From IMG/VR virus record IMGVR_UViG_3300047548_001122, positions 62,001 to 126,000 of that record: 64,000 bases of DNA; one strand, given 5' to 3'. The translations under genes were made by a program, and so were the position numbers. Positions 1 through 64,000 of this stretch are shown here, in pieces. The notes below the pieces were generated by a model that ran no database searches, had not been told where the DNA came from, and was given only the letters and a program-made list of their open reading frames with translations. How positions within the stretch are numbered: the first letter of the stretch is position 1; every line of letters starts with the position of its first letter.

Positions 1-1
1 C

Positions 2-3000
2 AGCAATTATGTTGATCCTGATTATTTCACTGCGGTTTTAGATCCAGGTAAAGCATATGTTGGTGGTTATGAGGTTCAAACTATTGCTCCAACAAAATTG
101 CAGGTTGCTAGAGGAAGAACAACAGCAAATGTTAATGACTATGATTTACCTACGAATTATTCAAGTTATTTTTATGCGGCAAATGTACATGGTTCATTAA
201 CAATTTCCGACTTTGATTTGTTTGATATTCATTGTGCCAATCATTCAAGTGTAAGTCTCGCTTCAACAACAGAATATAATTCATCTAAAATAGGCACACT
301 TCGTGCTCACATGATGAAATATGACACATCAACAGCTTCCGATAACGGCACCACACATAAGTTTACGATAAACGTTTTTGATGTAAATGCTTCATCTATT
401 ACAGGTTCATTAGCATCTTCCGGTTCGAATACTAGGTATGTTGTTTTACCTTCTTCATTTGCTCAACTTCCATCAGACAGTTATGCTGGTATGTTCTTTA
501 GTATAAAGGATGGTGCCGGCGCTAGTTTGGCTCCAATCAGAATTGAAGGTTCGGACGGTTCAGCAAAAGCAATATGGTTATCTTCTGCTTTACCATTTAC
601 ACCAGCTTCAAATACATTTTCAATCGATTCAGACTTTAAAACTTCAGAATCAATTGTATTAAAAGATGGAACAGCAAAAGTTTTTGCGGCAGATATTGAT
701 TCCGAATCTAAAGATAACGATGGTTTTTCTTTCATAACAGAACCAAATAGACAAGGTTTAATTTTTGATGTTCCCTATGAAGCAATAAAAGCAAATACAA
801 TTACTAATTTTGATTTCTTTGCTAGAAAAGTTTATTCAAACAAAGTTTCTAACGCCGGCGGTGTAATCACTCTGGCTACATCTGGTACAGACACTTTTGC
901 TTTTGCTGGAACTCCAGGAACTTTATCTGATAATGTTATTTTAAATAATATTATCTGTTTCATTCGTTACGATTCGGCGTCAAATGGTACTTCTGGAATT
1001 ACACCAAATACTGTTTGTAGTTTAGCTAATAATTTATTTACTGTAACTGCTATTAACGATTCCACACTTGAAATAGATTTTAATACTGCCGGTGTTCGTG
1101 CTGACTTTATTGTTACAACTAAAGTTAATAATGCCGAAGATGGAACAAATGGTGCGATACGTGTAAAAACAATGTATCCACTATCGAACACTAAACACGA
1201 AGCCGTTGCATATACTGTTGATACTACAACAGGATTAACTTTAGCAAACACTGGAACAGTTACTCCAATTTCCGGTGGTTATGTTTTCCCAGATTTGGGT
1301 GTAACGTATTTTGATAATGAAGCGTTGACTGATGAAGGAACCGTAAGAAAATTAAAAACACCTGGCGTTCCTGTGAGTTTGCAAGTTCCTGATGTTTATG
1401 AAATTGTAAAAATCATTGATTCTAGAACTACCACAGGTAATATCACAACAGCTATGCTAACTGACCCAGCATACGATGTTACAAATAGATACGAATTTGA
1501 TAATGGTCAAAGAAAAACACATTACGATCATGCCACAATTAAACTAAAAAGAGGTTTTAGTTCACCTGTCGGTGGATCAATTTATGTAATGTACAATTAT
1601 ATGAGGCACAGTCAAGCACCATCGCCACAAAATATAGGATTGTTTACGGTTGATTCTTACCTTGGTGGTGGATCGAACATTACATATGATACCATTTCTA
1701 AATTTTTAGATAGAGATAAAGGAAAGTTTTTATCAGGTAGATCATCATTCGACTTTAGACCAACTAGAGAAATCGCAGGAGATTCCATTTCAGGAGCAGT
1801 TTGTCCTGATCCTGATTTTACTGCCGAACTTTCTTTCCAGAATTTCTTAGGAAGAGTAGATAAAATTGTTATTAAACCTTCTAAAGAAATCGTAGTAATT
1901 TCTGGCGAGTCTGCTGTTAAACCTTTACCTCCGCCAAATGACATTAACGACATGTTAATTTACACGTTGTATATTCCACCTTATACAGAAAGTGTAAAAG
2001 AAGTTCGTGCTGATTTTCAGAATAATCGTAGATTTACGATGAGAGATATTGGTGCTTTTGAAAATAGAATTAAAGGATTGGAATATTATGTCGCTTTAAA
2101 TTCATTAGAAAAAAATGCAAATGATTCTAAAATATTAGATGCAAATGGTTTAGAAAGATCGAAATATGGAATTTTAGTTGATAATTTTACATCAACTGAC
2201 GTTCAGGCTTCTTACAATGATGTAGGTTTTGATAACAGAAATTTAGTTGAAGGTGGTGAATTGAAACCAGCTTCATTGATGAGAACTATAAAATTATTGT
2301 GGAGTGAGTCGGGTTCTGCTGGTAACTATAAACTAAGTGGAACGAATACACAAAAATCTTTGACGATGGATTATACATCTTCGGTTTTTGCGGATCAACC
2401 ATATGCAACAAAAACTATTCCTGTTGCTAGTGCTCTTTATGGTAACTTTAATGGACATTTGAGATTATTTCCAGAAATAACAACAGAACACGATACTAGT
2501 GTAACATCTAAAATTACATTAAACTCCGTACAAGGTTTAGAAAATGCATTTAATTACGTTAATGATGCTTTTAAATTTATCTCAGACAAAAATCCAACTT
2601 GGTTGAGTGATAAAGATAGTCCTTTTGCAAAAGTTCCTGATTCTTCTTGGTTTGAAACTATCAGCACCGTCACAAACGCTACCGTAGATTTAGGTAATAG
2701 AACACAGGGAAATTTACAAACAACGACAGACCAAGTTTATGTTAGTGCGGGAGCAACATTAAGTCAAGAACAAATTACAGTTTCTTCTTCTAAAGTTGAT
2801 TTAGGTTCTTATATTACGGATATTTCTATTAATCCTTATATGAAACCTAGAGGTGTAGTTTTTTATGGATCATCATTAAGACCTAAGACACGTTTCTATT
2901 CTTATTTCGATGATGTTTTAGTTGATGATTATACCATCGTTCCAACAAAAGTTACATTAAGTGGAACCAACCCACTGAAATCGGGTGAAATGGTATTGAT

Positions 3001-5263
3001 TGCAAATACTAGTGCAGAGTTGACAACACATATTGCCAACTATTTAAGTGGTTCTGGAATTTTCCATTTGGGAGTCTGTGCAGTTTCGGAAGCAAATACG
3101 TCAAACGTTCGCATAGTTAATGAAAGTAGTTTATCACTGTCTGGCAAATATATAATTGGATTGGACACTTCTGTAACAAAAGTAATTTCTACAGTTGTTG
3201 ACCATCGTTGTGGACAAACAAGATCCGTTACCTCAAGTACTATAACTTTAGCCTTAGATGCTCCTAGTGTAGATATAACAGGAAACACTGTTACTTTAGT
3301 TAGACAAACAACAGATACCACAGGAAACGGTATAGGATCGAAATATACTGTAACAGCATATAATACTACAACTAAAGTTGCAACTGTTTCCGAAACAATA
3401 CCATCAACTGAAGTTGGAAAAATTTTCTCCTATAGTATAGGATCTAACATCTCCAGTGATTCTGGCCAAGTTGGAGGAATTTTCTATATTCCACAAGCAA
3501 CATTTAGAAGTGGAGAAAGAAAATATAGACTAACAGAATCATTTAACAATTCTTATGATGCTGACGCAATTTCTTTTGCCGAAAAAACTTATGTATCTTC
3601 TGGAGTTACAACAACAAAAACTTCATTGGTTGATACTGTTTATAACATAGGCACTCAAACAAATATTGTAGGAACAGTTACAAGTCCACTTTTACAATCG
3701 AGTAAAACGACTAGTACAATAACAAAAACATGGAGAGTCGATCCTTTAGCACAAACTTTCTTTGTTGATGACCAAAAATATCCTCATGGACTATATTTGG
3801 AAAGTGTAAATCTATTTTTCAGCGCGAAAGATGATGAACAGTTACCAATAACTGTACAAATTAGACCTACAGAAAATGGATTACCTTCTTCAAATTATTG
3901 GTATCCAGAATCAGTAGTAGAAAAATATCCTAATGAAATAACCGTTACAGATAGTCCAAGTGTTGATACCGATAGTACAAAAACCACTTTCACTTTTGAA
4001 TCTCCAGTATTTTTAAAACCAGGACTATATTCTTTAGTTGTTTTGACTGATTCTCCAGATTATGTGATGTGGACTGCACAAAAGGGTCAAACAACTTTAA
4101 ATAATCAAATTGTTTCTGTTAACCCATACGTAGGCACTTTGTATAAGTCACAAAATGCCATGGAATATGTTCCTTATTTAAATGAAGATATAATGTTTGA
4201 ATTGAGTCGTTGTGTGTTTGATACCTCGACTGCAACTTTCTCTTTAGTTAGTGAAAAACAAAATTCGGTAAAATATGTAGATAGATTCCGTCTTTTAGAA
4301 AAATCCATTCAAACACAATCATCTTCACCAATTAGTATTAAATACTCTTTTGTTTCAACACCAGTTGGAGGATCAAAAGAGACTAATTATAGAAATATCG
4401 ATCCACAGACAATCTATAATATGGCCGACGATACTTTTTACGCCATAGGAAATAGAAGAAAAGAAATTTTAGATCAAGGAGATTTCACAGTTAAGTTGGA
4501 AATTAGTACCTCTGACGATGCGATAACACCTTTAGTTTCATTAGAGAGTTTATCTTTAAATTGTTGGGAAAACTTTATTGATAATGGTGAAATTAATGAT
4601 GAAGATTTTAATATTGTTAAGTCTGGTGCTGGTTATGCCAATTCAAATACAATCACGATAACTTCGTCAACAGGTGAAGGTGCTCTTGTTTATTTAAGTT
4701 GTGATGCAGTTAATGGAAATGTTCTTGCAGCTAATGTTGTTTCTTCAGGTATAGGTTATACTGATAACTTTACAATATCTTATGCTGATACTGGAAATAC
4801 ACCAAACGTCACTGCAAATGCTGTTATCACATTAAACAGTGAATTTGATAGTTCTGGGGGACCATGTTTGGCAAGATACATTACTAAACCAATAGTTCTG
4901 TCTGATGGTTTTGATGCTGGCGATCTTAGAGTTTTCTTATCAGCAAATAAACCTGTTGGTACTGAAGTTCATGTATTTTATAAATTACTTTCTGGTTCCG
5001 ACACAACTAGTTTTAATGATAGAGGTTATGGAAAACTCGAATGTTTTAATCCAACAGTTGGAGGATCAATTGAAGAATCCGAGTTTAGAGAATATGAATA
5101 TCGTCCTTCATTAACAGAAGATCAGATTACTTATGTTTCTGATTCTGGAGTAACATATGATACGTTTAAAACCTTCTCTATCAAAATAGTTATGACTTCA
5201 GAAGATCCTTCAGTCATACCTAGAGTAAAAGATTTGCGAATAATTGCTCTTCCGGCAGGTTAA
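2..5263 (+). CDS. Large virion structural protein, DUF4815/VrlC-like (5' truncated by window edge)
   Basis: Frame of the 98..5263 ORF is open back to base 2 (SNYVDPDYFTAVLDPGKAYVGGYEV). The PGKAYVxGYE, RRFTMRDIG..ENRI..LEYY..L..LE, DPLAQTF and C-terminal PRVKDLRIIAL motifs are typical of this T4-like cyanophage-type virion protein. Confidence 0.75.
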   Translation, partial: SNYVDPDYFTAVLDPGKAYVGGYEVQTIAPTKLQVARGRTTANVNDYDLPTNYSSYFYAANVHGSLTISDFDLFDIHCANHSSVSLASTTEYNSSKIGTLRAHMMKYDTSTASDNGTTHKFTINVFDVNASSITGSLASSGSNTRYVVLPSSFAQLPSDSYAGMFFSIKDGAGASLAPIRIEGSDGSAKAIWLSSALPFTPASNTFSIDSDFKTSESIVLKDGTAKVFAADIDSESKDNDGFSFITEPNRQGLIFDVPYEAIKANTITNFDFFARKVYSNKVSNAGGVITLATSGTDTFAFAGTPGTLSDNVILNNIICFIRYDSASNGTSGITPNTVCSLANNLFTVTAINDSTLEIDFNTAGVRADFIVTTKVNNAEDGTNGAIRVKTMYPLSNTKHEAVAYTVDTTTGLTLANTGTVTPISGGYVFPDLGVTYFDNEALTDEGTVRKLKTPGVPVSLQVPDVYEIVKIIDSRTTTGNITTAMLTDPAYDVTNRYEFDNGQRKTHYDHATIKLKRGFSSPVGGSIYVMYNYMRHSQAPSPQNIGLFTVDSYLGGGSNITYDTISKFLDRDKGKFLSGRSSFDFRPTREIAGDSISGAVCPDPDFTAELSFQNFLGRVDKIVIKPSKEIVVISGESAVKPLPPPNDINDMLIYTLYIPPYTESVKEVRADFQNNRRFTMRDIGAFENRIKGLEYYVALNSLEKNANDSKILDANGLERSKYGILVDNFTSTDVQASYNDVGFDNRNLVEGGELKPASLMRTIKLLWSESGSAGNYKLSGTNTQKSLTMDYTSSVFADQPYATKTIPVASALYGNFNGHLRLFPEITTEHDTSVTSKITLNSVQGLENAFNYVNDAFKFISDKNPTWLSDKDSPFAKVPDSSWFETISTVTNATVDLGNRTQGNLQTTTDQVYVSAGATLSQEQITVSSSKVDLGSYITDISINPYMKPRGVVFYGSSLRPKTRFYSYFDDVLVDDYTIVPTKVTLSGTNPLKSGEMVLIANTSAELTTHIANYLSGSGIFHLGVCAVSEANTSNVRIVNESSLSLSGKYIIGLDTSVTKVISTVVDHRCGQTRSVTSSTITLALDAPSVDITGNTVTLVRQTTDTTGNGIGSKYTVTAYNTTTKVATVSETIPSTEVGKIFSYSIGSNISSDSGQVGGIFYIPQATFRSGERKYRLTESFNNSYDADAISFAEKTYVSSGVTTTKTSLVDTVYNIGTQTNIVGTVTSPLLQSSKTTSTITKTWRVDPLAQTFFVDDQKYPHGLYLESVNLFFSAKDDEQLPITVQIRPTENGLPSSNYWYPESVVEKYPNEITVTDSPSVDTDSTKTTFTFESPVFLKPGLYSLVVLTDSPDYVMWTAQKGQTTLNNQIVSVNPYVGTLYKSQNAMEYVPYLNEDIMFELSRCVFDTSTATFSLVSEKQNSVKYVDRFRLLEKSIQTQSSSPISIKYSFVSTPVGGSKETNYRNIDPQTIYNMADDTFYAIGNRRKEILDQGDFTVKLEISTSDDAITPLVSLESLSLNCWENFIDNGEINDEDFNIVKSGAGYANSNTITITSSTGEGALVYLSCDAVNGNVLAANVVSSGIGYTDNFTISYADTGNTPNVTANAVITLNSEFDSSGGPCLARYITKPIVLSDGFDAGDLRVFLSANKPVGTEVHVFYKLLSGSDTTSFNDRGYGKLECFNPTVGGSIEESEFREYEYRPSLTEDQITYVSDSGVTYDTFKTFSIKIVMTSEDPSVIPRVKDLRIIALPAG

Positions 5264-5266
5264 AAA

Positions 5267-5506
5267 ATGAAAGACGATTTAGTAAAAGTTGAAGGTGGCC
5301 AGTTTGTTAAAAATAGAAAAAATGGAGCTTTACTTGCTGTGAATAGAAACGTTTTAGTTCAAAATGAAGCTAGAAAAAAACTAGGCCAAAAAATAAATGG
5401 AAATGATGCTGAAATAAATAACTTAAAAAGTAAAATAGAAGAAATGTCTAATGACATGAATGAAATAAAATCTTTGTTAAAGACCCTGATTCATAAAAAG
5501 GATTAA
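5267..5506 (+). CDS. Small hypothetical protein with C-terminal coiled coil
   Basis: 79 aa ORF packed between structural genes; C-terminal heptads (EINNLKSKIEEMSNDMNEIKSLLKTL). Confidence 0.6.
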   Translation: MKDDLVKVEGGQFVKNRKNGALLAVNRNVLVQNEARKKLGQKINGNDAEINNLKSKIEEMSNDMNEIKSLLKTLIHKKD

Positions 5507-5515
5507 TAATTAGAA

Positions 5516-8500
5516 ATGCCTACCTCATTAATACCGATTATCGCTAGAACGAATACCATCGACGAATGGAGAATTCAAACAAATAAATCTGCTTCAGATT
5601 TAAATGATCTTGGATTTTATACTTACGACAAAAATCAGGGTACTTTATTACTCTCAAATACTTCATTGTTGAGTATAACCGCAAATGGTACACCACTTCA
5701 AGTTGCGAATAATGTTCTATTTCAAAGTAGCCTAACTTTAGGTAATACACTTTTCCTTGGTGTACAAAGTTCTGCAACTGGTAATATTATTGCTGGTGGA
5801 ACTGTTTCGGTGAGGGGGCCAGGATCAGCATTATCTGTTTCGAATAACTCTTATGTTGGTGTAGACCTACAAGTTGTAAGTAACATCTATGCAAACAATT
5901 ATACTGCTAATGGAAGTTTAACTGTAGCAAATAATGTTACTGTATCCACAGGCATTTTAAGATTAAATGGCACAGGAAATGTAGCTTACGTAAACAGTGG
6001 TTCTATTTCCGCAAACACGTTGTATGTTACAGATACCAATTCAACAAATGTAAAAACTGCTAACCTTACTGCGGCATTTGCAAGAATTGATGTATTGGAT
6101 GATCTAGCCTTTGCAAGAATAGGTATTCTGGAAAACACAACAGGCAATTCATATTATCTTTCTTCGAATTCTCATACTTCGAACTCTATTGCAACGAGAT
6201 ATATTACAGCAAATATTTCCGGTAATATTGTTAATTTTAGTTCTAATGTATCTTCAATTAATACAGCTACAATTTTAACTGGAAACGTAGTATCACTAAC
6301 AAGTAATCTATCTGGAATAAATGTAGCAACAATCAATACATCAACTACACTAGTTGGAAACGTAGTATCACTGACAAGTAATTTATCTGCAATTAACGTT
6401 GCCACAGTTAATACATCAACCACATTAGTTGGAAATGTAGTATCTTTAACCAGTAATACATCTTCTATTAATGTAGCAACAGTTAATACCGCTTCTATTA
6501 ATGTATTAAGTTCTTATAACTTAACTTCTACACATAGAATAACAGCAAACAACATTATCACAAACAATGTAGAAGTTTCTACTATAAATGTTGCTCATGT
6601 AAATATTTCTTCTAATCTTTGGATCGCAAGTGGTTCTGTTTCTAGAATATATGCACCAACAGAAGAACATGAATCTTTAACGGTTGATGGCAAAACAACT
6701 TTAGAAACAGCATTAGTAACAAATAATTTAACTGTACAAGGAACTTTTACACAATTAGGTGATATTGAATATGAAACGAATGAGATTATATTCAATAAGA
6801 GAACTCCAACAAACGCAGACGTAATCATTAGAAATGAAAGACCTGTTGGAAATGATGCAATCATACAATGGAGTGAATCTGATGACCAATGGGTATTATC
6901 AAAAGGAAACACTTATACTCAACTTTTTGGTATATTAGATACGAGTTTCTTAGATTCTTCAGTTTTAAATGTTAGTTCATCAAATGTTGCTACCCCTTTA
7001 GCTGTCAATATTGCTCATACTACAGCACAGACTGTTGGTAGATATGCAAATTCTTCGTATATACACGCTAATGCTTCATTTAATTGGGCAAATGTTGTAT
7101 CAACTACTGCAAATGCAAATACAGCAAGATTAACTACAGACGTTACAATTGCAGGAAACTATGCTAATAATGCATACATGACTGCTAATTCAGCCCAAGT
7201 GTATGCTAATGCTGCATTTAGAACTCAAAATACCACTGGCGTTTATGCGAATTCTGCTTTCGATGTTGCAAACACTGCTTTAATTGCAGGCGGCACAATT
7301 TCAGGTGGTTATGCGAACGCAGCATTTGCGAGGGCAAATACAGCAAACACAACATCAATAAGCGCATCCTCTTATGCAAATGGTGCGTTTGCGGCCGCTA
7401 ACACTGCTGCAACAGCTGCTGCACTAGCTCAATCTTCTGGCGTTTCTGCTGGACTATATGCTAACGCAGCGTATGAAGCTGCAAATAGTGCTGTTGATAC
7501 TTGGGTTAGAAATGCGGCAAACTCAGCATCCAGTTATGCAAACAGTGCCTTTGCAAATGCTAATAATGCAATATACAAAACCGGACAGACAAGTCAAACT
7601 TTAAGTGGAAGTTTAGAAGTAACTGGAAATGTAAATACGTCAGATATTAAATTTACTCCGGGAACAACTTTATTACAAGGTTCTAAAGTTGTTATTAATT
7701 CTAATCAGAATCAAAACCAAGGTCCTTCTTTATCAGCTACCATAGAAGTAGATAGGGGCATTTCTCCTAATGCCATATTCAGATATAATGAAACTATCGA
7801 TAGATGGGAATACACTCATGCTTTATCTGACCCAGCCGATTTCACAACATTAGGATTTATAAGTGAACGAGCTAATAATATTACTGGTGGTGCAGCGAAT
7901 AGAATTCCTGTTCAAACTTCTGCCAATGTTACATCATTTATTGATGCCCCCGTTACGGCTAATTATTTCTTAAAGTGGACCGGATCAGCATTTACTTGGG
8001 CAGATGTTCCTACAGCAGACTTATCCAATTTAAATGCGACAAATTTAACTTCTGGTATATTACCATTAAGTAGAGTTACTAAACTTAATAACATTGCAGG
8101 AAGCACACCGAATGATGGTACGAAAAGAGTTTACTCGATGCATATCGATGGTGATGCTGCATATGCGACAACCGCAGGATCAGCAACTTCAGCAACTTCA
8201 GCAACAACAGCCGGATCCACCACAAATGTAACTGCCGGCGGATCTGTAACTACAGGAACAATCAATCAGGGTACAACAACAGCATTAACAAACTATGGTG
8301 GAACTGACTTCTATAACAGAGTCAGAATTAGAAATAGTACACAAGCCACAACAACCCAAGATAATAGTAATAGTCCTGCTTCTGGTGCCGCACTTTATGT
8401 TGAGGGTGGTATATATTGTGAAAAAGATATAGTTTGTGATATACTCAGAGGCACTGCAACTGCTGCCTACTACTCCGCTGACGTTGCGGAAAAATATTTG

Positions 8501-8839
8501 CCTGACGTTGAATACCCAACAGGAACAATTCTGATGGTTGGCGGCAAAAAAGAAGTTACAGCGGCTACAAAAGAGAAAAGTTATGTTATAATAGGTGTTG
8601 TATCTGAAAATCCTTCACTCATAATGAATTCGCAACTGGAGGGTGGTGTAATTGTTGGACTTAAAGGACGACTGCCAGTGAGAGTTATTGGTAAATGTAA
8701 GAAGGGTGATCTATTAGAGATGTCGGATATACCAGGTGTAGGTATAGTTTCTGACGGTAATAAATTGCCTTTAAGATTAATTTGTTTAGAAAACAAAAAA
8801 ACTGAAGAAGAAGGAACGGTAGAAGTAGCTATCATGTAA
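5516..8839 (+). CDS. Tail fibre/spike-like protein with C-terminal putative intramolecular chaperone (peptidase G2-like) domain
   Basis: 1107 aa. N-terminal NTIDEWRIQTN motif, Asn/Thr/Val beta-repeats (NVATxNTSTTLVGNVVSLTSN x3), YANxAF coiled-coil repeats, C-terminal ADVAEKY...IIGVVSENP..MN...GLKGRLPV..GDLL. Confidence 0.7.
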   Translation: MPTSLIPIIARTNTIDEWRIQTNKSASDLNDLGFYTYDKNQGTLLLSNTSLLSITANGTPLQVANNVLFQSSLTLGNTLFLGVQSSATGNIIAGGTVSVRGPGSALSVSNNSYVGVDLQVVSNIYANNYTANGSLTVANNVTVSTGILRLNGTGNVAYVNSGSISANTLYVTDTNSTNVKTANLTAAFARIDVLDDLAFARIGILENTTGNSYYLSSNSHTSNSIATRYITANISGNIVNFSSNVSSINTATILTGNVVSLTSNLSGINVATINTSTTLVGNVVSLTSNLSAINVATVNTSTTLVGNVVSLTSNTSSINVATVNTASINVLSSYNLTSTHRITANNIITNNVEVSTINVAHVNISSNLWIASGSVSRIYAPTEEHESLTVDGKTTLETALVTNNLTVQGTFTQLGDIEYETNEIIFNKRTPTNADVIIRNERPVGNDAIIQWSESDDQWVLSKGNTYTQLFGILDTSFLDSSVLNVSSSNVATPLAVNIAHTTAQTVGRYANSSYIHANASFNWANVVSTTANANTARLTTDVTIAGNYANNAYMTANSAQVYANAAFRTQNTTGVYANSAFDVANTALIAGGTISGGYANAAFARANTANTTSISASSYANGAFAAANTAATAAALAQSSGVSAGLYANAAYEAANSAVDTWVRNAANSASSYANSAFANANNAIYKTGQTSQTLSGSLEVTGNVNTSDIKFTPGTTLLQGSKVVINSNQNQNQGPSLSATIEVDRGISPNAIFRYNETIDRWEYTHALSDPADFTTLGFISERANNITGGAANRIPVQTSANVTSFIDAPVTANYFLKWTGSAFTWADVPTADLSNLNATNLTSGILPLSRVTKLNNIAGSTPNDGTKRVYSMHIDGDAAYATTAGSATSATSATTAGSTTNVTAGGSVTTGTINQGTTTALTNYGGTDFYNRVRIRNSTQATTTQDNSNSPASGAALYVEGGIYCEKDIVCDILRGTATAAYYSADVAEKYLPDVEYPTGTILMVGGKKEVTAATKEKSYVIIGVVSENPSLIMNSQLEGGVIVGLKGRLPVRVIGKCKKGDLLEMSDIPGVGIVSDGNKLPLRLICLENKKTEEEGTVEVAIM

Positions 8840-8842
8840 ATT

Positions 8843-9580
8843 ATGATTGGAATTATTGGTTATGGTATGGTTGGACAAGCCGTTGAATACGGCTTTTCCA
8901 AAACTAAAGTTTTTGTTTGTGATCCGAAATATAATCACGTAACAATTAAGGGTCTTTGTTTATTAAATCCAGAGGCCATATTTGTATGTGTGCCTACCCC
9001 TACAGACGATACAAATTATTCATTATTGACTTCAATATTGGACGAAATCGTATTGATGAATTATCAAGGCATTGTTATTGTAAAGTCTACAATATTGCCT
9101 CAATATTTGTCCAAATATGATATAGTGTATAATCCTGAATTTCTATCCAGATCAACTTCAAAAGAAGATTTCGTCAAACCTCCTTTTATATTACTGTCTG
9201 GAAAAAAATCTGAAAAAGTAACAGAACTCTATAAAAAATATTCTATTGTTGATACTAGTAAAATATTTACTACCGATATCAATACTGCATCTTTTATAAA
9301 GTATACCATGAATAGTTTTTATGCGACAAAAGTAACGTTCATGAATACCATGTATGATATTGCTAAAGAGTTAAACGTTGATTATAATGAAGCAATATCA
9401 ATTCTATCTCAACACCCCTGGATGGGTTCTCATCATTTTCAAGTACCTGGACCTGATGGTAAAAGAGGATTTGGAGGTCCTTGTTTACCGAAAGACACAA
9501 AGGTTTTAGCTGAAAAATTTGATAAAGAATTATTAAAGACTGTTTTAAAAATAAACGAACAATATAGAAATATTATATAG
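8843..9580 (+). CDS. UDP-glucose/GDP-mannose dehydrogenase-like protein (short form)
   Basis: GYGMVG Rossmann motif, FVCVPTP, KSTI, YNPEFL, catalytic GFGGPCLPKD. Only 245 aa, so the C-terminal domain is absent. Confidence 0.85.
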   Translation: MIGIIGYGMVGQAVEYGFSKTKVFVCDPKYNHVTIKGLCLLNPEAIFVCVPTPTDDTNYSLLTSILDEIVLMNYQGIVIVKSTILPQYLSKYDIVYNPEFLSRSTSKEDFVKPPFILLSGKKSEKVTELYKKYSIVDTSKIFTTDINTASFIKYTMNSFYATKVTFMNTMYDIAKELNVDYNEAISILSQHPWMGSHHFQVPGPDGKRGFGGPCLPKDTKVLAEKFDKELLKTVLKINEQYRNII

Positions 9581-9617
9581 TTGACTAAAACTATATACTA
9601 TAAAGAGGAGAAAAAAA

Positions 9618-10724
9618 ATGGTTGTAGACATTAACGTAACTAGTATCTGTAATTTGGCTTGTACGTATTGTTCAGAAGGATTTGAATGTGGATTGTCAAC
9701 AGAATTTGAAGAAAATACTTCTTTAACGTTGGATAATGTTGAAGAATTTATGGCAAAAATTTCCGATCCAAAGAAAGATGTTTATTTTTGGGGTGGTGAA
9801 CCTTTTGTTAATTGGGATTTTTGCAGGGGAGTTATAGAGAAATTTAAACACGACCCTGGTTTCTCATTCTTCTTCTATACGAATGGTACATACTTGAAAA
9901 GATATCTAAAAGATTTAGTTAGAATTCATAATGAAATACCAGGTAGATTAAAACTACAAGTTTCGTATGATGGAAAGCCAGTAAATGACATTGCTCGCGT
10001 AACCAAATCTGGTACGCCATCTTCAGCTTTAGTTAAAGCGAATTACATTGCAGCTAAAGAAGCCGGATTAAACATTTCGTTGAAATCAGTTTTAACTTCA
10101 GATAATTTTCATTTGATTTATGAAGCGTTTTTAGATGTAATTGAAATGGACAAAAATTATTTTCCTACACCAGACTTATACAGTCAGTTAACTGAGGAAG
10201 AATTTATGCCCAAGTTAGAGGTATTAAAAGAGGGATTGAAAAAGATAGCAAAACACATTTATGAAAATAAGTTACCACCTGAAAAATTTGGATGGTTTCA
10301 ACAGTCTAGAGCTCTCTGTGCCGCAGGTATTAATTATTTGAGTGTAGATTTGAATGGAGATTTAAGTCCTTGTCACGGGTGCATGTATAAAGAATCACAT
10401 TCACATAAATTAGGAAACATTTTTAAAGTTGCTGATTTGGATGCTTTAATTGAAGAAAAATCTACAATGTATAAAAATGCTTTAAAAAATCAACCATTGG
10501 ATTGTATGAATTGCGACAGTCAATTCTGTATGAAATGTAATGCTGCAACATATGAGAAAAGTGAGAAAGAAACTTATTTGGAAAAGTGGAGCGATCACAC
10601 CGCAAACTGGCAAGTATGTAAAGTTTTTAAAACAAACGAAATTGTGCATCACGCTTTAAGAACTGCTTTGAAGAGTTACAAAAAACCTGTAATTAAAATC
10701 CAAGCAGAACAATGCACAGTTTAA
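9618..10724 (+). CDS. Radical SAM/SPASM protein (peptide-maturase-like)
   Basis: CNLACTYC, FWGGEP, TNG; C-terminal CAAG...PCHGC...CMNCDSQFCMKC Cys cluster; SD GAGGAG upstream. Confidence 0.9.
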   Translation: MVVDINVTSICNLACTYCSEGFECGLSTEFEENTSLTLDNVEEFMAKISDPKKDVYFWGGEPFVNWDFCRGVIEKFKHDPGFSFFFYTNGTYLKRYLKDLVRIHNEIPGRLKLQVSYDGKPVNDIARVTKSGTPSSALVKANYIAAKEAGLNISLKSVLTSDNFHLIYEAFLDVIEMDKNYFPTPDLYSQLTEEEFMPKLEVLKEGLKKIAKHIYENKLPPEKFGWFQQSRALCAAGINYLSVDLNGDLSPCHGCMYKESHSHKLGNIFKVADLDALIEEKSTMYKNALKNQPLDCMNCDSQFCMKCNAATYEKSEKETYLEKWSDHTANWQVCKVFKTNEIVHHALRTALKSYKKPVIKIQAEQCTV

Positions 10725-10733
10725 GGAGAAAAA

Positions 10734-11858
10734 ATGTTTACATTGGAAGTTAGTGTTACGGAAAAATGTAATCTTGGTTGTCCATATTGTTATGTGGCAA
10801 ACAGACCAACATGGATGACAAAAGAAGTTTTCGATCAAGGTATGGAAGACCTCACGAAACTAATGCAAAAATCTGGCGATAAAGATTATCATGTTAGTTT
10901 TTTCGGGGGTGAACCTTTACTTAATTGGGAATTAATTACTCATGCAGTACCGTATTTAAAATCGGATAAAAGATGTAAGGGTATTAATATCATTACTAAC
11001 TTAACGATGATTGATGAAGAGAAGGCCAACTATTTGAAAGAAAATAGTGTTGGTGTTTCTTGGTCGTTTGATGGTATGAGTTCAAATGAAAGTAGACCAC
11101 TTTTACCTTTACTCGAAAATACTAACCCAGAAACCGGCGAATTGTTTGATGGCATTCTTTCAATGTATGAATATAAAAAGGATATCATAAAAGGTTTGAC
11201 AAATGGTTGCAAGGTTATGATATGGCCAGGCAATACAAAAGACATGAAAGAAAATTTTGAATTTTTGCTCGAATGGGGAATAGAACATCCAGATTTCAGT
11301 ATTGTTCGTGATGATGTTTGGACAGCAGATGACATAAGACAGTTTAGATATGAATGTGAAAGATTAGCAGACTTTTGGATAGAACAACTGAAAGCGGGAA
11401 AACCCTGTTCTGTTGGATTTCTTAGACTTGCAATCTTAGACACATTATACGGATTGGTAAAAGGTAAAAGACCATTCGGATGTTTTGCTGGAGCAAATGG
11501 TGGAGTTTTAATGAGTTCTGGTGAATTTTATCCTTGTGCTAGATTTGCATCTAAAAAGATCATGAAGATGGATGAACAATATAACTTTAAATATTATCAA
11601 GACATTTTTAATCCTAAGAATTTCGATAAGTGTGAACCGTGTGATTTGAAACAAGTTTGCAATGCTGGTTGCACTTATTCTCAAATCATGAATGATAACA
11701 AACCATTGGATAGTATTTGTGAATTATTTCACATCTATTATGAACAAGCTATAAGAGTTGTGAATGAATGTAGAGATATTCCAACATTTCAAGATTTAGT
11801 GCTGCATTTTATTGAAAGTGTTGGTGTGGAAAATGAAGGATTGGAATGTAGGAATTAA
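10734..11858 (+). CDS. Radical SAM/SPASM protein (AslB/peptide-maturase-like)
   Basis: CNLGCPYC, FFGGEPLL; SPASM CFAG...YPC...CEPCDLKQVCNAGC...C; SD AAGGAG. Confidence 0.92.
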   Translation: MFTLEVSVTEKCNLGCPYCYVANRPTWMTKEVFDQGMEDLTKLMQKSGDKDYHVSFFGGEPLLNWELITHAVPYLKSDKRCKGINIITNLTMIDEEKANYLKENSVGVSWSFDGMSSNESRPLLPLLENTNPETGELFDGILSMYEYKKDIIKGLTNGCKVMIWPGNTKDMKENFEFLLEWGIEHPDFSIVRDDVWTADDIRQFRYECERLADFWIEQLKAGKPCSVGFLRLAILDTLYGLVKGKRPFGCFAGANGGVLMSSGEFYPCARFASKKIMKMDEQYNFKYYQDIFNPKNFDKCEPCDLKQVCNAGCTYSQIMNDNKPLDSICELFHIYYEQAIRVVNECRDIPTFQDLVLHFIESVGVENEGLECRN

Positions 11859-11859
11859 T

Positions 11860-12189
11860 ATGAAAAAATTAAAAAGTTTATTGTCAATACCTATAAAGGT
11901 AGAAATGCAACCTGTTGAACATGCTTCAAATAGAGTTATAACGGTTGATGAACTATCAAATCAAATAGAAGAGGCTAGAAAAGGTAAAGCTAAAGTTGAT
12001 AGTAAGTATGTTGGATACAATGAAGCTGGCCATTTATTTGATTACAAATTTGATTATGTTAAATTTTTAGATAATATGAGTTTCATAATTAAAGAGGCTA
12101 AAAAAAGACCTAGAGATAACAGATATAAGAGTGAACATAAATTAATGTTGTCGAACGCCGGCAAAGGGCAAGATATACAAAAAGAATAA
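11860..12189 (+). CDS. Hypothetical protein (110 aa, basic) within radical SAM cluster
   Basis: ATG at 11860, one base after the upstream stop, is preferred to the overlapping 11812 start; its stop overlaps the next ATG. Confidence 0.6.
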   Translation: MKKLKSLLSIPIKVEMQPVEHASNRVITVDELSNQIEEARKGKAKVDSKYVGYNEAGHLFDYKFDYVKFLDNMSFIIKEAKKRPRDNRYKSEHKLMLSNAGKGQDIQKE

Positions 12190-13055
12190 TGGCTATAAAA
12201 GATTTTTTTGTTTTTCATGAATCCAATAAACCAATAATTACAAATTCTGGTGTTAATGTTTTATACTTCACAAATAAATGCAACTTAGCCTGCACTTATT
12301 GTTATGAGGATTTGCCTGGAAGACCCCCTCAAATTTTAAGTAAAGAGGATATTGTTCGTATTGTAGACGAAGTTATTTTGAGAGAGGATCCTGAAAAGCA
12401 AACACTATTTGTTTTATTTGGTGGTGAACCCACTCTAGAATGGGAAAATGTTTGTTTTGCTATGGAATATGCCTATAATAAAAAGAAAAACGTACACTTT
12501 AATATGACAACAAATGGTATAAAATACCTAAGTGAAAAATTTATAATTGAGACTAAAAATAACTTTTTCTACAAAAATAGAATGTTGTCTATAGATGTTA
12601 GTTTTGATGGCATCGGCAATAAAGACAGAATTTTCCATAATGGAAAAGAATCAACTTCTTCAATGTTGACTGTTTTTAAGAATTTGTTAGTAAATAACTT
12701 TAGATATAGACTCAGATATACTGTACATAAATATAATGTTAAATGGTGTTATGATGACATACACAAATTAATAAAGACGTTTAAACCTGAAAGATTGATA
12801 ACTTCAGTTGCATGGGACACTCTAGGTGAAGATGATTTAGTTAAGTTACAGGAAGTAAAAGACAAGTTTAGAGATGACTGGATAAATAGAAGAATAGACG
12901 TTCCAGTATGTGATATATTTTGTGACATGTGTAACGGATGCTCGGAGACAAAAGATATCAAAACCTATTTTACCAATGAAGGTAATGTAACAACTCATAA
13001 AAATTTTGAGAGTACGCCCAAATTTAAGGATTTTAAAGAAAAGGTAATGTTATGA
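12189..13055 (+). CDS. Radical SAM protein with short Cys-rich C-terminus
   Basis: CNLACTYC, LFGGEPTL, TTNG, SIDVSFDG; C-terminal CDIFCDMCNGC instead of a full SPASM domain. Confidence 0.88.
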   Translation: MAIKDFFVFHESNKPIITNSGVNVLYFTNKCNLACTYCYEDLPGRPPQILSKEDIVRIVDEVILREDPEKQTLFVLFGGEPTLEWENVCFAMEYAYNKKKNVHFNMTTNGIKYLSEKFIIETKNNFFYKNRMLSIDVSFDGIGNKDRIFHNGKESTSSMLTVFKNLLVNNFRYRLRYTVHKYNVKWCYDDIHKLIKTFKPERLITSVAWDTLGEDDLVKLQEVKDKFRDDWINRRIDVPVCDIFCDMCNGCSETKDIKTYFTNEGNVTTHKNFESTPKFKDFKEKVML

Positions 13056-13441
13056 ATAAAGATGAAATCGTAATTGAAAAATTGAAAAATATTGCTCAGA
13101 TTATCAATGATATCAAAGAGTATGACCAACCTCTTGCTGACTTAATTTGGATGGGTTTCGATACTTCTATGAGTTTAGCTAAATCCGTTTATGAAAATTC
13201 CGAGAAAGATGAACCTATTGATATTTCGGTTTATTTGGAACAAATGTGTGAAGTTCTAGGTATAAATCTGGAACAATTAATTTTAGATATAGTTCAGAAA
13301 AATAACACGAATGAAGTTGCTGAAAAAGAACCTGACACTGAAACTCTAGATTTCATAACTTCTGACATGGATGATTATGAAAAATTTTTGGCCAAAAATT
13401 CAGCGAAAAATAATCTAGATTTCTTATCTAAGGAAATATAA
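13052..13441 (+). CDS. Hypothetical acidic protein (129 aa)
   Basis: ATGA overlap with the upstream gene; Asp/Glu-rich; no recognised motif. Confidence 0.6.
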   Translation: MNKDEIVIEKLKNIAQIINDIKEYDQPLADLIWMGFDTSMSLAKSVYENSEKDEPIDISVYLEQMCEVLGINLEQLILDIVQKNNTNEVAEKEPDTETLDFITSDMDDYEKFLAKNSAKNNLDFLSKEI

Positions 13442-13445
13442 AAAA

Positions 13446-14045
13446 ATGGCTAGTTTAGGACAATTCTTTAATACCGATTCGCCGGTGTATGGCCAGACAA
13501 AACCGGCTGGTGTTCACAGAAAAATATCGAAAACATTTCAAGGAACTTTTGCAACTAATGCCGTTTCTTACGGTCTTTCTGAAGTAAATACCAGTACTAC
13601 TATATCATCATCGTTTTTCAATTCTTTAATTACTAATGCAAAATCTGAAAGAGTTAGAAGGGGAAAGGCAGATGCTAATATAAGTGCCGTTTCATCAGGC
13701 ACAGCTATATCAGCTACCACTCTTAATGATATTAGAAATGCATATAATGTTACAGATGATAGGGTAAATCAAGCGTGGGACGATTGGAGTGGAGCTAATG
13801 CTAATTCTCCAACCGAAACAGCTTTACCAACAAAAACAGTTTGGGGTCCTACAGCAGCTCCATCTAATGTTCCAGGAAGCGTATCTTCAGGTACAAAAAT
13901 TACCGCGAGTGTTATCAATAGTTTAGTGAATTCTTTAAATGCAGCAGGAGCAGTTTGTACCTGTAATTGTAATTACTGTACCTGTAACTGTAACTATTGC
14001 ACTTGTAACTGTAATTATTCCTGTACGTGTAATTGTAATTATTAA
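13446..14045 (+). CDS. Protein with C-terminal Cys-rich (CTCNCNY)x4 repeat; candidate radical SAM substrate or metal-binding protein
   Basis: 199 aa, Ser/Thr/Ala/Asn-rich body with no Cys until the last 29 residues, which hold 12 Cys; SD AAGGA upstream. Confidence 0.8.
   Translation: MASLGQFFNTDSPVYGQTKPAGVHRKISKTFQGTFATNAVSYGLSEVNTSTTISSSFFNSLITNAKSERVRRGKADANISAVSSGTAISATTLNDIRNAYNVTDDRVNQAWDDWSGANANSPTETALPTKTVWGPTAAPSNVPGSVSSGTKITASVINSLVNSLNAAGAVCTCNCNYCTCNCNYCTCNCNYSCTCNCNY
13956..14042 (+). repeat. Coding tandem repeat: 4 x 21-bp unit encoding CTCNCNY (one Ser inserted before unit 4)
   Basis: tgtacctgtaattgtaattac / tgtacctgtaactgtaactat / tgcacttgtaactgtaattat / tcc / tgtacgtgtaattgtaattat. 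Units differ only at synonymous positions. Confidence 0.95.
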
Positions 14046-14047
14046 AA

Positions 14048-14518
14048 ATGTTATTTGATTTAAATCACTTGGAAGAAACTGAAATGTCTTACATTAGACA
14101 CTTCAACCATGGTATGATATTAGGTATGTGGTTGTTTTTTTGTTTTTGCGCTTCTCTTGTTTATTGTTTTTTTCCAATTAAATTCTTACAAGATTTTATA
14201 AGTGAAAGAATAAAAACAATGTATCATGGATTAATGTTGAGATGGTTCGAAGATGATAATTTTAATCCACTCAAACCAAAAAAAGATGCAATAAGAGAAA
14301 AAGTCTATAAAAAAGAATATATTGAAAATATACAAAAAGGATTAGTTAAACCATTTGGTAATTTCAGAACATCTTATGAACTGTTAGTTACTTCTTTAGC
14401 GAGTGTAATACATTCTACTATACCTCAGATATTAGTTCATGTTGCAGCTATGAATGTGGTAAGGTTGTATTTTAGTATTAAAATTGTGGAGAAATCATAT
14501 GAAGCAAAACAAAGTTGA
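14048..14518 (+). CDS. Hypothetical membrane-associated protein (possibly DUF6356-like)
   Basis: HLEETEMSYIRHF...hydrophobic segment...FFP, plus a second similar segment ending IHSTIP. Family call is from memory of the motif only. Confidence 0.5.
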   Translation: MLFDLNHLEETEMSYIRHFNHGMILGMWLFFCFCASLVYCFFPIKFLQDFISERIKTMYHGLMLRWFEDDNFNPLKPKKDAIREKVYKKEYIENIQKGLVKPFGNFRTSYELLVTSLASVIHSTIPQILVHVAAMNVVRLYFSIKIVEKSYEAKQS

Positions 14519-14903
14519 AATTGAAGGTGTAGATGCAAACACTTACGCAGGAAAAGCTATTCAAGCGTGTAAGTTAAAAGCTAGAGGTATATTTGGAGAC
14601 GAACTTTTAACATTTAAATTGTTGGATTTTGTGAGTTTTTTCTTATTAAATAATGAATTGTCATCCAAAGGATATACTATTACGGAAAATAACAGAGAAG
14701 AAGTTTATATTAAAATTATAGAAACTGGCGACATTCAATTGATTAATGATTTGGAAAAATACATTTCTCTTAGAGATTCTTTAAAAGAATTGGAAAAAAA
14801 GAAAGAAGAATATTATAATATTGTGGAAAAGTTGTCTAGTTTACAAGATTTCAATGATGAAGTCAGTATAAATGAAATAGTAGAGTCGTATTTAAGGAGA
14901 TAA
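14499..14903 (+). CDS. Hypothetical helical protein (134 aa)
   Basis: In-frame ATG at 14499 preceded by GGAG is preferred to 14484; charged helical C-terminus. Confidence 0.6.
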   Translation: MKQNKVEIEGVDANTYAGKAIQACKLKARGIFGDELLTFKLLDFVSFFLLNNELSSKGYTITENNREEVYIKIIETGDIQLINDLEKYISLRDSLKELEKKKEEYYNIVEKLSSLQDFNDEVSINEIVESYLRR

Positions 14904-14905
14904 AC

Positions 14906-15892
14906 TTGTTAATACTTTTAAATGGACCTAGAAGTGTACATTTAAGATCCATATCTAGAGCTATTATAGATCAACAAAAAAATTGGAGTTTTAAAGATTA
15001 TACCGTTAAATATAAAAATAACGGTTTTATTGTTTTGGATTCCAACCAAAACAACGTCTATTGTAATAATCCGGAGTTGGGAAACTTAAACCACGACATT
15101 TTTATAAGTTGTTTTACTCAAGAAGAGTTTGATGAGAAATCATTATTGATCGATGAGATAAACGATTTTAATAACAAAATAGATGAAGATATAAAGAAAA
15201 ACCATTTTATAGATTCTTGGCCAGTTACAGATTTTTCCTTTTTATTCGATCACGATTTTAATTTCGAACAAGATGAAACCTATGAAAAAATATTAGAAAC
15301 TTATAGAAACAGTTCAGATACGGATGATATTTGGACAGGAAGATTTTCCATTTCTTTTATAGAAAAACTAAAATCTGATATAGGATCAGAAAATTTAAAA
15401 ATCATAAACTTTATAAGAAATCCAAGTTCTTGTGCATTTACGAACCATTTGGATGAAAATTGTAAAATCGAACATGCAAACATATCAATTTTAAATATGT
15501 TCCTTGTCTCAAAATTACCCGAAACAATTAATGTGAAATATGAAGAATTTTTGAATGATAAAAAGTTTTCTTTGGACGGTTTGGAAATACATTTACCTGA
15601 ATTGATTGTGAATCATAATGGTTTAATTAGTGAGTATGAATTTTCAAAATATGATTCCGATTTAATAAATGATGAAATCATTAATAAACTGAATGATGTT
15701 TATTCCAATTTTAATTTAGTGGAAGTTATGAAAGATGGGTTAAGTGTAGACAATACCTCAGAAATTTACAATGAATTTTTCACGAATTTACAACAAAGAA
15801 TAAAAGAAGATATAAAACAAAGTATACCAGAAAACTTTTTTGTTGAATTGAATTATTCACCCCTATCACTAGAACAAATTATATCGAAATAA
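14906..15892 (+). CDS. Hypothetical protein with P-loop/sulfotransferase-like features
   Basis: N-terminal ILLNGPRS strand-loop, KIINFIRNP and VKYEEF resemble the sulfotransferase RNP/RDP and YEDL motifs; TTG start. Confidence 0.45.
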   Translation: MLILLNGPRSVHLRSISRAIIDQQKNWSFKDYTVKYKNNGFIVLDSNQNNVYCNNPELGNLNHDIFISCFTQEEFDEKSLLIDEINDFNNKIDEDIKKNHFIDSWPVTDFSFLFDHDFNFEQDETYEKILETYRNSSDTDDIWTGRFSISFIEKLKSDIGSENLKIINFIRNPSSCAFTNHLDENCKIEHANISILNMFLVSKLPETINVKYEEFLNDKKFSLDGLEIHLPELIVNHNGLISEYEFSKYDSDLINDEIINKLNDVYSNFNLVEVMKDGLSVDNTSEIYNEFFTNLQQRIKEDIKQSIPENFFVELNYSPLSLEQIISK

Positions 15893-15898
15893 AATTTT

Positions 15899-16777
15899 GT
15901 GTTTTTATTGAACTTGAGGAAGTATGATTTAGTTATTACCACATCATACAATTTTAAATTTGGTATTTGTGGTCATTTATTTGAAATGATAGAATATTAT
16001 TGGGCAATAAAAAATTGGACAAATCTAAATCCATGCATATTATTATCCGATGGAACAACTTTAGAAGAGTTTAATAAAGCTCTAGAAAACAAATATGATG
16101 ATTTGGTGATTGAAAATGTAATATATCATCCTTTCCCCAAAGTATTAATAACAAAAAATCTATTAATAGTTGACGGTTCTTCTCGATTTGATAGAACCGA
16201 AATATATTCGGACAACTTTTTCTTACTACGTTGTCACGAAAATGAATACGATTTTTACTCCAAAAATAAATCAAATTGTTACCTGTTTCAAGATTTTGAA
16301 ATCTATGAAGATATACCGGACAAAATAACAGTAATAGATTATAAGAAAAAAATATTATACAATAAATTTAAAAAAATTGAAGGCGCAGTTGATGATGCCG
16401 CAATGTTTTATTTGACTGACGTTAGTAGATTCATGTCCGAAGATGATGTTAAACACGTTATACAAAAATACCAATTTCCAGATAATGTAATTTTTACCAA
16501 TAAAACAGAACTGTATAAATCAATTAAAACTTATAAAGTTCCCGTTGAGAATATGTGGAATAAATTTTCAAAATATGTTTATACGAAATTGCCTGGAAAA
16601 AGAGATTGTTCAAGTAGATTCATTCTGGAATGTATGCATTATGGAAAAGAAGTTATCTACGACATAGATTACTTTGACAAATCTTTAGAAGTTAGAAAAA
16701 AAGATGGTGTCACCAACACTTCTTTAGGAAAAGGCGATCTTTTGGTCGAATATCTAAATGAACGAATTAAGCGTTAA
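15899..16777 (+). CDS. Hypothetical protein, possibly degenerate GT-B glycosyltransferase
   Basis: 292 aa, GTG start; C-terminal SSRFILECMHYGKEVI resembles the GT-B ExxxxGxxV donor-binding region. Confidence 0.4.
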   Translation: MFLLNLRKYDLVITTSYNFKFGICGHLFEMIEYYWAIKNWTNLNPCILLSDGTTLEEFNKALENKYDDLVIENVIYHPFPKVLITKNLLIVDGSSRFDRTEIYSDNFFLLRCHENEYDFYSKNKSNCYLFQDFEIYEDIPDKITVIDYKKKILYNKFKKIEGAVDDAAMFYLTDVSRFMSEDDVKHVIQKYQFPDNVIFTNKTELYKSIKTYKVPVENMWNKFSKYVYTKLPGKRDCSSRFILECMHYGKEVIYDIDYFDKSLEVRKKDGVTNTSLGKGDLLVEYLNERIKR

Positions 16778-17750
16778 AAAAATTAACATAGATTATGATA
16801 GGTCTATAAACAATAGAGCTAAATTGGATACAGGTAAACTATGTAATTATAAATGCGAATTCTGTTATTATAAAAATCAACTAAGTGAGAGAGATGAACT
16901 AGATAAAATTTATCAAAGAGTGGATTATTTGTTAAGTTATGGAATAACACAAATTGATTTGAGTGGTGGTGAAAGTAGTGTAGAACCTAATTGGTTTAAA
17001 ATATTAGAATACTGTCAGAATAAGTTCGAAAGAATAAGTTGTTTAAGTCACGGAGGAAAATTTAGTGATAAAGAATTTATTCAAAAGAGTTATGAATTAG
17101 GACTGAGAGAGATATTATTCAGTTTACACTGTACTGAAGAATCGATACACGATAAAATAGTTGGTAAAAAAGGTGCTTTCAAAAATTTATTGAAAGCGAT
17201 AGAAAATTGTCATGATCTTGGTATTGAAGTTAGAATTAATACAACCATATACCACGAAAACTATGATAAGATAAACACCGATTTTATCAAAAGTTTAAAT
17301 CCTTCACAAATAAATTTTATAGCTTTGAATTATTGGCAAGATAATAGTGATTTTTCTACGATAGATTATGAAAAAGTTTGTTCATATGTTTCAAATTATA
17401 TCAAAAAGTTGCATGATAAAATAGAAGTTAATGCCAGATATTTTCCGTATTGCTTCATGCCAGACGAAGAACGTTTTATTAAAAATCACTATCATCATAT
17501 CTATGATATGAAAGATTGGAATAAAGCTGTATATAATGGTCAGTTAGATACCTCTATTACTTATACACACAAACAGAAAGTGGAACAATCATTTGATGAA
17601 GCTGAAAGGTTGCGTCTTTATACTTGTTTCAAAAGTAACGAATGTTTGAATTGCAAATATTTTTATGTCTGTGATGGAATAGAAAAACAATTGAAAGGTA
17701 AAATTCAACCTAAACCCATATTAGGTGAAAAGATAAAGGTCGTATGGTAA
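16758..17750 (+). CDS. Radical SAM protein (MoaA/NifB/PqqE-like) with C-terminal Cys cluster
   Basis: CNYKCEFC, DLSGGE, FSLH; C-terminal CLNCKYFYVCDG. Confidence 0.9.
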   Translation: MNELSVKKINIDYDRSINNRAKLDTGKLCNYKCEFCYYKNQLSERDELDKIYQRVDYLLSYGITQIDLSGGESSVEPNWFKILEYCQNKFERISCLSHGGKFSDKEFIQKSYELGLREILFSLHCTEESIHDKIVGKKGAFKNLLKAIENCHDLGIEVRINTTIYHENYDKINTDFIKSLNPSQINFIALNYWQDNSDFSTIDYEKVCSYVSNYIKKLHDKIEVNARYFPYCFMPDEERFIKNHYHHIYDMKDWNKAVYNGQLDTSITYTHKQKVEQSFDEAERLRLYTCFKSNECLNCKYFYVCDGIEKQLKGKIQPKPILGEKIKVVW

Positions 17751-18415
17751 ATCCTGATTTATCGATACTTATATTGACACACAAAAGACCTTTGTTATTT
17801 GAAAGGTGTTTAACTTCGGTTATGAATCAATATTCCGAAAATATAGAGGTTTTGGTTAATAACGATAGTTCAGATATAAAAGAAATCTTTTCGGAAAATG
17901 TTAAATATTTTTATGAGAAATTTGATAGTATTTCCGAAATATACGAATTTTTGTTGAAGATGTCGAAGGGAAAATACATTTACTTTTTAGAAGATGACGA
18001 TTACTTAACGGAAGATTTTTTAAATCAGAAGTTGGATTCGGATATAATTGCTGGGAATTATTGTCCTACATATAAACCTAATAAAATTTTAGATTTAATG
18101 AATATGTTCCAAGATTCTTTATTTTTCGATAGAGTAGATTTTATAAAAAAACTAAATTTGGAACATTTACAATTAGGACAGTTTATATTTAAAAAAGATG
18201 TTATAGAAGATTTCGTTTTTGAAAAAGATAATAATGTACATAACGATATCAAACTTGTATATCATGCTTCACTGAAATGTAAAACCTTTAAAACAACCAG
18301 TAAGTTTTTTTATTATCAGACTATAGACGGTAACGACAATATATCTTTTCCCAATACTATAAAAAATATATCGGTTACCGCATCTATGGATTTTTTAAAG
18401 AACTATGAAATATAG
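17744..18415 (+). CDS. Glycosyltransferase family 2 (GT-A)
   Basis: LSILILTHKRP, EVLVNNDSS, GKYIYFLEDDD (DxD). Confidence 0.85.
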   Translation: MVNPDLSILILTHKRPLLFERCLTSVMNQYSENIEVLVNNDSSDIKEIFSENVKYFYEKFDSISEIYEFLLKMSKGKYIYFLEDDDYLTEDFLNQKLDSDIIAGNYCPTYKPNKILDLMNMFQDSLFFDRVDFIKKLNLEHLQLGQFIFKKDVIEDFVFEKDNNVHNDIKLVYHASLKCKTFKTTSKFFYYQTIDGNDNISFPNTIKNISVTASMDFLKNYEI

Positions 18416-19316
18416 CATACAACATCATAAAGATCAAGACCCAGATCATATTAACGTACATTGGGATAGCTTAACTATTTGTCAGTTAAAGTGTTCTTAT
18501 TGTTATGCTAGAAATGAGTATGGAAAAGAATGGGGTAAAATATCCAGTAAAACAATAATTGATGCTGTTTTGGATGCTCTGAATCGTAGTAGTTTAAATT
18601 TCAATTTAGGTTTGTTGGGTGGTGAACCAACTTTAGGTCCCCATTATTATTACATACTTGATTCGATTAGTAAAATGGAAAAGTTTAATTGGGTATATGT
18701 TGTAACTAATGGTGAAAAAGACTTGACAACTCATCCACATTATGATAGACTGGCTTTTCTTTTTAGTTATCATCCGGCAGATTGTACTGATCGAGATAGG
18801 TTTTTAAACAATATTCGACATATGTTGGATAGAGGTTATAAGTGTAAAGTGAATGTCATGCTCCACCACGATAAAAACTTATGGCCTAAGATTAAAGAGA
18901 TGTTTGAAATTTTGGAGAAAATTCCAAACCTTAAAGTTCATCCACATTTCCTTTACGGTAACAGTATCACCAAGTTGTTCAATTATAGAAAAGATTTTTG
19001 GGAATATTTTTCATTTTTGGAAAACTATGAAAAAGAATTGAAATATGATGATGACCTTTTTAATGATTATATCATATTCAGAGATAAATTAACGAACTTT
19101 AAAGGTTGGAGTTGTTATAATAACAATTATGAAATTGATGTTAGAGGTAACGTAGTTAAATTTTGTATGCCAAAAACAGATAATGTTAACCTCGTTCGTG
19201 ATAGGGATTTCTTTAAAAATATATCCAAAACTGTTCCTATGATTTGTCCACATAAAGCTTGCAATTGCGATGGACTCTTGAAACAATTAAAAGTAAAAAA
19301 TGAGCCAGATAGTTGA
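18405..19316 (+). CDS. Radical SAM protein with twitch-like C-terminus
   Basis: CQLKCSYC, LLGGEPT, VTNG; C-terminal CYN...KFC...CPHKACNCDG. Confidence 0.88.
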   Translation: MKYSIQHHKDQDPDHINVHWDSLTICQLKCSYCYARNEYGKEWGKISSKTIIDAVLDALNRSSLNFNLGLLGGEPTLGPHYYYILDSISKMEKFNWVYVVTNGEKDLTTHPHYDRLAFLFSYHPADCTDRDRFLNNIRHMLDRGYKCKVNVMLHHDKNLWPKIKEMFEILEKIPNLKVHPHFLYGNSITKLFNYRKDFWEYFSFLENYEKELKYDDDLFNDYIIFRDKLTNFKGWSCYNNNYEIDVRGNVVKFCMPKTDNVNLVRDRDFFKNISKTVPMICPHKACNCDGLLKQLKVKNEPDS

Positions 19317-20058
19317 ATGGGAAATTACACTTAAATGTAATTACAAATGCACTTACTGTACGAATTTGGATCCAAGTATACGACCTGAACTCGATGAAAG
19401 TAAAATAAGAGAATTTATTGCGAACTTAGGACAAAAGTATCCTGGTGTGGAAGTATTTATTTTTGGTGGTGAACCTTTTGTTCACCCTAAGATAGAATTC
19501 ATTATAAAAACTTTTAATGAACACAAAATACCTTTTGTAATTCAAACCAACTTCAGTAATTATAGTCGAGAAAAGATTCGAAAAATAACTGATCCTTTTA
19601 AGATCAATATTAGTGTTCATCCCACCGAAACTTCTATAGATGATATTGTGGAAGGACTCAAGAGCACAAACGTCAATATAAAAACGATAGATGTTATGTA
19701 TACTGGTCAAGATGCAATAAAATATTATTTTGCAGTTAAAAAAGCTATCGAACATGACAATTTATTTTTAACTCCAATTACAGATTTTGGAGATGGTTAT
19801 AGTGACAATTTACTTCTACAATACCTTGCATTGAAGAAAAAAACGGTATATAAAAATATAATTAAATTTGAAAATGTAAAAAGATTGGATCGTCAACGTA
19901 GTGAAATTTGGGCAGATCCTAATTTTAAAACTTTTGGAAAGCCCTGTTTATACAAAGATAAATATTTTTTATATTCTCCCAATTTAGAATTGTATAATTG
20001 TTGTTATAGAATAAAAGTGGACAAATTGTGTCCGAAAACAAAATGTTTTTTAATGTGA
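19300..20058 (+). CDS. Radical SAM protein (compact, twitch-like)
   Basis: WEITLKCNYKCTYC, IFGGEPF, QTN; C-terminal PC...NCC...CPKTKC. Confidence 0.88.
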   Translation: MSQIVEWEITLKCNYKCTYCTNLDPSIRPELDESKIREFIANLGQKYPGVEVFIFGGEPFVHPKIEFIIKTFNEHKIPFVIQTNFSNYSREKIRKITDPFKINISVHPTETSIDDIVEGLKSTNVNIKTIDVMYTGQDAIKYYFAVKKAIEHDNLFLTPITDFGDGYSDNLLLQYLALKKKTVYKNIIKFENVKRLDRQRSEIWADPNFKTFGKPCLYKDKYFLYSPNLELYNCCYRIKVDKLCPKTKCFLM

Positions 20059-20064
20059 TGTTAT

Positions 20065-20880
20065 ATGAGATATCTTTTAGCTGGCGCTTTCAGTAAATCA
20101 ATACCGATAATAAAATTTTTAACACATAAGTTGGTAGACAACACCAAACTTGTGGTTTATGATGGTGTGAATAAATGTAAATGGAATGGCGGAAGAATTA
20201 ATCGGGATGTTTATTATAGTGATGCGTTAATAGACTATTACTATAGTAAAGATATCAGTATTGCTCTTACGATGAGTAATCATAAAATTGATTTATCGGA
20301 TGAAACAGGAAATCACCTGCTAGAAAAATTTCACAAAGAAGGTAATGCCTTAATTATTGTTAATGATGATTTAAGGCAATACGTCAGAAAAAACTTTCCC
20401 AAATACGATTTAATTTATAGTATTACTGGTATGGGTCTGTTAAACATTCCTTTACAAGATAGTGATATTGCTTGGTATAAAGACTTGGAAAGTAAGTATG
20501 ATTGGATTGTTCCGAGATTTGAACATGTATTTGATTCTAGAGCTTCGGAGTTAGATAGAAACAAATGGGAAGTTATGTTAAATGACACTTGCGTTTGGGG
20601 TTGTAAACATTGGGATGAACATTTCAAAGCAATCGCAGATGAAAATACCGCTGGTCGTCCATATAGTAAACAGGTAGAAGAATGTTGGTTGCCAAAATTT
20701 GATTTTAATAAAGATAGTAAATATCCTCCAATGGATATCAAACCAGAAAACATGCGTAAACTTTTGGACGTTGGTGTAAGAAGTTTTAAAATTACCGGTA
20801 GAGAAATGACAGATGATGAATATTATGGTGAATTGACGAGATTCATTAATCGAAGTTTAGAGGCATTAAAAAATGGATGA
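20065..20880 (+). CDS. Peptidase U32-like (Fe-S TIM-barrel) protein
   Basis: VMLNDTCVWGC Cys motif, later C, and C-terminal GVRSFKITGR matching the U32 (S/F)LKIEGR signature. Confidence 0.6.
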   Translation: MRYLLAGAFSKSIPIIKFLTHKLVDNTKLVVYDGVNKCKWNGGRINRDVYYSDALIDYYYSKDISIALTMSNHKIDLSDETGNHLLEKFHKEGNALIIVNDDLRQYVRKNFPKYDLIYSITGMGLLNIPLQDSDIAWYKDLESKYDWIVPRFEHVFDSRASELDRNKWEVMLNDTCVWGCKHWDEHFKAIADENTAGRPYSKQVEECWLPKFDFNKDSKYPPMDIKPENMRKLLDVGVRSFKITGREMTDDEYYGELTRFINRSLEALKNG

Positions 20881-21943
20881 CTGGAAAAAAATCAAAGTCG
20901 TTCGAAAAAAAGAGGACATGCAAGTTGGCCTAATTAAGCCAGAAAAAACTTATAATGTACTGAAAATAAATGACCAAGAAGGTAGACATATCGATTATTC
21001 TGTAACATTTAGAATAACCGAAGCTTGTGATTTGAAATGTAATTATTGCCATTGGCATAGTGGTAGACACTATTCTTTTGAAGATATTATTACTAGCATT
21101 GATAATCTTTTTGTGTTCTTCAAAAAACAGAAATTCAAAAGTGTTGTTTTTTATTATCACGGTGGAGAACCAACTCGACATCCTAAATGCGTTGATATTC
21201 TAAAGTATATACACCAAAAAGGTAAAGAAACTGGAATTATAGCATATAATGAAATGCAAACCAATTTAACGATTGGTGAAGAAAAATTAAAAGATATGTT
21301 GCCGTATTGCGACATGTTCAATGTGAGTTTTCACTATCTGGAGTTGAAGAGATTGAATAAACTCAAGAACTTTGATAGTAATTGGGAACTATTAAAAAAA
21401 TTAGGTATATCCATTCATAACATGGATATTATGATGGAGAATGTAGAAAGAGGTAATCGATGGTATCAAAACAAAGTTATAGAAATAATACCAGAAGAAT
21501 TTTATGAAAGAGTCAAATACTATCTAACATATGATAAAATTGTGAATAGTGAAATGATATACGGGTTCTGCCATTATGTTTATCCGGAAGATGTGGCAGA
21601 AAAACATATGGCATTTTATAGAGAACATAATAAAACTGAACAAAAATATGAAATCGATGGAAAAATATACACAACAAATGACTTGTTTAAATTAGGTGTT
21701 GATGCTCGAGGTTGGAAGTGTGCGGCAGGACAAGAAAGTATTACAATTAATGGTGATGGAAATGTTTTTAATTGTGGTATACACATGACGAATTATATAA
21801 GAGAAAGTGCTCCAGAAAAGCCATACACAAATTTAGTTCACGATGAGGCAGCTGTAACTAAAATGTCGATATTATATAAAACTGGAACTGTTTGTAGATG
21901 GGATTATTGTGGTGGCGATTTTTATTTGAGTAGAAAACCATGA
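20873..21943 (+). CDS. Radical SAM protein with twitch-like C-terminus
   Basis: FRITEACDLKCNYC, YHGGEPT, QTN; C-terminal CAAG...GNVFNC...CRWDYCGGD. Confidence 0.9.
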   Translation: MDDWKKIKVVRKKEDMQVGLIKPEKTYNVLKINDQEGRHIDYSVTFRITEACDLKCNYCHWHSGRHYSFEDIITSIDNLFVFFKKQKFKSVVFYYHGGEPTRHPKCVDILKYIHQKGKETGIIAYNEMQTNLTIGEEKLKDMLPYCDMFNVSFHYLELKRLNKLKNFDSNWELLKKLGISIHNMDIMMENVERGNRWYQNKVIEIIPEEFYERVKYYLTYDKIVNSEMIYGFCHYVYPEDVAEKHMAFYREHNKTEQKYEIDGKIYTTNDLFKLGVDARGWKCAAGQESITINGDGNVFNCGIHMTNYIRESAPEKPYTNLVHDEAAVTKMSILYKTGTVCRWDYCGGDFYLSRKP

Positions 21944-22560
21944 AATGCGCTATAACAGGACATACTAGAGGATTAGGCAAATCTCTCTATAATCACTTTA
22001 AAGAAAAAGGATGGGAAGTAATTGGATTTAGTACAACCAATGGATATTTTTTACCTGATGCTTTAGAAAAAGTAATTGAAGAGTCGAATGGTTGCGATTT
22101 GTTCATCAACAATACATTTGCACAGGGACATCAAATCGATCTGTTACATGCTTTGAAATATAAGGTTAAAAATATGGTTGTTTGTGGATCGATTGCTAGA
22201 ACTGAACCATTAAACGAAATACTGTATGGTGATTATGTAGACATTAAAACCGAGTTAGCAAAGTCTTGTAATATTTTAAGTATCAGTAATGACAGTAGAT
22301 TAATGAATATATTACATTTGGATTTGGGATTTTTAGAAGGTAGTGTTGAAAACATTTTAGATCCTACAGAATTTATAAGTGATTATACAATAGGTTTTAA
22401 TGATGTAATCTCCGCAATTGAATTATGGTTGTTGCATCCTAAGATTAAACAAATTGAATTTTCCTGGAAATTAACTCCTTTTTTGGAAACTAGACTTAAA
22501 CGAGCCACAAATAATCCAGATTCATTAAATAAACTTTTATCTGACATAAATGAAGCGTGA
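21940..22560 (+). CDS. Short-chain dehydrogenase/reductase-like protein
   Basis: AITGHTRGLG (TGxxxGxG), DLFINN, YxxxK (YVDIK). Confidence 0.7.
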   Translation: MKCAITGHTRGLGKSLYNHFKEKGWEVIGFSTTNGYFLPDALEKVIEESNGCDLFINNTFAQGHQIDLLHALKYKVKNMVVCGSIARTEPLNEILYGDYVDIKTELAKSCNILSISNDSRLMNILHLDLGFLEGSVENILDPTEFISDYTIGFNDVISAIELWLLHPKIKQIEFSWKLTPFLETRLKRATNNPDSLNKLLSDINEA

Positions 22561-23278
22561 ACTTTTAAAATATTCCTACGAAAATCAACTATCGCATATT
22601 CCTAGTGCGTTAAGTATGATTGATTATGTTGAAGTTTTATTTACAAGTAAACATGTAACTAAGGATGATTATATTATTATAGGAAAACCTTTTGGTTCCC
22701 AAGCTTATTATTTGATTTGGCGAAGATTAGGATATTTAAATAATATTGAAAAATTGAGTGTTGGTGTTAAACATGAAGAAATAGACTTTGTTGATTTTAG
22801 TGAAGAAACTATGGGAAATGCACTTGGTGTTTCTATAGGAGTAGCAATTTCCAATCCAGAAAAACGTGTTTGGGTGAATATAAGTGATGCTTCATTACAG
22901 ATGGGAAATACTTTAGAAGCAATACAGTTTATCGGACATAATAAAATAAAAAACATCTTTTTGACAATTGATTATAATAATGCTCAAGTTACCGGTAAAA
23001 CACAAGATGTATTGAGTGTATCTCCAGTAGTAAATATGTTTGAAAATTATGGATGGAATCTACAGATTGTGGACGGACATGAACACAGTGTTATAAAAAA
23101 ATCTTTAGATAATTTGTCTAAATTTTTACCAAATGTTATAGTGTTCCAAACCAAAAAAGGCAAATCTATTCAAAGTATGGAAAATGATGTTAAAAAGTGG
23201 CATTATAAAAAAATTGAAACGTCAGAAGAATTAGACTTTTTATTAGAAGAAATTTATCATGAGACAACAACTACATAA
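22550..23278 (+). CDS. Transketolase N-terminal (ThDP-binding) subunit, divergent
   Basis: SHIPSALS, MGNALGVSIGVA, SDASLQMG...DYNN, VDGH, TKKGK, WHY. Confidence 0.8.
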   Translation: MKRELLKYSYENQLSHIPSALSMIDYVEVLFTSKHVTKDDYIIIGKPFGSQAYYLIWRRLGYLNNIEKLSVGVKHEEIDFVDFSEETMGNALGVSIGVAISNPEKRVWVNISDASLQMGNTLEAIQFIGHNKIKNIFLTIDYNNAQVTGKTQDVLSVSPVVNMFENYGWNLQIVDGHEHSVIKKSLDNLSKFLPNVIVFQTKKGKSIQSMENDVKKWHYKKIETSEELDFLLEEIYHETTTT

Positions 23279-23735
23279 ATTCTTAAATCGTTATCCTGGT
23301 GAAGTTTATTTTTTACACTGTGATATGTGGAAATGGTTAGACTCGAACTATAAACAAATAAATTGTGGCGTACAAGAACCAAACATGGTTAACATTGCAG
23401 CAGGTTTGGCCAGCCAAGGTAAAAAAGTGATTATATACGGTGTAGCTGGATTTGTGATTTATAAAAGTTATGAACAAATAAAACTTAACATAAAAGGTTG
23501 GGCAGAAAAATACGGAAGTATAATTTTTGTAAATGCGGGTGCTAATGGAGCCTATAAAATATGTGGCAGGGGACATTTGTTAGATGATGATGAACAACTA
23601 ATGAATTCTCTCGGTATTGATTTTTATGATCCAATTGACACTTCAACCTTTATAAGAAATGTTAAAGATGGACTAAAAAGTCCTGGTGTAAGATATCTTA
23701 GACTTGGTTGGGACAACGAAGTATGGAAAAAATAG
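23259..23735 (+). CDS. Transketolase pyrimidine-binding-domain subunit (short)
   Basis: NCGVQEPNMVNIAAGLASQG, SYEQIK, GH, PGVRYLRLG; only 158 aa. Confidence 0.8.
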   Translation: MRQQLHKFLNRYPGEVYFLHCDMWKWLDSNYKQINCGVQEPNMVNIAAGLASQGKKVIIYGVAGFVIYKSYEQIKLNIKGWAEKYGSIIFVNAGANGAYKICGRGHLLDDDEQLMNSLGIDFYDPIDTSTFIRNVKDGLKSPGVRYLRLGWDNEVWKK

Positions 23736-24325
23736 TTGTTACTGGATCAACAGGATTCATAGGAAGTAATCTTTGCCTACAGTTGGAAAAAAGAGGTTTT
23801 GATGTAATAAGAATGAATCGTAGTTTTTTTCCAATTGAGTCTTGTTATAGAATTTACCATTTAGCTTGTCCATCCACAACAAAGAGAATAAACGATAATC
23901 CAACAGAAATAATGGATATAATTTTTGACAGAACTAGGCAAGCATTAGATATTTGCCGTTCTTCTTTGTTTATAAATGCCTCGACCTATGGTGTGAATTT
24001 CATTGACGAATCTAAACAATCGTGTTATAATATAGCCAAACTTTCGATGGAATACTATCTAAAATATAGTGGAATAAAGTATCTTAATTATAGATTACCT
24101 TCAGTTTATGGTGAAGGTATGCATGATGATAACTTCATAAAAAGATGTATTGACAATACCGCATATAAACCAAAAAATCCTGAACAAAAATATTTTATTT
24201 CACATATTGATGATGTGATAGAATCTCTTATAAATTTAACAGAACTTAAAATTGAAGAGACAACTTTAGGATCGATATATAAAGATTTTGGTTCAGGAAA
24301 AAGAGGATTAAAAAAATATGTCTAA
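23723..24325 (+). CDS. NAD-dependent epimerase/dehydratase (short)
   Basis: VVTGSTGFIG, YHLA, YNIAK (YxxxK), VYG; ATG at 23723 preferred. Confidence 0.8.
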   Translation: MEKIVVTGSTGFIGSNLCLQLEKRGFDVIRMNRSFFPIESCYRIYHLACPSTTKRINDNPTEIMDIIFDRTRQALDICRSSLFINASTYGVNFIDESKQSCYNIAKLSMEYYLKYSGIKYLNYRLPSVYGEGMHDDNFIKRCIDNTAYKPKNPEQKYFISHIDDVIESLINLTELKIEETTLGSIYKDFGSGKRGLKKYV

Positions 24326-25583
24326 TATAGAAAACATTGTTGTTATTGGTGCAGGAACTACAGGATATTTGACAGTCTTTCATTTATGTGAAACTTATCC
24401 GAATAAAAAAATTACTTGGATTTATCCCGAAGAAAATCAACCTATAGGTGTTGGAGAAGCTATAATACCAGATGTTAGTAAGTTTTTGAATAATTTTGGA
24501 ATAACACATAAAGACATTTTAAAGAATTGTAACGGCACATTAAAATTTGGCATTTATTTAAAAGGTTGGAATACGCCAGGCGAAGATTTTACTTTTCCTT
24601 TTGGATACGAATCGGTTAATATCAAACATAATTCGGCAAGTCAAGATCGAATTATGAAAACTCATAAGATACCGAAAGGTATATTTGAATATCAAAACAT
24701 ATCGACACATTTTAGAGCTACAGAATTGTTGATGTACATGGATAAAGTAAAAGAAAAATATTTAAATTTGAAAGTCGTTAGGAAAGAAGTAACATTAAAT
24801 GAGATTAAAGATAGTTATGATTTAGTTATAGACTGTACTGGATTTGAAAGAAAAATAAGTTATCTACCAGATAATTTTAAAAACATTAACGATAAGATAC
24901 CAAACAATCAAGTTTTTCTTTTTAGGCATAATTATACCGATAGAGAAAAACAGTGTGTTCCTTATACGGTTGCTGAAGCAATGAATTATGGATGGTGTTT
25001 TAATATACCTTTGAGAAATGAACTGGCGTGTGGTTATGTACACGATAATAAATTTGATGTTACAGATGAATATATTCAGTATTTGGAAAAAAAGTTTAAC
25101 ATAAAAGTTCAACCAGAGCAATTGAAAAAATTAAAGATGATAACTGGTAGAAACAAAGTACACTTAAAAGATAATGTTGTTGCTATGGGACTTTCATCCT
25201 GTTTCATAGAACCCTTAGAATCTACTGGTTTATATTTGGTAACTAGTTCTTTGAGAAAGCTCTGCGACTACATTGATGAAAAAATTACTGAAAATGAATA
25301 TAACTTTTTTATTAATGAAGAATTTGATACAATTACCGATTTTATAGTCGAACATTATAAGTTTTCCAAGAGGAGTAACGATTATTGGAATTTTTACAAA
25401 AGCGTAAAAACTAAAAAACGTACAATTAATATTTTTCCCAATTCTGGTTGGGATACTATAAGAAGTGGTTTTTTACCTGAAGTTAAAAGACCTACAGAAT
25501 CTTTGGATGGAAAAGAATTGATAGAAATACATAGAGGCAAACCTTTTCATGAATGGATATTGGAGGAAGAAAATTATATATGA
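24318..25583 (+). CDS. Flavin-dependent halogenase, tryptophan-halogenase (PrnA-like) family
   Basis: GAGTTG, IGVGEA, TLKFGI (catalytic Lys region), DCTGF, WCFNIPL, FIEPLESTG. Confidence 0.85.
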   Translation: MSNIENIVVIGAGTTGYLTVFHLCETYPNKKITWIYPEENQPIGVGEAIIPDVSKFLNNFGITHKDILKNCNGTLKFGIYLKGWNTPGEDFTFPFGYESVNIKHNSASQDRIMKTHKIPKGIFEYQNISTHFRATELLMYMDKVKEKYLNLKVVRKEVTLNEIKDSYDLVIDCTGFERKISYLPDNFKNINDKIPNNQVFLFRHNYTDREKQCVPYTVAEAMNYGWCFNIPLRNELACGYVHDNKFDVTDEYIQYLEKKFNIKVQPEQLKKLKMITGRNKVHLKDNVVAMGLSSCFIEPLESTGLYLVTSSLRKLCDYIDEKITENEYNFFINEEFDTITDFIVEHYKFSKRSNDYWNFYKSVKTKKRTINIFPNSGWDTIRSGFLPEVKRPTESLDGKELIEIHRGKPFHEWILEEENYI

Positions 25584-26503
25584 ATAATTTAATTTTAGGT
25601 GGTGCTGGGTTTATAGGTCAACATTTAACTCATAAATTATTGAAAACTCGCCAACAGAGAGTAACAATTATTGATAATCTTTCCACCAGTAAAATAAATC
25701 TTGATGAATTTTCCGAATATAAAAATCTTTTTAGTTTTATACATGCCGATATTCAAAGTTTGGAGGATAAACAGTTACTTAAATTGATGAGGGATAATAA
25801 TAGAGTTTTTCATTTTGCTGGTAGTGTTGGAGTGGAACACATCGACAAAAATCCAAAAGAAACACTATTCAATAATGTTTCCCTTACAAATAAACTTTTA
25901 CCTCTTTTTAGAGAATCTAAAAGACATGTGATTTTTTCTAGTACAAGTGAGGTTTATGGAAATGGACCATTTAATGAGGAAGATTCTTGTAACATTGGTC
26001 CTAGCAATAAATTAAGATGGGGTTATGCTGCCAGTAAATTGATGACAGAATTTTTGTTGAATGCTAGTGAAATGCCTTCAACTATATTTCGTTTTTTTAA
26101 CATTGTTGGTCCAGGACAATTATCCGACTATGGTATGGTTTTACCAAGATTTGTGGAGTCTGCAAAACGAAATGAGGATTTAATTGTTTATGGAACAGGA
26201 GAACAAATACGCTGTTTTTTTCATATTGATGATGCGACAGATGCTATAATCAAATGCAGTGGTTTTAAAAATGAACTATTCAATATTGGTAATGACAATC
26301 CTGTTACGATAAACGAACTTGCAAAAAAAGTAATAGAAATTAGCGGTTCTAACAGTAAAATTATTCACGTTCCTTATGAAAAAGCATTCAGTAATAATCA
26401 TCAAGACATTCAAACCAGAATTCCTGATATTACTAAACTTAGAGAAAAAACAGGGTTTAAACCTAAACACGATTTAGAAAAAATAATAATGGATATGTTA
26501 TGA
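25580..26503 (+). CDS. NAD-dependent nucleotide-sugar epimerase/dehydratase or decarboxylase
   Basis: LGGAGFIG, FSSTSEVYG, YAASK, RFFNIVGP, GTGEQIRCFFHIDD, PDITK; ATG at 25580 preferred. Confidence 0.9.
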   Translation: MNNLILGGAGFIGQHLTHKLLKTRQQRVTIIDNLSTSKINLDEFSEYKNLFSFIHADIQSLEDKQLLKLMRDNNRVFHFAGSVGVEHIDKNPKETLFNNVSLTNKLLPLFRESKRHVIFSSTSEVYGNGPFNEEDSCNIGPSNKLRWGYAASKLMTEFLLNASEMPSTIFRFFNIVGPGQLSDYGMVLPRFVESAKRNEDLIVYGTGEQIRCFFHIDDATDAIIKCSGFKNELFNIGNDNPVTINELAKKVIEISGSNSKIIHVPYEKAFSNNHQDIQTRIPDITKLREKTGFKPKHDLEKIIMDML

Positions 26504-27144
26504 AAATAGTTTTCATATTTGCTCACTTAGATGATGAATCCTTTGGACCAGCCGGAACAATATCTAAGATGTGTGAAGAGAACGAAGTTACGATAGTTTC
26601 TTTATGTAGAGGCAATCGACCAGGAAACGAACATGTAGAGTCGAAAAGGTTGAATGCCTTTCATAAAGCATGCTCTTATTTTGGTGCCAAACCATTATTT
26701 TTTGAAAATTCCGACTGTAAATTAGATTTGGAAAAATGTTTAGTTGATGTAGAATCTGTAATCCGTGATATTCAACCAGAAGTGGTTTTTACTAATAACA
26801 TATCAGATATTCATCGAGATCATAGAATAGTGTCTGAATCTGTTATGGTGGCTTGTAGACCTAAACCAGATTCAACTGTAAATCAGTTATATATGTGTGA
26901 GATACCGGCTTCTACCGAATGGTCTATGGGTCAAATAGAACCAATTTTCACACCCAACTATTTTGTCGATGTTTCAAAATATATGAATGAGAAGAAACAT
27001 GTATTATCTTTTTATGATACGGAAATATATTCATACCCAGATGCAAGATCAGAGAAAAGTATGGTAGTATTGTCCGAGTATAGGGGTAAACAAGTAGGAT
27101 TTAACAATGCTGAGGCTTTTAAACTGGTATACTCCCGTCAATAG
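26500..27144 (+). CDS. PIG-L/LmbE family deacetylase
   Basis: FAHLDDESFG (HxDD), HRDH, PNYFVDVS, AEAF. Confidence 0.9.
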   Translation: MKIVFIFAHLDDESFGPAGTISKMCEENEVTIVSLCRGNRPGNEHVESKRLNAFHKACSYFGAKPLFFENSDCKLDLEKCLVDVESVIRDIQPEVVFTNNISDIHRDHRIVSESVMVACRPKPDSTVNQLYMCEIPASTEWSMGQIEPIFTPNYFVDVSKYMNEKKHVLSFYDTEIYSYPDARSEKSMVVLSEYRGKQVGFNNAEAFKLVYSRQ

Positions 27145-27673
27145 ATATTCTTTCTTTTCCATAAAATTCTTTTATTCCATAAGTTTTTAATATTGATTTG
27201 TATAACCCATCCAAGTCATCATTATAGGGAAAACAAAACTTTTCTGGAAAATAATTTAAATTCTTTTGAAACCACTCTAACATTAATTCTGTATCCTTTT
27301 TTATGTGATTTACCTTTTCATTTAAACTAGAAAAATAATTTAGATTTTTATGAAAATGTGAGTGACCTCCAATAAAAACATTTTCCTGTTGAGATAAATA
27401 CTTTATCTGTTCTAAATTCATAAAATCTTCATTATTTCCTTTAAACGATTTTTCATGGCACTCTTTAGAACTTATGAAGTTTTTGGATTGTTTACCGTTG
27501 CCAATAATATTAGTTGAAATAAAAAAGATTTTTTCTGTTGGTATATTTTTTATTTTTGGATAATAATAAAAATGGTTGTAAAGTCCGTCATCGAAGGTTA
27601 AAATATAATTTTTTAGGTTTAATTGGAGATGATTATCTTCAAATGTGTGTATCATCAAAACTGACTTTTTCAT
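27119..27673 (-). CDS. Polysaccharide deacetylase (NodB-like)
   Basis: LMIH, LTFDDG, GGHSHFH, FCFPY. Start set at the ATG of MKKSV (27673) because the longer start overlaps the divergent + strand gene. Confidence 0.8.
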   Translation of the reverse strand: MKKSVLMIHTFEDNHLQLNLKNYILTFDDGLYNHFYYYPKIKNIPTEKIFFISTNIIGNGKQSKNFISSKECHEKSFKGNNEDFMNLEQIKYLSQQENVFIGGHSHFHKNLNYFSSLNEKVNHIKKDTELMLEWFQKNLNYFPEKFCFPYNDDLDGLYKSILKTYGIKEFYGKERISIDGSIPV

Positions 27674-27678
27674 ACAAA

Positions 27679-27685
27679 ATAAATA
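27679..27685 (+). promoter_or_regulatory. T4-type late promoter-like motif ATAAATA before erpA
   Basis: Lies in the 33-bp divergent intergenic gap, upstream of SD AGGAG. Confidence 0.4.
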
Positions 27686-27706
27686 TATTAGATAGGAGAT
27701 TTTAAG

Positions 27707-28021
27707 ATGTTTAATGTAACAGAAGCTGCAATACAAGAAATCAAACAGTATTTAGATGAAGAGAACAAGTATTTAAGAGTTTATGTTGAGGGTGGAGGTT
27801 GTTCAGGATTTAGATATGGTTTTGATTTTGAAGAGAGTTTATCGGAAGATGATTTTGAGATCCCGTTAGATGGTTTTTCCATTGTTGTCGATTCTTTTAG
27901 TATGCAATATTTGGACACGGCCACTTTAAATTTTAAAGAGGATATTATGGGTCATACTTTTACCATAGAAAATCCAAATGCTCAGACTACATGTGGCTGC
28001 GGAAGTAGTTTTTCGGTATAA
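27707..28021 (+). CDS. erpA: A-type iron-sulfur cluster carrier (ErpA/IscA/HesB family)
   Basis: LRVYVEGGGCSGFRYGF, NPNAQTTCGCGSSF; SD AGGAG. Confidence 0.92.
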   Translation: MFNVTEAAIQEIKQYLDEENKYLRVYVEGGGCSGFRYGFDFEESLSEDDFEIPLDGFSIVVDSFSMQYLDTATLNFKEDIMGHTFTIENPNAQTTCGCGSSFSV

Positions 28022-28038
28022 TAAAGATATTAGTTTGA

Positions 28039-28045
28039 CTAAATA
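28039..28045 (+). promoter_or_regulatory. Variant late promoter-like motif CTAAATA before fibre operon
   Basis: Intergenic, 24 nt before the GTG start; one mismatch to ATAAATA. Confidence 0.4.
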
Positions 28046-28068
28046 CCACATTAAGAGAGGAGTTTAAT

Positions 28069-28401
28069 GTGGCTGAATTTGTAGAACTTACTATAGACCA
28101 GGGTGCGACTTTTAACACCGTTATTACTGTAAATGATGGTACCGGCGCAGGCCAGAACTTATATGGTTATACCGCCAGGTCGCAGATGAGAAAATCTTAC
28201 TATTCCTCAACAAAATACGATTTTAATGTTCAGGTGACTACTCCCAATATTGGAGAAATTACCATGATTATGTCGGCAGCAAACACCGCAAATTTAACAC
28301 CAGGACGATACGTTTATGATGTAGAAATAGATGATGGAGAAGGTGAGGTGACTAGGATTTTTGAAGGTGTAATTACTGTCCTTCCTAACGTTACGAGATA
28401 A
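28069..28401 (+). CDS. Conserved small virion-associated protein
   Basis: LTIDQGATF, ARSQMRKSYYS, GRYVYDVEI...RIFEG motif common next to phage fibre genes; GTG start with GAGGAG. Confidence 0.7.
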   Translation: MAEFVELTIDQGATFNTVITVNDGTGAGQNLYGYTARSQMRKSYYSSTKYDFNVQVTTPNIGEITMIMSAANTANLTPGRYVYDVEIDDGEGEVTRIFEGVITVLPNVTR

Positions 28402-28403
28402 AA

Positions 28404-28604
28404 ATGCCAATAAATGTAAACGTAAAACCTCAAAAAACAACCATTTCTTCGGTGACCGTAGCTAGAACTGCAAACCTAAGTCTTTCCCAATTAAACAACG
28501 TGGAAACTCAAGGATCACAAGATGGTTATGTTTTGACATATGAAGAAGGTTCAAATAAGTTTGTTATGAAAGAAATTCCAGTAATTAATGGTGGAAGTTT
28601 CTAA
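28404..28604 (+). CDS. Small hypothetical virion-associated protein
   Basis: 66 aa; LSQLNNV..QDGYVLTY and terminal INGGSF motifs typical of fibre-associated peptides. Confidence 0.6.
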   Translation: MPINVNVKPQKTTISSVTVARTANLSLSQLNNVETQGSQDGYVLTYEEGSNKFVMKEIPVINGGSF

Positions 28605-31600
28605 GTGTCAACAGCGATTGTAACCAAGTATTCCACAGCGAATACTGTTCCTGAACCAAATCAGTTATTAGGTGGAGAATTAGCTTATTCTTTTGCCTCC
28701 GGAAATTTGTTCATTGGAACAGATGCCGGATCTTATGAGATTATTGGTGGTACCTATTACACCTCATTAATTGATGCTAGAAGTAATACCACTTCAACGA
28801 ACACTTTAGTCACCCGCGATTTGCTGGGAGATATACGTTCCAGAGTCTTTATATCTTCTTCTATAGGATCAGGATTTGTAGGTAATCTCCAAGGTATAGC
28901 AGATTCAGCAAATACACTTTTCACTCCAGTTGAAATATCTTTAACTGGAAATGTATCTGGAAATGTTGTAACCGATTTTGCTAATAATGTAACATTACAA
29001 GTTACACTAGAAACGACCGGAGTTAATTCTGGTACTTACGGAAATTCAACCTCGATACCAGTAATAACTGTAGATGAAACAGGTAGAATTACTAGCGCTT
29101 CTAATTTAGCAATATCTGTAGCTTCTGAGCAACAAGCAAATGCTGCTTTTCAACAAGCAAATCTTGCAAATGTACTTGCACAGGCCGCATTTGATGCTGC
29201 AAACAGTTCTACTCCCTCTTTTAATCAAACCGCATTTGATCACGCTAACGCAGCATTTAACACAGCAAATACTGTATTAGTTGTATCGACATATGCGAAT
29301 TCTGGTTTTGAAATAGCAAATATTGCTTTATTCAATTCCTTAGCTGCGTATCGACATGCTAATGCAGCATTTAATGCAGCGAATACAGATTTAAGTGCTA
29401 ATGATACGGCAAATGCTGCATATGATTTAGCTACTTTTATTTCAACATCTGTTAATGCTGCTTTTAATGTAGCAAACACTGCTTTATCTGAATCAGGTAA
29501 TACAGCAGATAACTTTGATGCTTTAAGTAATAGTGTAGAGGATCTACAAGCTCTTTCTCAAAATGCAGCTGCTATTGCTATTACAACAAACGTAACTACA
29601 ACATTAGCCTATACTCAAGCCAATGCGGCATTTAATGCAGCTAATACTAAACTAAGTTTGACTGGTGGAACAGTAACAGGTAATCTATTTGTTACTGGCA
29701 ATTTAACTGTCGCAGGAAATGTAAGTTATATTGCAACAAATCATTTGAATATTGGTGATAATATCATCACCTTAAATGCCGATTTAGGACAATTGGCGAC
29801 ACCAACAGAAAATGCTGGTATAGAAGTAGAAAGAGGATCTTCCGCTAACGTTTCTATAATTTGGAACGAAAGTTTAGATAGTTGGACATTTACAAATGAC
29901 GGAACCAATTTCTCGAATGTTGGATCCGCAGCGGCTTCGTCTTATGCCAATTCTGCATTTGAACTTTCAAATTCCGTTTTTTCTATATCCACACAAAATG
30001 GTTTAGGAATAACATCTGCATACAGACATGCAAATGCTGGATTTAACTTTGCTAACACAGCAAATAATCACGCTAATACGGCATATACTCATGCAAATGC
30101 TGCCTATGTTCAAGCGAATACACCAAGTCAACATGCAAATTCGGCTTATATACATGCAAATGCTGCCTTTGCAACGGCAAACGCTTTAAATCCGTCATTT
30201 AACCAATCTGCTTTCGACAGAGCTAATGCGGCATTTCAGTCGTCAAATAATGTTGCGAATGTAGTTGGTTCTTATGCTAACTCTTCATTCGATAGAGCTA
30301 ACGCTGCATTTGCTTTTGCAAATACAATTTCCTTAGGTGCAACTGACATATATGCCAGAACACACGCTAATGCTGCATTTGCTAATAGTAACGCTATATT
30401 TAATTTTGCAAACTCTTCGTATTTGCAAGCAAATCTATCTACAATTATTGCGCTTGCGGCATACGCTACTGCAAACTCTGTTGATGCTTCAGCTGGACAA
30501 GGTGGATGGGATAAAGCTAATGCTGCGTATGATTTTTCAAATACCACTTTTATACATGCTAATGCAGCGTTCACCTTTGCAAATCTTTTATCCACAACAA
30601 CGATAGATTTTTATGCAAGACCCCATGTAAATGCAGCTTTTAGCCAAGCCAATTCTTCATATTTACATACTAATGCTGCGTTCGATGTTGCAAACACCAA
30701 ATTCAACTCTTCTGGCGGCACAATTTCAGGTGATGTTACTCTAAATGGTAATTTAACTATTCAGGGGTCTTCCGTTTTAGTCAGTGTTCCTACACTTTCG
30801 GTTGAAGATAATATTATCGACATTTCGGCAGAAACAATAGGAACACCGACACAAAATGCCGGTATTAGAGTTATTCGTGGTGATGAAGTTCCGGTTCAAT
30901 TTAGATGGAACGAATCTTTATTAAAATGGACCTTTACGAATGATGGTATCAATTATAGTTCTGTAGCTTCAGATGCCGGTGAGCAATATGCAAATGCAGC
31001 ATACTTACATGCTAATGCTGCATTTAGATCACAAAATACAACTGGTGTATACGCCAACTCAGCGTATCTAAGTCAGAATACCACAGGCGTTTATGCTAAT
31101 GCGGCCTATGCTCATGCTAATACTAAGTTTGCTTCAGCAGGTGGTACAATTTCTGGAGATGTTTTAGTATCAGGTAATTTAACAATTGTTGGTCAAACAA
31201 TATATGCCAATACTGAAACTGTTGTAATTAAAGATAACATTATTACTTTAAATGCTGCGATTAATCAAGCAGCTTCTCCTCAATTTAATGCAGGTTTCGA
31301 GGTTGATAGAGGAAGTTCATCTAATGTTTCTTTTATTTGGAATGAAACTGTAGATAATTGGCAATACACTGTTGACGGTTCCAATTTTGTAAATTTATCA
31401 TCTGCATCGGCTGAATCTTACGCAAACGCAGCATTTTTAGCGCAAAATACAACAGGTAGTTATGCTAATTCTGCATACGATCAAGCTAACGTTGCATATA
31501 ACACTGGAGTTACTTCTGGTGTATATGCTAATGCTGCATACACACTAGCTAATACTTTAACAACGGCAGCAGTAGATTCTTATGCAAGACCTCATGTTAA

Positions 31601-33053
31601 TGCTGCATTTAATCATGCCAATTCGTCATTTGATTTAGCAAACACTGCAAGTCAAAGATCGATTAGTGCAGAATCCTATGCAAATGGAGCTTTCTCTTCT
31701 GCAAATACTGCGGATCAAAAAGCAATAACATCTGGATCTTATGCTAATTCAGCGTATAATCTTGCAAACACAAATGTTACGAATGTACTAACAGCAGATC
31801 AGAAAGCTTCTAGTGCTGGAGATTACGCTAATTCTTCTTTCGTAAAAGCTAACACCGCAGACCAAAGAGCAATAACATCTGGATCTTATGCTAATGCGGC
31901 TTACAATCAAGCAAACACTGCAACAACAACTGCAACCACAGCAGATCAAAAAGCAATAACATCTGGATCTTATGCTAATTCTGCATACAGTTTAGCCAAT
32001 ACAAAATATTCTGCATCGGGTGGTACAATTTCTGGTGATGTTGTTATAACAGGAAATATTACTGTACAAGGAAATACTGCTTCATTTAGTGTACCACATT
32101 TTATTTCTCAAGATGGTATTTTAGAAGTTAATGCAGAACAAATAGGAAGTAATCCTACAGAAAACGCTGGCTTAAGAGCTATGCGTGGAGATTTAAATCC
32201 AACATCTTTATTGTGGAATGAATCAACAGATTCATGGACTTTCACTAATGACGGAACAAATTATAACAACATAGCTTCATCGTCCGCTGAAGTTTATGCT
32301 AATGCAGCATTTAGAACTCAAAATACAACCGCAATTTATGCTAATTCAGCGTTTGATGTCGCAAATACAGCTTTAACGGCTGGTGGCACCATTGCAGGTG
32401 GATATGCAAATTCTGCTTTCGCTGCGGCTAATAGTGCAGGCAGTTATGCCAACTCTGCATATCAAAGTCAGAACACAACTGGCACATACGCTAATTCATC
32501 ATACATTCATGCTAATGCAGCGTACACAAGTCAAAACACTACAGGTGTTTATGCTAATGCTGCATTTAATAAAGCTAACAGTTCTATAACTAGTTCTGGT
32601 GGTACAATTTCTGGTGATTTAACTATTACTGGCAATTTAACTATTACAGGTAACACCGTATATCATTCTGCTAACGATTTTATAGTTAATGACCCCATAG
32701 TACTTTTAGCAAATAATAATGTCGGAAATATTTTAGATGTCGGATTTGTTGCTCACTATGTTGAAGAATCAACGACAAAACACACCGGATTAATAAAAGA
32801 TGTATCAGCTAATGTTTGGTACCTCTTTGATAACTATAGTCCCCATGTACAAGAAACTAATATATTAGATGTTTCGGACAGTTCGTTTAGAGTAGCTAAT
32901 CTTACCGCTAATTTAATTACATCAACAATAAGTGTTAGAGGTTATGATCCTGTAAATCATGCAAACAGCGTTTACGCTCACGCAAATGCATCTTATACTG
33001 CTGCCAATACAGCTATAGCTGACGCATTAGCTTTTGCCATTGCGCTAGGATAA
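28605..33053 (+). CDS. Long modular tail fibre-like protein
   Basis: N-terminal PxxLxxGELA motif, TGVNSGTYGNSTSIPVITVDETGRITSA repeat, YANxAF/Y heptad stalks interrupted by five GGTISGD...W beta modules; ends AIALG. Confidence 0.75.
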   Translation: MSTAIVTKYSTANTVPEPNQLLGGELAYSFASGNLFIGTDAGSYEIIGGTYYTSLIDARSNTTSTNTLVTRDLLGDIRSRVFISSSIGSGFVGNLQGIADSANTLFTPVEISLTGNVSGNVVTDFANNVTLQVTLETTGVNSGTYGNSTSIPVITVDETGRITSASNLAISVASEQQANAAFQQANLANVLAQAAFDAANSSTPSFNQTAFDHANAAFNTANTVLVVSTYANSGFEIANIALFNSLAAYRHANAAFNAANTDLSANDTANAAYDLATFISTSVNAAFNVANTALSESGNTADNFDALSNSVEDLQALSQNAAAIAITTNVTTTLAYTQANAAFNAANTKLSLTGGTVTGNLFVTGNLTVAGNVSYIATNHLNIGDNIITLNADLGQLATPTENAGIEVERGSSANVSIIWNESLDSWTFTNDGTNFSNVGSAAASSYANSAFELSNSVFSISTQNGLGITSAYRHANAGFNFANTANNHANTAYTHANAAYVQANTPSQHANSAYIHANAAFATANALNPSFNQSAFDRANAAFQSSNNVANVVGSYANSSFDRANAAFAFANTISLGATDIYARTHANAAFANSNAIFNFANSSYLQANLSTIIALAAYATANSVDASAGQGGWDKANAAYDFSNTTFIHANAAFTFANLLSTTTIDFYARPHVNAAFSQANSSYLHTNAAFDVANTKFNSSGGTISGDVTLNGNLTIQGSSVLVSVPTLSVEDNIIDISAETIGTPTQNAGIRVIRGDEVPVQFRWNESLLKWTFTNDGINYSSVASDAGEQYANAAYLHANAAFRSQNTTGVYANSAYLSQNTTGVYANAAYAHANTKFASAGGTISGDVLVSGNLTIVGQTIYANTETVVIKDNIITLNAAINQAASPQFNAGFEVDRGSSSNVSFIWNETVDNWQYTVDGSNFVNLSSASAESYANAAFLAQNTTGSYANSAYDQANVAYNTGVTSGVYANAAYTLANTLTTAAVDSYARPHVNAAFNHANSSFDLANTASQRSISAESYANGAFSSANTADQKAITSGSYANSAYNLANTNVTNVLTADQKASSAGDYANSSFVKANTADQRAITSGSYANAAYNQANTATTTATTADQKAITSGSYANSAYSLANTKYSASGGTISGDVVITGNITVQGNTASFSVPHFISQDGILEVNAEQIGSNPTENAGLRAMRGDLNPTSLLWNESTDSWTFTNDGTNYNNIASSSAEVYANAAFRTQNTTAIYANSAFDVANTALTAGGTIAGGYANSAFAAANSAGSYANSAYQSQNTTGTYANSSYIHANAAYTSQNTTGVYANAAFNKANSSITSSGGTISGDLTITGNLTITGNTVYHSANDFIVNDPIVLLANNNVGNILDVGFVAHYVEESTTKHTGLIKDVSANVWYLFDNYSPHVQETNILDVSDSSFRVANLTANLITSTISVRGYDPVNHANSVYAHANASYTAANTAIADALAFAIALG

Positions 33054-33056
33054 ATA
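33050..33056 (+). promoter_or_regulatory. Late promoter-like motif ATAAATA
   Basis: Overlaps the fibre stop codon, ~20 nt before 33077. Confidence 0.5.
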
Positions 33057-33076
33057 TCGTTTATTGAGGAAAATAA

Positions 33077-33403
33077 ATGGCAAATACATTTAAAAACAGT
33101 TTTCAACAAGGCGTAGGCCAAACCGCAACAACAATTTATACAGCAGGATCAGGCGTTCAAGCAACAGTTATTGGTTTAACAATAGCTAATATTACTAGTA
33201 ATGATGTACGTGCGAATGTTTTCGTCAATTCTTCTGGAACAGATTATTTCATAGTTAAAAACGCAACGATAGAACCTGGAAGTGCATTAGTACCTGTTGG
33301 AGGAGACCAAAAACTTGTTTTAGAATCTAGTGATTTTCTTAGAGTTCAATCGGACACATCTTCTTCTTTAGATGTTGTTTTAAGCGTATTAGAAATAACA
33401 TAA
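33077..33403 (+). CDS. Conserved 108-aa fibre-associated protein (paralogue of 40812)
   Basis: MANTFKN...IYTA...IVKNATI..GSALV..GG.KLVLE..D.L...LDVVLSVLEIT. Confidence 0.7.
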   Translation: MANTFKNSFQQGVGQTATTIYTAGSGVQATVIGLTIANITSNDVRANVFVNSSGTDYFIVKNATIEPGSALVPVGGDQKLVLESSDFLRVQSDTSSSLDVVLSVLEIT

Positions 33404-33404
33404 A

Positions 33405-36400
33405 ATGACATATTCATACATTGGCAATCAATCTAATAGTCAAGAAAAAAGAATAAAAGCTGATGCCAATTCGGCACATTTAACAGCTAATTCTTCCGGC
33501 ATATATGCTAATGCAGCTTTTGCTGCTGCAAATATTGCCGATCAAAAATCTTTAAGTGCGAGTTCTTATGCCAACTCAGCATACAATACTTCAAATTCCT
33601 CATCGAGTTATGCGAATTCATCTTATATACACGCTAACTCTGCTTATGCAAGCCAAAACACTACTGGTGACTACGCCAATTCAGCTTTTGCTGTAGCTAA
33701 CGTTACTTCTTCTGGAGGAGTTACTTCTGGTGTTTATGCTAATGCTGCATTTCAAGCAGCTAATAGTTCTGGTTCTTATGCTAATTCTGCATATCTAAGC
33801 CAAAATACTAGTGGCGTTTATGCTAACTCGGCATTTGGTGTTGCTAACACCGCAGACCAAAGAGCAGTAACATCTGGTGTATATGCTAATGCAGCTTATG
33901 GTGTCGCTAATACAAAATACTCTTCATCGGGTGGTACAATTTCTGGTGATGTAAATATAACTGGTAGTTTAACTGTAAGTGGAACTACAACCACAATAAA
34001 CACTGAGACTCTAAATGTTGCTGATAATTTAATAGATTTAAATAGTAACTTTACCACTGGTACACCAACAGAAAATGCAGGCATTAGAGTTATAAGAGGT
34101 GATGAACTTGCAGTGCAGTTTAGATGGAATGAATCGTCATTAAAATGGACTTTTTCTAATGATGGTGTAAATTATAGTGCAGTTGGTTCTCAAGCGGCTG
34201 AAAGTTATGCTAACTCTGCTTTTCAAGCAGCAAATAGTGCTGGTTCTTATGCTAACTCGGCATTTGGTGTTGCTAATACTGCTGACCAGAGATCAGTAAC
34301 ATCTGGTGTATATGCTAATGCAGCTTACAATCAATCAAACACCGCAACCATAAATGCGGCTACGGCAGATCAAAGAGCAATAACATCTGGTGTATATGCT
34401 AATTCGGCATACACTCATGCAAATTCTGCTTTTAATTTTGCAAACACACTTAATGAATCTTCCACATCAGCAAGTTCTTATGCGAATTCAGCATTTGGTG
34501 TTGCTAATACTGCCGATCAAAGAGCAGTAACTTCTGGTTCTTATGCTAATGCTGCGTATGCAGTAGCAAATACCGCAGACCAAAGAGCAGTAACTTCAGG
34601 CGATTACGCTAATTCAGCATATCTAAGTCAAAACACAACTGGTGTATATGCTAACTCGGCATTTGGTGTTGCTAATACTGCTGACCAAAGATCAGTTACT
34701 TCCGGCGACTATGCTAATTCGGCATTTTCAAGTCAAAATACAAGTGGTGTATATGCTAATGCGGCATATACACATGCGAATACAAAATATTCTTCTTCGG
34801 GTGGTACGATTTCTGGTGATGTTAATATCACCGGTAGTTTAACCGTAAGTGGATCAGTAACTTATATTGATACTAATCAATTAAATATTGGTGATAATGT
34901 AATTAATCTAAATGCTGATATCGACCCTCTCGATAATCCAACAGAAAATGCTGGTATTAGTGTTGATAGAGGTTTCGAAGCTAATTCTTCTTTCATTTGG
35001 AATGAAAATGTAGATTCTTGGCAATATAGTAAAGATGGAACCAACTTTAGTAATGTTGGTTCTGCAGCGGCAGAATCTTATTCGAATAGTGCTTATCTAC
35101 ATGCCAATTCATCATTTACAAGTCAGAATACAACCGGTGTTTACGCAAACTCAGCGTTTAGTGTTGCTAACATTGCTGACCAAAGAGCAGTAACCTCTGG
35201 CGATTATGCAAACTCATCTTTTGCATTTGCTAATACCGCAGATCAGAAAGCTGTAAGTGCTGGTGATTATGCTAATTCTGGATATACTACTGCTAATACC
35301 GCAGATCAAAGAGCAGTAACTTCTGGACTATATGCAAATTCAGCATACACACATGTTAATGCTTCATATAATGCAGCGAATACGAAATTCAGTTCTTCGG
35401 GTGGCACAATTTCTGGTGACGTTACTATTACAGGTAATATTACTGTACAGGGATTAAATGCAACATTAAGTGTTCCTAATTTATCAGTTGAAGATAATAT
35501 TATTGACATTTCTTCAGAAACAACAGGAACTCCTGTTAATAATTCTGGAATAAGAGTTAATAGAGGTGATGAATCTCCTGTTCAGTTTAGATGGAATGAA
35601 TCAAATAAGAATTGGGAATTTACTAAAGATTCTATAACATATAGTAATATATCTTCACAAGCAGCTGAAATTTATGCAAACGCTGCATTTGAGGCGGCTA
35701 ATGCGGCTTCTTTATCTGGTGGTATTATTTCTGGTGGTTATGCCAATGCTGCATTTGAGGCTGCGAATAGTGCTGGTTCTTATGCCAATTCTTCATTCGC
35801 AAGTCAAAACGCAACTGGTGTTTATGCAAACTCAGCGTTTGGTGTTGCAAATACCGCAGATCAGAAATCTGTAACTTCAGGTGATTACGCTAATTCAGCA
35901 TTTGGTACTGCGAACTCGGCTTCCAGTTACGCTAATGGTTCTTTTGCTGCAGCTAATACCGCAGATCAGAAAGCTGTAACTTCAGGTGACTATGCTAATT
36001 CGGCTTATATACAAGCAAATGCAGCTTTTGATTTTTCAAATACTTTTACTAGTTCAGCGGCATCAGCATCCGATTACGCAAACTCAGCATTTTCTGTTGC
36101 CAACTCAGCATCTAGTTTTGCTAACGGTTCTTTTGCCGCAGCTAATACCGCAGATCAAAAAGCACTTACTTCGGGTGATTACGCTAATTCATCTTATACT
36201 CAGGCCAATACTGCAACAACTGACGCTGCAACGGCAGATCAAAAGGCAGTAAGTGCTGGTTCATATGCAAACTCTGGTTTTAGTAAAGCTAACTCGGCGT
36301 TTAATACTGCTAATTATGCTAGTCCACATGCGAATTCTTCATACCTTCACGCTAATGCAGCATTCACTTATGCAAATACTGTTGCTCTTGGTGGTGCTTT

Positions 36401-39400
36401 CCAGATTAGTGTTCTGAATGACACTTTTGTTGGCGATGGCACAACAGTTGCTTTTGATTTAAATGCTACTCCACCAAATGAAGATTACGTATTAATTACT
36501 ATTGAAGGTATAACACAATTAAAATCTTCATACACTGTAACCGGAAATACCGTTACTTTTTTAGATGAAGCTCCAGCAACCAATTCTAGAATTGATGTAA
36601 CAACTTTTACTAGTTCACAAATTATAGCGGATGAAAGTGCATATAGACACGCTAATTCTGGACACTTGGTTGCAAATGCGGCAAGTTCTTACGCCAACTC
36701 TGCATTTAATCATGCGAATTCAGCTTATGAATTAGCAAATACAATATCATTCGGTGGTTCATTTAGTGTTAGTGTCGTTTTAGATAATTTTGTAGGTAAT
36801 GGATCTTGTACAGCATTTTCTCTAACTACAACGCCTGCTAGTGAAAATTATACTTTAGTAACTATTGAAGGTATCACTCAGTTAAAATCTTCATATACTT
36901 TAAGTGGAAGTACAATCACTTTTGTAGAAGCTCCAGCAACCAATTCTAGAATTGATATAACAACATTTACAAGTTCACAAGACTTAATAGACGCATCAGC
37001 ATTTGATAAAGCCAATCTCGCAGCAAACATTGCTAATTCTGCAAGTTCTTATGCTAATTCAGCATTTATAACAGCAAATACTCCAAGCAATACAGCTAAT
37101 TCTGCAAGTTCTTATGCTAATGGTGCTTTTGTTGCTGCGAATACAGCTAATCAAAGAGCGTTAACATCAGGTGATTATGCAAATTCTGGATTTACTTTAG
37201 CTAATACAGCAAATCAAAGAGCTGTCACTTCTGGTGCATATGCCAACTCATCTTATTTACATGCTAATGCTTCTTATGTAAGTCAAAATACTACAGGCGT
37301 ATATGCTAATGCTTCTTTCACTTTGGCGAACACTGCCGATCAGAGAGCTGTAACTTCTGGTTCTTATGCTAATTCTGCTTATGTTGCTGCAAATACCGCA
37401 GACCAAAAAGCTGTAACATCGGGTGTTTATGCTAATGCGGCTTATAGTGCTGCCAATACGGCAGATCAGAGAGCAGTAACATCTGGTGATTATGCTAACT
37501 CTGCTTATGGTGTTGCAAATACAAAACTTTCTACGAGCGGCGGTACAATTTCTGGCGATTTAACAGTTACAGGAAATCTAACTGTATCTGGTAATACTTT
37601 ATCCATAGAAGCTACAAGTTTAAGTGTTGAAGATAATATGATTTATCTCAATGCTAACAACACGGTGGCTAATCCAGATTTAGGTTTTGCTGGTAATTAC
37701 AACGATGGAACATACGCTCATGCTGGATTGTTCAGAGATGCTACAGATGGTACCTGGAAGTTTTACTATAATTATCAACTAGAACCAGACGCTTCACCAT
37801 ACATCGACACAACACATGCATCATTTAGAATTGCAAATCTAACAGCAAATATAATTTCTGATATTGTGAGTATCAGAGGATATGATCCAGTAAATCACAC
37901 CAATTCTGCATTTGATTCTGCTAATACCGCAGATCAAAAAGCAGTAAGTGCAGGATCATACGCAAATTCATCATTTAGTATATCGAATGTTGCTGACCAG
38001 AGAGCAGTAACTTCTGGTTCTTATGCTAATGCAGCTTATGATACTGCTAATACCGCAGATCAAAGAGCAATCACCTCAGGAACTTATGCTAATGCTGGAT
38101 TTGCAATAGCTAACACCGCAGATCAAAGAGCTGTAACTTCTGGTTCTTATGCTAATTCTGCTTATGTTGCTGCAAATACCGCAGACCAAAAAGCTGTAAC
38201 ATCGGGTGTTTATGCTAATGCTGCTTATAGTTTAGCAAATACACTATCTTCTGGATCTGTTGATAATTATGCAAGACCTCACGCAAATGCCGCTTACGAT
38301 ACAGCAAATTCAGCCAGTTCATATGCGAATTCTGCTTTTGCTGCAGCCAATAATGCGGTAGATACTTGGGTAAGAGATGCAGCTAACTCAGCAAGTTCTT
38401 ATGCAAATAGTGGATATAGCAGGGCTAACACCGCAGATCAAAGAGCAGTAACTTCGGGCGTTTATGCTAATGCATCATATGACCAAGCAAATACTGGAAA
38501 TGTCACAGCGCAGTTTGCCTATGATGCTGCAAATTTAGCCTCATCAAATGCAACTTCAAGTTCTTCTTACGCCAATGGAGCATTTTCTAGAGCAAACACG
38601 GCTGAAGTTACTGCAATTTCAGCTGACACAAAGGCAACAAATGCAGGAAATTACGCTAACTCGGCATACATTCAAGCAAACGCCGCATTTAGTTATGCAA
38701 ACACTTTAGCAAGCGCATCAATTGATCCTTACGCTAGAAATACAGCCAATGCGGCAAGTTCGTATGCAAATTCTGCTTACACTCAAGCAAATACACCAAG
38801 TCATGTAGCTAATGCTGCTTCTAGTTATGCTAACTCAGCTTACGCATATGCGAATACTAGATTGGGTGCCACTGGTGGTGTTATTTCTGGTGACTTGACC
38901 GTTACGGGTAATTTAACAATACAAGGTAATACAACTTACGTTGAAACTGAAGTTTTAAGTATATTTGATAATATAATTGACCTTAACAGTAATTTTATCG
39001 CAGGTACTCCTACAGAAAATGCTGGAATAAGAATAATTAGAGGCGATTTAAATGCGGCACAACTTCGTTGGAATGAAACTTCAGATTATTGGGAATTTAC
39101 AAATGATGGAACCAATTATAGTAATGTTGGTTCTGCTGCAGCAGAGTCTTATGCAAATTCTGCTTTTGCTGCTGCCAATAATGCCACTGATACATGGGTA
39201 AGAAGTGCAGCAAATGCTGCTTCTAGTTATGCTAATTCTGCATATGCATCTGCCAATACTGCTGATCAAAAAGCAGTAAGTGCTGGCGCATATGCTAATG
39301 CTGCTTTTGCTGTTGCTAATACTGGAGGTGGTGTAACCACAGACTCTTATGCTAGAGAACACGCAAATAGTGGTTATATTCAAGCTAATGCATCATTTAG

Positions 39401-40799
39401 TGCTGCCAACTCGGCAAGCTCTTATGCTAATGCTGCTTTTGCTGCTGCAAACACTGGCGGTGGAGCAACTACAGATTCTTGGGCAAGAAGTGCAGCTAAT
39501 TCAGCTTCTAGTTATGCTAATTCAGCATATGGTGTAGCTAACTCTGCACTCGCTAACGCTGCAACGGCAGATCAGAAAGCTGTAAGTGCTGGTTCATATG
39601 CTAACTCTTCATTCGATAGAGCAAACAATAGTCTAAACGCTGCTTCTGGTGGTTCGGTTACAGGTGACGTTTCTATTACAGGTAACTTAACTGTTACTGG
39701 TTGCACAGCGTCATTGACTGTTAATACTTTAAGAACCTCAGATCATATAATTGACATTGGATTTGGAACAACCGGAACACCAACAGAAAATGCTGGAATT
39801 AGAGTTTTAAGGGGCGATTTAAATCCTGTACAAATCAGATGGGTTGAAAGTGATGATTATTGGGAATATTCAAACGATGGAACAAATTATATAAAATTTG
39901 GATCCTATTCGGATGGTGTTTATGCTAATGCAGCGTTTAATGCTGCCAACGCTGCATCCAGTTATGCTAATGCTGCATTTGCTGTGGCCAATACTGGTGG
40001 AGGTGGTGCAGCTGCGGGTATAGTACAATACGCATCTACTATGAAAGTTGACTCTTTCACAGGAACAGGTGCATGTACTCAATTCACATTAACGCAAGAA
40101 CCAAGTGGTGAAGATTATACAATTGTTTCTATTAATGGTGTTTTACAACATAAGTCTGCATATACTTTAACAGGTTCAGTAATAACATTCTCTGAAGCTC
40201 CAGAAAATAACGTTGCAATTGATGTTGTTTCTTTGGTAAATAAAATTGTTGGTGGTTCGTCAGAAATTTTTGTAGACAATTTTACAGGCAATGGTTCAAA
40301 TACATCATTCACATTAAGTACAACACCGGCTTCTGAAAATTATGTTACCGTAGTGTTTGATGGTGTAACTCAGTTGCGTTCTACTTATTCTATAAATGAA
40401 ACAACCATTACTTTTGATGAAGCGCCGCCTGATACCGCAAACATTGAAGTTACAATTCAGAAAAATGTTATTGGTACGTTCATAAATAGAAATTATCTAG
40501 GTGATGGATCTAATACCAATTTCACTGTAACGAGTGGTGTTTCAGCAAACAGTGTACTTGTTTTCCAGAACGGTATTGCACAAAGACCAATAACAGATTA
40601 TACTGTTTCTGGGAACACACTAACATTCTTAACAGCACCAACAGACGGTGAAGTTGTACAGATTAGAGAATTAACTGGTGATCCTGGTAGCGGAGCTGTA
40701 GCACAAGCTGCTTATATTCATGCTAATGCCGCATTTGCTGCAGCGAATACTGGTGGAGGTGGAGGTCTTTCTCTTGGAATGTTAATAGCTTTAACTTAA
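33405..40799 (+). CDS. Very long modular tail fibre-like protein
   Basis: 2464 aa; 21-aa YANSAFxxANTADQRAVTSGD and 14-aa repeats, six GGTISGD...RWNE modules, five D.F.G.G...F.L...P modules. Confidence 0.75.
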   Translation: MTYSYIGNQSNSQEKRIKADANSAHLTANSSGIYANAAFAAANIADQKSLSASSYANSAYNTSNSSSSYANSSYIHANSAYASQNTTGDYANSAFAVANVTSSGGVTSGVYANAAFQAANSSGSYANSAYLSQNTSGVYANSAFGVANTADQRAVTSGVYANAAYGVANTKYSSSGGTISGDVNITGSLTVSGTTTTINTETLNVADNLIDLNSNFTTGTPTENAGIRVIRGDELAVQFRWNESSLKWTFSNDGVNYSAVGSQAAESYANSAFQAANSAGSYANSAFGVANTADQRSVTSGVYANAAYNQSNTATINAATADQRAITSGVYANSAYTHANSAFNFANTLNESSTSASSYANSAFGVANTADQRAVTSGSYANAAYAVANTADQRAVTSGDYANSAYLSQNTTGVYANSAFGVANTADQRSVTSGDYANSAFSSQNTSGVYANAAYTHANTKYSSSGGTISGDVNITGSLTVSGSVTYIDTNQLNIGDNVINLNADIDPLDNPTENAGISVDRGFEANSSFIWNENVDSWQYSKDGTNFSNVGSAAAESYSNSAYLHANSSFTSQNTTGVYANSAFSVANIADQRAVTSGDYANSSFAFANTADQKAVSAGDYANSGYTTANTADQRAVTSGLYANSAYTHVNASYNAANTKFSSSGGTISGDVTITGNITVQGLNATLSVPNLSVEDNIIDISSETTGTPVNNSGIRVNRGDESPVQFRWNESNKNWEFTKDSITYSNISSQAAEIYANAAFEAANAASLSGGIISGGYANAAFEAANSAGSYANSSFASQNATGVYANSAFGVANTADQKSVTSGDYANSAFGTANSASSYANGSFAAANTADQKAVTSGDYANSAYIQANAAFDFSNTFTSSAASASDYANSAFSVANSASSFANGSFAAANTADQKALTSGDYANSSYTQANTATTDAATADQKAVSAGSYANSGFSKANSAFNTANYASPHANSSYLHANAAFTYANTVALGGAFQISVLNDTFVGDGTTVAFDLNATPPNEDYVLITIEGITQLKSSYTVTGNTVTFLDEAPATNSRIDVTTFTSSQIIADESAYRHANSGHLVANAASSYANSAFNHANSAYELANTISFGGSFSVSVVLDNFVGNGSCTAFSLTTTPASENYTLVTIEGITQLKSSYTLSGSTITFVEAPATNSRIDITTFTSSQDLIDASAFDKANLAANIANSASSYANSAFITANTPSNTANSASSYANGAFVAANTANQRALTSGDYANSGFTLANTANQRAVTSGAYANSSYLHANASYVSQNTTGVYANASFTLANTADQRAVTSGSYANSAYVAANTADQKAVTSGVYANAAYSAANTADQRAVTSGDYANSAYGVANTKLSTSGGTISGDLTVTGNLTVSGNTLSIEATSLSVEDNMIYLNANNTVANPDLGFAGNYNDGTYAHAGLFRDATDGTWKFYYNYQLEPDASPYIDTTHASFRIANLTANIISDIVSIRGYDPVNHTNSAFDSANTADQKAVSAGSYANSSFSISNVADQRAVTSGSYANAAYDTANTADQRAITSGTYANAGFAIANTADQRAVTSGSYANSAYVAANTADQKAVTSGVYANAAYSLANTLSSGSVDNYARPHANAAYDTANSASSYANSAFAAANNAVDTWVRDAANSASSYANSGYSRANTADQRAVTSGVYANASYDQANTGNVTAQFAYDAANLASSNATSSSSYANGAFSRANTAEVTAISADTKATNAGNYANSAYIQANAAFSYANTLASASIDPYARNTANAASSYANSAYTQANTPSHVANAASSYANSAYAYANTRLGATGGVISGDLTVTGNLTIQGNTTYVETEVLSIFDNIIDLNSNFIAGTPTENAGIRIIRGDLNAAQLRWNETSDYWEFTNDGTNYSNVGSAAAESYANSAFAAANNATDTWVRSAANAASSYANSAYASANTADQKAVSAGAYANAAFAVANTGGGVTTDSYAREHANSGYIQANASFSAANSASSYANAAFAAANTGGGATTDSWARSAANSASSYANSAYGVANSALANAATADQKAVSAGSYANSSFDRANNSLNAASGGSVTGDVSITGNLTVTGCTASLTVNTLRTSDHIIDIGFGTTGTPTENAGIRVLRGDLNPVQIRWVESDDYWEYSNDGTNYIKFGSYSDGVYANAAFNAANAASSYANAAFAVANTGGGGAAAGIVQYASTMKVDSFTGTGACTQFTLTQEPSGEDYTIVSINGVLQHKSAYTLTGSVITFSEAPENNVAIDVVSLVNKIVGGSSEIFVDNFTGNGSNTSFTLSTTPASENYVTVVFDGVTQLRSTYSINETTITFDEAPPDTANIEVTIQKNVIGTFINRNYLGDGSNTNFTVTSGVSANSVLVFQNGIAQRPITDYTVSGNTLTFLTAPTDGEVVQIRELTGDPGSGAVAQAAYIHANAAFAAANTGGGGGLSLGMLIALT
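37344..38221 (+). repeat. Exact 95-bp direct repeat (37344-37438 and 38127-38221) inside fibre gene
   Basis: agagctgtaacttctggttcttatgctaattctgcttatgttgctgcaaataccgcagaccaaaaagctgtaacatcgggtgtttatgctaatgc is identical at both sites. Confidence 0.9.
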
Positions 40800-40811
40800 C
40801 GGAATCTTAAA

Positions 40812-41138
40812 ATGGCAGAATCATTTAAACACAAACATTATTCATTAACAACAGCAAATACTACATTGTATACTTGCCCTTCTTTGACCTCGGGCATAAT
40901 TTTTATGGCACAAGTTGCAAATAAAAGTAATGTGGATTCCACTACTGTTACAGTCACTTCAACAAAATCCAGTGATGGTTCAACAAAATTTTTAATTAAA
41001 GATGTTGTCATACCTTCTGCTGTCGCAGCTTCCGTTTTAACAGGCAAATTAGTACTTGAAGCTGGAGATTCTATTTCAGCAAACGCAGCTTCAAATAACA
41101 TGATCGATGTAACATTTAGTATTTTGGAGATTACATGA
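40812..41138 (+). CDS. Conserved 108-aa fibre-associated protein (paralogue of 33077)
   Basis: MAESFKH...LYTC...LIKDVVIP...GKLVLEAGD...IDVTFSILEIT. Confidence 0.7.
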   Translation: MAESFKHKHYSLTTANTTLYTCPSLTSGIIFMAQVANKSNVDSTTVTVTSTKSSDGSTKFLIKDVVIPSAVAASVLTGKLVLEAGDSISANAASNNMIDVTFSILEIT

Positions 41139-44100
41139 ATAGAGGAATAATTGGAAAACGTTTACTAAGTCCTTCCAATAGAGTTTCTTCCTTTTCTGCG
41201 AATGGAACAGTTTTTACTTTAGAAGATATCTATGAAGCCTCTTATTCGGCTGAAGGATTGACTAGTCAGTGGGTTAAAAATAAGTATAGTCCACTATCAA
41301 CAAAATACCCATTACTAACAAATACAAATAGTTTTTCTTTTGCCACACAAACAACAGCGGCACAATGTTGTACCATGTCTGAAGATGGTACAAAGTTATA
41401 CATCGCGTCGAATACTACCGTTTACACTTATAATCTTTCAGTAGCCTATGACATAACAACTGCTGTATTTTCTTCTTCGTGGGTAATTTTAGGAGAAACA
41501 ACAGCTAAGGGTATGTATTTTAAACCTGACGGCACACGTTTATTCATTATTGGTAATACTGGTGATGATATTACATGGTATGATCTATCGGAAGCTTGGA
41601 ATGTTAATTCAGCAACACTAGTTTCTCAACAACTTGTAGGGTCTACAGGATTAACAGGATTAACTTTTAATTCTGATGGAACAAAATTATTTGTAGTTGA
41701 TTTAACTTCTGAATTAATTTATGCTTATAATTTAAGTACAGCATGGACACCATCATCGTTAGATGCTGGTACAACATATCCGATTTCAACAGGCACATTA
41801 ACATCAGGATTTATAGAATTCAATTCTGATGGTACTAAAATGTATGTTGGAGACAATGCTACTACTTTAGACAAGTATCTTTTAGAATTTAAATTAACTA
41901 CTGCTTATGATATAACAACCGCAACACTTCAAGGCAGATTAAGTTTAATGGAATTATTAGGCGGAGGTTATCCTACTAGTGGTTCAAAATCTGTAATTAA
42001 CGTTGAAGATTTCAGATTTTCAAATGGTGGTAATAATGGTTTATTTTTAACTGCTTCAGTAGTTTGGAATGTACCTTTACCTAGTACTAGAGAATTTGGT
42101 TTTTTTGGTCAAACATCAATTATTTCTTATTTAAATTCTGTCACAGAAGGTCAAGGAATTTACTTTAAACCGGACGGAACAAGTTATTACATAACCGATT
42201 CGTTAGATGATGCTGTGTATGAATATAGTATGACTACACCTTGGGATATTTCTACGTCTGGTTTAGTAAGAACCGAAAGAAATTTCTTCACACAAGACGG
42301 AAACGCAACTGACATTTGGTTTAAACCTGATGGTACAATCATGTATCTAATAGGTAATGATAATGATAACATTTATCAATATACTTTAGGTACAGCTTGG
42401 GATATTTCTACTGCGACCTATAGTGGAATTAGTTTTTATGTGGGATATGAAGATACTTCTCCTACAAGTTTCTGTTTATCAGAAGATGGTTTATATTTGT
42501 TCGTTATAGGATCACAAAAAGATGTTGTTTTTAAATATACTCTAAAAACAGCTTGGGCAATAGGCAGTGCTGTTTTAGATGCTTACTCTCACTATACAAC
42601 TCCAATAGGAGAAGGAAATAGAAGTCTTTACTTTAATGGTGTTGATACGTCTTATGTTTCGTTAAGTGGTAGTGGATTTAATTGGGGTACAGGAGACTTT
42701 ACGGTAGAATGTTGGGTTTATATTCCTAATGTAAGTAGAGATAATACGATTGCCAGAATGAGTTTAAATTCTGGTTGGAGTATAAAAATTAATGATACAG
42801 GAGAACTTCAGTGGGCTTTTAGTTCTCCAATCGCCACTACTACCACTAAAATTCAAGCCAACACTTGGACACACGTAGCGGTGTCTAGAGAAGGAACTGA
42901 TCTTAGACTTTTTATTAATGGTAATTTGGAAAACACAGTAACACATTCTGGTAATTACATTTATTCTGGTACTGTTTATATCGGAAGTAATCTTAGCACT
43001 GGATTTTTAGGAAACATTTATGGATTAAGATTTGTTGACCAGGCTGTTTACACCTCTTCGTTTGTTAGACCTGTTTCTCCACCAATTACAACTCCGGAAA
43101 CTATATTAAAAACAGCATTATATACTACTATTATAGACGGTAGTACATATAATAGAACACTTACAGTTTCGGGAACAGTTGAAGTAAATACTGCTTATCC
43201 TTTTTCATCGACCACTTACCTTGGTGCAGTGATGAAACCTGATGGAACAAAATCGTATTTGTTAAACAAAGGTAATTACAAAATTTACCAATATGCATCT
43301 GGTAACACAAACTATGACTTCGTAAATGTAACTCCCGAAAAAGAACTTTATATTGGGAATAAATCTACCTCATCAGAAGATTTTTTCATCAATAACGATG
43401 GAAACAAATTATTCATCTTAGATTCTGGTACAAAAGAAATAATTCAGTACGGTTTAACTGATACATGGAACATAGCTAATGCTACTTTCCAATATAATAC
43501 TTTAGTTTCTGAACTAGAATTAACACCTACAAAATTTACTTTTAACTCTGACGGTAAAAAATTATTTGTTTATGGTTCAACAAATAAAAGAGTGGTTGAA
43601 TATAATTTAACAGAATCTTGGAATATTGCAACTGCTTCAATCGACACAAACAAAATACCGGCTCCAGGTCAATATGGTACAAACACCGGCACATCTTACG
43701 AAATTTTATTTAATGATATTTTGATTGCCAATAGTGGAAACACTATGTATACTTTGGGACAAACAAATGAAGAAATAAGAGAATATCCTTTAGATACGCC
43801 TTATAATCCTTATACAGCAGTATATAATACAACAAATTATGATGCATCTTTGCTTGATCCTCAAGGTATGTTTATTAATTATGATGAGGGTGCTGACAAA
43901 CTTTATATTACAAATGCAACATCAGTTAGACAGTATACATTAAAAGTTCCACGTAAATTATACAGTTCTGCGTACGATAACGTATTTTTTACTCCAAGTC
44001 CTGCCATAACAATTAAAGATGTTTCTTTAAGTAATACTGGAGACAGACTTTACTTATTAAGTGATGCAGGTACAGAACAGATATATCAATATGATTTAGA

Positions 44101-47100
44101 GTTGCCTTGGAATGTAGGTAAAAATACCGCAAAAGGAACTTATAATTTTACTGCTTACGGAGAAACTGTTCCGGTTTCTATGTACTTTAAAAGAGATGGT
44201 ACAAAATTTTATATAATAGGTCAAACGCTAGATAGAGTTCTTGAATTTAATATGGCAACAGCCTGGAATGTTACAACTGCCTATCAGGATCTTTTCTATA
44301 CTTCTCCTACTGAAACATCTCCACAAGATATTTACTTTTCCAATAACGGTACAAAAATGTATATTGTTGGAACTTTGGCTCCAGCTAAAGTTAATGAATA
44401 TTCTTTGAGTGTGCCATGGGAAGCTGGTACTGCAACATATTCTTCAAACGTACAAGTTGTTATAAAAGACAATACTCCTACAGGAATATCTTTTAGTAAT
44501 AATGGATCAAGTTTATATGTTGTTGGTTCCGCAAACGATTCTGTACACCAATACACTCTATCGACTCCATGGGATGTATCAACTGCCACATTCTTACAAA
44601 CTAAATCGGTCGCAACGGAAGATACAGTACCAACTGCTGTACAATTTTCAAATACTGGTAATAGAATGTTTGTTTTGGGTACAACAGGAGATGATATAAA
44701 TCAATATGAGTTGAGTGTAAATTATGATGTAAGTACTGCATCATTTACTAGACTTCAAAGTATTGCAGCCCAAGACATTACCGCTCAAGGTATGTATTTT
44801 AAACCTGATGGTACTCAATTATTTTTAGCTGGCGCAACAAATGATATCGTATATTCATACAATTTATCAGAAGCTTGGAACATAGCCACAATTTCTTTAG
44901 CAAACACTAAATCTATTGCTGCTCAACAAACTGTACCAAACGGTATACACATGAGTGACGATGGATTGAGCATGTATATTATAGGAACAACACCTGTCGG
45001 AGTTCATCAATATCGTTTGACTGAATCATGGAATGTTGCGACAGCCAACTATGCTTCTTTTAGTGTTTCAACTCAGACTGCTGCGCCTACAGGAGTATCG
45101 TTTGCCAATAATGGTACTAAGATGTACGTAATGTCTGCAAGTGGTGCAGGTTCGGGTAATGTGCATCAATACTCTCTATCAACACCTTGGAGTGTAGGAA
45201 CAGCTACGTTTGAAAGATCATCAGCAAATACGATTCCTTTAACTTTTGAAAATTTGCCAACTGATTTTAATTTTAATGATATTGGTACTAAAATTTTTAT
45301 TGCTGGAACAGCCAGAGATATTGTAACAACTTTAGAATTAACAGAAGCGTGGAACGTATCTACTATACGAGTTAATCCGGTAAACAAGTATAATGTATTT
45401 TCACTTGATATTACTGGAACAGGAATTGATTTTGCAAATGATGGCACAAGTTTCATATTTACTGGTTCTACAAATGATAGAATTCATCGAGTAAGTTTAA
45501 CAGAAGCTTGGAATCTAAGAACAAACAGCACAGTAACTTCTGCAAGTTTACCTTCAAGTGTGCTCAATCCAACTGGTTGTGTATGGGCGAATAATGGTAA
45601 CACTTTAGTTGTAAGTACAGCAACTCAAGTCATAGAATATCCAACAAGTGTAACATATAATGTAGCAAATCTTTATGGACCTAGATTCAGTTTGGTTACA
45701 CAAGATACTGCTATGAATGATATCTATTTTAAACCTGATGGCAAAAGTTTTTATACAGTTTCTTCTACCACTTCAGGTAGAGTCCATCAATATGATATGA
45801 ATGTTGCATGGCAAGTAGCTACAGCAAATTTTGCAAGAAGTCTTATTGTAACAGTACGAGATATTTCTCCAACTGGTATTTGGTTTAGACCGGAAGGAAA
45901 TTCAATGTATGTCGTTGGAACAGCTAACGATACTATATCTCAATACAATTTGAGTTCGGCTTGGAATATTGGCACTGCTACATATGCTTCATTATCATTA
46001 GGAATTGCTGCAATAGAAGGTACAGCAAGTGGAATATGTTTTGCTAATAATGGCACTAAATTGTACGTTGTTGGACAAACTGGAGATAATATTCGAGAAT
46101 ATACGTTATCAACACCTTGGTTACTTTCTTCAGCAACATTAACACGTAACAGTTCTATTTTAGCTTTTGACACAACTTCAACTGGATTGTATATAGACCC
46201 TACAAGTTCATATATGGCTGTAGTTGGTGGCAGCAATGATAACATACAATTATACACTTTTGGACAAGCAGGTAATATTGCTACATTAAGTGCTGCTTCA
46301 AGTAGATCGGTAGCAGGATTGGGAGGAAGTCCATCGGGTATATATTTTAAACCTGAAGGAGACGTTCTATATGTTACAGATTTATCAACAGATTATGTGC
46401 ATCAAATCAATTTAACTGAAGCATGGAATGTTAGCTCTGGATATTATGGAGTAACTACTTTAGCTCCTGTAGTTGGAGCTACAACAGAGGTGGATATTCA
46501 AGGCATACGGTATGCAAATAATGGTTATGACCTTTATGTTTTAGGTTCAACTAATGATTCTATTTACCAATATAAATTAGAAGAACCATTTAAAGCAAAT
46601 AGTGGCATATTTTTTGGTTCGAAGTCTATTGCTAACTTAGAAATAAATGCAACCGGATTTACAATTGATAACGATGCTAGTCAAATTTTTGTAATTGGCA
46701 CCGCTGCAGCAGGATCCGAAAAAATATCAAGATTAAGATTTTTGTCGAATAATAATATTCACACTTTACAAACCGATTATTTGTCATTAACAGAAAAAGA
46801 AACTGATGTAAGAGGTATTGCTTTAAGTAATGACAATACTCAATTAATAGTTGTTGGAGATACAGTATCACCAAATTTACATAGGTATAGTTTAGCTAAT
46901 TCTAATGTCTTATCTACAGGAACTTATGCTGAAAGTATACCAGTATCTTCAGCTTTAAATCCAAATAAAGTATTAATAAAAGATACGGACGAGATGGTTG
47001 TTCACATTTCGTCAACTGATGGAAATGTTTTGGATTATATTTTAAATTCTCCAAATACTTTAACTGGTGCAGAACTAAGAAATAGTTTTAATACATCTAC

Positions 47101-48889
47101 ACAAAACACCGTTGTATCAGCTAGTTTTATGAAACCTGATGGTTCTAAGTATTATATCTTAGATACCGCAAACGATAAAGTATACCAATACTCAACTTCA
47201 AATAATTTTGTTTTGCAAGATTTTGCTTTGGAACAAGAATATGATTATAATCAGTATGGTATAAAAATAGGATCTACAGCATCATCCAGATTAGTTGTTA
47301 CAGCAAATTCATTATTAAACATTTATAATAATGATGAATTTACAATTCATTTTAATTTTAATCCTACTGTTTCTGGACTTACCACACCAGTCATTTTTTA
47401 CCTGGGTTCTTCTGCGACAAACAGAGCTTATATTGCGGTAAATGCTACTGGACAATTATTTTATTATGCCAATAATGGAATAGGAACAAACAACAGTACA
47501 ACGGTCTTTACTAATAATAGAATTGAAACCAATAATTGGTATCATTTTGCATTTGTTAAGAGTGCAAACAATTATAATGCTTTCTTAAATGGTGAATTAA
47601 TAGGAACTGCAAATACTACAGTTAGACCACTAGGAACACTAAATTTAACTTTAGGATTCCCTCAACACGACTCTGTTGTTACAAATTTATATAACGGTTT
47701 AATTATTAAAGATTTTGAAATTTTAGCGAATCAATCTTTATATACGGCAAATTTTTCTCCAGAAATTACTACCGCCGGTGATTACATTTCAAAACCTATA
47801 GAAAAATCAGCGAATACGATAATTTTGTTGGCACAGAGCTCTAATGTAACCACAGATAGTTCAAATAATAATTTAGCTGCTACAGTAGCAGGTGTTGTTA
47901 CTTCTGAAAAAATTATTACTAATACCGCCACATCTTTATTCTTTAGTAATACTGGTTCAAACATGTACATTTTCGGCACCGACAATGATTTATTGGCATC
48001 ATATGACCTTTCTTCAAGTTGGAATGTTTCTACCGCATCGATAACATATAAACCAAATAATTCTGCGGTATTATTTTACACCGACGATGTAAGAGAGTAC
48101 TCTCCAGGTGGAATTCATGTGAATGGTGATGGAACAAATTTATATGTTGTTGGTACTAACGGTTCTTGGAAAGTGTATCAATTCACTTTGAATACTCCAC
48201 ACGATTTGAGTTCCATATCTTCACAGTTTAAACAATTTAGTATTATTGAACAAACAAAGGAAGCTAGAGGTATTACTTTTAGTCCAGATGGTAAACAAAT
48301 GTATATTTGTGGTGGCAACAGTAATCCAATCGCAGCTGCAACAGGATCCGTATACTCATATAATTTATCAACTCCATGGGATATAACGACATCTGAATAT
48401 TATGAAGAAATGGTAGTAACACCTTTAGAAGCTTATCCTACTGGAGTTAGATTCCGTGAAGATGGAACGCACATGTATGTTATGGGAACAATTGGATCTG
48501 ACATTACACCTTATGTGTTAAGTACTCCTTGGAAAATAAGTACCGCAACAGCATTAAGTGAACTAAAATTAACCACGGTTTTAACAACACCGACTCAAAC
48601 AACTTTAACTCAAATTGGTTCACCTCAAGATTTTGATTGGTTAGATAACGGTAATTATCTATATACTGTAGGTTCAACGACACTATCTAGTAATACTATA
48701 AATATAATACAGCACAGAAGTTTAAATAATGCTTATTCTACAGGAATACGTGATGGAGTAATCACTCTTCCATTAGATACCACATATTATACTGGAAATA
48801 TTTCAGGTATTTCTGTTAAATCTGATGGTAAACAAATGTGGGCTGTAGATGCTGCGAACGCTGTTATACAGCAATTCAACTTATATTAA
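41135..48889 (+). CDS. Giant beta-propeller repeat virion protein with two LamG/concanavalin-like inserts
   Basis: 2584 aa; dozens of ~48-aa G..FxPDGTxxY..G...D...QY.LSTxWxxxTA repeats; LamG-like GDFTVECWVY...WTHVAVSR...LFING and WYHFAFVK...FLNG. Confidence 0.75.
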   Translation: MNRGIIGKRLLSPSNRVSSFSANGTVFTLEDIYEASYSAEGLTSQWVKNKYSPLSTKYPLLTNTNSFSFATQTTAAQCCTMSEDGTKLYIASNTTVYTYNLSVAYDITTAVFSSSWVILGETTAKGMYFKPDGTRLFIIGNTGDDITWYDLSEAWNVNSATLVSQQLVGSTGLTGLTFNSDGTKLFVVDLTSELIYAYNLSTAWTPSSLDAGTTYPISTGTLTSGFIEFNSDGTKMYVGDNATTLDKYLLEFKLTTAYDITTATLQGRLSLMELLGGGYPTSGSKSVINVEDFRFSNGGNNGLFLTASVVWNVPLPSTREFGFFGQTSIISYLNSVTEGQGIYFKPDGTSYYITDSLDDAVYEYSMTTPWDISTSGLVRTERNFFTQDGNATDIWFKPDGTIMYLIGNDNDNIYQYTLGTAWDISTATYSGISFYVGYEDTSPTSFCLSEDGLYLFVIGSQKDVVFKYTLKTAWAIGSAVLDAYSHYTTPIGEGNRSLYFNGVDTSYVSLSGSGFNWGTGDFTVECWVYIPNVSRDNTIARMSLNSGWSIKINDTGELQWAFSSPIATTTTKIQANTWTHVAVSREGTDLRLFINGNLENTVTHSGNYIYSGTVYIGSNLSTGFLGNIYGLRFVDQAVYTSSFVRPVSPPITTPETILKTALYTTIIDGSTYNRTLTVSGTVEVNTAYPFSSTTYLGAVMKPDGTKSYLLNKGNYKIYQYASGNTNYDFVNVTPEKELYIGNKSTSSEDFFINNDGNKLFILDSGTKEIIQYGLTDTWNIANATFQYNTLVSELELTPTKFTFNSDGKKLFVYGSTNKRVVEYNLTESWNIATASIDTNKIPAPGQYGTNTGTSYEILFNDILIANSGNTMYTLGQTNEEIREYPLDTPYNPYTAVYNTTNYDASLLDPQGMFINYDEGADKLYITNATSVRQYTLKVPRKLYSSAYDNVFFTPSPAITIKDVSLSNTGDRLYLLSDAGTEQIYQYDLELPWNVGKNTAKGTYNFTAYGETVPVSMYFKRDGTKFYIIGQTLDRVLEFNMATAWNVTTAYQDLFYTSPTETSPQDIYFSNNGTKMYIVGTLAPAKVNEYSLSVPWEAGTATYSSNVQVVIKDNTPTGISFSNNGSSLYVVGSANDSVHQYTLSTPWDVSTATFLQTKSVATEDTVPTAVQFSNTGNRMFVLGTTGDDINQYELSVNYDVSTASFTRLQSIAAQDITAQGMYFKPDGTQLFLAGATNDIVYSYNLSEAWNIATISLANTKSIAAQQTVPNGIHMSDDGLSMYIIGTTPVGVHQYRLTESWNVATANYASFSVSTQTAAPTGVSFANNGTKMYVMSASGAGSGNVHQYSLSTPWSVGTATFERSSANTIPLTFENLPTDFNFNDIGTKIFIAGTARDIVTTLELTEAWNVSTIRVNPVNKYNVFSLDITGTGIDFANDGTSFIFTGSTNDRIHRVSLTEAWNLRTNSTVTSASLPSSVLNPTGCVWANNGNTLVVSTATQVIEYPTSVTYNVANLYGPRFSLVTQDTAMNDIYFKPDGKSFYTVSSTTSGRVHQYDMNVAWQVATANFARSLIVTVRDISPTGIWFRPEGNSMYVVGTANDTISQYNLSSAWNIGTATYASLSLGIAAIEGTASGICFANNGTKLYVVGQTGDNIREYTLSTPWLLSSATLTRNSSILAFDTTSTGLYIDPTSSYMAVVGGSNDNIQLYTFGQAGNIATLSAASSRSVAGLGGSPSGIYFKPEGDVLYVTDLSTDYVHQINLTEAWNVSSGYYGVTTLAPVVGATTEVDIQGIRYANNGYDLYVLGSTNDSIYQYKLEEPFKANSGIFFGSKSIANLEINATGFTIDNDASQIFVIGTAAAGSEKISRLRFLSNNNIHTLQTDYLSLTEKETDVRGIALSNDNTQLIVVGDTVSPNLHRYSLANSNVLSTGTYAESIPVSSALNPNKVLIKDTDEMVVHISSTDGNVLDYILNSPNTLTGAELRNSFNTSTQNTVVSASFMKPDGSKYYILDTANDKVYQYSTSNNFVLQDFALEQEYDYNQYGIKIGSTASSRLVVTANSLLNIYNNDEFTIHFNFNPTVSGLTTPVIFYLGSSATNRAYIAVNATGQLFYYANNGIGTNNSTTVFTNNRIETNNWYHFAFVKSANNYNAFLNGELIGTANTTVRPLGTLNLTLGFPQHDSVVTNLYNGLIIKDFEILANQSLYTANFSPEITTAGDYISKPIEKSANTIILLAQSSNVTTDSSNNNLAATVAGVVTSEKIITNTATSLFFSNTGSNMYIFGTDNDLLASYDLSSSWNVSTASITYKPNNSAVLFYTDDVREYSPGGIHVNGDGTNLYVVGTNGSWKVYQFTLNTPHDLSSISSQFKQFSIIEQTKEARGITFSPDGKQMYICGGNSNPIAAATGSVYSYNLSTPWDITTSEYYEEMVVTPLEAYPTGVRFREDGTHMYVMGTIGSDITPYVLSTPWKISTATALSELKLTTVLTTPTQTTLTQIGSPQDFDWLDNGNYLYTVGSTTLSSNTINIIQHRSLNNAYSTGIRDGVITLPLDTTYYTGNISGISVKSDGKQMWAVDAANAVIQQFNLY

Positions 48890-48907
48890 TGATTTTATGG
48901 AGTAGTT

Positions 48908-49561
48908 ATGTCTGTTTTGATTTGCATGCCGTCTTATGGCGGTATTGTTAGTGATAAAACCGCAATTTCACTTTTTAACTTAGGTAAAACTTTAGTTAGA
49001 AATAATATCGATCATGGAATTTTATCCATGAGTAATCAATCACTAATCACAAGAGGCCGTTCCAAAATGGCCAATTTTTTCCTCAATAATACCGAATACG
49101 AATATCTTTTCTTTTTAGATTCTGATATAGGTTTCGATCCAAATGACGTTTTAAAATTGTTGTCACACAAAAAAGATATAGTTTCTGGTGCCTATCCTAT
49201 GAAATCTATACCTTTAGAGTGGAATTTTTCTCTGAGTCAAAATGGTAAAAGAGAAAATGATCTTGTGGCAATCGATAGAATTGGTATAGGTTTTACTCTA
49301 ATTCATAGAAACGTTTTTGAATCATTAATAAAAAAATACGGTGAAGAATTAAAATTCATGCCAAAAGAATCTAAAAACGAAGTACTAACAATTGAAGAAT
49401 TAAATAATTCTTATCATTTTTTTTCAGAACTAAAATACCAAAATACTTATTTACCTGAAGATTTAAGTTTTTTTGAAAGAGCAAAAAACTGCGGTTTTCA
49501 ACCTTGGATGGACGTTTCAATTAATTTGTCTCATGTAGGTTCTTACGTATTTAAGGAATAA
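48908..49561 (+). CDS. Glycosyltransferase-like protein (GT-A)
   Basis: LITRGR, FFLDSDIGF (DxD), GIGFTLIHR, PEDLSF, HVG. Confidence 0.75.
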   Translation: MSVLICMPSYGGIVSDKTAISLFNLGKTLVRNNIDHGILSMSNQSLITRGRSKMANFFLNNTEYEYLFFLDSDIGFDPNDVLKLLSHKKDIVSGAYPMKSIPLEWNFSLSQNGKRENDLVAIDRIGIGFTLIHRNVFESLIKKYGEELKFMPKESKNEVLTIEELNNSYHFFSELKYQNTYLPEDLSFFERAKNCGFQPWMDVSINLSHVGSYVFKE

Positions 49562-49562
49562 T

Positions 49563-51323
49563 ATGATATCTGGTGCTACGCAATCTTCCTTTAATTTTTT
49601 GTTTGAACATTTTGATGTACCTGAAAATGTAGTTATTGATTTTGATCCTAATAATTTGGTTTTGTACAAAGAAAAAATTAAGATACTTTGGGCACACTAT
49701 AACTGCGATCAACCATTATACCAAAACATTAATTGGGATAGTATTACTCATATAGTTTGCGTTTCAGAATGGGAGAAACAACAATTTATAAAACATTTAA
49801 AAATACCCGAAGATAAAATTAGTGTTATAAGAAATGGTGGTGCCGAATATTTTCAACCAAGTAAAAATAAATCAAAAACTTTAATTTACACTAGTACACC
49901 ATATAGAGGTTTAGAATATCTTCCTTATATTTTCACAAAAGTTTTAATTAAACATCCAGACGCTAAATTAAAAGTTTTTAGTGGTATGGAATTATATGGA
50001 TTACCAGACAATTATAACGAATTATATTCAATATTAAAAAGTATTCCTAACGTCGAAGTTTATAAACCTATTGAACATAAAAATTTGGTTGAACATTATC
50101 AAGATGCTGCAATTTTTTGTTACCCAAATATATGGGAAGAAACGTCATGTGTTTCGCTTATTGAATCTATGAGATGTGGTTGTTATCCTATTTTGTCTGA
50201 TATAGGAGCTCTTCGTGAAACATCGATGGGTTTTGGTAGTTTAATTAAAATGGATGGAGAAAATACTCCATCTGGTTGGAAACCTACAAGAGATTTTTTT
50301 GATAAATTTTCAGATGAAATAATACGTGTTTTAGATGACTATAAATACGATGAGAACATATCTAATTTTGCTTGTAACTATTATGATTGGAAAATAATTT
50401 CCGAAAAATGGGTAAAGTTGGTTGAAAGATTATTACAAAAGGAAAAAAACATGTCTTACGATGTTACAGAATTGGTTGAAATGCCTACTTCAAAAATAGT
50501 TAGTGATTCCGAAGTACTTAAAAAGGTTTATGACGATGTATTTAAATGGGAAAATTATGATAAAGAACATGCTCAAGGAAGAACTAATTTTCAAATAGAA
50601 AAATTTATTGCTCTAGATAATTTTACTATTGCTTCTTCCTTTACTGCTTTACTTAAAAATAGAAGAATTATGGCAGAAGGACTTTTTAGTAAAATTATTG
50701 AGATGAAAGAACGTCAAAGAGAATTTGATATGAAGTGGGAAAATACTCCTAAAGACAAACCTTTAGATAATGGTGGTAGTTATTCTTGGTATGATTTGGA
50801 TTCTTTAAAATTAGAAAACTATTTAAGATCATCTGAACTTGAAATTAGAGATAGAGTTCAACAAATAGAATTTTTTGATAAGTTATTAGATAAATTAATT
50901 GAGATGAATGGTGGCCCAATTACTAAAGAACAATTTGAAGAAGAAGATCATATCTATTGGGAAAGACGATTTGCTAATCAGGCATATGATGAGTTATTAA
51001 GTCAACAAACAGGAATCAGTATGGGTAATTTACATTCGATTCGTCGCGCAACAGCTCCAACCTTAGTCTCAAACGATGTAAATAGAATTAAAAATCCTTA
51101 TCCAGAATTAACAAAACTTATGTCTGATGATAAAAGTAAACAAGAATTTATTTTGGGGCTTCAACAAAAAGTTGTTGAAGGTATAGGTGAAGTTACTGGT
51201 ATAGATACTAAAAAGTTAGCTAACGAAAATGTGGCTGATAGAATTAGTTTACCAAATAAAATGCAAGAACAACAAATAGTATCACCAAAATCTTTGTTTA
51301 ATAAACAATATGTGAGTAATTAA
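49563..51323 (+). CDS. GT-B glycosyltransferase fused to a helical/coiled-coil domain
   Basis: VCVSEW, IYTSTPYRGL, ETSCVSLIESMRCGC in the N-terminal ~295 aa, followed by a charged helical domain. Confidence 0.75.
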   Translation: MISGATQSSFNFLFEHFDVPENVVIDFDPNNLVLYKEKIKILWAHYNCDQPLYQNINWDSITHIVCVSEWEKQQFIKHLKIPEDKISVIRNGGAEYFQPSKNKSKTLIYTSTPYRGLEYLPYIFTKVLIKHPDAKLKVFSGMELYGLPDNYNELYSILKSIPNVEVYKPIEHKNLVEHYQDAAIFCYPNIWEETSCVSLIESMRCGCYPILSDIGALRETSMGFGSLIKMDGENTPSGWKPTRDFFDKFSDEIIRVLDDYKYDENISNFACNYYDWKIISEKWVKLVERLLQKEKNMSYDVTELVEMPTSKIVSDSEVLKKVYDDVFKWENYDKEHAQGRTNFQIEKFIALDNFTIASSFTALLKNRRIMAEGLFSKIIEMKERQREFDMKWENTPKDKPLDNGGSYSWYDLDSLKLENYLRSSELEIRDRVQQIEFFDKLLDKLIEMNGGPITKEQFEEEDHIYWERRFANQAYDELLSQQTGISMGNLHSIRRATAPTLVSNDVNRIKNPYPELTKLMSDDKSKQEFILGLQQKVVEGIGEVTGIDTKKLANENVADRISLPNKMQEQQIVSPKSLFNKQYVSN

Positions 51324-51325
51324 TT

Positions 51326-51985
51326 ATGGAAGAAAATTTATTATCAAACATTTTAATAAAAAAAAATGTTTTGGATGAAGATGCTATTAAATTTTTAATG
51401 GATTTTGTAAGTAATAAAACAAAAAAAGATTTATCTGTTTTTGATCCAGAAAAATCAAATAAAACCGGTAAAATAGAAAGTTCTGTTGAAAAAGATATAA
51501 GAAACACACAATATATCGACTATTCGGAAATATATGAGTTGATTTATGATTTGTATAAAGATATTGTAAAAAATATTATAAATCCTTTTTATAATATTGA
51601 AGTCAAAGATTCTGAAATGCCTCAATTTTTACATTATGGTGTTGGAGGACATTACCGACCACATAATGATGCAGAAGCATTATGGAAAGCTCCAGACGGA
51701 GATATTTTTTGGAGAAAAAGTATGGACCGAGATTTAAGCACTGTACTTTTTCTAAATGATGATTATGAGGGGGGACACTTTGTTTTTCCGGAACTTAACA
51801 TTTATGTCAAACCTAAACCTGGTTTACTCATTTGTTTTCCTTCAAACCATCAGTATATTCACGCAGTTGATCCGGTTACAAAGGGTACCAGATATAGTAT
51901 AGTCAATTGGATGAGGGTAAAAGGTATAAAAACCGTCGAGGAACAGACTGAGGAAATAAACTCAAAGTACGGTATAGAGTCTTAA
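51326..51985 (+). CDS. 2OG-Fe(II) oxygenase, prolyl-4-hydroxylase-like
   Basis: GGHYRPHND (HxD), STVLFLNDDYEGG, HAVDPVTKGTRYSIV. Confidence 0.9.
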   Translation: MEENLLSNILIKKNVLDEDAIKFLMDFVSNKTKKDLSVFDPEKSNKTGKIESSVEKDIRNTQYIDYSEIYELIYDLYKDIVKNIINPFYNIEVKDSEMPQFLHYGVGGHYRPHNDAEALWKAPDGDIFWRKSMDRDLSTVLFLNDDYEGGHFVFPELNIYVKPKPGLLICFPSNHQYIHAVDPVTKGTRYSIVNWMRVKGIKTVEEQTEEINSKYGIES

Positions 51986-51998
51986 ACTACCAATAAGC

Positions 51999-52005
51999 AT
52001 AAATA
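51999..52005 (+). promoter_or_regulatory. Late promoter-like motif ATAAATA
   Basis: Intergenic CATAAATAG before 52039. Confidence 0.6.
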
Positions 52006-52038
52006 GTCTAAAATCGTAATTTTTCATAAGAGAAAAGA

Positions 52039-53487
52039 ATGACTATTACAAAAGTTATCAAAGATTTGATTGAAACCAATACTTACAATGAAATTGTATC
52101 GAATATTGGAAACACTCAACCCGTAACCATAAATTCTATAGTATTTGCAAATACACTTTTCACAAATACTTCCAATACTTCCATGTTAACAACAGGAGGG
52201 TATTTTAAATTATATGGAAACAACTATCAATCTGGTGCAAATGTATATCTAGACAAATATCTTGCAAGTAATACGAGATATGTTTCATCTAATGAATTAA
52301 GAGTAACTTTTTCCACTATCCCTGCTAAAACATATTCTTTATTTCTTTATAATCCAGACGGATCAAATGCAATAAAATATAAATCGTTTTTGGTACAAGG
52401 AGATAATACCATAGGTTATATTGCTGGAGGAACTGCAACTGGAGGTCCCGGTACAGGTACAGTTACTCGATATTCATCAGTTGAAAGGATAACGTTTTCT
52501 AATGATGCGACAACGCCAGACACGCGAGGAAACCTTCCAACAGATAGAGGTATATCATTTAGTTTTAATACAAATGAAAAAGGATATATTTCTTTAGGAA
52601 AAGTTGGTTCTTCCGCTTTAGGTACTTCAATAGGCAATTTAGTTAAAATACTATTCAATAATGACACTGCCTCCGCAACTACTTTTCCATATCCTTTTCC
52701 TACAGGTACTTTAACTCTTGGAAGTTCGGTACAAAATTCAACATACGGTTATCACGTATCAGGGTTTGGAATTCCTTCACCGGGTTCAATCGTATCTTCG
52801 ATTCTTAGAATGGATTTCCAAAATGAAGCTGCTACTCCAATTTCAAAGGGATCCATAGATTCTGCTAGAGGATATTCAACTGGCGCTTATAATAATACTT
52901 ATGGTTGGATAATAGGAGGTACAACAAGTACAATTTTTACAAGTAGTACTAGTTCCAGTAATGAAGGAGTTTCTTTAATTAGTAGAATAGATTTTTCTGC
53001 GGACACTAATATTAGTATTGTTAGAGGTCCAACTAGTACAAATTATTTTGCAGGAGTATCTGTTCAAAATCAAAATTATACTTGGTTTACTGGAGGATTA
53101 AGTAGTCACACTTATAATCCTGGAACACCAGCAACATTTGTATCAACCAACACCACTAACATTAAAAGATTCGATTTCAGTAATGATACAGTTGCAGCTA
53201 CAACAAGATTGCCTATAATTTCAACAGCTGATAAAACAGTGGGAGGCTCGAATGAAAATAATGATTATGGTTGGTTTCTTGGTGGCGCTGATGTTCCTTC
53301 CTCAGTAACAACAGCTCCCGTAGGTCCTACTTACCTACCAGAATTTTTGGATTATGCACCTTCAATAGGTGCTATAAGTCTGGTATATAGACTAACCTTT
53401 GCATCCGATACTTCTGCGGTTTCTTCTAGATCATCTTTAAATTTAGCTAGAAAAGGTGTAACTAGTTTTAACGGAATCAATACCTAA
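52039..53487 (+). CDS. Kelch-like beta-propeller virion protein with N-terminal Ig/TIG-like domain
   Basis: Repeated GW/YxxGG...R.DFSNDT...R blades; N-terminal G.N.Q.GANV...V...ELR...NPDG. Confidence 0.6.
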   Translation: MTITKVIKDLIETNTYNEIVSNIGNTQPVTINSIVFANTLFTNTSNTSMLTTGGYFKLYGNNYQSGANVYLDKYLASNTRYVSSNELRVTFSTIPAKTYSLFLYNPDGSNAIKYKSFLVQGDNTIGYIAGGTATGGPGTGTVTRYSSVERITFSNDATTPDTRGNLPTDRGISFSFNTNEKGYISLGKVGSSALGTSIGNLVKILFNNDTASATTFPYPFPTGTLTLGSSVQNSTYGYHVSGFGIPSPGSIVSSILRMDFQNEAATPISKGSIDSARGYSTGAYNNTYGWIIGGTTSTIFTSSTSSSNEGVSLISRIDFSADTNISIVRGPTSTNYFAGVSVQNQNYTWFTGGLSSHTYNPGTPATFVSTNTTNIKRFDFSNDTVAATTRLPIISTADKTVGGSNENNDYGWFLGGADVPSSVTTAPVGPTYLPEFLDYAPSIGAISLVYRLTFASDTSAVSSRSSLNLARKGVTSFNGINT

Positions 53488-54869
53488 TGGCTATTACTAA
53501 AGTTATTAAGAGTTCTATAGATTCTAATACTGTTTTTAGAATTCGACAAGAAGTTAAACCAAATGAACAAACTGTAGGTATAACAAATATATATTATACT
53601 GATTCGTCGTATGCAAATACATCTAATACAACTATAAGTTCAAATGCCAATAGTTATATCAAAATTTTTGGATTTGGATTTCAACAAAACGCAAATGTAG
53701 TATTAGTACCTTCACAAAACACTTATTTGTATTCATCAGATGTAACTGATTTTTTTGAAAATGCAATAGAAGTAAATTCTTATTATGTAAATTGGGGTGA
53801 GTATAGAGCTCAAATAAATCAAAATTCAGCAAATACTTATCCTATCACAACAGAATACAATTTATTTTTAATCAATTCAGACGGTTCAAATGCAATCGTT
53901 AAAAGTGGATTAAATTATTCTAGTAGTAATGTAATTTATGGATGGACTGTTGGCGGTCATGATTCTAGCACAACAAATATTTCTTCAATTTATAGGTATG
54001 ATTTTAGTAATGAAACATTCCAATCTATCAACAATTTGAGTATTTCACAAGGACGAATAGCATCAATTTCTAATGATACGTTTGGATGGTTAATAGGTGG
54101 TTGTGTAAACAGTCCAACTCAAACTTCCACTTCAAACGTAGAAAGACTAAATTTATTTAATGATACCAGTGCAATTTCACAAAGGAATACTTTAACTAAA
54201 AATATTGGTGCAGCATCATCTGCAAAAACATCCGAATACGGTTATGTGATTGGTGGATATGCAAGAAACACACTTCCCACTAATGCTACTTATAGTACTA
54301 TAGATAGAATAGATTTATATAACGACTCTGTTATTTTATCTGAAAGAACTTCTATGTCATCTAATAGCATTAGTGAGCAAGCAACGGTGCAAAACGACAC
54401 TTATTTTTGGATAAATGGTGGAACTACTATTACTAATCCTATAACATTTAGTAGTAAAGTTTTAAGACTTGCTTTTTCTTCGGACACTTCTCAAGTTGAG
54501 CAAAGAGTAACGTTTGCAACAGGGCAATCAAGAAGTGCTGGAGTATATAATACAACATATGGCTGGTTTGGAGGAGGACAAATAGCAACACCAGCAGTAC
54601 TTTCTCAAGTAAATAGATTAACATTTTCTTCCGACACATCTGCTCTTTCAACCAGAGGTGCATTAAGTTATCCTAGATTTTATTTAAGTTCTACACAAGA
54701 TTCAACATATGGATGGTTTTTCGGTGGCTTGGGTCCAGGAACACCACAACCTTCACTTTCTTATGTTGATAGAATTACTTTTTCTAATGATACTGAAACC
54801 GCAACAACTAGATCAGATTTTCCAATATCCGTATATGGAATGTCATCGATGTCTAACTACCAAGTTTAA
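53487..54869 (+). CDS. Kelch-like beta-propeller virion protein (paralogue of 52039)
   Basis: Same N-terminus (M(T/A)ITKVIK), same NxDGSNAI motif and GWxxGG...R.TFSSDT blades. Confidence 0.6.
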   Translation: MAITKVIKSSIDSNTVFRIRQEVKPNEQTVGITNIYYTDSSYANTSNTTISSNANSYIKIFGFGFQQNANVVLVPSQNTYLYSSDVTDFFENAIEVNSYYVNWGEYRAQINQNSANTYPITTEYNLFLINSDGSNAIVKSGLNYSSSNVIYGWTVGGHDSSTTNISSIYRYDFSNETFQSINNLSISQGRIASISNDTFGWLIGGCVNSPTQTSTSNVERLNLFNDTSAISQRNTLTKNIGAASSAKTSEYGYVIGGYARNTLPTNATYSTIDRIDLYNDSVILSERTSMSSNSISEQATVQNDTYFWINGGTTITNPITFSSKVLRLAFSSDTSQVEQRVTFATGQSRSAGVYNTTYGWFGGGQIATPAVLSQVNRLTFSSDTSALSTRGALSYPRFYLSSTQDSTYGWFFGGLGPGTPQPSLSYVDRITFSNDTETATTRSDFPISVYGMSSMSNYQV

Positions 54870-54881
54870 AACCTAGATGGC

Positions 54882-54888
54882 ATAAATA
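54882..54888 (+). promoter_or_regulatory. Late promoter-like motif ATAAATA in the loop of an SD-overlapping hairpin
   Basis: CCTAGATGG-cataaatact-CCATCTA(A)GG just before gp13. Confidence 0.7.
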
Positions 54889-54907
54889 CTCCATCTAAGG
54901 AGAATTT

Positions 54908-55864
54908 ATGGCTGTTCCTACAACTAGAACTCAATTCAAAGATTATTGTCTAAGACAACTTGGCTGGCCAGTTGTACAGATTAATGTGGATGATGATCAG
55001 GTTGAAGATAGAATTGACGATGCACTTCAATTTTTTTATGATTACCATTTTGATGGTTGTGAAAAAATTTATATGAAACATCAATTTACACAAGAAGATA
55101 TTGATCGTCGTTGGATATATTGTCCTGATGCTGTAATATCTGTAATTGGTGTTATGCCTTTTGATGATTCAAATTCTTCCATAAACATGTTTGATCTAAG
55201 ATATCAACTCAGATTGCATGATCTTTACGATTTTACTTCCGTTTCTTATGTTTCTTATGAAATTACTATGCAACATATTCGAACTTTGAATTTGTTGTTC
55301 TCAGGTACCCCTCAATTTAGATTTAATCGCCACATGAATAGGGTGATGTTAGATATTAATTGGGAAAGTGATGCTAAAGTAGGAGAATATGTTATTATTG
55401 AATGTTACCGTAAATTGGATCCAGACACATTAACTTTAACTGGAACTGTAACAGGAAACACCTCTTCAAATACTTTAATTGGAACGAGCACAAAATTTGA
55501 TCAAGAAGTTGTTGAAAACGATTTTATTACTTTGTCTGACGGTCAAGAATTTCAAATTTATAAAATAAATTCACCAACAAAAATTGAATTAAGAAGTCCT
55601 CCATCAGCAAACATTGCGTCACTTACTATGACAAAACCTGGCGTAAGTGATGTTTGGAATGACAGATTCTTAAAACAATATGCCACAGCAAAAATAAAAC
55701 AACAATGGGGCACCAATATGAAAAAGTTTGGTGGCATACAAATGCCAGGTGGTGTGACATTAAACGGTAAAGAAATTTATGATGAGGCTACAGAAGAAAT
55801 TCGAAGAATAGAAGAAGATATGCAATCATATAATGTTTTACCTAACGATTTCCTTATGGGTTAA
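54908..55864 (+). CDS. gp13: Neck protein gp13
   Basis: LRQLGWPVVQINVDDDQVEDRIDDAL, WNDRFLKQYATAKIKQQWG, PGGVTLNG; position before gp14/gp15. Confidence 0.9.
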   Translation: MAVPTTRTQFKDYCLRQLGWPVVQINVDDDQVEDRIDDALQFFYDYHFDGCEKIYMKHQFTQEDIDRRWIYCPDAVISVIGVMPFDDSNSSINMFDLRYQLRLHDLYDFTSVSYVSYEITMQHIRTLNLLFSGTPQFRFNRHMNRVMLDINWESDAKVGEYVIIECYRKLDPDTLTLTGTVTGNTSSNTLIGTSTKFDQEVVENDFITLSDGQEFQIYKINSPTKIELRSPPSANIASLTMTKPGVSDVWNDRFLKQYATAKIKQQWGTNMKKFGGIQMPGGVTLNGKEIYDEATEEIRRIEEDMQSYNVLPNDFLMG

Positions 55865-55866
55865 TT

Positions 55867-56823
55867 GTGGCTACAAATTTTTATTTCCAACCATTTCCAC
55901 AAGATCAAATAACCAATGAACAACTTCTAGTTGAAGATTTGGTTATTGAAGCTCTTGGAATATACGGCATGGACGTATATTATTTACCTAGAACATCCAG
56001 AGATCCAAATGGTATCGATCAACTATATGGTGAAGATACTTTAAAACAATATGTCTCTGCACATCCAATCGAAGTGTATTTGGAAAATATTACAGGCATG
56101 GATGGTGAAGGTGATTTTATTTCCAAGTTTGGTTTAGAAATTAGAGATGAAATTACGGTATTAGTTTCTCGCCGAAGATTTAAGTACGCAGTAGGTTCTA
56201 CAAATTATAATCGTCCAAGGATTGGCGATATTGTTGCGACCGAAAATCAAGCACCAACAAGACCCAGAGAAGGTGATTTAATTTATCTACCTTTACTAAA
56301 AGGATTTTTTGAAATAACTATGGTTGAACACGAAGATGACCAAGCAATGTTTTATACGTTAGGTCGTGGTCGTGGAGGTAACGTTTATGTTTATGCAATT
56401 AAATTAAAAAAATATGTTTTTTCAGAAGAAGTTGTTACTACTGGAAAACAAGAAATTGACGATATAGCTTTTGACTATTATAGAAAAACTAGACTTTCTG
56501 TTCCAGTTTCAGGCACAGGAACTTTTATTAAAGGTGAAATTGTTTATCAAGGAACAGATTTAGCTAATTCGACAGCACAGGCTATAGTTCACACTTGGAA
56601 TCCTGCTCGATATGTTGATGTAGTTCAAGTGCAAGGCACATTTATTTCAGGACAAAGTTTAAAGGGTAATACAAGTAATTCAATTTGGACTATGGACGAA
56701 CCAGAAAATAATTTAATAACCACCAATACTGCATTTGAAGATGTTCAAGACAACTTTGTAATTGAGGGAGAATCAGATTCAATTATCGACTTTACGGAAG
56801 CTAATCCGTTTGGAGAACCGTAA
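55867..56823 (+). CDS. gp14: Neck protein gp14
   Basis: LVEDLVIE..GIYGMDVYYLPR, SKFGLEIRDE, PREGDLIY, C-terminal DFTEANPFG. Confidence 0.9.
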   Translation: MATNFYFQPFPQDQITNEQLLVEDLVIEALGIYGMDVYYLPRTSRDPNGIDQLYGEDTLKQYVSAHPIEVYLENITGMDGEGDFISKFGLEIRDEITVLVSRRRFKYAVGSTNYNRPRIGDIVATENQAPTRPREGDLIYLPLLKGFFEITMVEHEDDQAMFYTLGRGRGGNVYVYAIKLKKYVFSEEVVTTGKQEIDDIAFDYYRKTRLSVPVSGTGTFIKGEIVYQGTDLANSTAQAIVHTWNPARYVDVVQVQGTFISGQSLKGNTSNSIWTMDEPENNLITTNTAFEDVQDNFVIEGESDSIIDFTEANPFGEP

Positions 56824-57677
56824 TGTTAAATACTGAACATTTTTATCATAGAACAATAAGAAAAATTGTTGTAGCTTTTGGCACATTATTTAATGACATA
56901 CAACTCATTAGATACACCAAAGATATGTCACAGGCAAAAGAGAGATTTAGAGTACCTTTACATTATGGTTCAAAAGAAAAATACGTAACTCGACTTTTAT
57001 CTGATCCTAATTTAATTAAAAGTGTAAGTACGACTGTTCCTAGAATGTCGTTCGAACTTACAAGTATGAGTTATGATGTTTCTAGAAAACAACAATCTTT
57101 ATTGAGAAACTTTTCTGCAAATAATTCAACTAGATTAAATACACAGTTTGCTCCTATACCTTATAATTTTGAATTTTCAATGTCAATTTATGTAAGAAAT
57201 ACTGAAGATGGTACGCAGATATTGGAACAAATATTACCATTTTTTACACCTGATTTTAATGTTACAGTTGATTTTGTTCCTGGTATGGATCAAAAATACG
57301 ATTTACCAATTATATTAAATTCTGTAAATACAACAACCGAATATGAAGGTGATTTTTCTTCTACTAGATACATTACTTGGGACTTAGAATTCACAGCAAA
57401 AGGATATATTTGGCCTGCAATTAAAACTGGCAAGTATATTAGACAAGCAAATACAAATATTTACCTGTCTGAAAATCCAACTAATTATGCTAACACGGCT
57501 AATTTAGCAATATCAGAAGTTAAGACAACACCAAATCCAATAACAGCTGAACCAGATGACGAATTTGGTTTTTCGGAAGAATTTAGTAATCCATTAGAAC
57601 CAGCGTCAATTTTAATTTTGACTGAAGATGGTTTTGAAATTGTAACAGAAGATTCCAGATTTAAACTAGAGGCTTAA
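56823..57677 (+). CDS. gp15: Tail sheath stabiliser/terminator gp15
   Basis: FYHRTIRKIVVAFGTLFNDI, PRMSFE, QILEQILPFFTP. Confidence 0.9.
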   Translation: MLNTEHFYHRTIRKIVVAFGTLFNDIQLIRYTKDMSQAKERFRVPLHYGSKEKYVTRLLSDPNLIKSVSTTVPRMSFELTSMSYDVSRKQQSLLRNFSANNSTRLNTQFAPIPYNFEFSMSIYVRNTEDGTQILEQILPFFTPDFNVTVDFVPGMDQKYDLPIILNSVNTTTEYEGDFSSTRYITWDLEFTAKGYIWPAIKTGKYIRQANTNIYLSENPTNYANTANLAISEVKTTPNPITAEPDDEFGFSEEFSNPLEPASILILTEDGFEIVTEDSRFKLEA

Positions 57678-58436
57678 ATGGCAACCAAAAAAATATCAGA
57701 ATTAACAATATTAGATACTGTTAGTGCAAATTTACAATTAACAGTAATTCCAGTTTTAGATACAGCAACTGGAACAACAAGAAAAGTAACCCTCCAACAA
57801 ATTAATGATTCTGTCGAAGCAAACATTCCTTTTGCGGCCGCAGCATTTACACAGGCAAATACAGCAGCAAATTCTGCTAGTGTCGCTGACCAAAAAGCTG
57901 TGAGTGCATCTTCATATGCTAATTCAGCCTTTAATAGGGCTAATAATAGTTTGAATGTAAGTGTTGGAGGTACGATAACTGGTGACATTACGATTAATGG
58001 TAATGTTTCGATAACTGGTTGTACTGCCACACTATCAGTAAGTACCCTTAGAACTTCAGATCACTTGATTGATGTTGGTTATGGTACAGTTGGATCTCCA
58101 TCCCAAAATGCAGGTATCAGAGTTTTGAGGGGCGATGAAACTCCTGTGCAAGTGCGTTGGAATGAATCCTCAAACAAATGGCAATACACCAACGATGGTA
58201 CTGAATATATTGATTTTTCTGATGTGACATCAAGTCAACTATCATCGGCATACAATCAAGCTAATACTGCAAGTTTATATGCTAACGCAGCTTTTGATGC
58301 ATCCAATACTTCCGAACCATATATTGCAAGCAATACTTCTTATTGGTTAACATCATCACCAACAACAATACAAGATGCTGTTGATCGTTTAGCTAATTTA
58401 GTATTCACATTAAACAGTAATAATCCTATTCCTTAA
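57678..58436 (+). CDS. Short fibre-module protein
   Basis: MATKKISEL N-terminus, YANSAF heptads and one GGTITGD...NAGIRVLRGD..RWNE module close to that at ~39.6-39.9 kb. Confidence 0.65.
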   Translation: MATKKISELTILDTVSANLQLTVIPVLDTATGTTRKVTLQQINDSVEANIPFAAAAFTQANTAANSASVADQKAVSASSYANSAFNRANNSLNVSVGGTITGDITINGNVSITGCTATLSVSTLRTSDHLIDVGYGTVGSPSQNAGIRVLRGDETPVQVRWNESSNKWQYTNDGTEYIDFSDVTSSQLSSAYNQANTASLYANAAFDASNTSEPYIASNTSYWLTSSPTTIQDAVDRLANLVFTLNSNNPIP

Positions 58437-58438
58437 TT

Positions 58439-58840
58439 ATGAAAAAAACAAATGAAAAATTATCTGAAATATTGGAGATAGAACCAATATCTTATGAAGA
58501 TAAAAATGAAATACAAACAATTTCTCCCAATTTAACAATTATCGATGATGATGCCGAATTCGCTCGAACCAATATTAAAGAGTTAATACAAAAAGGAAAT
58601 GGCGCCATAGATAGTTTGTTGGAAGTAGCAAAAGCCACCGACCATCCTAGAGCATATGAAGTTGCTGCTAATATGTTAAAAAGTTTGGCAGAAATGAATA
58701 AAGATTTAATGGAAATACAAAAAAGAAAAAAAGATTTACAACCTAAAGAAACTTCACCAGCAAACGGTATAAATGTAGATAAGGCGGTTTTTATAGGTTC
58801 AACAAAAGAATTAATTAAAGCACTTAAAATGAAGGAATAA
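58439..58840 (+). CDS. gp16: Terminase small subunit gp16
   Basis: DDDAEFARTNI, HPRAYEVAANM, VFIGSTKEL. Confidence 0.88.
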   Translation: MKKTNEKLSEILEIEPISYEDKNEIQTISPNLTIIDDDAEFARTNIKELIQKGNGAIDSLLEVAKATDHPRAYEVAANMLKSLAEMNKDLMEIQKRKKDLQPKETSPANGINVDKAVFIGSTKELIKALKMKE

Positions 58841-58843
58841 AAA

Positions 58844-59278
58844 ATGGAAACTTTAGTAGAAATGATGAAAAAGGTATTAGCGGACACTTTTGCTATGTAC
58901 TTAAAATCTCATAATTATCACTGGAACGTAGAAGGTTCTAACTTTCCGCAATACCATGAATTCTTTGGAAACTTGTACGAAGAACTTCATGGTGCGGTTG
59001 ATCCTATCGCTGAACAAATTAGAGCTTTAGATGCTTATGCTCCAGGTTCTTTTTCTAGGTTCATGGAATTAACTGATATTCAAGACGAACTAAATGTTCC
59101 TCTTGGAACAGATATGGCGAGAAAACTTCTATCCGATAATCAACTGGTTTTAAATACTCTAAATATGACATTCAAACTAGCTGAACAATTTGACCAACAA
59201 GGTTTAATGGACTTTTTAGCTGGTAGAATTGATACTCATAATAAACACGCTTGGATGTTGAGAAGTATTTCAAAATAA
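58844..59278 (+). CDS. dps: Dps family ferritin-like protein
   Basis: KSHNYHWNVEG..F..YHEFFGNLYEE...D.IAEQIRAL; C-terminal KHAWMLRS. Confidence 0.92.
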   Translation: METLVEMMKKVLADTFAMYLKSHNYHWNVEGSNFPQYHEFFGNLYEELHGAVDPIAEQIRALDAYAPGSFSRFMELTDIQDELNVPLGTDMARKLLSDNQLVLNTLNMTFKLAEQFDQQGLMDFLAGRIDTHNKHAWMLRSISK

Positions 59279-60910
59279 ATGAATGACGGTTATCTTGGTA
59301 ATGAACGACTAAAAAAAGTCGGTGTAGAAATACAATATACGGAAGAACAGGCAGTTGAATTAGCTAAGTGTATTGAAGATCCTGTATATTTTATAAAAAC
59401 CTACGTTAAGATTGTAAACGTCGATAAAGGCCTTGTGCCTTTTGATATGTGGCCATTTCAAGAAGAAATGGTCAAATCTTTTCATAATAATCGTTTCTCG
59501 ATTGCAAAAATGCCTCGACAGGTAGGTAAAACGACCACAACAGTTGGTTATATGTTGTGGTGTGTTTTATTTCAGGAAGAATATTCGATTGCAATATTGG
59601 CCAATAAAGGTCAATTAGCACAAGAGATTTTATCCCGTATACAGAAGGCATATGAATATTTACCTATTTGGTTGCAACAAGGTATTATTGTTTGGAATAA
59701 AAGAAACATTGAATTAGAAAATGGTTCAAAAATTTACGCATATGCAACTTCTGCGGCAGGTGTTCGAGGTGGTTCGTATAACTTAATTTTCTTAGATGAA
59801 TTTGCTTTCGTTCAACATAACATGGCGTTAGATTTCTTCCAATCTACCTACCCCGTTATATCTTCTGGACAAACATCAAAAGTTATTATTGTTTCTACAC
59901 CCAATGGATTGAATCTGTTCTATAAAATGTGGACAGACGCAATCGAAAAACGTTCAACTTATGTACCCGTTGAAGTTCATTGGTCAATGGTTCCAGGTAG
60001 AGATGAAAAGTGGAAAGAAGAGACTATACGAAACACTTCGGAAGAACAGTTCAGAGTAGAATTTGAAACTGAATTTATTGGTTCTTCCGCAACATTGGTT
60101 TCTGGTGCAAAATTGAGGTCTATGGCTTTCTTTAACCCAATCGAATCGGAAGAAGGTTTAGATATTTACCAAAAACCACAACCAAATCGTCTTTATATTT
60201 GTACGGTAGATTGTTCGGAAGGTGTAGAACGAGACTATTCAACAATTAATGTTATAGATGTTTCAGAAGTTCCTTATAAACAAGTTGCAAAATATCGTAA
60301 CAATAAACTACCTTTGTTATTTTTCCCAACGATAATATATTCCTTGGCTAAAAAATACAATGAGGCTTTTGTTTTAATTGAAACTAACAATGTAGGTCAA
60401 CAAGTAGTTGACATTATGCACTATGACTTAGAATATGAAAATGTCTATAAAATTGACCACCATCACATTAAAGGTCAGACAATTTCTGGTGGATTTAAAC
60501 GTTCTGCAAATTTTGGTGTTAAAACCACCAAAACTGTTAAAAAAATTGGTTGTGCCAACTTAAAAACTTTGGTAGAAAATGATAAGTTAATTATCAACGA
60601 TTTCGATACGATTGCAGAATTAAATACATTCGTTCGACAAAAAGATAGTTATGCTGCTGAAGAAGGTAATAATGATGATTTAGTAATGGGTTTGGTACTT
60701 TTTGCTTGGTTGACAGCACAATCTTATTTCAAAGAAGCCACAAACATCGATATTCGTAAGGTTTTACTAGAAGAAAACGATTTGTTAGGTGAAGAACAGT
60801 TATTACCAGTAGGTATTATTGATGACGGAAGACCAGAGCCTGTCATCGATTCTTCTGGTGATGTGTGGTCTACCATAGAAGGTAGAGGATATGCATCCTC
60901 AAATTTCTAA
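59279..60910 (+). CDS. gp17: Terminase large subunit gp17
   Basis: PRQVGKTT Walker A, FLDEFAF Walker B, VSTPNG, DDLVM. Confidence 0.96.
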   Translation: MNDGYLGNERLKKVGVEIQYTEEQAVELAKCIEDPVYFIKTYVKIVNVDKGLVPFDMWPFQEEMVKSFHNNRFSIAKMPRQVGKTTTTVGYMLWCVLFQEEYSIAILANKGQLAQEILSRIQKAYEYLPIWLQQGIIVWNKRNIELENGSKIYAYATSAAGVRGGSYNLIFLDEFAFVQHNMALDFFQSTYPVISSGQTSKVIIVSTPNGLNLFYKMWTDAIEKRSTYVPVEVHWSMVPGRDEKWKEETIRNTSEEQFRVEFETEFIGSSATLVSGAKLRSMAFFNPIESEEGLDIYQKPQPNRLYICTVDCSEGVERDYSTINVIDVSEVPYKQVAKYRNNKLPLLFFPTIIYSLAKKYNEAFVLIETNNVGQQVVDIMHYDLEYENVYKIDHHHIKGQTISGGFKRSANFGVKTTKTVKKIGCANLKTLVENDKLIINDFDTIAELNTFVRQKDSYAAEEGNNDDLVMGLVLFAWLTAQSYFKEATNIDIRKVLLEENDLLGEEQLLPVGIIDDGRPEPVIDSSGDVWSTIEGRGYASSNF

Positions 60911-60914
60911 AAAC

Positions 60915-60921
60915 ATAAATA
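60915..60921 (+). promoter_or_regulatory. Late promoter-like motif ATAAATA
   Basis: Intergenic CATAAATAG between gp17 and gp18. Confidence 0.7.
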
Positions 60922-60965
60922 GACAATAAAAGAATTTATTCAGCCTGAAAAAAGGAGATTTAAAA

Positions 60966-62672
60966 ATGGCTTTTCAACTATCACCAGGTGTGAATGTCTC
61001 AGAAGTTGATTTAACAACTGTTGTACCTTCTGTGGCTACTACTGTTGGTGGTTTTGCCGGTAATTTCAACTGGGGACCAGTGAATGAAGTTGTTACTATT
61101 AATAATGAGGTTCAACTAGTAGAGAGATTTGGTAAACCAGACAGTAACACATATACCTCATTCTTCACTGTAGCAAACTTTTTATCTTACTCTAACGACA
61201 TTCGCGTTATTCGTTCCGTGGGTTCTAGTGCTAACAATGCTACAGTTGACGGAGTGGGTGCAAGAATTTTAAATAGAACTGACTATGACGAGCAGATTCC
61301 AGTTACTTCATCAGAAGATGCGGGAAATTATCCAACAATATTCATTTCGAAATATCCAGGATCATTAGGGAATTCATTAAGAGTTTCGATGTGTGATGCT
61401 AATACCGAACTAATTTCTACTTGGCAGTATGCAAATGAATTTAGTGCTAATGCTAATACATCTTCTTTTGCTTCATCAAAAAATCTTTCGAATGACGAAC
61501 TTCATATAGTTGTTGTTGATAAGACCGGTTTAATTTCTGGAACAGCAGGAACTGTTTTAGAAAAATTTGGTTTTACTTCAAAATTAAGAGATGCAAAAAA
61601 TGAAGATGGTACCTCAAATTATTATGCCGAAGTTATTAATTCCAAATCAAAATGGATTTGGTGGGGAAGTCATCCTTTGTCGAGTCCAAACTGGGGTTCT
61701 TCTCTTTCTTATTATACTTCTGCTGCCGATTATGTTTTAGATTCTTTAACATCAACAACTTTTGATCTTTCTGGCGGATCCGATGCGGCACCAACAGCTG
61801 GCAATATAAACACTTCGTATGATTTGTTTGATAATCCTGAATCTGTTGATGTTTCATTGATTATGACAGGCTCAGTTTCGGGTGATACTATACCGGATCA
61901 TTTAATTTCTATGGCAGAAAATAGAAAAGATTGTTTAATATTCTTATCACCAGAACAAACCGATGTAGTAAACAATTCTGGAAACGAAGTAACAGATATA
62001 TTATCATTAAGAAATACTTTTACATCTTCTTCTTTTGCTGTTATGGATTCAGGTTGGAAATACCAGTACGACAAATACAATGATGTCTATCGCTGGATTC
62101 CATTAAATGGAGATATTGCTGGACTTTGTGCTAGAACAGATATTGAAAGAGATCCTTGGTTCTCACCAGCAGGATTCAACAGAGGTCAAATTAAGAACGT
62201 TGTAAAATTATCTTGGAATCCTACAAAAGCGGAAAGAGATTCTTTATATAAAGCTGGAGTTAATCCTATCGTTACATTCCCTGGAGAAGGCACCGTATTA
62301 TACGGTGATAAGACCTTGTTGTCAAGACCTTCCGCTTTCGATAGAATCAATGTTCGCCGTCTGTTTATTGTACTTGAAAAATCTATCGCAAGAGCAGCAC
62401 GTTCATCATTGTTTGAGTTTAACGACGAATTTACAAGAGCTCAATTTGTAAATCTAGTTGAACCATTCTTGCGTGATGTACAAGGTCGCCGTGGTATCTA
62501 CGACTATCGTGTAGTATGTGATACAACAAATAATACACCAGAAGTAATTGATCGTAACGAATTTGTTGGCGACATCTATATTAAACCAGCACGTTCGATC
62601 AACTTTATTCAACTTAACTTCGTTGCAGTACGTACAGGCGTATCGTTCAATGAAGTGGTTGGATCATTCTAA
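60966..62672 (+). CDS. gp18: Tail sheath protein gp18
   Basis: LSPGVNVSEVD, WFSPAGFNRG, FDRINVRRLF, FEFNDEFTR, IKPARSINFI. Confidence 0.96.
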   Translation: MAFQLSPGVNVSEVDLTTVVPSVATTVGGFAGNFNWGPVNEVVTINNEVQLVERFGKPDSNTYTSFFTVANFLSYSNDIRVIRSVGSSANNATVDGVGARILNRTDYDEQIPVTSSEDAGNYPTIFISKYPGSLGNSLRVSMCDANTELISTWQYANEFSANANTSSFASSKNLSNDELHIVVVDKTGLISGTAGTVLEKFGFTSKLRDAKNEDGTSNYYAEVINSKSKWIWWGSHPLSSPNWGSSLSYYTSAADYVLDSLTSTTFDLSGGSDAAPTAGNINTSYDLFDNPESVDVSLIMTGSVSGDTIPDHLISMAENRKDCLIFLSPEQTDVVNNSGNEVTDILSLRNTFTSSSFAVMDSGWKYQYDKYNDVYRWIPLNGDIAGLCARTDIERDPWFSPAGFNRGQIKNVVKLSWNPTKAERDSLYKAGVNPIVTFPGEGTVLYGDKTLLSRPSAFDRINVRRLFIVLEKSIARAARSSLFEFNDEFTRAQFVNLVEPFLRDVQGRRGIYDYRVVCDTTNNTPEVIDRNEFVGDIYIKPARSINFIQLNFVAVRTGVSFNEVVGSF

Positions 62673-62678
62673 TAAATA
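62672..62678 (+). promoter_or_regulatory. Late promoter-like motif ATAAATA
   Basis: Directly after the gp18 stop, before the gp19 SD AGGAG. Confidence 0.65.
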
Positions 62679-62698
62679 GAGAGATAGGAGAAATTTAA

Positions 62699-63244
62699 AT
62701 GGCATTTAACATTAACGAATTCCGCTCTCAGATGCAAGGAGATGGGGCAAGACCAAACCTCTTCGAGGTTACTATGCCCTTCCCTTCTTTTTCATCACCA
62801 GGAAATGCACAAACAAAGCTTACATTTATGTGTAAAACGGCACAATTACCAGGATCAACTCTTGGTATTGTCCCTGTGCAATATTTTGGTCGTGAATTAA
62901 AATTTGCGGGCAATAGAACTTTTGCTGATTGGACAATCACTGTTATTAATGACGAAGATTTTATCATTCGTAATGCATTTGAACGTTGGATGAATGGTAT
63001 TAACAGTCACAGTCTGAACGTTCGTACACCAACTGCACAAACACCATCATCGTATTCTGTAGATGGTGAAGTTAGACAGTTTGCAAAAAATGGTGATGTT
63101 TTGAAGAAGTATAAATTTATTGGTTTATTCCCATCAGATATTACTCCAATTGATGTTGATTGGGGTGCTAATGATACGATTGAAGAATTTTCAGTGACTC
63201 TTACCTATCAGTGGTGGGAATCAGCTGAAGATGCTGTGGTTTGA
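62699..63244 (+). CDS. gp19: Tail tube protein gp19
   Basis: GARPNLFEV, AQLPGS, GDR-like GNRTFADWTITVINDEDF, EEFSVTLTYQWW. Confidence 0.95.
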   Translation: MAFNINEFRSQMQGDGARPNLFEVTMPFPSFSSPGNAQTKLTFMCKTAQLPGSTLGIVPVQYFGRELKFAGNRTFADWTITVINDEDFIIRNAFERWMNGINSHSLNVRTPTAQTPSSYSVDGEVRQFAKNGDVLKKYKFIGLFPSDITPIDVDWGANDTIEEFSVTLTYQWWESAEDAVV

Positions 63245-63246
63245 TA

Positions 63247-63275
63247 GAGAAAGAGCCTTTGCTCTTTCTCCTTTT
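63247..63275 (+). terminator. Intrinsic terminator after gp19
   Basis: Perfect 10-bp stem GAGAAAGAGC / GCTCTTTCTC with CTTT loop, followed by CTTTT, 2 nt after the gp19 stop. Confidence 0.75.
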
Positions 63276-63290
63276 ATAGGATTATAAATT

Positions 63291-63935
63291 TTGGCTATAT
63301 ATCTTCTCGTTAAAGAACATGCTTACACAGGTTTAAAATATCTGTGTAAGCATGCTGCATCTTCTTTTTCTGAATGTGAGAAATATAAAGGTTCGGGTAA
63401 ATATTGGAAACGACATTTGAAACAGCATGGAAATCATGTAAATACTACTTGTTTGTTTGTTACTGAAAGTGAAAAAGAATTTCGTGAAGTTGCCAAAAAC
63501 TATTCTTTACAATTTAATGTGACAGAATCTAAAGAATGGGCAAATCTTTGTAATGAAGAAGGACAAGGAGGTAATACCGTTGTTGATAAAAATATTCACG
63601 GTAAAAAAACTAAACAAGGTTTACATAGACCTGAAGTTAGACAAAAACACCTTTGCCATTTAAAAACACATATAAAGAATATTCAACCTTTAGCAGCAAA
63701 AGCTGCAAAACAAAAATTGACTGGTGTTCTTAAAACGGAAGAACATAAAAATAATATGCGTGGAAAAAGACCGCATGTAAATCAAACAGGTTCAAAAAAT
63801 AATTTTGCTAAAAAAATAGAAACTCCATTTGGAATATTTGGTAGTATTCGTGAAGCTTCTCATCAAATTGAAGGACATACATATAAAATGATTTGGAATA
63901 GATTACAAAATGATAAAGAATGGAGATATATCTAA
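63291..63935 (+). mobile_element. Free-standing homing endonuclease, divergent GIY-YIG (Seg-like) with NUMOD-like C-terminus
   Basis: AIYLLVKEH..TGLKYLCK, YKGSGKYWKRHL, ANL..EEGQGG; KTEEHKNNM and FGSIREAS motifs; inserted between gp19 and gp20; TTG start. Confidence 0.7.
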
Positions 63936-64000
63936 TGGCAATCCGTTTGTTTGGTTTCACTTTAGGTAAAAAGGACATTGTTCAGGTTGAAAAACCTGAG
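63935..64000 (+). CDS. gp20: Portal protein gp20, N-terminus (truncated by window edge)
   Basis: ATG overlapping the upstream TAA; MAIRLFGFTLGKKD matches the LFGF start of T4-like portals and the gene order. Confidence 0.7.
   Translation, partial: MAIRLFGFTLGKKDIVQVEKPE

What the first reader, a model, noticed from the sequence alone, without database searches (positions are those of the whole stretch)
8843..28021. ~19 kb enzyme island wedged between tail-fibre genes
Seen: 27 closely packed ORFs, many with overlapping start/stop codons and nearly all recognisable ones being modifying enzymes. They are flanked on both sides by fibre genes, with no DNA replication or nucleotide-metabolism genes. 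Inference: the island decorates virion proteins or the host surface (glycosylation, Fe-S chemistry, halogenation) rather than DNA. Known: some large phages, e.g. the Campylobacter CP220/CPt10 type, carry many radical SAM genes, so abundance alone is not new. The combination and position are what stand out.
Basis: partly seen in the sequence, partly recalled or inferred. Interest (0 to 1): 0.65.

Follow-up and report, generated by a model that had tools for sequence, protein, structure and literature searches.

The report
Radical-SAM cassette maturing a phage fibre
The 19-kb enzyme island is real and is a conserved phage cassette: three peptide-maturase-type radical SAM enzymes and a set of sugar, halogen and Fe-S enzymes surround a small fibre-type protein with an invariant cysteine-repeat tip, so it most likely makes a chemically cross-linked and decorated virion fibre, which has not been described for any virus.

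Summary
Window 8843-28021 carries 26 tightly packed ORFs (15 of 23 same-strand junctions overlap). It holds all 7 radical SAM genes of a 214-kb T4-like freshwater myovirus and lies between fibre-like genes. The genome has no DNA-modification hallmark genes.

ORF 13446-14045 ends in four cysteine heptads (CTCNCNY). Its orthologues continue into a Peptidase_S74 intramolecular-chaperone domain, the mark of trimeric phage fibres and spikes, so the heptads are the mature C-terminal tip. The block is invariant across lineages despite saturated synonymous change.

Just upstream lie three radical SAM enzymes. Two have full SPASM domains, and the closest solved relative is the thioether maturase CteB. 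The link runs both ways. 28 of 33 heptad loci with enough flank carry radical SAM genes. 16 of 18 viral loci with a close (>=50% identical) enzyme B homologue carry a heptad ORF, against 0 of 53 with distant ones. Campylobacter phage CP220 has the same pair.

The whole cassette recurs in phages of 200-364 kb, and not always beside fibre genes.

Best reading (inferred, untested): RiPP-like cross-linking of a fibre tip, followed by tailoring. This is a new variant of a known chemistry. Expression timing is unresolved.

The parts
8426..8839 (+). C-terminal ~135-aa domain of the 1107-aa fibre-like protein (gene 5516-8839). This domain travels with the module in distant phages.
   Evidence: tblastn matches to residues 971-1106 at 37-45% identity lie directly upstream of the radical SAM/heptad module in L037, L040, L049, L050, L054, L058, L062, L064, L067, L082, L087 and L091. 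phrog_22593 matches residues 977-1083.
8843..9580 (+). Truncated UDP-glucose/GDP-mannose dehydrogenase-like protein (245 aa). It has part of the NAD domain and the central domain but no UDP-binding C-terminal domain. It is the conserved head of the cassette.
   Evidence: Pfam PF00984 at 65 bits and PF03721 at 35 bits. TIGR03026 covers only positions 78-297 of 413. A ~250-aa form sits at the same position in L172 and L174 and in G001-G003 and G005; in G004 the homologue lies elsewhere in the locus.
9618..10724 (+). Radical SAM/SPASM enzyme A.
   Evidence: Pfam Radical_SAM, Fer4_12 and SPASM. PapB-like, 77 bits. CxxxCxxC at C11/15/18 plus 7 invariant C-terminal Cys in 11 of 11 homologues. 96-98% identical in close relatives.
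10734..11858 (+). Radical SAM/SPASM enzyme B, closest to thioether (ranthipeptide/SCIFF) maturases. It lacks an N-terminal RRE domain.
   Evidence: NCBIfam PapB 133.5 bits and SCIFF maturase 82 bits, both below the equivalog cut-offs. Best PDB relative is CteB 5WGG, E 1.4e-15, query 7-328 aligned to CteB 102-430. Invariant C12/16/19 and SPASM Cys C250, C268, C300, C303, C309, C313, C329.
11812..12189 (+). Small basic protein (conserved core ~90-100 aa), part of the core module. The real start is probably downstream of 11812.
   Evidence: No family match. Conserved in 5 lineages (A3) and present in distant cassettes. The JGI gene call starts at window 11833.
12189..13055 (+). Radical SAM enzyme C, with one auxiliary Cys cluster motif (twitch-like).
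   Evidence: Pfam Radical_SAM at 50 bits. PapB-like, 81 bits. Invariant C31/35/38 and C241, C248, C251. Kept as a separate orthologue next to A and B in distant phages.
13052..13441 (+). Acidic 129-aa protein (net charge -17), part of the core module.
   Evidence: No family match. Conserved, with an invariant DDYEKF motif (A4). Net charge.
13446..14045 (+). Heptad fibre protein (199 aa), the proposed substrate. It has a variable N-terminal part and an invariant C-terminal cysteine-heptad tip.
   Evidence: Translation. Orthologues L001, L008 and L013 continue into Pfam Peptidase_S74 above the cut-off (alignment A6). phrog_26958 matches residues 149-199. 630 related, unnamed protein clusters exist.
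13956..14042 (+). Cysteine-heptad block: CTCNCNY x3, Ser, CTCNCNY. The ORF ends exactly where orthologues have the S74 self-cleavage site.
   Evidence: It is the only such motif in the genome. It is invariant in 5 lineages. Window versus G002 differ at 18 of 87 nt and 0 of 29 aa.
14048..14518 (+). DUF6356 membrane protein. It is lineage-specific (window and G005 only) and sits where other lineages have the S74 domain.
   Evidence: Pfam DUF6356 at 43 bits. Two hydrophobic segments. Absent in G001-G004.
14484..14903 (+). All-helical 139-aa protein, the most widely co-occurring partner of the heptad protein.
   Evidence: AlphaFold model with pLDDT 86.8, showing long helices. No fold match. Homologues sit next to heptad ORFs in distant contigs. 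phrog_25260.
14906..15892 (+). Fast-evolving 328-aa protein with a sulfotransferase-like lead.
   Evidence: ESM Atlas feature hits at 0.94-0.96 to sulfotransferase-named clusters, which is a lead only. 23-45% identity among lineages. An APS-kinase-like gene lies just upstream of the cassette in L172.
15899..16777 (+). 292-aa protein of unknown family (phrog_24441) with a weak GT-B glycosyltransferase-like lead.
   Evidence: phrog_24441, E 1e-21. Atlas score of 0.90 to Glycos_transf_1 / T4 glucosyltransferase clusters, a lead only. No PDB sequence match.
16758..17750 (+). Radical SAM enzyme D (HxsC/NirJ/SkfB-like).
   Evidence: Pfam at 67 bits. NCBIfam HxsC at 77 bits. PDB SkfB, E 9e-12. Invariant extra Cys C232, C296, C299, C305.
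17744..18415 (+). Family-2 glycosyltransferase (223 aa).
   Evidence: Pfam PF00535 at 42 bits. Conserved at the same position in L172 and L173.
18405..19316 (+). Radical SAM enzyme E.
   Evidence: Pfam at 38 bits. 90-92% identical in close relatives. Invariant extra Cys C237, C254, C281, C286, C288.
19300..20058 (+). Radical SAM enzyme F.
   Evidence: Pfam at 52 bits. Invariant extra Cys C216, C234, C244, C249.
20065..20880 (+). U32-like beta/alpha-barrel protein with four invariant Cys, possibly an Fe-S enzyme.
   Evidence: Weak Pfam Peptidase_U32 match, E 0.0018. Invariant C38, C176, C180, C207 (A2). The model is poor (pLDDT 58.5). The best structural match is U32 peptidase Mk0906 (5D88), Z 9.9, 155 residues aligned.
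20873..21943 (+). Radical SAM enzyme G.
   Evidence: Pfam at 43 bits. Invariant extra Cys C283, C301, C341, C346.
21940..22560 (+). SDR-like 206-aa protein, specific to this genome.
   Evidence: Only weak NCBIfam SDR matches. No homologue in G001-G005.
22550..23735 (+). Split transketolase-like enzyme in two ORFs: thiamine-diphosphate-binding half 22550-23278 and pyrimidine-binding half 23259-23735.
   Evidence: Pfam Transketolase_N and TPP_enzyme_C, with a weak Transket_pyr match. NCBIfam transketolase at 85 bits. Conserved in all lineages.
23708..24325 (+). Short NAD-dependent epimerase/dehydratase-family protein (205 aa).
   Evidence: Pfam Epimerase at 59 bits.
24318..25583 (+). Compact flavin-dependent halogenase (421 aa), without the C-terminal tryptophan-binding part of free-Trp halogenases.
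   Evidence: Pfam Trp_halogenase at 220 bits. PDB matches to PyrH, Thal, RebH and VirX1 at E 1e-33 to 1e-41, with alignment ending about 100 residues before their C-termini. The GxGxxG and LESTG motifs are kept, and WxWxIP reads WCFNIP. Absent in G002, two copies in G005.
25553..26503 (+). SDR of the nucleotide-sugar 4,6-dehydratase/epimerase type (316 aa).
   Evidence: Pfam Epimerase at 132 bits, GDP_Man_Dehyd at 120 bits and Polysacc_synt_2 at 60 bits.
26500..27144 (+). PIG-L/LmbE-family de-N-acetylase.
   Evidence: Pfam PIG-L at 64.5 bits.
27119..27736 (-). Polysaccharide-deacetylase-family protein, the only minus-strand gene in the island.
   Evidence: Pfam Polysacc_deac_1 at 23.3 bits, right at the cut-off. 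Found in G001, G002, G003 and G005 (no match in G004) and near the module in L087.
27707..28021 (+). IscA-type Fe-S cluster carrier, preceded by a late-promoter-like ATAAATA at 27679-27685.
   Evidence: Pfam Fe-S_biosyn at 72 bits. The motif lies 28 nt before the start codon. ATAAATA is the most enriched 7-mer upstream of genes in this genome.

Best explanation
The island is one conserved biosynthetic cassette. Its core matures a dedicated fibre-type protein.

Shown:
- ORF 13446-14045 is a small protein of the phage fibre/spike type. Its orthologues end in a Peptidase_S74 intramolecular chaperone.
- Its mature C-terminal tip is an invariant block of four CTCNCNY heptads.
- Three distinct radical SAM enzymes (A, B and C) always accompany it. 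A and B have full SPASM domains. B is most like the thioether maturase CteB but has no RRE domain. Small proteins 11812, 13052 and 14484 travel with them.

Inferred:
- In the infected cell, A, B and C use SAM-derived radicals and their auxiliary Fe-S clusters to cross-link the heptad cysteines to neighbouring residues. The most likely products are thioethers to the Thr, Asn or Asp next to each Cys, which are the acceptor types known from ranthipeptides. This would turn the tip into a rigid, protease-proof and redox-proof knot.
- The small proteins may present or chaperone the substrate, replacing the missing RRE.
- The remaining ~12 kb is a tailoring set acting on the same product or on another virion protein. 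It holds four more radical SAM enzymes, GT2, a possible GT-B enzyme, a possible sulfotransferase, a U32-like Fe-S protein, a split transketolase, SDRs, PIG-L, a deacetylase and a compact halogenase. It would build an unusual amino-sugar from host UDP-sugars, attach it and de-acetylate it, and possibly halogenate the heptad tyrosines.
- The IscA-like protein helps load the roughly 16-19 [4Fe-4S] clusters that these enzymes need.
- The finished protein would sit on the virion as a fibre tip or whisker involved in adsorption or stability.
For: Heptad tip and S74 domain.

Selection: the block is invariant at all 29 residues although up to 22 of 87 nt differ between lineages. This includes the non-Cys positions.

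Enzyme type:
- PapB/SCIFF/CXXX-repeat maturase models are the top NCBIfam hits for A, B and C.
- CteB is the best PDB relative of B.
- The SPASM cysteines are invariant.

Co-occurrence, forward: the DNA pattern for two heptads finds 50 viral stretches. Of 33 loci (50 viral plus 5 from genome collections) with at least 5 kb of flank, 28 have a radical SAM ORF. Homologues of A, B, C and 14484 are present even at 24-44% identity.

Co-occurrence, reverse: with a profile of B, a heptad ORF lies within 8 kb in 9 of 10 loci (>=70% identity), 7 of 8 (50-69%), 3 of 8 (33-49%) and 0 of 53 (<33%).

Campylobacter phage CP220: a heptad protein (gp140) lies 2.2 kb from the PapB-like radical SAM gp136, in a tail/baseplate neighbourhood.

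Whole cassette: its gene order is conserved in G001-G005 and in contigs of 332 and 364 kb.

Soluble enzymes, no export machinery.

No DNA-modification hallmarks.

Precedent: a SPASM enzyme (CrpC) installs ranthionine cross-links on a Cys-rich protein (PMC13692751).
Against: - No chemistry was observed. Thioether formation rests only on similarity to maturases, and every NCBIfam score is far below the equivalog cut-offs (133 versus 340 bits).
- The enzymes lack an RRE, and no partner was shown to replace it.
- Virion incorporation of the heptad protein is not shown anywhere. The window's own copy lacks the S74 domain.
- Five of 33 heptad loci show no radical SAM gene in the DNA held. L041 has about 5 kb on both sides.
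- Some phages (G009, G010) have only the core, so the tailoring half may serve another target.
- The sulfotransferase and GT-B assignments are leads only.
- No canonical late-promoter motif lies in front of 8843 or 9618, and no RNA data exist, so late co-expression is assumed.
Confidence: 0.55

Rival explanations
1. The heptad block is a metal- or Fe-S-binding needle of a trimeric fibre, comparable to the His-x-His iron sites of the T4 gp37 tip, and is not covalently modified. The radical SAM, sugar and halogenase enzymes make a separate product (a glycan or small molecule) and are linked to the fibre gene only by co-regulation.
For: - Cys at every second position fits one face of a beta-strand.
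- An IscA-like gene lies in the island.
- The chemistry is untested.
- The T4 gp37 comparison is from general knowledge, not a tool result.
Against: - The association is specific and reciprocal, and it holds for CteB/PapB-type maturases but not for other phage radical SAM enzymes.
- The Thr, Asn and Tyr positions are invariant too, not only Cys.
- Minimal modules in G009 and G010 consist only of the three radical SAM enzymes, the heptad protein and the helical protein, with no sugar genes for the enzymes to serve.
Confidence: 0.15
2. The heptad protein is a precursor of a released RiPP-like product (a toxin, signal or anti-competitor peptide/protein), not a virion part. The cassette would be a phage-borne natural-product cluster.
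For: - The logic is RiPP-like: a Cys-rich core, SPASM enzymes, and halogenase and glycosyltransferase tailoring.
- In L173 the cassette is not next to structural genes.
- 2-4 tandem heptad paralogues occur in some contigs, as with multi-precursor RiPP clusters.
Against: - The S74 intramolecular chaperone is characteristic of trimeric fibres and spikes.
- No peptidase or exporter was matched in the cassette, and only one lineage-specific membrane ORF is present.
- A conserved fibre C-terminal domain is encoded directly upstream of the module in many phages.
- In CP220 the heptad gene lies among tail genes.
Confidence: 0.12
3. The island is an auxiliary metabolic or host-surface cluster. It remodels host LPS, capsule or cell wall during infection (superinfection exclusion or release), as proposed for LPS genes in cyanophages.
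For: The sugar-type enzymes (GT2, SDRs, UDPGDH-like, PIG-L, polysaccharide deacetylase, transketolase) resemble polysaccharide loci.
Against: - No flippase, polymerase, lipid-carrier transferase or ABC exporter family was matched.
- All enzymes are predicted soluble.
- No sugar-1-phosphate nucleotidyltransferase family was matched.
- The sugar genes keep a fixed order with the heptad/radical SAM core in distant phages.
Confidence: 0.1
4. The enzymes hypermodify phage DNA, as with 7-deazaguanines in CP220-type phages or sugar-type base modifications.
For: - The closest cultured phages with homologous radical SAM and halogenase genes are Campylobacter Firehammerviruses. These are reported to carry modified guanine (general knowledge; one related paper surfaced but was not read).
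- Enzyme E has a weak QueE-like hit, E 4e-9, 36 bits against a cut-off of 260.
Against: - The genome has no TGT/DpdA and no ThyA-type hydroxymethylase.
- The island has no nucleotide-binding transferases or kinases.
- The homologues in CP220 and CP21 are not in queuosine-type gene neighbourhoods.
Confidence: 0.03

Closest known systems
Ranthipeptide/SCIFF maturation (CteB-CteA, PapB-PapA) and protein-level ranthionine formation (CrpC-CrpA, PMC13692751)
   Same: - Radical SAM enzymes with a SPASM domain are encoded next to a Cys-rich repeat substrate.
- The residues beside the cysteines (Thr, Asn, Asp) are the acceptor types known for these enzymes.
- CteB is the best solved relative of enzyme B.
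   Different: - The system is viral.
- The substrate is a 140-540-aa fibre-type protein with an S74 chaperone, not a short leader-core peptide.
- The enzymes lack the RRE domain.
- Three non-redundant enzymes are always present.
- Scores are far below the family cut-offs.
- The product is unknown.
Phage fibres and spikes with a C-terminal intramolecular chaperone (Peptidase_S74: K1F endosialidase, T5 L-shaped tail fibre)
   Same: Orthologues of the heptad protein carry the S74 domain above the Pfam cut-off, directly after the heptads. The conserved Ser-Asp-x-Arg-Leu-Lys junction is present.
   Different: - The window's copy and G005 end exactly at the junction and lack the chaperone.
- No known S74 fibre has a cysteine-heptad tip or dedicated radical SAM enzymes.
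Radical-SAM-rich Campylobacter phages (CP220/CPt10/CP21, Firehammervirus; PMC2853527)
   Same: They carry homologues of enzyme A (28-30% identity) and of the halogenase (32%). CP220 gp140 has the same heptad repeat, 2.2 kb from the PapB-like gp136.
   Different: - There the genes are scattered and do not form one 19-kb operon.
- The repeat was annotated only as a 21-bp DNA repeat.
- The 2010 paper proposed host metabolic benefit at low oxygen.
Virus-encoded glycosylation of virion proteins (chlorovirus and mimivirus fibrils, mycobacteriophage capsids) - from general knowledge
   Same: Virus-encoded sugar-modifying enzymes and glycosyltransferases are presumed to act on structural proteins in the cytoplasm.
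   Different: Here glycosylation is only inferred. The dominant chemistry is radical SAM, and a dedicated repeat substrate is encoded inside the cluster.
Viral flavin-dependent halogenase VirX1 (PDB 6QGM) and RiPP halogenases
   Same: Same Pfam family. VirX1 matches at E 1e-33.
   Different: The window's enzyme is ~100 residues shorter at the C-terminus. Its substrate is unknown, and it is absent from one lineage (G002) and duplicated in another (G005).

Membership tests
Radical SAM superfamily | CxxxCxxC cluster motif near the N-terminus and a Pfam PF04055 score above the gathering cut-off | tested here: met
   Seven ORFs score 37.6-67.2 bits against a cut-off of 29.5. The motif is present and invariant in all seven.
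SPASM-domain radical SAM peptide maturases (CteB/PapB type) | C-terminal 7-Cys SPASM motif for two auxiliary [4Fe-4S] clusters | tested here: met
   Enzyme B: C250, C268, C300, C303, C309, C313, C329 are invariant. Enzyme A: seven invariant Cys with slightly different spacing. Enzyme C has only 3-4, which is twitch-like.
SPASM-domain radical SAM peptide maturases (CteB/PapB type) | N-terminal RiPP recognition element (RRE/PqqD-like) that binds the leader | tested here: not met
   The radical SAM motif starts at residues 11-12 (A, B) or 31 (C). The alignment to CteB starts at CteB residue 102, after its RRE.
SPASM-domain radical SAM peptide maturases (CteB/PapB type) | Score above the curated equivalog cut-off of a named maturase family | tested here: not met
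   The best score is PapB at 133.5 bits against a cut-off of 340. SCIFF scores 81.7 against 425. The enzymes work like, but are not members of, any named equivalog.
SPASM-domain radical SAM peptide maturases (CteB/PapB type) | Cys-rich substrate encoded next to the enzyme | tested here: met
   The heptad ORF lies within 0.4-3 kb. The co-occurrence is reciprocal.
SPASM-domain radical SAM peptide maturases (CteB/PapB type) | Thioether (sactionine/ranthionine) product | not testable with these tools
   This needs mass spectrometry or NMR of the co-expressed substrate.
Peptidase_S74 intramolecular-chaperone fibres | C-terminal PF13884 domain above the cut-off, preceded by the conserved Ser cleavage junction | tested here: inconclusive
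   Met in orthologues L001 (29.6 bits), L008 (24.2) and L013 (28.1) against a cut-off of 22, and in about a third of the listed homologues. Not met in the window's own ORF, which stops at the junction.
RiPP precursor peptides | Short precursor (usually under 110 aa) with a leader and a core released by a peptidase | tested here: not met
   The proteins are 140-540 aa. No leader peptidase was matched in the cassette.
Flavin-dependent (tryptophan-type) halogenases | PF04820 above the cut-off, GxGxxG FAD motif, conserved Lys region, and WxWxIP | tested here: inconclusive
   220.6 bits against a cut-off of 21. GAGTTG and the aligned Lys are present. WxWxIP reads WCFNIP. The C-terminal substrate module of Trp halogenases is missing.
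Phage DNA hypermodification clusters (7-deazaguanine, 5-hydroxymethylpyrimidine-based) | DpdA/TGT-type transglycosylase or ThyA-type hydroxymethylase in the genome | tested here: not met
   PF01702 and PF00303 gave no match in the complete 214-kb genome, while the control genomes matched.
Surface polysaccharide (O-antigen/capsule) loci | Membrane machinery: initiating lipid-carrier transferase, flippase or ABC exporter, polymerase | tested here: not met
   No such Pfam family was matched. Only the DUF6356 ORF has hydrophobic segments.
Peptidase U32 / UbiU-UbiV-type Fe-S proteins (for ORF 20065-20880) | U32 barrel fold and conserved Cys ligands, with PF01136 above the cut-off | tested here: inconclusive
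   Pfam scores 18.1 bits against a cut-off of 22.4. Four Cys are invariant. The best structural match is 5D88 at Z 9.9, but the model pLDDT is only 58.5.

The most novel reading that the evidence does not exclude
Phages from several unrelated lineages build a dedicated fibre whose tip is a RiPP-like knot. The lineages include freshwater and marine T4-like and jumbo phages, Campylobacter Firehammerviruses and gut Clostridia phages. In this reading, an invariant cysteine-heptad repeat is multiply cross-linked by three radical SAM enzymes and, in the larger cassettes, further glycosylated, halogenated or sulfated. It would be the first virion structural protein matured by radical SAM chemistry. 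It would also explain the long-puzzling abundance of radical SAM genes in CP220-type phages.
Probability: 0.4. Interest if true: 0.9.

Novelty: new variant of a known kind. Interest (0 to 1): 0.8.

Why it matters
- Radical SAM/SPASM cross-linking is known for small bacterial peptides and, very recently, for one archaeal protein. A virus using it on its own fibre would add a new class of virion post-translational modification. It would also be a new way to make a receptor-binding or stabilising tip that resists proteases and redox stress.
- It gives a concrete, testable function to the many unexplained radical SAM genes of CP220-type Campylobacter phages, which are culturable and used for biocontrol.
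- It gives a function to a family of at least 630 unnamed protein clusters in aquatic metagenomes.
- The cassette is a compact source of seven uncharacterised radical SAM enzymes, a minimal halogenase and sugar-tailoring enzymes with a defined candidate substrate.

Tried and rejected
- Nucleotide similarity: megablast of the island against 50,697 phage records found nothing.
- T4 late promoter: TATAAATA is not enriched (2 found, 12.9 expected). The sigma-70 and terminator scans were at chance level.
- Synteny with Campylobacter phages: the homologues are scattered there, so there is none.
- PDB sequence searches with profiles of ORFs 15899 and 20065 gave nothing usable.
- Foldseek on the 14484 model found no match, so the idea that it is an RRE-like domain is not supported.
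- Complex prediction of enzyme B with the heptad tail returned 'no answer' (score 0.02, mark 0.32). It counts neither for nor against binding.
- The idea that ORF 28069-28401 supplies the missing S74 chaperone in trans found no similarity.
- The idea that the heptad protein's N-terminal part is related to the neighbouring 1107-aa fibre found no similarity.
- Literature searches for the motif, for radical SAM with tail fibres, for ranthipeptides in phages and for Firehammervirus receptor-binding proteins found no description of this module.
- Considered and rejected: DNA modification, a strain-variable insert and a self-contained surface-polysaccharide locus.

Full report
1. WHAT IS THERE

The window is bases 62001-126000 of a complete, 214,237-bp IMG/VR virus record with direct terminal repeats. 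The tail sheath (60966-62672) is 53-55% identical to those of Pelagibacter phages Mosig and HTVC008M and Methylophilales phage Melnitz. The first gene is VrlC-like. The phage is therefore a T4-like myovirus, and it comes from freshwater metagenomes.

Region 8843-28021 holds 26 ORFs, 25 on the + strand. Fifteen of 23 same-strand junctions overlap. G+C is 0.27-0.32 in the island and 0.33-0.39 in the flanks.

Pfam and NCBIfam find:
- seven radical SAM proteins;
- a GT2 glycosyltransferase;
- a truncated UDP-glucose-dehydrogenase-like protein;
- a split transketolase;
- several SDR-type proteins;
- a flavin-dependent halogenase;
- a PIG-L de-N-acetylase and a polysaccharide deacetylase;
- an IscA-like Fe-S carrier.

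All seven radical SAM matches of the whole genome lie in the island. Both flanks are large fibre-like proteins.

2. IT IS NOT A VARIABLE INSERT

A search with enzyme B found 15 related viral loci. After extending five of them, the island proved syntenic from the UDPGDH-like gene to the IscA-like gene in five lineages, G001-G005 (G002 and G004 are complete genomes of 202-206 kb). Protein identities run from 98% down to about 25%.

The enzymes are better conserved than the neighbouring fibres. Enzyme A is 96-98% identical in close relatives, whereas the 1107-aa fibre is 57-70%.

Local differences exist:
- the DUF6356 ORF occurs only in the window and G005;
- the SDR-like ORF 21940 occurs only in the window;
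- G005 has a 2OG-Fe(II) oxygenase and a second halogenase;
- G002 has no halogenase.

Cultured relatives such as HTVC008M lack the island.

The same gene order recurs in contigs of 364 kb and 332 kb. In the 332-kb contig, the genes upstream are a lysozyme, an HNH nuclease and an endonuclease, not fibres. The cassette defines the feature, not its position.

3. THE OVERLOOKED SUBSTRATE

ORF 13446-14045 (199 aa) ends in Val, three CTCNCNY heptads, Ser, and a fourth CTCNCNY heptad, then the stop codon. It is the only such motif in the genome.

In five lineages the N-terminal part is only 36-54% identical, yet the heptad block is invariant. Window and G002 differ at 18 of 87 nucleotides in the block and at none of 29 residues. 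Every position, including Thr, Asn and Tyr, is therefore under strong purifying selection.

In G001, G002 and G004 the ORF continues with a Pfam Peptidase_S74 domain above the cut-off. This is the self-cleaving intramolecular chaperone of endosialidase tailspikes and the T5 L-shaped fibre. The window's ORF and G005 stop exactly at the cleavage junction. In all lineages the mature product would thus be a fibre-type protein whose C-terminal tip is the heptad block.

4. LINK TO THE RADICAL SAM ENZYMES

The three enzymes upstream (A 9618, B 10734, C 12189) have peptide maturases as their top NCBIfam hits: PapB, SCIFF, CXXX-repeat and Cys-every-fifth. All scores are far below the equivalog cut-offs.

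B's best solved relative is CteB (5WGG, E 1.4e-15). The alignment starts after CteB's RRE domain. A and B have seven invariant SPASM cysteines and C has three or four.

Forward test. A DNA pattern for two heptads hits 50 viral stretches. It hits only five in one genome each of 185,579 prokaryote species, and those look like phage contigs or prophages. The ORFs have 2-28 heptads, are often followed by the S74 junction, and sometimes occur as 2-4 tandem paralogues. Of 33 loci with at least 5 kb of flank, 28 contain a radical SAM ORF. Distant phages G006-G010 (B 41-44% identical, 37-41% by tblastn) keep the order fibre C-terminal domain, B, C, A, heptad ORF(s), 14484-like.

Reverse test. In 79 viral loci found with a profile of B, a heptad ORF lies within 8 kb as follows:

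| Identity to B | Loci with a heptad ORF |
|---|---|
| >=70% | 9 of 10 |
| 50-69% | 7 of 8 |
| 33-49% | 3 of 8 |
| <33% | 0 of 53 |

Campylobacter phage CP220 has a 534-aa heptad protein (gp140). Its repeat was annotated only as a 21-bp DNA repeat. It lies 2.2 kb from the PapB-like radical SAM gp136, among tail and baseplate genes.

The heptad protein family has 630 related clusters in the 5.8-billion-protein collection. Nearly all of those listed are unnamed or called 'hypothetical protein', and about a third carry S74.

5. THE REST OF THE CASSETTE

Four more radical SAM enzymes (D-G) each have 4-5 invariant extra cysteines.

ORF 20065 has four invariant Cys. Its best structural match is a U32 barrel (Z 9.9), but the model is poor.

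ORF 14906 has a sulfotransferase-like lead, and L172 carries an APS-kinase-like gene next to the cassette. ORF 15899 has a weak GT-B lead.

The halogenase keeps its FAD and catalytic motifs but lacks the C-terminal Trp-binding part of free-tryptophan halogenases.

Only the lineage-specific DUF6356 ORF has membrane segments. No flippase, polymerase, lipid-carrier transferase or nucleotidyltransferase family was matched. The sugar enzymes therefore appear to work in the cytoplasm on host nucleotide sugars.

G008 keeps homologues of much of the tailoring half next to the core (SDR 25553, PIG-L, 15899, enzyme D, GT2, enzyme E and the U32-like ORF). G009 and G010 have only the core.

6. MECHANISM

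Shown:
- the fibre-type nature of the heptad protein family;
- the invariance of the tip;
- the maturase-type nature of enzymes A-C;
- the reciprocal genomic linkage;
- cassette conservation;
- the absence of DNA-modification hallmarks.

Inferred:
- A, B and C cross-link the heptad cysteines, most likely as thioethers to adjacent Thr, Asn or Asp. These acceptor types are known from ranthipeptide chemistry.
- Protein-sized substrates have a precedent in CrpC/CrpA (PMC13692751).
- The small proteins substitute for the missing RRE.
- The tailoring half glycosylates, de-acetylates, halogenates or sulfates the same product.
- IscA supports cluster loading.

Expression timing is open. ATAAATA is the most enriched upstream 7-mer in the genome (10 found, 0.6 expected) and is depleted overall in the window (15 found, 46 expected). 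It lies 26-28 nt before the starts of 27707, 33077, 54908 and 62699, but not before 8843 or 9618. No RNA runs were found.

7. COMPARISON AND NOVELTY

The cassette works like a ranthipeptide/SCIFF system, but it fails two membership features: it has no RRE, and its scores are below the family cut-offs. Its substrate is a fibre protein rather than a short precursor. It also shares the S74 fibre architecture.

Timms et al. 2010 (PMC2853527) noted the unusual number of radical SAM genes in CP220/CPt10 and suggested a metabolic benefit. I found no paper that links them to a repeat protein.

I rate this a new variant of a known kind of chemistry in a new biological setting.

8. LIMITS

Everything about the product is inference. 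Virion incorporation is untested. Five heptad loci lack a visible radical SAM gene in the DNA held. Several assignments are leads only. The complex prediction gave no answer and is not used as evidence.

Noticed in passing
L030:6143-7747 (Campylobacter phage CP220, APL47_gp140): The 534-aa 'hypothetical protein' holds seven CTC[DN]CNY heptads followed by further CxC motifs. The record annotates this only as the 21-bp DNA 'Repetitive region x.1-6'. The PapB-like radical SAM gp136 lies 2.2 kb downstream.
   Followed up: partly
window 41135-48889: A 2584-aa fibre-like protein has Laminin_G_3 (concanavalin-like lectin) domains, an SMP-30/gluconolactonase-type beta-propeller, and weak arylesterase and strictosidine-synthase repeat matches. 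This is an unusual enzyme-like or lectin-like giant fibre.
   Followed up: no
window 33405-40799: A 2464-aa fibre-like protein has a DUF4183 domain at residues 2212-2272 and several PHROG tail-fibre matches. Small ORFs of 108 aa (33077-33403 and 40812-41138) precede each giant fibre gene and may be chaperones.
   Followed up: no
window, whole (+ strand): 27679, 33050, 51999, 54882, 60915, 62672: ATAAATA is the most enriched 7-mer upstream of genes in the genome (10 found, 0.6 expected) and is depleted in the window overall (15 found, 46 expected). It lies 26-51 nt before several structural gene starts. This is a likely late-promoter core, shorter than T4's TATAAATA, which is itself depleted (2 found, 12.9 expected).
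   Followed up: partly
window 9581-9617 and 28022-28068: The two largest same-strand intergenic gaps, at the edges of the island, share the motif TTGACTAAA(A/T)AC about 25-30 nt before a strong Shine-Dalgarno sequence. This may be a second promoter type.
   Followed up: no
L010:12665-12880 (contig IMGVR_UViG_3300008107_005910, G003): In this relative the heptad gene is cut down to a 71-aa N-terminal fragment without the heptads. Sister contigs (L011, L012) keep a 247-aa gene with them. This is either a natural loss-of-substrate variant or an assembly variant.
   Followed up: partly
L045:4685-7300, L055:2947-5015, L091:18526-19695: Some phages carry 2-4 tandem paralogues of the heptad protein, with different N-terminal parts and the same tip. 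This resembles exchangeable fibre heads sharing one matured tip.
   Followed up: no
L172:4835-5452 (364-kb ENA contig): An APS-kinase-like gene (weak Pfam match) lies directly upstream of the cassette. It fits the sulfotransferase lead for the ORF 14906 family.
   Followed up: no
L021:4160-4771 and L021:7615-8958 (G005): The closest relative's island is about 4.4 kb longer. It adds a 2OG-Fe(II) oxygenase, three unknown ORFs and a second halogenase (42% identical to the first). The tailoring set is the variable part of the cassette.
   Followed up: partly
G000:C1:24793-25158 (outside the window): A second GT2 glycosyltransferase gene lies elsewhere in the genome, about 46 kb upstream of the island.
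   Followed up: no
L092 (Pelagibacter phage HTVC008M 56808-65157): This cultured relative intersperses its structural module with oxygen-dependent tailoring enzymes: four 2OG-Fe(II)/phytanoyl-CoA dioxygenases and a ferrochelatase-like gene. A dioxygenase-halogenase pair sits between the small and large terminase genes. This may be an aerobic counterpart of enzyme genes placed among virion genes.
   Followed up: no
window 5267-5506: A 79-aa coiled-coil ORF lies between the VrlC-like gene and the 1107-aa fibre. It is conserved at 76-81% in close relatives and has only weak coiled-coil family matches.
   Followed up: no

Follow-up and report, generated by a model that had tools for sequence, protein, structure and literature searches.

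The closest described precedent for the locus examined here is the archaeal CrpA/CrpB/CrpC system of Methanococcus voltae (PMC13692751, 2026), one of the Crp-type Cys-rich protein systems (TIGR04463 enzymes). In this system a SPASM radical-SAM (rSAM) enzyme is encoded next to a protein of more than 100 amino acids, rather than a short peptide, and this protein has a conserved N-terminal part followed by C-terminal cysteine repeats with a C-X-X-Q/D motif on which ranthionine thioethers have been demonstrated. There is a single enzyme, which carries an RRE, the repeat is 17 residues long, there are no fibre or self-cleaving modules, and the function is linked to the use of iron-sulfur minerals.

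Other rSAM systems share particular features. In the SCIFF/CteB and freyrasin PapA/PapB systems, repeated Cys-X(n)-Asp/Asn/Thr motifs are cross-linked by one auxiliary-cluster-dependent mechanism, although the substrates are short leader-core peptides of about 45-50 amino acids and CteB has an N-terminal RRE. In the QhpC/QhpD system, a SPASM rSAM enzyme installs several Cys-to-Asp/Glu thioethers in a polypeptide that remains as a structural subunit of a larger assembly, the gamma subunit of quinohemoprotein amine dehydrogenase. This is a single periplasmic enzyme subunit without repeats, and it is not viral. The bacterial His-Xaa-Ser system (HxsA-D), whose product is unknown, pairs several rSAM maturases (HxsB, HxsC) with a target protein that contains H-x-S rather than Cys repeats.

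Two phage fibre systems are also relevant. In endosialidase and the T5 L-shaped fibre, a C-terminal intramolecular chaperone (Peptidase_S74) trimerizes the preceding segment and then cuts itself off, but no known S74 fibre has a Cys-heptad segment or rSAM partners. In the T4 gp37 needle, a short repeat with alternating HxH residues lies at the distal end of a trimeric fibre and binds iron spontaneously, with no dedicated enzymes encoded alongside.

The locus described here is found in a large T4-like phage, within a window of 64,000 nucleotides (positions 62,001 to 126,000 of IMG/VR record IMGVR_UViG_3300047548_001122). It encodes three rSAM enzymes without an RRE next to a small fibre-like protein that ends in four CTCNCNY units. 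The same pairing recurs in dozens of unrelated phage contigs, and therefore the enzymes most likely cross-link the cysteine tail of a virion protein. No characterised viral example was found in our literature searches.

Architecture of the locus

The genes from 9618 to 17750 are encoded on the + strand. The first gene, rSAM1 (9618-10724; 368 amino acids), matches the Pfam families Radical_SAM, Fer4_12 and SPASM. It carries a CX3CX2C motif at residues 11/15/18 and seven conserved cysteines at positions 234, 252, 296, 299, 304, 307 and 334, which constitute a full SPASM domain. Its best solved relative is CteB (5wgg), wherein the alignment begins at CteB residue 101, and no N-terminal RRE is present. 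The second gene, rSAM2 (10734-11858; 374 amino acids), is the most conserved member of the trio and matches Radical_SAM. Its SPASM domain was missed by Pfam, but cysteines 12/16/19 and 250, 268, 300, 303, 309, 313 and 329 are invariant and include the motif CX2CX5CX3C. CteB is matched with E=1.4e-15 over residues 7-328. The third gene, rSAM3 (12189-13055; 288 amino acids), is a shorter Radical_SAM protein with cysteines at 31/35/38 and only one auxiliary motif, CX3CX2CX2C at 241/245/248/251, and thus it lacks the seven-cysteine SPASM arrangement. Its match to CteB has E=3.4e-12. Across the 56-62 homologues audited for the enzymes, the CX3CX2C motif is conserved in 98-100%.

All three enzymes score far below every curated NCBIfam cutoff. 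The best family for each is the ranthipeptide maturase PapB, at 77, 133 and 81 bits for rSAM1, rSAM2 and rSAM3, respectively, against a cutoff of 340. QhpD is also among the top hits, but at 55-83 bits against a cutoff of 453. There is a weak HxsC hit for rSAM3 and a weak HxsB hit for rSAM2, again below the cutoffs.

The repeat protein (13446-14045; 199 amino acids) has exactly 12 cysteines, all of which are located in residues 171-199. These are arranged as three CTCNCNY units, one Ser, and a final CTCNCNY unit followed immediately by the stop codon. The DNA of the four units (13956-14042) varies in five of seven codons, and every change is synonymous. There are 643 database homologues of this protein and 304 clusters at 50% identity, and the motif is nearly invariant among them, which excludes chance as its origin. 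The N-terminal domain (approximately 13542-13955) is modelled by AF2 with pLDDT above 90 for residues 40-170, whereas the repeats are below 50 and yield no confident structure. A profile HMM of this domain is found in 87 of 107 repeat proteins.

The original prediction described two full rSAM/SPASM genes, a third rSAM gene and a repeat protein whose only cysteines form four C-terminal units, and these observations are confirmed. However, the interval holds four small open reading frames (ORFs) rather than the three noted originally. One ORF (11860-12189) has homologues in 49 loci, always between rSAM2 and rSAM3, and lacks any Pfam, PHROG or NCBIfam family. A small acidic ORF directly upstream of the repeat gene (13052-13441) has homologues in 55 loci at the same position, with no family hit and no PqqD/RRE signal. 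A DUF6356 membrane protein (14048-14518; E=3.9e-11) is probably not part of the core cassette, as its homologues are found in only 10 loci that are all close relatives. Finally, a helical protein (14499-14903; phrog_25260) is the most widely conserved non-enzyme partner, with homologues in 73 of 120 loci, including distant ones. Its AF2 model is an all-helical hairpin (pLDDT 90.5) with no PDB match, so it is not an RRE.

The window also holds four more rSAM genes downstream, at 16758, 18405, 19300 and 20873. The first of these, rSAM4 (16758-17750), is HxsC-like, although its NCBIfam score of 77 bits is below the cutoff. Together with two unknown ORFs (14906-15892 and 15899-16777, the latter phrog_24441), it forms a group of frequently linked accessory genes (14906-17750) whose membership in the cassette is uncertain. 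The family of the ORF at 15899 occurs in 22 of 34 representative loci, and rSAM4 lies near the cassette in many loci.

Association between the repeat protein and the rSAM enzymes

The original prediction proposed that the enzymes act on the repeat protein, a reading that would be refuted if homologues of this protein usually occurred without these rSAMs. The opposite holds. Of 26 dereplicated loci with at least 5 kb on both sides, 25 have a homologue of rSAM1, rSAM2 or rSAM3 within 7 kb, and 21 have all three. Gene order differs among these loci, wherein the arrangement is 1-2-3-repeat, 2-3-1-repeat, or the repeat gene first with the enzymes 2-4 kb downstream, and enzyme identity falls to 22-26%. 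Independent gene calls on contigs of 332-364 kb show the same cassette. A few heptad genes nevertheless have no rSAM nearby, namely one locus with full flanks and two with shorter flanks.

The association is also evident in the reverse direction. Of 21 viral loci whose rSAM2 homologue is at least 38% identical, 19 have a heptad gene within 10 kb, and a 20th has a broken remnant. Among 50,697 GenBank phage records, the heptad protein and the rSAM2 homologue occur in the same 15 Campylobacter Firehammervirus records, although four unannotated human-faecal 'Bacteriophage sp.' records also gave weak rSAM2 hits of 25-31% identity. In the Campylobacter phages, and in the contig carrying loci L036/L146, the genes lie tens of kb apart.

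Features of the repeat and its structural context

There are 893 units in 119 proteins examined, with 4 to 28 units per protein. Position 4 is N/D/Q in 95% of the units, position 6 is N/D in 93%, and Tyr at position 7 is 94% conserved. The heptad holds two overlapping C-x-x-N/D/Q motifs, from C1 to X4 and from C3 to X6, which matches the C-X-X-Q/D motif of CrpA (PMC13692751). Intriguingly, the same N-terminal domain (motif NxE[RQ]xRRG) accompanies variant Cys-rich tails next to more distant rSAM homologues, and there can be up to four tandem substrate paralogues per locus. This is reminiscent of the logic of a leader. However, no RRE domain or discrete PqqD-like protein was found in the enzymes or their small neighbours, which leaves recognition of the substrate unexplained.

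Peptidase_S74 (PF13884) follows the repeats, in full or as a 12-amino-acid stub, in 99 of the 120 best homologues, and a Hint domain follows in others. The domain is complete in 43 of these 120, one homologue scores 34.8 bits against a cutoff of 22, and the Ser...Lys (SDxxxK) motif is present. The protein in the window has no Pfam hit and ends at the last heptad, where cleavage would occur. A distant homologue, the gene 3-9 product of Campylobacter phage IBB_35, was detected in virions by published ESI-MS/MS proteomics. Unfortunately, this homologue shares only the repeat region with the protein in the window, and its detection rests on 2.6% sequence coverage. These observations, along with the well-folded and conserved N-terminal domain, support the original proposal that the substrate is a full-length, virion-like protein rather than a leader-core peptide.

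Possible functions of the cassette

Several alternatives to thioether formation on a fibre protein were considered, each of which we regard as unlikely. The substrate might be the same but the chemistry different, such as Tyr-based cyclophane C-C links, Cys-to-formylglycine oxidation as in anSME, epimerization, or a mixture with one reaction per enzyme. The near-invariant Tyr, the full-length matches of rSAM2 to the cyclophane-forming YhhB family and anSME, and the presence of three different enzymes are consistent with this possibility. However, the best matches for all three enzymes are the thioether formers CteB and PapB, and three invariant cysteines per unit with N/D/Q at +3 fit the ranthionine pattern of CrpA. 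Slightly less likely is a metal-binding cysteine ladder, wherein the C-x-C-x-C faces of three chains coordinate Fe or Zn along the axis of a trimeric fibre, as the HxH motifs do in T4 gp37, and the neighbouring rSAMs serve other pathways. The S74 chaperone implies a trimer just upstream of the cleavage site, the alternating cysteines would place three thiols on one face of a strand, and the four further rSAMs and many sugar-modifying genes of the island make other enzyme substrates conceivable. This does not explain why a trio of peptide-maturase-like SPASM enzymes follows the heptad gene through rearrangements, divergence to 25% identity and different habitats, nor does it explain the conserved N/D/Q at +3.

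A true diffusible RiPP, with the N-terminal domain as an oversized leader and a released 28-residue core that acts on the host or on competitors, is more doubtful still. Although the layout of a conserved N-domain with a variable Cys-rich core, the multiple precursor paralogues and the maturase-like enzymes could be viewed in this way, no protease or exporter is among the families shared across the 34 representative loci. Furthermore, the core is followed by S74 or Hint modules, the N-domain is a well-folded domain of about 130 residues, and a homologue was found in virions. The least likely possibility is an Fe-S scaffold or carrier that supplies clusters to the rSAM enzymes of the phage. The window has seven rSAM genes, and marine T4-like genomes with up to 12 rSAM genes also carry Fe-S assembly genes (PMC5332604). 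However, self-cleaving fibre modules make no sense for a carrier, the number of units ranges from 4 to 28, a homologue was detected in virions, and the protein has no similarity to the IscU, NfuA or ATC families.

We favour, with a probability of roughly 0.6 and in the absence of biochemical or mass spectrometry data for any member of the family, a phage cassette for RiPP-like post-translational maturation of a structural, fibre-type protein. The N-terminal domain is inferred to be both the virion attachment part and the handle that the enzymes recognise. Inside the infected cell, the two SPASM enzymes and the third rSAM enzyme are proposed to act on the unstructured tail, where the most likely product is a ladder of small thioether rings, each joining a cysteine sulfur to a carbon of the Asn/Asp/Gln three residues downstream. 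Such links are redox-stable and can be made in the reducing cytoplasm, where disulfides cannot form. In most relatives, the S74 chaperone or Hint domain directly after the last unit would cut itself off, whereas the protein in the window simply ends at that point. The modified tail would then be the exposed C-terminal tip of a short fibre, whose trimeric form and place in the virion are inferred.

Genomic context

The window is part of a 214-kb viral contig, IMGVR_UViG_3300047548_001122, that belongs to a low-GC, T4-like myovirus. Homologues of the neck proteins, tail sheath stabiliser, large terminase, sheath and tube are located at 54.9-63.2 kb. The region is flanked by ORFs of 1107-2584 aa, without a Pfam hit where this was examined, that are taken here to be fibre-like. 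Among these are three giant ORFs (1482, 2464 and 2584 aa) at 28605-48889, and the one searched (28605-33053) has no Pfam hit. Intriguingly, the second and third are each preceded by a 108-aa ORF (33077-33403 and 40812-41138), which suggests a repeated module composed of a fibre and a small partner. No cultured phage is similar at the DNA level, as megablast searches with both the region and the structural module against 50,697 phage records gave nothing.

The genes of interest are found at the start of a 19-kb, especially AT-rich island at about 9-28 kb. There are four further radical-SAM genes in this island (16758-17750, 18405-19316, 19300-20058 and 20873-21943), giving seven in the window in all, and they are interleaved with a GT2 glycosyltransferase gene (17744-18415) and unknown ORFs. 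The same run is seen on 332-364 kb contigs (loci L202 and L204). A block of sugar and secondary-metabolism genes is located at 22550-27736, which includes a transketolase-like TPP protein, two NAD epimerase/dehydratases, a tryptophan-halogenase-family protein (24318-25583, E=5e-65), a PIG-L deacetylase and, on the minus strand, a polysaccharide deacetylase. A flavin-halogenase-like gene is unusual in a phage. Promoter, terminator and T4 late-promoter scans were uninformative. The T4 late-promoter consensus TATAAATA occurs only twice in 64 kb, compared to about 13 occurrences expected from shuffles. Either late promoters differ in this lineage or the motif is avoided.

The enzymes and the repeat protein

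The features described in the original prediction were confirmed, except that the interval carries four small ORFs rather than the three that had been claimed. Both rSAM1 (9618-10724) and rSAM2 (10734-11858) carry a CX3CX2C motif plus seven conserved C-terminal cysteines, which is a complete SPASM domain. In contrast, rSAM3 (12189-13055) carries CX3CX2C plus a single CX3CX2CX2C motif. The 199-aa repeat protein (13446-14045) has 12 cysteines, all of which are located in four CTCNCNY units at residues 171-199. The DNA sequences of these four units differ in five of seven codons, and only synonymously.

The repeat protein belongs to a sizeable and almost purely viral family. A word-indexed search identified 643 homologues, and an exhaustive profile search identified 304 clusters at 50% identity among 1.84 billion representatives. 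Only three loci were found in 185,579 bacterial and archaeal species genomes, and all of them are MAG contigs, which does not support a bacterial origin or a prophage distribution. In 893 units from 119 distinct proteins, the repeated unit is C-[T>I,V,S,L]-C-[N>D>Q]-C-[N>>A,D]-[Y>>H,F], wherein 0 or 1 residue separates adjacent units and there are 4 to 28 units per protein. We considered whether N-Y-C or N-Y-S might represent an N-glycosylation sequon, but this reading was abandoned because Ala or Gly spacers are equally common.

Upstream of the repeats is a domain of about 130 residues (the N-domain) that carries the motif NxE[RQ]xRRG, and an HMM finds this domain in 87 of 107 repeat proteins. 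AlphaFold2 models the N-domain with pLDDT above 90 as three helices and two strands, whereas the repeats score below 50. Unfortunately, the repeat protein has no sequence relative in the PDB, and the confident N-domain model has no fold match in the PDB or BFVD. As a result, no role could be named for this domain on the basis of structural similarity.

Self-cleaving modules downstream of the repeats

Among the 120 best homologues, 43 continue with a full Peptidase_S74 domain, which is the intramolecular chaperone of endosialidases and tail fibres, wherein the SDxxxK Ser-Lys motif starts right after the last Tyr. Another 56 keep only a 12-residue stub of this domain, and 21 end at the repeat, as does the window's protein. 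The stub (SDExxKxxxEYM) retains the Ser and Lys residues, and is found, for example, in the fetched loci L010 (9938-12535), L011 (9489-11555), L046, L047 and L057. Some loci mix stub and full-length paralogues in tandem, and L011 has the order stub, full, stub. Perhaps these proteins form heterotrimers in which one chain supplies the chaperone, or the stub might be a minimal self-cleavage tag.

In some other homologues, a Hint/intein-type domain (starting CFLAGT/S) begins directly after the heptads. These are found in L070 (3-1385), L072 (9158-10765), L086 (599-1777) and L092 (644-2242). The Pfam families Hint, PT-HINT and Intein_splicing score above their cutoffs in L070, whereas L086 gives a weaker match. 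Hint cleavage proceeds through a thioester, which could ligate the C-terminus of the repeat to another molecule. Thus, two unrelated self-cleaving modules are located at the same position. Based on what is established for S74 fibres, we infer that the heptad segment is the mature C-terminal end of a trimeric fibre-type protein.

In cultured phages, the motif is found only in the Campylobacter Firehammerviruses, where its representatives are CP220 CPT_0180, CPt10_1891, F379_160 and IBB_35 gene 3-9. This link was revealed only by the longer Campylobacter homologue; tblastn searches with the window's protein and with a central family member gave nothing. The motif was previously noted in these phages only as an intragenic 21-bp repeat (PMC2853527). 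The IBB_35 product was detected in purified virions at 60,318 Da, albeit with 2.6% coverage (PMC3322345 Table S2). In the Firehammerviruses (loci L022, L023, L121, L122 and L144, and the GenBank records CP220, CPt10, CP21, F379 and IBB_35), the heptad protein is about 540 aa with the repeats in the middle, and it lacks the N-domain. Two records (CP21 and vB_CjeM_WX1) annotate this protein as a 'putative N-acetylneuraminate pyruvate lyase', but no Pfam family supports that annotation.

Association between repeat genes and radical-SAM genes

The original prediction held that the proposed maturation pathway would be contradicted if homologues of the repeat protein usually occur without these enzymes. 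To examine this possibility, 120 loci around heptad genes were fetched from viral, genomic and metagenomic collections, and their ORFs were searched with the window's proteins. Dereplication at 80% identity gave 66 locus clusters, of which 26 have at least 5 kb on both sides. Of these 26, 25 have a homologue of rSAM1, 2 or 3 within 7 kb, and 21 have all three. Only one locus (L035) has none. Notably, the gene order is not fixed, and can be 1-2-3-substrate, 2-3-1-substrate, or substrate first with the enzymes located 2-4 kb downstream (L041, L075, L089 and L104). There can be up to four tandem substrate paralogues (L010), and enzyme identities drop to 22-26%. Across 34 representative loci, the only families shared widely are the repeat protein (33), rSAMs (31), the family of the unknown ORF that begins at 15899 (22) and the helical protein encoded at 14499-14903 (21). 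Independent gene calls with precomputed Pfam assignments on the 332-364 kb contigs show the same cassette.

The association was also assessed in the reverse direction by using a profile of rSAM2 homologues to retrieve viral loci. Of the 21 loci with at least 38% identity, 19 carry a heptad gene within 10 kb. One of the two exceptions (L127) has the full enzyme cassette but carries a broken substrate gene (12638-13087), wherein the N-domain and the S74 domain survive in different frames and the repeats are deleted. This may be a natural loss or an assembly collapse of the repeat. The other exception (L137) has no heptad gene. In GenBank phages, the rSAM2 homologue and the heptad protein occur in the same 15 Campylobacter Firehammervirus records, although the two genes are unlinked there. 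An rSAM1-like gene is located 3-4 kb downstream of the heptad gene in these phages, but the rSAM2-like gene is tens of kb to more than 100 kb away. Four unannotated human-faecal phage records also gave weak rSAM2 hits of 25-31% identity.

Weaker rSAM2 relatives (22-37% identity) are often located next to proteins with the same N-domain but other Cys-rich tails. The N-domain HMM also hits proteins whose C-termini are not heptads, including CTCNVD-type units, a CVCNTDC variant with an S74 stub, and Trp/Cys-rich tails ending WNCKCNP (L145 12397-12894, L147 12296-12823, L154 12640-13128, and L160/L164/L166/L167/L179 at ~6400-7300). All are located near rSAM2-like genes, which fits a constant recognition domain with a variable core. 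In addition, other extremely Cys-rich repeat proteins with up to 69-78 Cys lie next to more distant phage rSAM/SPASM homologues with 22-27% identity to rSAM2 (L149 13884-16853, L177 8412-9440, L190/L193/L194/L200/L201 at ~8334-9497, L170 4595-5344, L189 8716-9813 and L158 5544-5900). Their repeats are of C-x-x-x or C-x-x type. By eye, some carry an ExxRR-type motif in the N-terminal part that resembles the N-domain of the heptad proteins, but this was not confirmed by the HMM. A wider class of phage rSAM and Cys-repeat protein pairs seems to exist.

Possible maturation of a fibre-type protein

Among solved structures, all three enzymes are closest to CteB, the thioether-forming SCIFF maturase. 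They align from CteB residue ~100, and so they lack its N-terminal RRE. Among NCBIfam families they are closest to the PapB ranthipeptide maturase, but they score far below the curated cutoffs of the best-scoring families. They are therefore regarded as members of the SPASM class and, on these scores, of no named family. A weak wHTH-type NCBIfam hit for the ORF at 14499 initially suggested a discrete RRE. However, this assignment was rejected because the structural model is an all-helical hairpin with no match. The two other small ORF families give no PqqD hit, and thus no RRE-like partner was found.

Each heptad contains two overlapping C-x-x-[N/D/Q] motifs. A 2026 study showed that the SPASM enzyme CrpC installs ranthionine thioethers on CrpA, which is a Cys-repeat protein with a C-X-X-Q/D motif and a conserved N-terminal part needed for engagement (PMC13692751). 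Our preferred explanation, to which we assign a probability of roughly 0.6, is that the trio of enzymes installs thioether rings on the heptad tail of a structural fibre protein, wherein the N-domain acts as a built-in recognition element. A more expansive possibility, which we consider only tentatively, is that many large aquatic T4-like phages and the Campylobacter Firehammerviruses build a virion fibre whose exposed C-terminal tip is a ladder of such rings, installed in the cytoplasm by a dedicated trio of radical-SAM enzymes that recognise a folded 'leader' domain. This would be the first RiPP-type maturation of a viral structural protein.

Other explanations are considered unlikely, but they are not all equally weak. 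Perhaps the enzymes carry out other radical chemistry on the same tail, such as formation of a Tyr cyclophane, formylglycine production or epimerisation. Nearly as plausible is a metal-binding Cys ladder whose neighbouring enzymes are unrelated to it, although the genomic coupling described above counts against this reading. Less likely still is a released RiPP, because no protease or exporter is among the widely shared families and the fibre modules count against it. The possibility that the protein serves as an Fe-S carrier is regarded as the most remote.

Implications for phage radical-SAM gene clusters

Pairs of rSAM/SPASM enzymes and Cys-repeat substrates are already known, and there is now one experimental precedent for protein-sized substrates. 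The phage systems differ by their viral structural context, the 7-residue unit, the presence of three RRE-less enzymes per substrate, the fusion of the substrate to self-cleaving fibre modules, and the breadth of the family across aquatic T4-like phages and Campylobacter phages. Literature searches for the motif and for phage rSAM or thioether fibre systems found no description. If the preferred explanation is right, the heptad tail, with its short units present in 4 to 28 copies, and its three compact enzymes would be an attractive system for enzymology and for protein stapling.

Radical-SAM gene clusters in phages have been noted since 2010 without an assigned function, and earlier papers only remarked on their puzzling abundance. 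There are 11-12 such genes in Campylobacter CP220 and CPt10, and up to 12 in marine T4-like genomes (PMC2853527, PMC5332604). Our findings provide a concrete hypothesis for at least three of these genes and name the substrate, and, if the more expansive possibility is right, would give a function to these long-unexplained clusters. If the hypothesis is right, RiPP-type cross-linking extends from small secreted peptides to virus particle proteins. It would also show how a phage can make redox-stable covalent braces in the reducing cytoplasm.

Follow-up and report, generated by a model that had tools for sequence, protein, structure and literature searches.

A radical-SAM and glycosyltransferase gene block of a T4-like phage, putatively involved in decoration of a cysteine-repeat fibre protein

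Background

The genome of Campylobacter phage CP220 carries many radical-SAM (rSAM) genes, which have been unexplained since 2010, although earlier authors proposed host-metabolism or capsule-degrading roles (PMC2853527, PMC3322345). Among the characterised enzymes with related architecture, SPASM/twitch rSAMs are mostly peptide maturases, whereas BlsE is a twitch rSAM that decarboxylates a glucuronic-acid nucleoside, and all characterised U32 enzymes hydroxylate aromatic or heteroaromatic carbons, not sugars (10.1101/587956). Here we consider a block of rSAM, glycosyltransferase (GT) and accessory genes in a 214-kb T4-like phage (IMG/VR record IMGVR_UViG_3300047548_001122). The window is the analysed stretch of 64,000 nucleotides, positions 62,001 to 126,000 of that record, and all coordinates below refer to it.

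A preliminary description had proposed that the block, with four rSAMs having shorter C-terminal Cys clusters than the upstream set, constitutes an oxygen-independent pathway that builds or tailors an unusual sugar transferred by the GTs, and that it appears separate from the peptide module.

Gene content of the block

The observed arrangement was confirmed: positions 15899-22560 contain eight co-directional, mostly overlapping genes.

15899-16777, plus strand: GT-B-like putative glycosyltransferase (292 aa)
16758-17750, plus strand: rSAM-1 (330 aa), marker of the system
17744-18415, plus strand: GT2 (GT-A fold) glycosyltransferase (223 aa)
18405-19316, plus strand: rSAM-2 (303 aa)
19300-20058, plus strand: rSAM-3 (252 aa)
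20065-20880, plus strand: U32-fold protein by structure model (271 aa), probable [4Fe-4S] hydroxylase of the O2-independent type
20873-21943, plus strand: rSAM-4 (356 aa)
21940-22560, plus strand: short SDR (206 aa), lineage-specific accessory gene

The junctions are, in order, an overlap of 20 nt (16758-16777), overlaps of 7, 11 and 17 nt, a 6-nt gap (20059-20064), and overlaps of 8 and 4 nt; the next gene, starting at 22550, overlaps the SDR by 11 nt. These are real genes rather than chance ORFs, as seven of the eight are conserved in order in relatives down to about 40% identity and show strong purifying selection (dN/dS 0.04-0.12) in comparison with a 78%-identical relative, L013. The SDR has no homologue in the related loci, and in L013 a 2OG-Fe(II) oxygenase is found at that place.

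In the Pfam search, Radical_SAM scored above its cut-off for rSAM-1 (67 bits), rSAM-2 (37.6), rSAM-3 (51.8) and rSAM-4 (43.4). Each enzyme has CX3CX2C and four or five conserved C-terminal Cys in the family alignments (twitch-like), compared to eight C-terminal Cys in each of the two SPASM-type enzymes upstream; hence the shorter C-terminal clusters are real. In rSAM-1 the CX3CX2C motif is at 29/33/36, and the auxiliary Cys 232/296/299/305 are invariant. In rSAM-2 the motif is at 26/30/33, with invariant Cys 237, 254, 281, 286 and 288 (twitch-like CX16C ... CX4CXC). In rSAM-3 it is at 13/17/20, with conserved Cys 216, 234, 244 and 249, and in rSAM-4 at 52/56/59, with conserved Cys 283, 301, 341 and 346 (CX17C ... 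CX4C).

None of the enzymes reaches the cut-off of any named family, including QueE, MoaA, viperin and BtrN. For rSAM-1 (model pLDDT 92) the best PDB fold match is BlsE, followed by SkfB and viperins. The best solved relative of rSAM-2 is MoaA (E 1.6e-6), while its best NCBIfam hit, a QueE model, scores 36 bits against a cut-off of 260. Solved relatives of rSAM-3 are weak (7wzv at 1.4e-7, MoaA, CteB, and BtrN at 1e-3), and for rSAM-4 no solved relative was found at E<=0.01. These fold and profile matches are generic, as SkfB, AlbA, AhbC/D, MoaA and viperin score about as well as BlsE, with TM about 0.55-0.68.

The GT2 was identified by Glycos_transf_2 (PF00535, 41.8 bits, E 1.4e-10); it has a DXD motif at 84-86, and the best solved relative of its profile is chondroitin synthase (4.4e-12), followed by GalT1 and PglI, so that it resembles glycan-extending transferases. 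The first gene has no Pfam hit and matches phrog_24441; its GT-B-like assignment rests on Atlas neighbours, whose models align with GT4/GT1 transferases. Its homologues were found in 14 of 16 distinct loci that hold the rSAM-1 gene.

The Peptidase_U32 hit of the 20065-20880 product is below the cut-off (18.1 against 22.4 bits), but a model with pLDDT 83 has TrhP1/TrhP/MJ1657/UbiU as the best Swiss-Prot fold matches (TM by query 0.58-0.65). Four Cys (38, 176, 180, 207) are conserved in the alignment; for comparison, the cluster ligands of UbiV are C39/C180/C193/C197 (10.1101/587956). The short SDR has only weak NCBIfam SDR hits, but carries TGxxxGxG at residue 6 and YxxxK at 99 and falls among short phage SDR clusters in the Atlas, where 572-aa SDR+rSAM fusions also exist.

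The surrounding island and its distribution

The block belongs to a larger island of about 19 kb (8843-28021), flanked by tail-fibre-like genes. Besides the eight genes, it includes the following features, the enzymes and the Fe-S carrier among them identified by Pfam hits.

8843-9580, plus strand: short UDP-glucose/GDP-mannose-dehydrogenase-like gene at the island's start
9618-13055, plus strand: first module, with rSAM-SPASM 9618-10724, rSAM 10734-11858, small ORF 11812-12189 and rSAM 12189-13055
13446-14045, plus strand: Cys-heptad-repeat protein of the fibre type, with the C-terminus (CTCNCNY)x4; likely acceptor or substrate
14484-15892, plus strand: two conserved proteins of unknown function (14484-14903, a core member, phrog_25260; 14906-15892, conserved in phage relatives)
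22550-23735, plus strand: split transketolase-like ThDP enzyme (N part 22550-23278, C part 23259-23735), best solved relative the split-chain transketolase 6yak
23708-28021: SDR 23708-24325, flavin (Trp) halogenase homologue 24318-25583, UXS/epimerase-like SDR 25553-26503, PIG-L deacetylase 26500-27144, CE4 deacetylase 27119-27736 (minus strand) and IscA/HesB Fe-S carrier 27707-28021

The whole island is syntenic in many uncultured T4-like phages at 40-98% amino-acid identity. The same core is found in chromosomes of Halobacteriovorax, Peredibacter (complete genome) and a Bdellovibrionales MAG, comprising two SPASM-type rSAMs, the Cys-repeat protein, the 14484-like gene, the GT-B-like gene, rSAM-1 (40-45% identity), an SDR, PIG-L and CE4; the Peredibacter locus also has four further rSAMs and a DegT sugar aminotransferase. 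Homologues of the Cys-repeat protein occur in all well-covered loci, and in every long or complete record examined the repeat gene is present. On the other hand, five fragmentary phage or MAG contigs (L022, L024, L026, L027, L032), which are 12-53% complete, carry second-module genes without a Cys-repeat gene within the fetched flanks.

Starting from the repeat DNA, we found 28 viral stretches, of which 22 have first-module rSAMs adjacent to the Cys-repeat gene, 14 have the GT-B-like gene and 10-11 have rSAM-1. Some phages have up to four tandem repeat-protein genes. Peptidase_S74, a fibre-chaperone domain, scores above the cut-off directly after the repeat in three phage relatives and in the adjoining ORF in Peredibacter. 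The claim that the block is separate from the peptide module is not supported: both modules are contiguous and co-conserved with the Cys-repeat protein in uncultured phages and Bdellovibrionota chromosomes and co-occur scattered in CP220, and the GT-B-like gene and rSAM-1 belong to the conserved core of that system.

More distant homologues of rSAM-1 (29-32% identity) in Thermodesulfobacteriota lie between GT2 genes and a Wzm/Wzt-type polysaccharide ABC exporter, in the layout GT2-rSAM-rSAM-GT2-GT2-rSAM-Wzt-Wzm. Nitrospirota shows the same layout by ORF sizes, and Geobacter the same set of three rSAM-1 paralogues.

Possible function

Taken as a whole, the earlier sugar-pathway interpretation is partly supported. 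Its link to sugar and glycan chemistry remains the leading reading, by context and not by assay: two GTs are present, the island is bracketed by a UDP-glucose-dehydrogenase-like gene and a UDP-GlcA-decarboxylase/epimerase-like SDR, with the PIG-L and CE4 deacetylases in addition, the distant rSAM-1 homologues have a glycan context, and the best solved fold match of rSAM-1 is BlsE. Membership in known cofactor, tRNA or DNA-modification families would have counted against it, and no enzyme fell into such a family. The term oxygen-independent is only partly apt, as the rSAM and U32 enzymes fit it, but the same island carries the flavin halogenase homologue and L013 has the 2OG-Fe(II) oxygenase, both being O2-using classes.

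We tentatively suggest that the eight genes are a co-translated block of a single system built around the small fibre-type protein with the (CTCNCNY)n repeat. In this view, the upstream SPASM-type rSAMs would work on the repeat itself, while the block would supply glycan chemistry. The UDP-Glc-dehydrogenase-like gene, the UXS/epimerase-like SDRs and the split transketolase would provide activated sugar intermediates; the four twitch-type rSAMs, the U32-type Fe-S hydroxylase and the short SDR would tailor the sugar, or the nascent glycan, by radical or redox steps; the GT-B-like and GT2 enzymes would transfer it, most likely onto the fibre protein; the PIG-L and CE4 enzymes would de-N-acetylate it; and the IscA-type carrier would help load the eight Fe-S enzymes. 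The gene identities at the superfamily level, conservation, synteny, co-occurrence with the Cys-repeat fibre and the glycan context of distant homologues follow from the data, whereas every substrate, the order of steps and the acceptor are inferred, and no direct evidence links any enzyme to a sugar or to the fibre. A complex prediction of rSAM-1 with the GT-B-like protein and the repeat tail gave no answer. Pfam found no initiating phosphoglycosyltransferase, flippase or polymerase in the island, which argues for a soluble or protein acceptor rather than host LPS or capsule.

Alternatively, all seven rSAMs, together with the U32 hydroxylase and the halogenase homologue, could act directly on the Cys-heptad repeat in a RiPP-like multi-step maturation (thioether or other cross-links, epimerisation, hydroxylation or halogenation of Tyr), the GTs merely adding ordinary sugars. 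This is less likely but possible, since the genes co-occur with the repeat protein everywhere coverage allows, the peptide maturases SkfB, AlbA, SuiB and PapB are among the nearest relatives, rSAM-2 paralogues sit inside the first module in relatives (4167-5057 of L013), multiple repeat-protein genes resemble the multiple precursors of RiPP loci, and a structural neighbour cluster of the U32-like family carries PqqD. Moreover, the hydroxylation of aromatic carbons by U32 enzymes fits the Tyr, present once per heptad, better than a sugar. However, none of the four block rSAMs has an N-terminal RRE/PqqD extension (CX3CX2C starts at residues 13-52, with no PqqD hit), distant rSAM-1 homologues sit in exopolysaccharide-type loci with no such repeat protein, the seven rSAMs are mutually very divergent, only the first-module three grouping together, and the SDR+rSAM fusions and the many nucleotide-sugar genes would be left without a role.

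It seems unlikely that the module works independently of the fibre, essentially the separate pathway proposed initially, making a free amino-sugar, nucleoside or aminoglycoside-like small molecule or a glycan that remodels the host cell surface during infection (an auxiliary metabolic function). The set of GT-B, PIG-L deacetylase, twitch rSAM and SDR, plus DegT in Peredibacter, does mirror aminoglycoside and thiol-cofactor logic such as BtrM/BtrD/BtrN and MshA/MshB, CP220 clusters carry an amidinotransferase, and the five contigs mentioned above lack a nearby repeat gene; but these contigs are fragments, the island contains, by Pfam, no transporter, flippase, polymerase or lipid-carrier transferase, and it sits among fibre genes, occurring in predatory bacteria next to a fibre gene with an S74 chaperone. 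Hypermodification of nucleic acid, with the U32-type enzyme hydroxylating a pyrimidine C5 in DNA or tRNA and the GTs glycosylating it, with rSAM tailoring, as in T4-hmC-glucosylation-like defence evasion, is very unlikely. Characterised U32 enzymes make ho5U and ho5C in RNA (work of Kimura and Sakai cited in 10.1101/587956), one weak Atlas neighbour cluster of the GT-B-like protein carries the T4 glucosyltransferase family (rank 89, score 0.90), and relatives such as CP220 do hypermodify DNA. Nevertheless, the QueE score of rSAM-2 is far below the cut-off, the complete genome lacks QueC, TGT/DpdA, thymidylate-synthase/dCMP-hydroxymethylase family and T4 glucosyltransferase genes, and the island lies among fibre genes, not nucleotide-metabolism genes, and is present in bacterial chromosomes beside a fibre gene.

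Comparison with CP220

Thirteen island genes have homologues in CP220, where they are scattered. These include the Cys-repeat protein gp140, the GT-B-like gp184 (30% identity) and the rSAM-1 homologue gp163 (43%), as well as gp019 (dehydrogenase-like gene), gp136, gp023 and gp099 (first module), gp015 (14484-14903), gp072 and gp141 (split transketolase, gp141 being next to gp140), and gp158, gp157 and gp156 (23708-28021 region). In contrast, and counting against the suggested fibre-glycan system, the GT2, rSAM-2, rSAM-3, rSAM-4 and U32 genes have no clear CP220 counterpart, and, as a point against nucleic-acid hypermodification, the dADG of CP220 is explained by its own QueC/D/E/FolE genes, which have no counterpart in the phage considered here.

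Organisation of the eight-gene block

The 214,237-bp IMG/VR virus record, of which the window covers bases 62001-126000, has direct terminal repeats and is rated complete. A genome-wide ORF comparison shows a T4-like myovirus, as the terminase, portal, major capsid, sheath, DNA polymerase, helicase and clamp loader are 25-39% identical to those of Campylobacter phage CP220. A cyanophage origin was considered and dropped, since there is no psbA. The genome has seven radical SAM (rSAM) genes, all between window positions 9618 and 21943.

Region 15899-22560 contains eight ORFs on the + strand, whose junctions are overlaps of 20, 7, 11 and 17 nt, one 6-nt gap, and then overlaps of 8 and 4 nt. Four of the products are radical SAM proteins, here numbered rSAM-1 to rSAM-4 in gene order, and one is a GT2; the remaining three are GT-B-like, U32-like and SDR-like. 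Against a 78%-identical relative, dN/dS is 0.04-0.12 for seven genes, these values being approximate, as dS is saturated. The preliminary description had presented this block as four non-SPASM/twitch rSAMs, with shorter C-terminal Cys clusters than the upstream set, interleaved with glycosyltransferases, U32-like and SDR genes, and this observation is confirmed. A blastn search of the region and of the neighbouring fibre genes against the phage collection yielded nothing useful, and a scan for sigma-70 promoters and terminators was at the background level. In the whole window, the T4 late-promoter core TATAAATA occurs only twice (48697, 50340), against 12.9 +/- 3.7 expected from shuffles, and neither copy lies in the island to which the block belongs.

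Family assignment of the encoded proteins

All four rSAMs score 37.6-67.2 bits with the radical SAM model (PF04055), against a cut-off of 29.5. The CX3CX2C motifs are situated at residues 29-36, 26-33, 13-20 and 52-59 of rSAM-1 to rSAM-4, respectively, and are invariant in the alignment of each family. None of the four hits the SPASM domain in Pfam (PF13186; seven Cys and two auxiliary clusters, CX9-15GX4C ... CX2CX5CX3C ... C), and each has only 4-5 conserved C-terminal Cys, whereas the two upstream SPASM-type enzymes have 8 each, and the one starting at 9618 does hit SPASM. The conserved Cys correspond to a truncated-SPASM, twitch-like arrangement with a single predicted auxiliary cluster, that is, a CX9-17(G)X4C pair plus 1-3 further Cys. 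In rSAM-2 these are C237-X16-C254 with G248, followed by C281/C286/C288; in rSAM-4, C283-X17-C301, followed by C341/C346; in rSAM-3, C216-X17-C234, followed by C244/C249; and in rSAM-1, C232 plus C296-X2-C299-X5-C305. As the CX3CX2C motif starts within 13-52 residues of the N-terminus and there is no PqqD hit, these enzymes do not carry the N-terminal PqqD-like RRE domain of RiPP maturases, although a stand-alone RRE among the small ORFs remains possible.

It had been proposed beforehand that falling into a known cofactor or tRNA/DNA-modification family, for example a QueE-like one, would speak against a sugar pathway. We observed that no rSAM approaches any NCBIfam equivalog cut-off, and NCBIfam gave no family-level assignment for any of them: the best QueE score is 36.4 bits against a cut-off of 260.1, viperin scores 62 against 180, and MoaA, 61 against 325. 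In addition, the complete genome has no QueC or TGT. The 7-deazaguanine and hm-pyrimidine routes of DNA modification were both rejected.

The seven rSAMs of the island are mutually very divergent, so each probably does a different job. The model of rSAM-1 (pLDDT 92) has BlsE (cytosylglucuronate decarboxylase) as the best solved fold match, at TM 0.56 and 19% identity, followed closely by SkfB and viperins. This is a resemblance only, and among reviewed proteins AhbC/AhbD, AlbA, MoaA and viperins score alike. In profile searches of solved structures, rSAM-2 is nearest to MoaA, rSAM-3 is nearest to an unnamed 4Fe-4S protein (PDB entry 7wzv), with MoaA, CteB and BtrN (E 1e-3, for rSAM-3 only) following, and rSAM-4 has no solved relative. 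These matches place the enzymes in the MoaA/viperin/SPASM-twitch sector, but do not fix their substrates.

The GT2 protein scores 41.8 bits with PF00535, against a cut-off of 23.3, and has an invariant E83-D84-D85-D86 stretch with the DXD motif; its best solved relative is chondroitin synthase. The product of 15899-16777 is GT-B-like by indirect evidence only. It has no hit in Pfam, NCBIfam or solved sequences, and the models that align with GT4/GT1 proteins (TM 0.6-0.7) are those of neighbouring Atlas clusters, not of this protein itself.

The U32-like protein scores 18.1 bits with the Pfam Peptidase_U32 model, below the cut-off of 22.4, and the profile search of solved structures gave nothing for its family. 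Its model (pLDDT 83), however, has TrhP1, TrhP, MJ1657 and UbiU as the top Swiss-Prot fold matches (TM 0.58-0.65). Four Cys (38, 176, 180, 207) are conserved in ten homologues, which recalls the UbiV ligand set C39/C180/C193/C197, although the spacing differs. The product of 21940-22560 carries both the TGxxxGxG cofactor motif and the catalytic YxxxK motif, and Atlas features and structure place it among short phage SDRs, but its HMM scores are far below the cut-off, and there is no Pfam hit.

The surrounding island

The block is part of a larger island flanked by tail-fibre-like genes. In the window order, the island comprises the following features, all on one strand except for the CE4 deacetylase:

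8843: a short UDP-Glc-dehydrogenase-like gene
9618-13055: three rSAMs, two of them SPASM-type (the first module)
13446-14045: a 199-aa protein ending in (CTCNCNY)x4 (the Cys-repeat protein)
14048-15892: genes without a functional assignment, including a DUF6356 membrane-like gene (14048-14518)
15899-22560 (+): the eight genes of the block (the second module)
22550-23735: a split transketolase
23708-24325: an SDR
24318-25583: a flavin halogenase homologue
25553-26503: a UXS/epimerase-like SDR
26500-27736: PIG-L (26500-27144) and CE4 (27119-27736, minus strand) deacetylases
27707-28021: an IscA/HesB-type Fe-S carrier

As called, the ORF of the CE4 deacetylase overlaps both neighbours (26500-27144 and 27707-28021) by about 26-30 nt, whereas in CP220 and Peredibacter the homologue is co-directional with the SDR. 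The flavin halogenase homologue has a strong tryptophan-halogenase-family hit (E 5e-65), is conserved at 40-50% in relatives, and in several of them is placed between the two transketolase halves; it needs O2, unlike its Fe-S neighbours. The terminal Fe-S carrier, as well as a glutaredoxin found between the first-module rSAMs of a relative (locus L031, 3641-3952), are plausibly helpers for loading eight Fe-S enzymes.

The island has a lower GC content (26-32% against 33-38%) and a strong positive GC skew. When window 8001-28000 is compared with the flanking structural genes, the GC content is 0.27-0.32 against 0.33-0.41, and the positive skew (0.12-0.27) is much stronger, which suggests a separate history or separate expression constraints.

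Homologous loci in phages

A search with rSAM-1 retrieved 16 viral loci. In those at 78%, 50% and 40% identity the whole island is syntenic, with the first and second modules contiguous, and the same holds on 203-kb and 346-kb metagenomic contigs. The 78%-identical relative (locus L013) has an extra rSAM, a paralogue of rSAM-2, inside the first module (4167-5057), and, in place of the SDR at 21940, a 2OG-Fe(II) oxygenase, a gene of no assigned function and a second U32-like gene (15192-17243), that is, a variable accessory cassette within a conserved frame. A pattern search for the Cys repeat in five distant contigs found none, but as these records are only 12-53% complete, the absence is uninformative.

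rSAM-1 is 43% identical to gp163 of Campylobacter phages CP220, CPt10 and CP21. A full comparison yields CP220 homologues of 13 island genes, scattered over that genome: gp015, gp019 (UDPGDH), gp023, gp099 and gp136 (first-module rSAMs), gp072 and gp141 (split transketolase), gp140 (the Cys-repeat protein, whose 21-nt DNA repeats are annotated in the record), gp156, gp157 and gp158 (CE4, PIG-L and SDR, respectively), gp163 (rSAM-1) and gp184 (GT-B-like, 30% identity). For GT2, rSAM-2, rSAM-3, rSAM-4 and the U32-like gene no clear counterparts were found; the jackhmmer profiles of rSAM-2, rSAM-3 and rSAM-4 merged all rSAMs and could not assign CP220 orthologues. The 11-12 rSAM genes of these phages were called "highly unusual" in 2010 and have no assigned role in the papers found (PMC2853527, PMC3322345), nor did our literature searches yield a paper assigning a function to this gene set. 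The dADG DNA modification of CP220 is explained by separate Que genes, which are absent here.

Homologous loci in bacteria

In a scan of one genome per species, we found rSAM-1 homologues at 40-45% identity in two Halobacteriovorax genomes, the complete Peredibacter chromosome and a Bdellovibrionales MAG. These loci again hold two SPASM-type rSAMs, a Cys-repeat protein (CxCNxDC...), a homologue of the gene at 14484, the GT-B-like gene, rSAM-1, an SDR, PIG-L and CE4. The Peredibacter locus also has four more rSAMs and a DegT sugar aminotransferase, whereas the MAG adds GT2, rSAM-2, two U32-like genes and the transketolase. In Peredibacter (locus L036) the system lies directly downstream of a gene for a 945-aa multihaem cytochrome c (1380-4217); this is an ordinary chromosomal context, with no other phage genes in the 21 kb read.

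More distant homologues (29-32%) in Thermodesulfobacteriota, Nitrospirota and Geobacter come as three paralogues. In the Thermodesulfobacteriota locus they are interleaved with three GT2 genes, next to an ABC-2 (Wzm/Wzt-type) exporter. That locus is typical of exopolysaccharide synthesis and has no Cys-repeat gene; Nitrospirota repeats the layout by ORF sizes.

The Cys-repeat protein

In relatives, the repeat is followed directly by SDxRLK and a Peptidase_S74 intramolecular chaperone domain, which is above the Pfam cut-off in three phages and in the adjoining Peredibacter ORF; hence we describe the protein as fibre-type. The window's copy (13446-14045) ends at ...CNCNY, exactly at the residue before that domain, and the DUF6356 membrane-like gene follows instead. 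This lineage seems to encode the "already cleaved" form.

A reciprocal scan that started from the DNA of the repeat found 28 viral stretches, of which 22 have first-module rSAM homologues, 14, the GT-B-like gene, and 10-11, rSAM-1, as far as the short flanks reach. One related phage (locus L123, 4721-7551) has four tandem Cys-repeat genes (190-237 aa), each ending with the repeat plus a short SDExxK...EY stub. They are followed by an 88-aa ORF that looks like the remainder of the S74 chaperone; this would be a split, possibly trans-acting chaperone with multiple substrates.

Interpretation

The gene block is real, conserved and part of one system centred on the Cys-heptad fibre-type protein. 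So the earlier claim that the block is separate from the peptide module is not supported, whereas its link to glycan chemistry remains the best reading, and the preliminary interpretation is therefore supported only in part. While the existence, conservation and common system of the genes rest on the analysis itself, all substrates are inferred, as are the binding of the auxiliary clusters, the hydroxylase chemistry of the U32-like protein and the glycosylation of the virion. The glycan reading is based on six considerations. Two GTs are present, the GT-B assignment being indirect, and the GT2 is nearest to glycan-extending enzymes. Nucleotide-sugar genes bracket the island, distant rSAM-1 homologues lie in a glycan context, BlsE is the top fold match of rSAM-1, and SDR+rSAM fusions exist in phages. 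Finally, Pfam found no lipid-carrier transferase, flippase or polymerase in the island, which points to a protein or soluble acceptor.

The main alternative is that the second-module Fe-S enzymes also act on the repeat itself. It cannot be excluded. U32 enzymes are known only as hydroxylases of aromatic carbons, and the heptad has a Tyr. A complex prediction of rSAM-1, the GT-B-like protein and the repeat tail gave no answer (score 0.00) and is not used as evidence either way. Production of a free metabolite, a role at the host surface, or modification of nucleic acids are less likely.

A bolder view, which we consider less likely than not, is that T4-like phages and predatory Bdellovibrionota share an undescribed kind of receptor-binding fibre, whose tip would be a cysteine heptad repeat that is cross-linked and then decorated with a radical-tailored sugar by up to eight Fe-S enzymes. 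In this view, the four twitch rSAMs and the U32 enzyme would each catalyse chemistry without precedent on a protein-bound glycan or on the repeat. This would also explain the many rSAM genes of Campylobacter phages, unexplained since 2010.

If the best reading holds, it gives a testable function to the unusually many rSAM genes of CP220 and CPt10, which are cultured biocontrol phages, and would tie that function to a defined protein, gp140. It would show that phages and predatory bacteria use the same elaborate maturation machinery for an adhesion fibre, and would open four uncharacterised twitch rSAM families and a U32-type hydroxylase to enzymology. The families are abundant in metagenomes, with 259 and 270 clusters at 90% identity found for two of them, and the cultured carriers (CP220 with C. 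jejuni, Halobacteriovorax, Peredibacter) make the question experimentally tractable.

Comparison with described systems

Twitch-domain rSAM enzymes that tailor sugars or nucleoside sugars (BlsE, BtrN, AprD4, NeoN) are likewise small (250-360 aa), with one auxiliary-cluster Cys set and no peptide-recognition domain, and are encoded next to GTs, SDRs and PIG-L-type deacetylases. However, the identity is only 13-21%, no family model is reached, and equally good matches go to peptide and tetrapyrrole enzymes; moreover, the host is a phage, and the likely acceptor is a protein rather than an antibiotic scaffold. The SPASM/twitch RiPP maturases (SkfB, AlbA, PapB, CXXX-repeat maturases) are also Fe-S radical enzymes encoded beside a Cys-rich repeat substrate, and some phages carry multiple precursor-like genes. 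Here, the inferred substrate is a fibre-type protein of about 200 aa with an S74 chaperone, not a leader-core peptide, no RRE domain was found in the four enzymes, and the second-module enzymes have only 4-5 C-terminal Cys.

The U32 family of O2-independent hydroxylases (UbiU/UbiV, TrhP, RlhA) shares the TIM-barrel fold predicted for the U32-like protein, and one of the four conserved Cys lies far upstream, as in UbiV. The Cys spacing, on the other hand, is C38...C176-X3-C180-X26-C207, against CXnCX12CX3C in UbiV, and no partner subunit is evident. In phage-encoded glycosylation of virion proteins, as in mycobacteriophages, phage GTs lie next to structural genes, and in fibres matured by S74 intramolecular chaperones, such as endosialidase and T5 pb1, the C-terminal chaperone is shared with the fibre-type protein considered here, where it begins with SDxRxK. 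These systems are not known to have radical SAM, U32 or ThDP enzymes or a Cys-heptad repeat.

The radical SAM gene set of the Campylobacter Firehammervirus phages (CP220, CPt10, CP21, IBB_35) contains direct homologues of rSAM-1, the GT-B-like gene and other island genes, and both are T4-like myoviruses. CP220 additionally has the 7-deazaguanine genes, and its homologues are scattered over the genome, rather than forming one operon.
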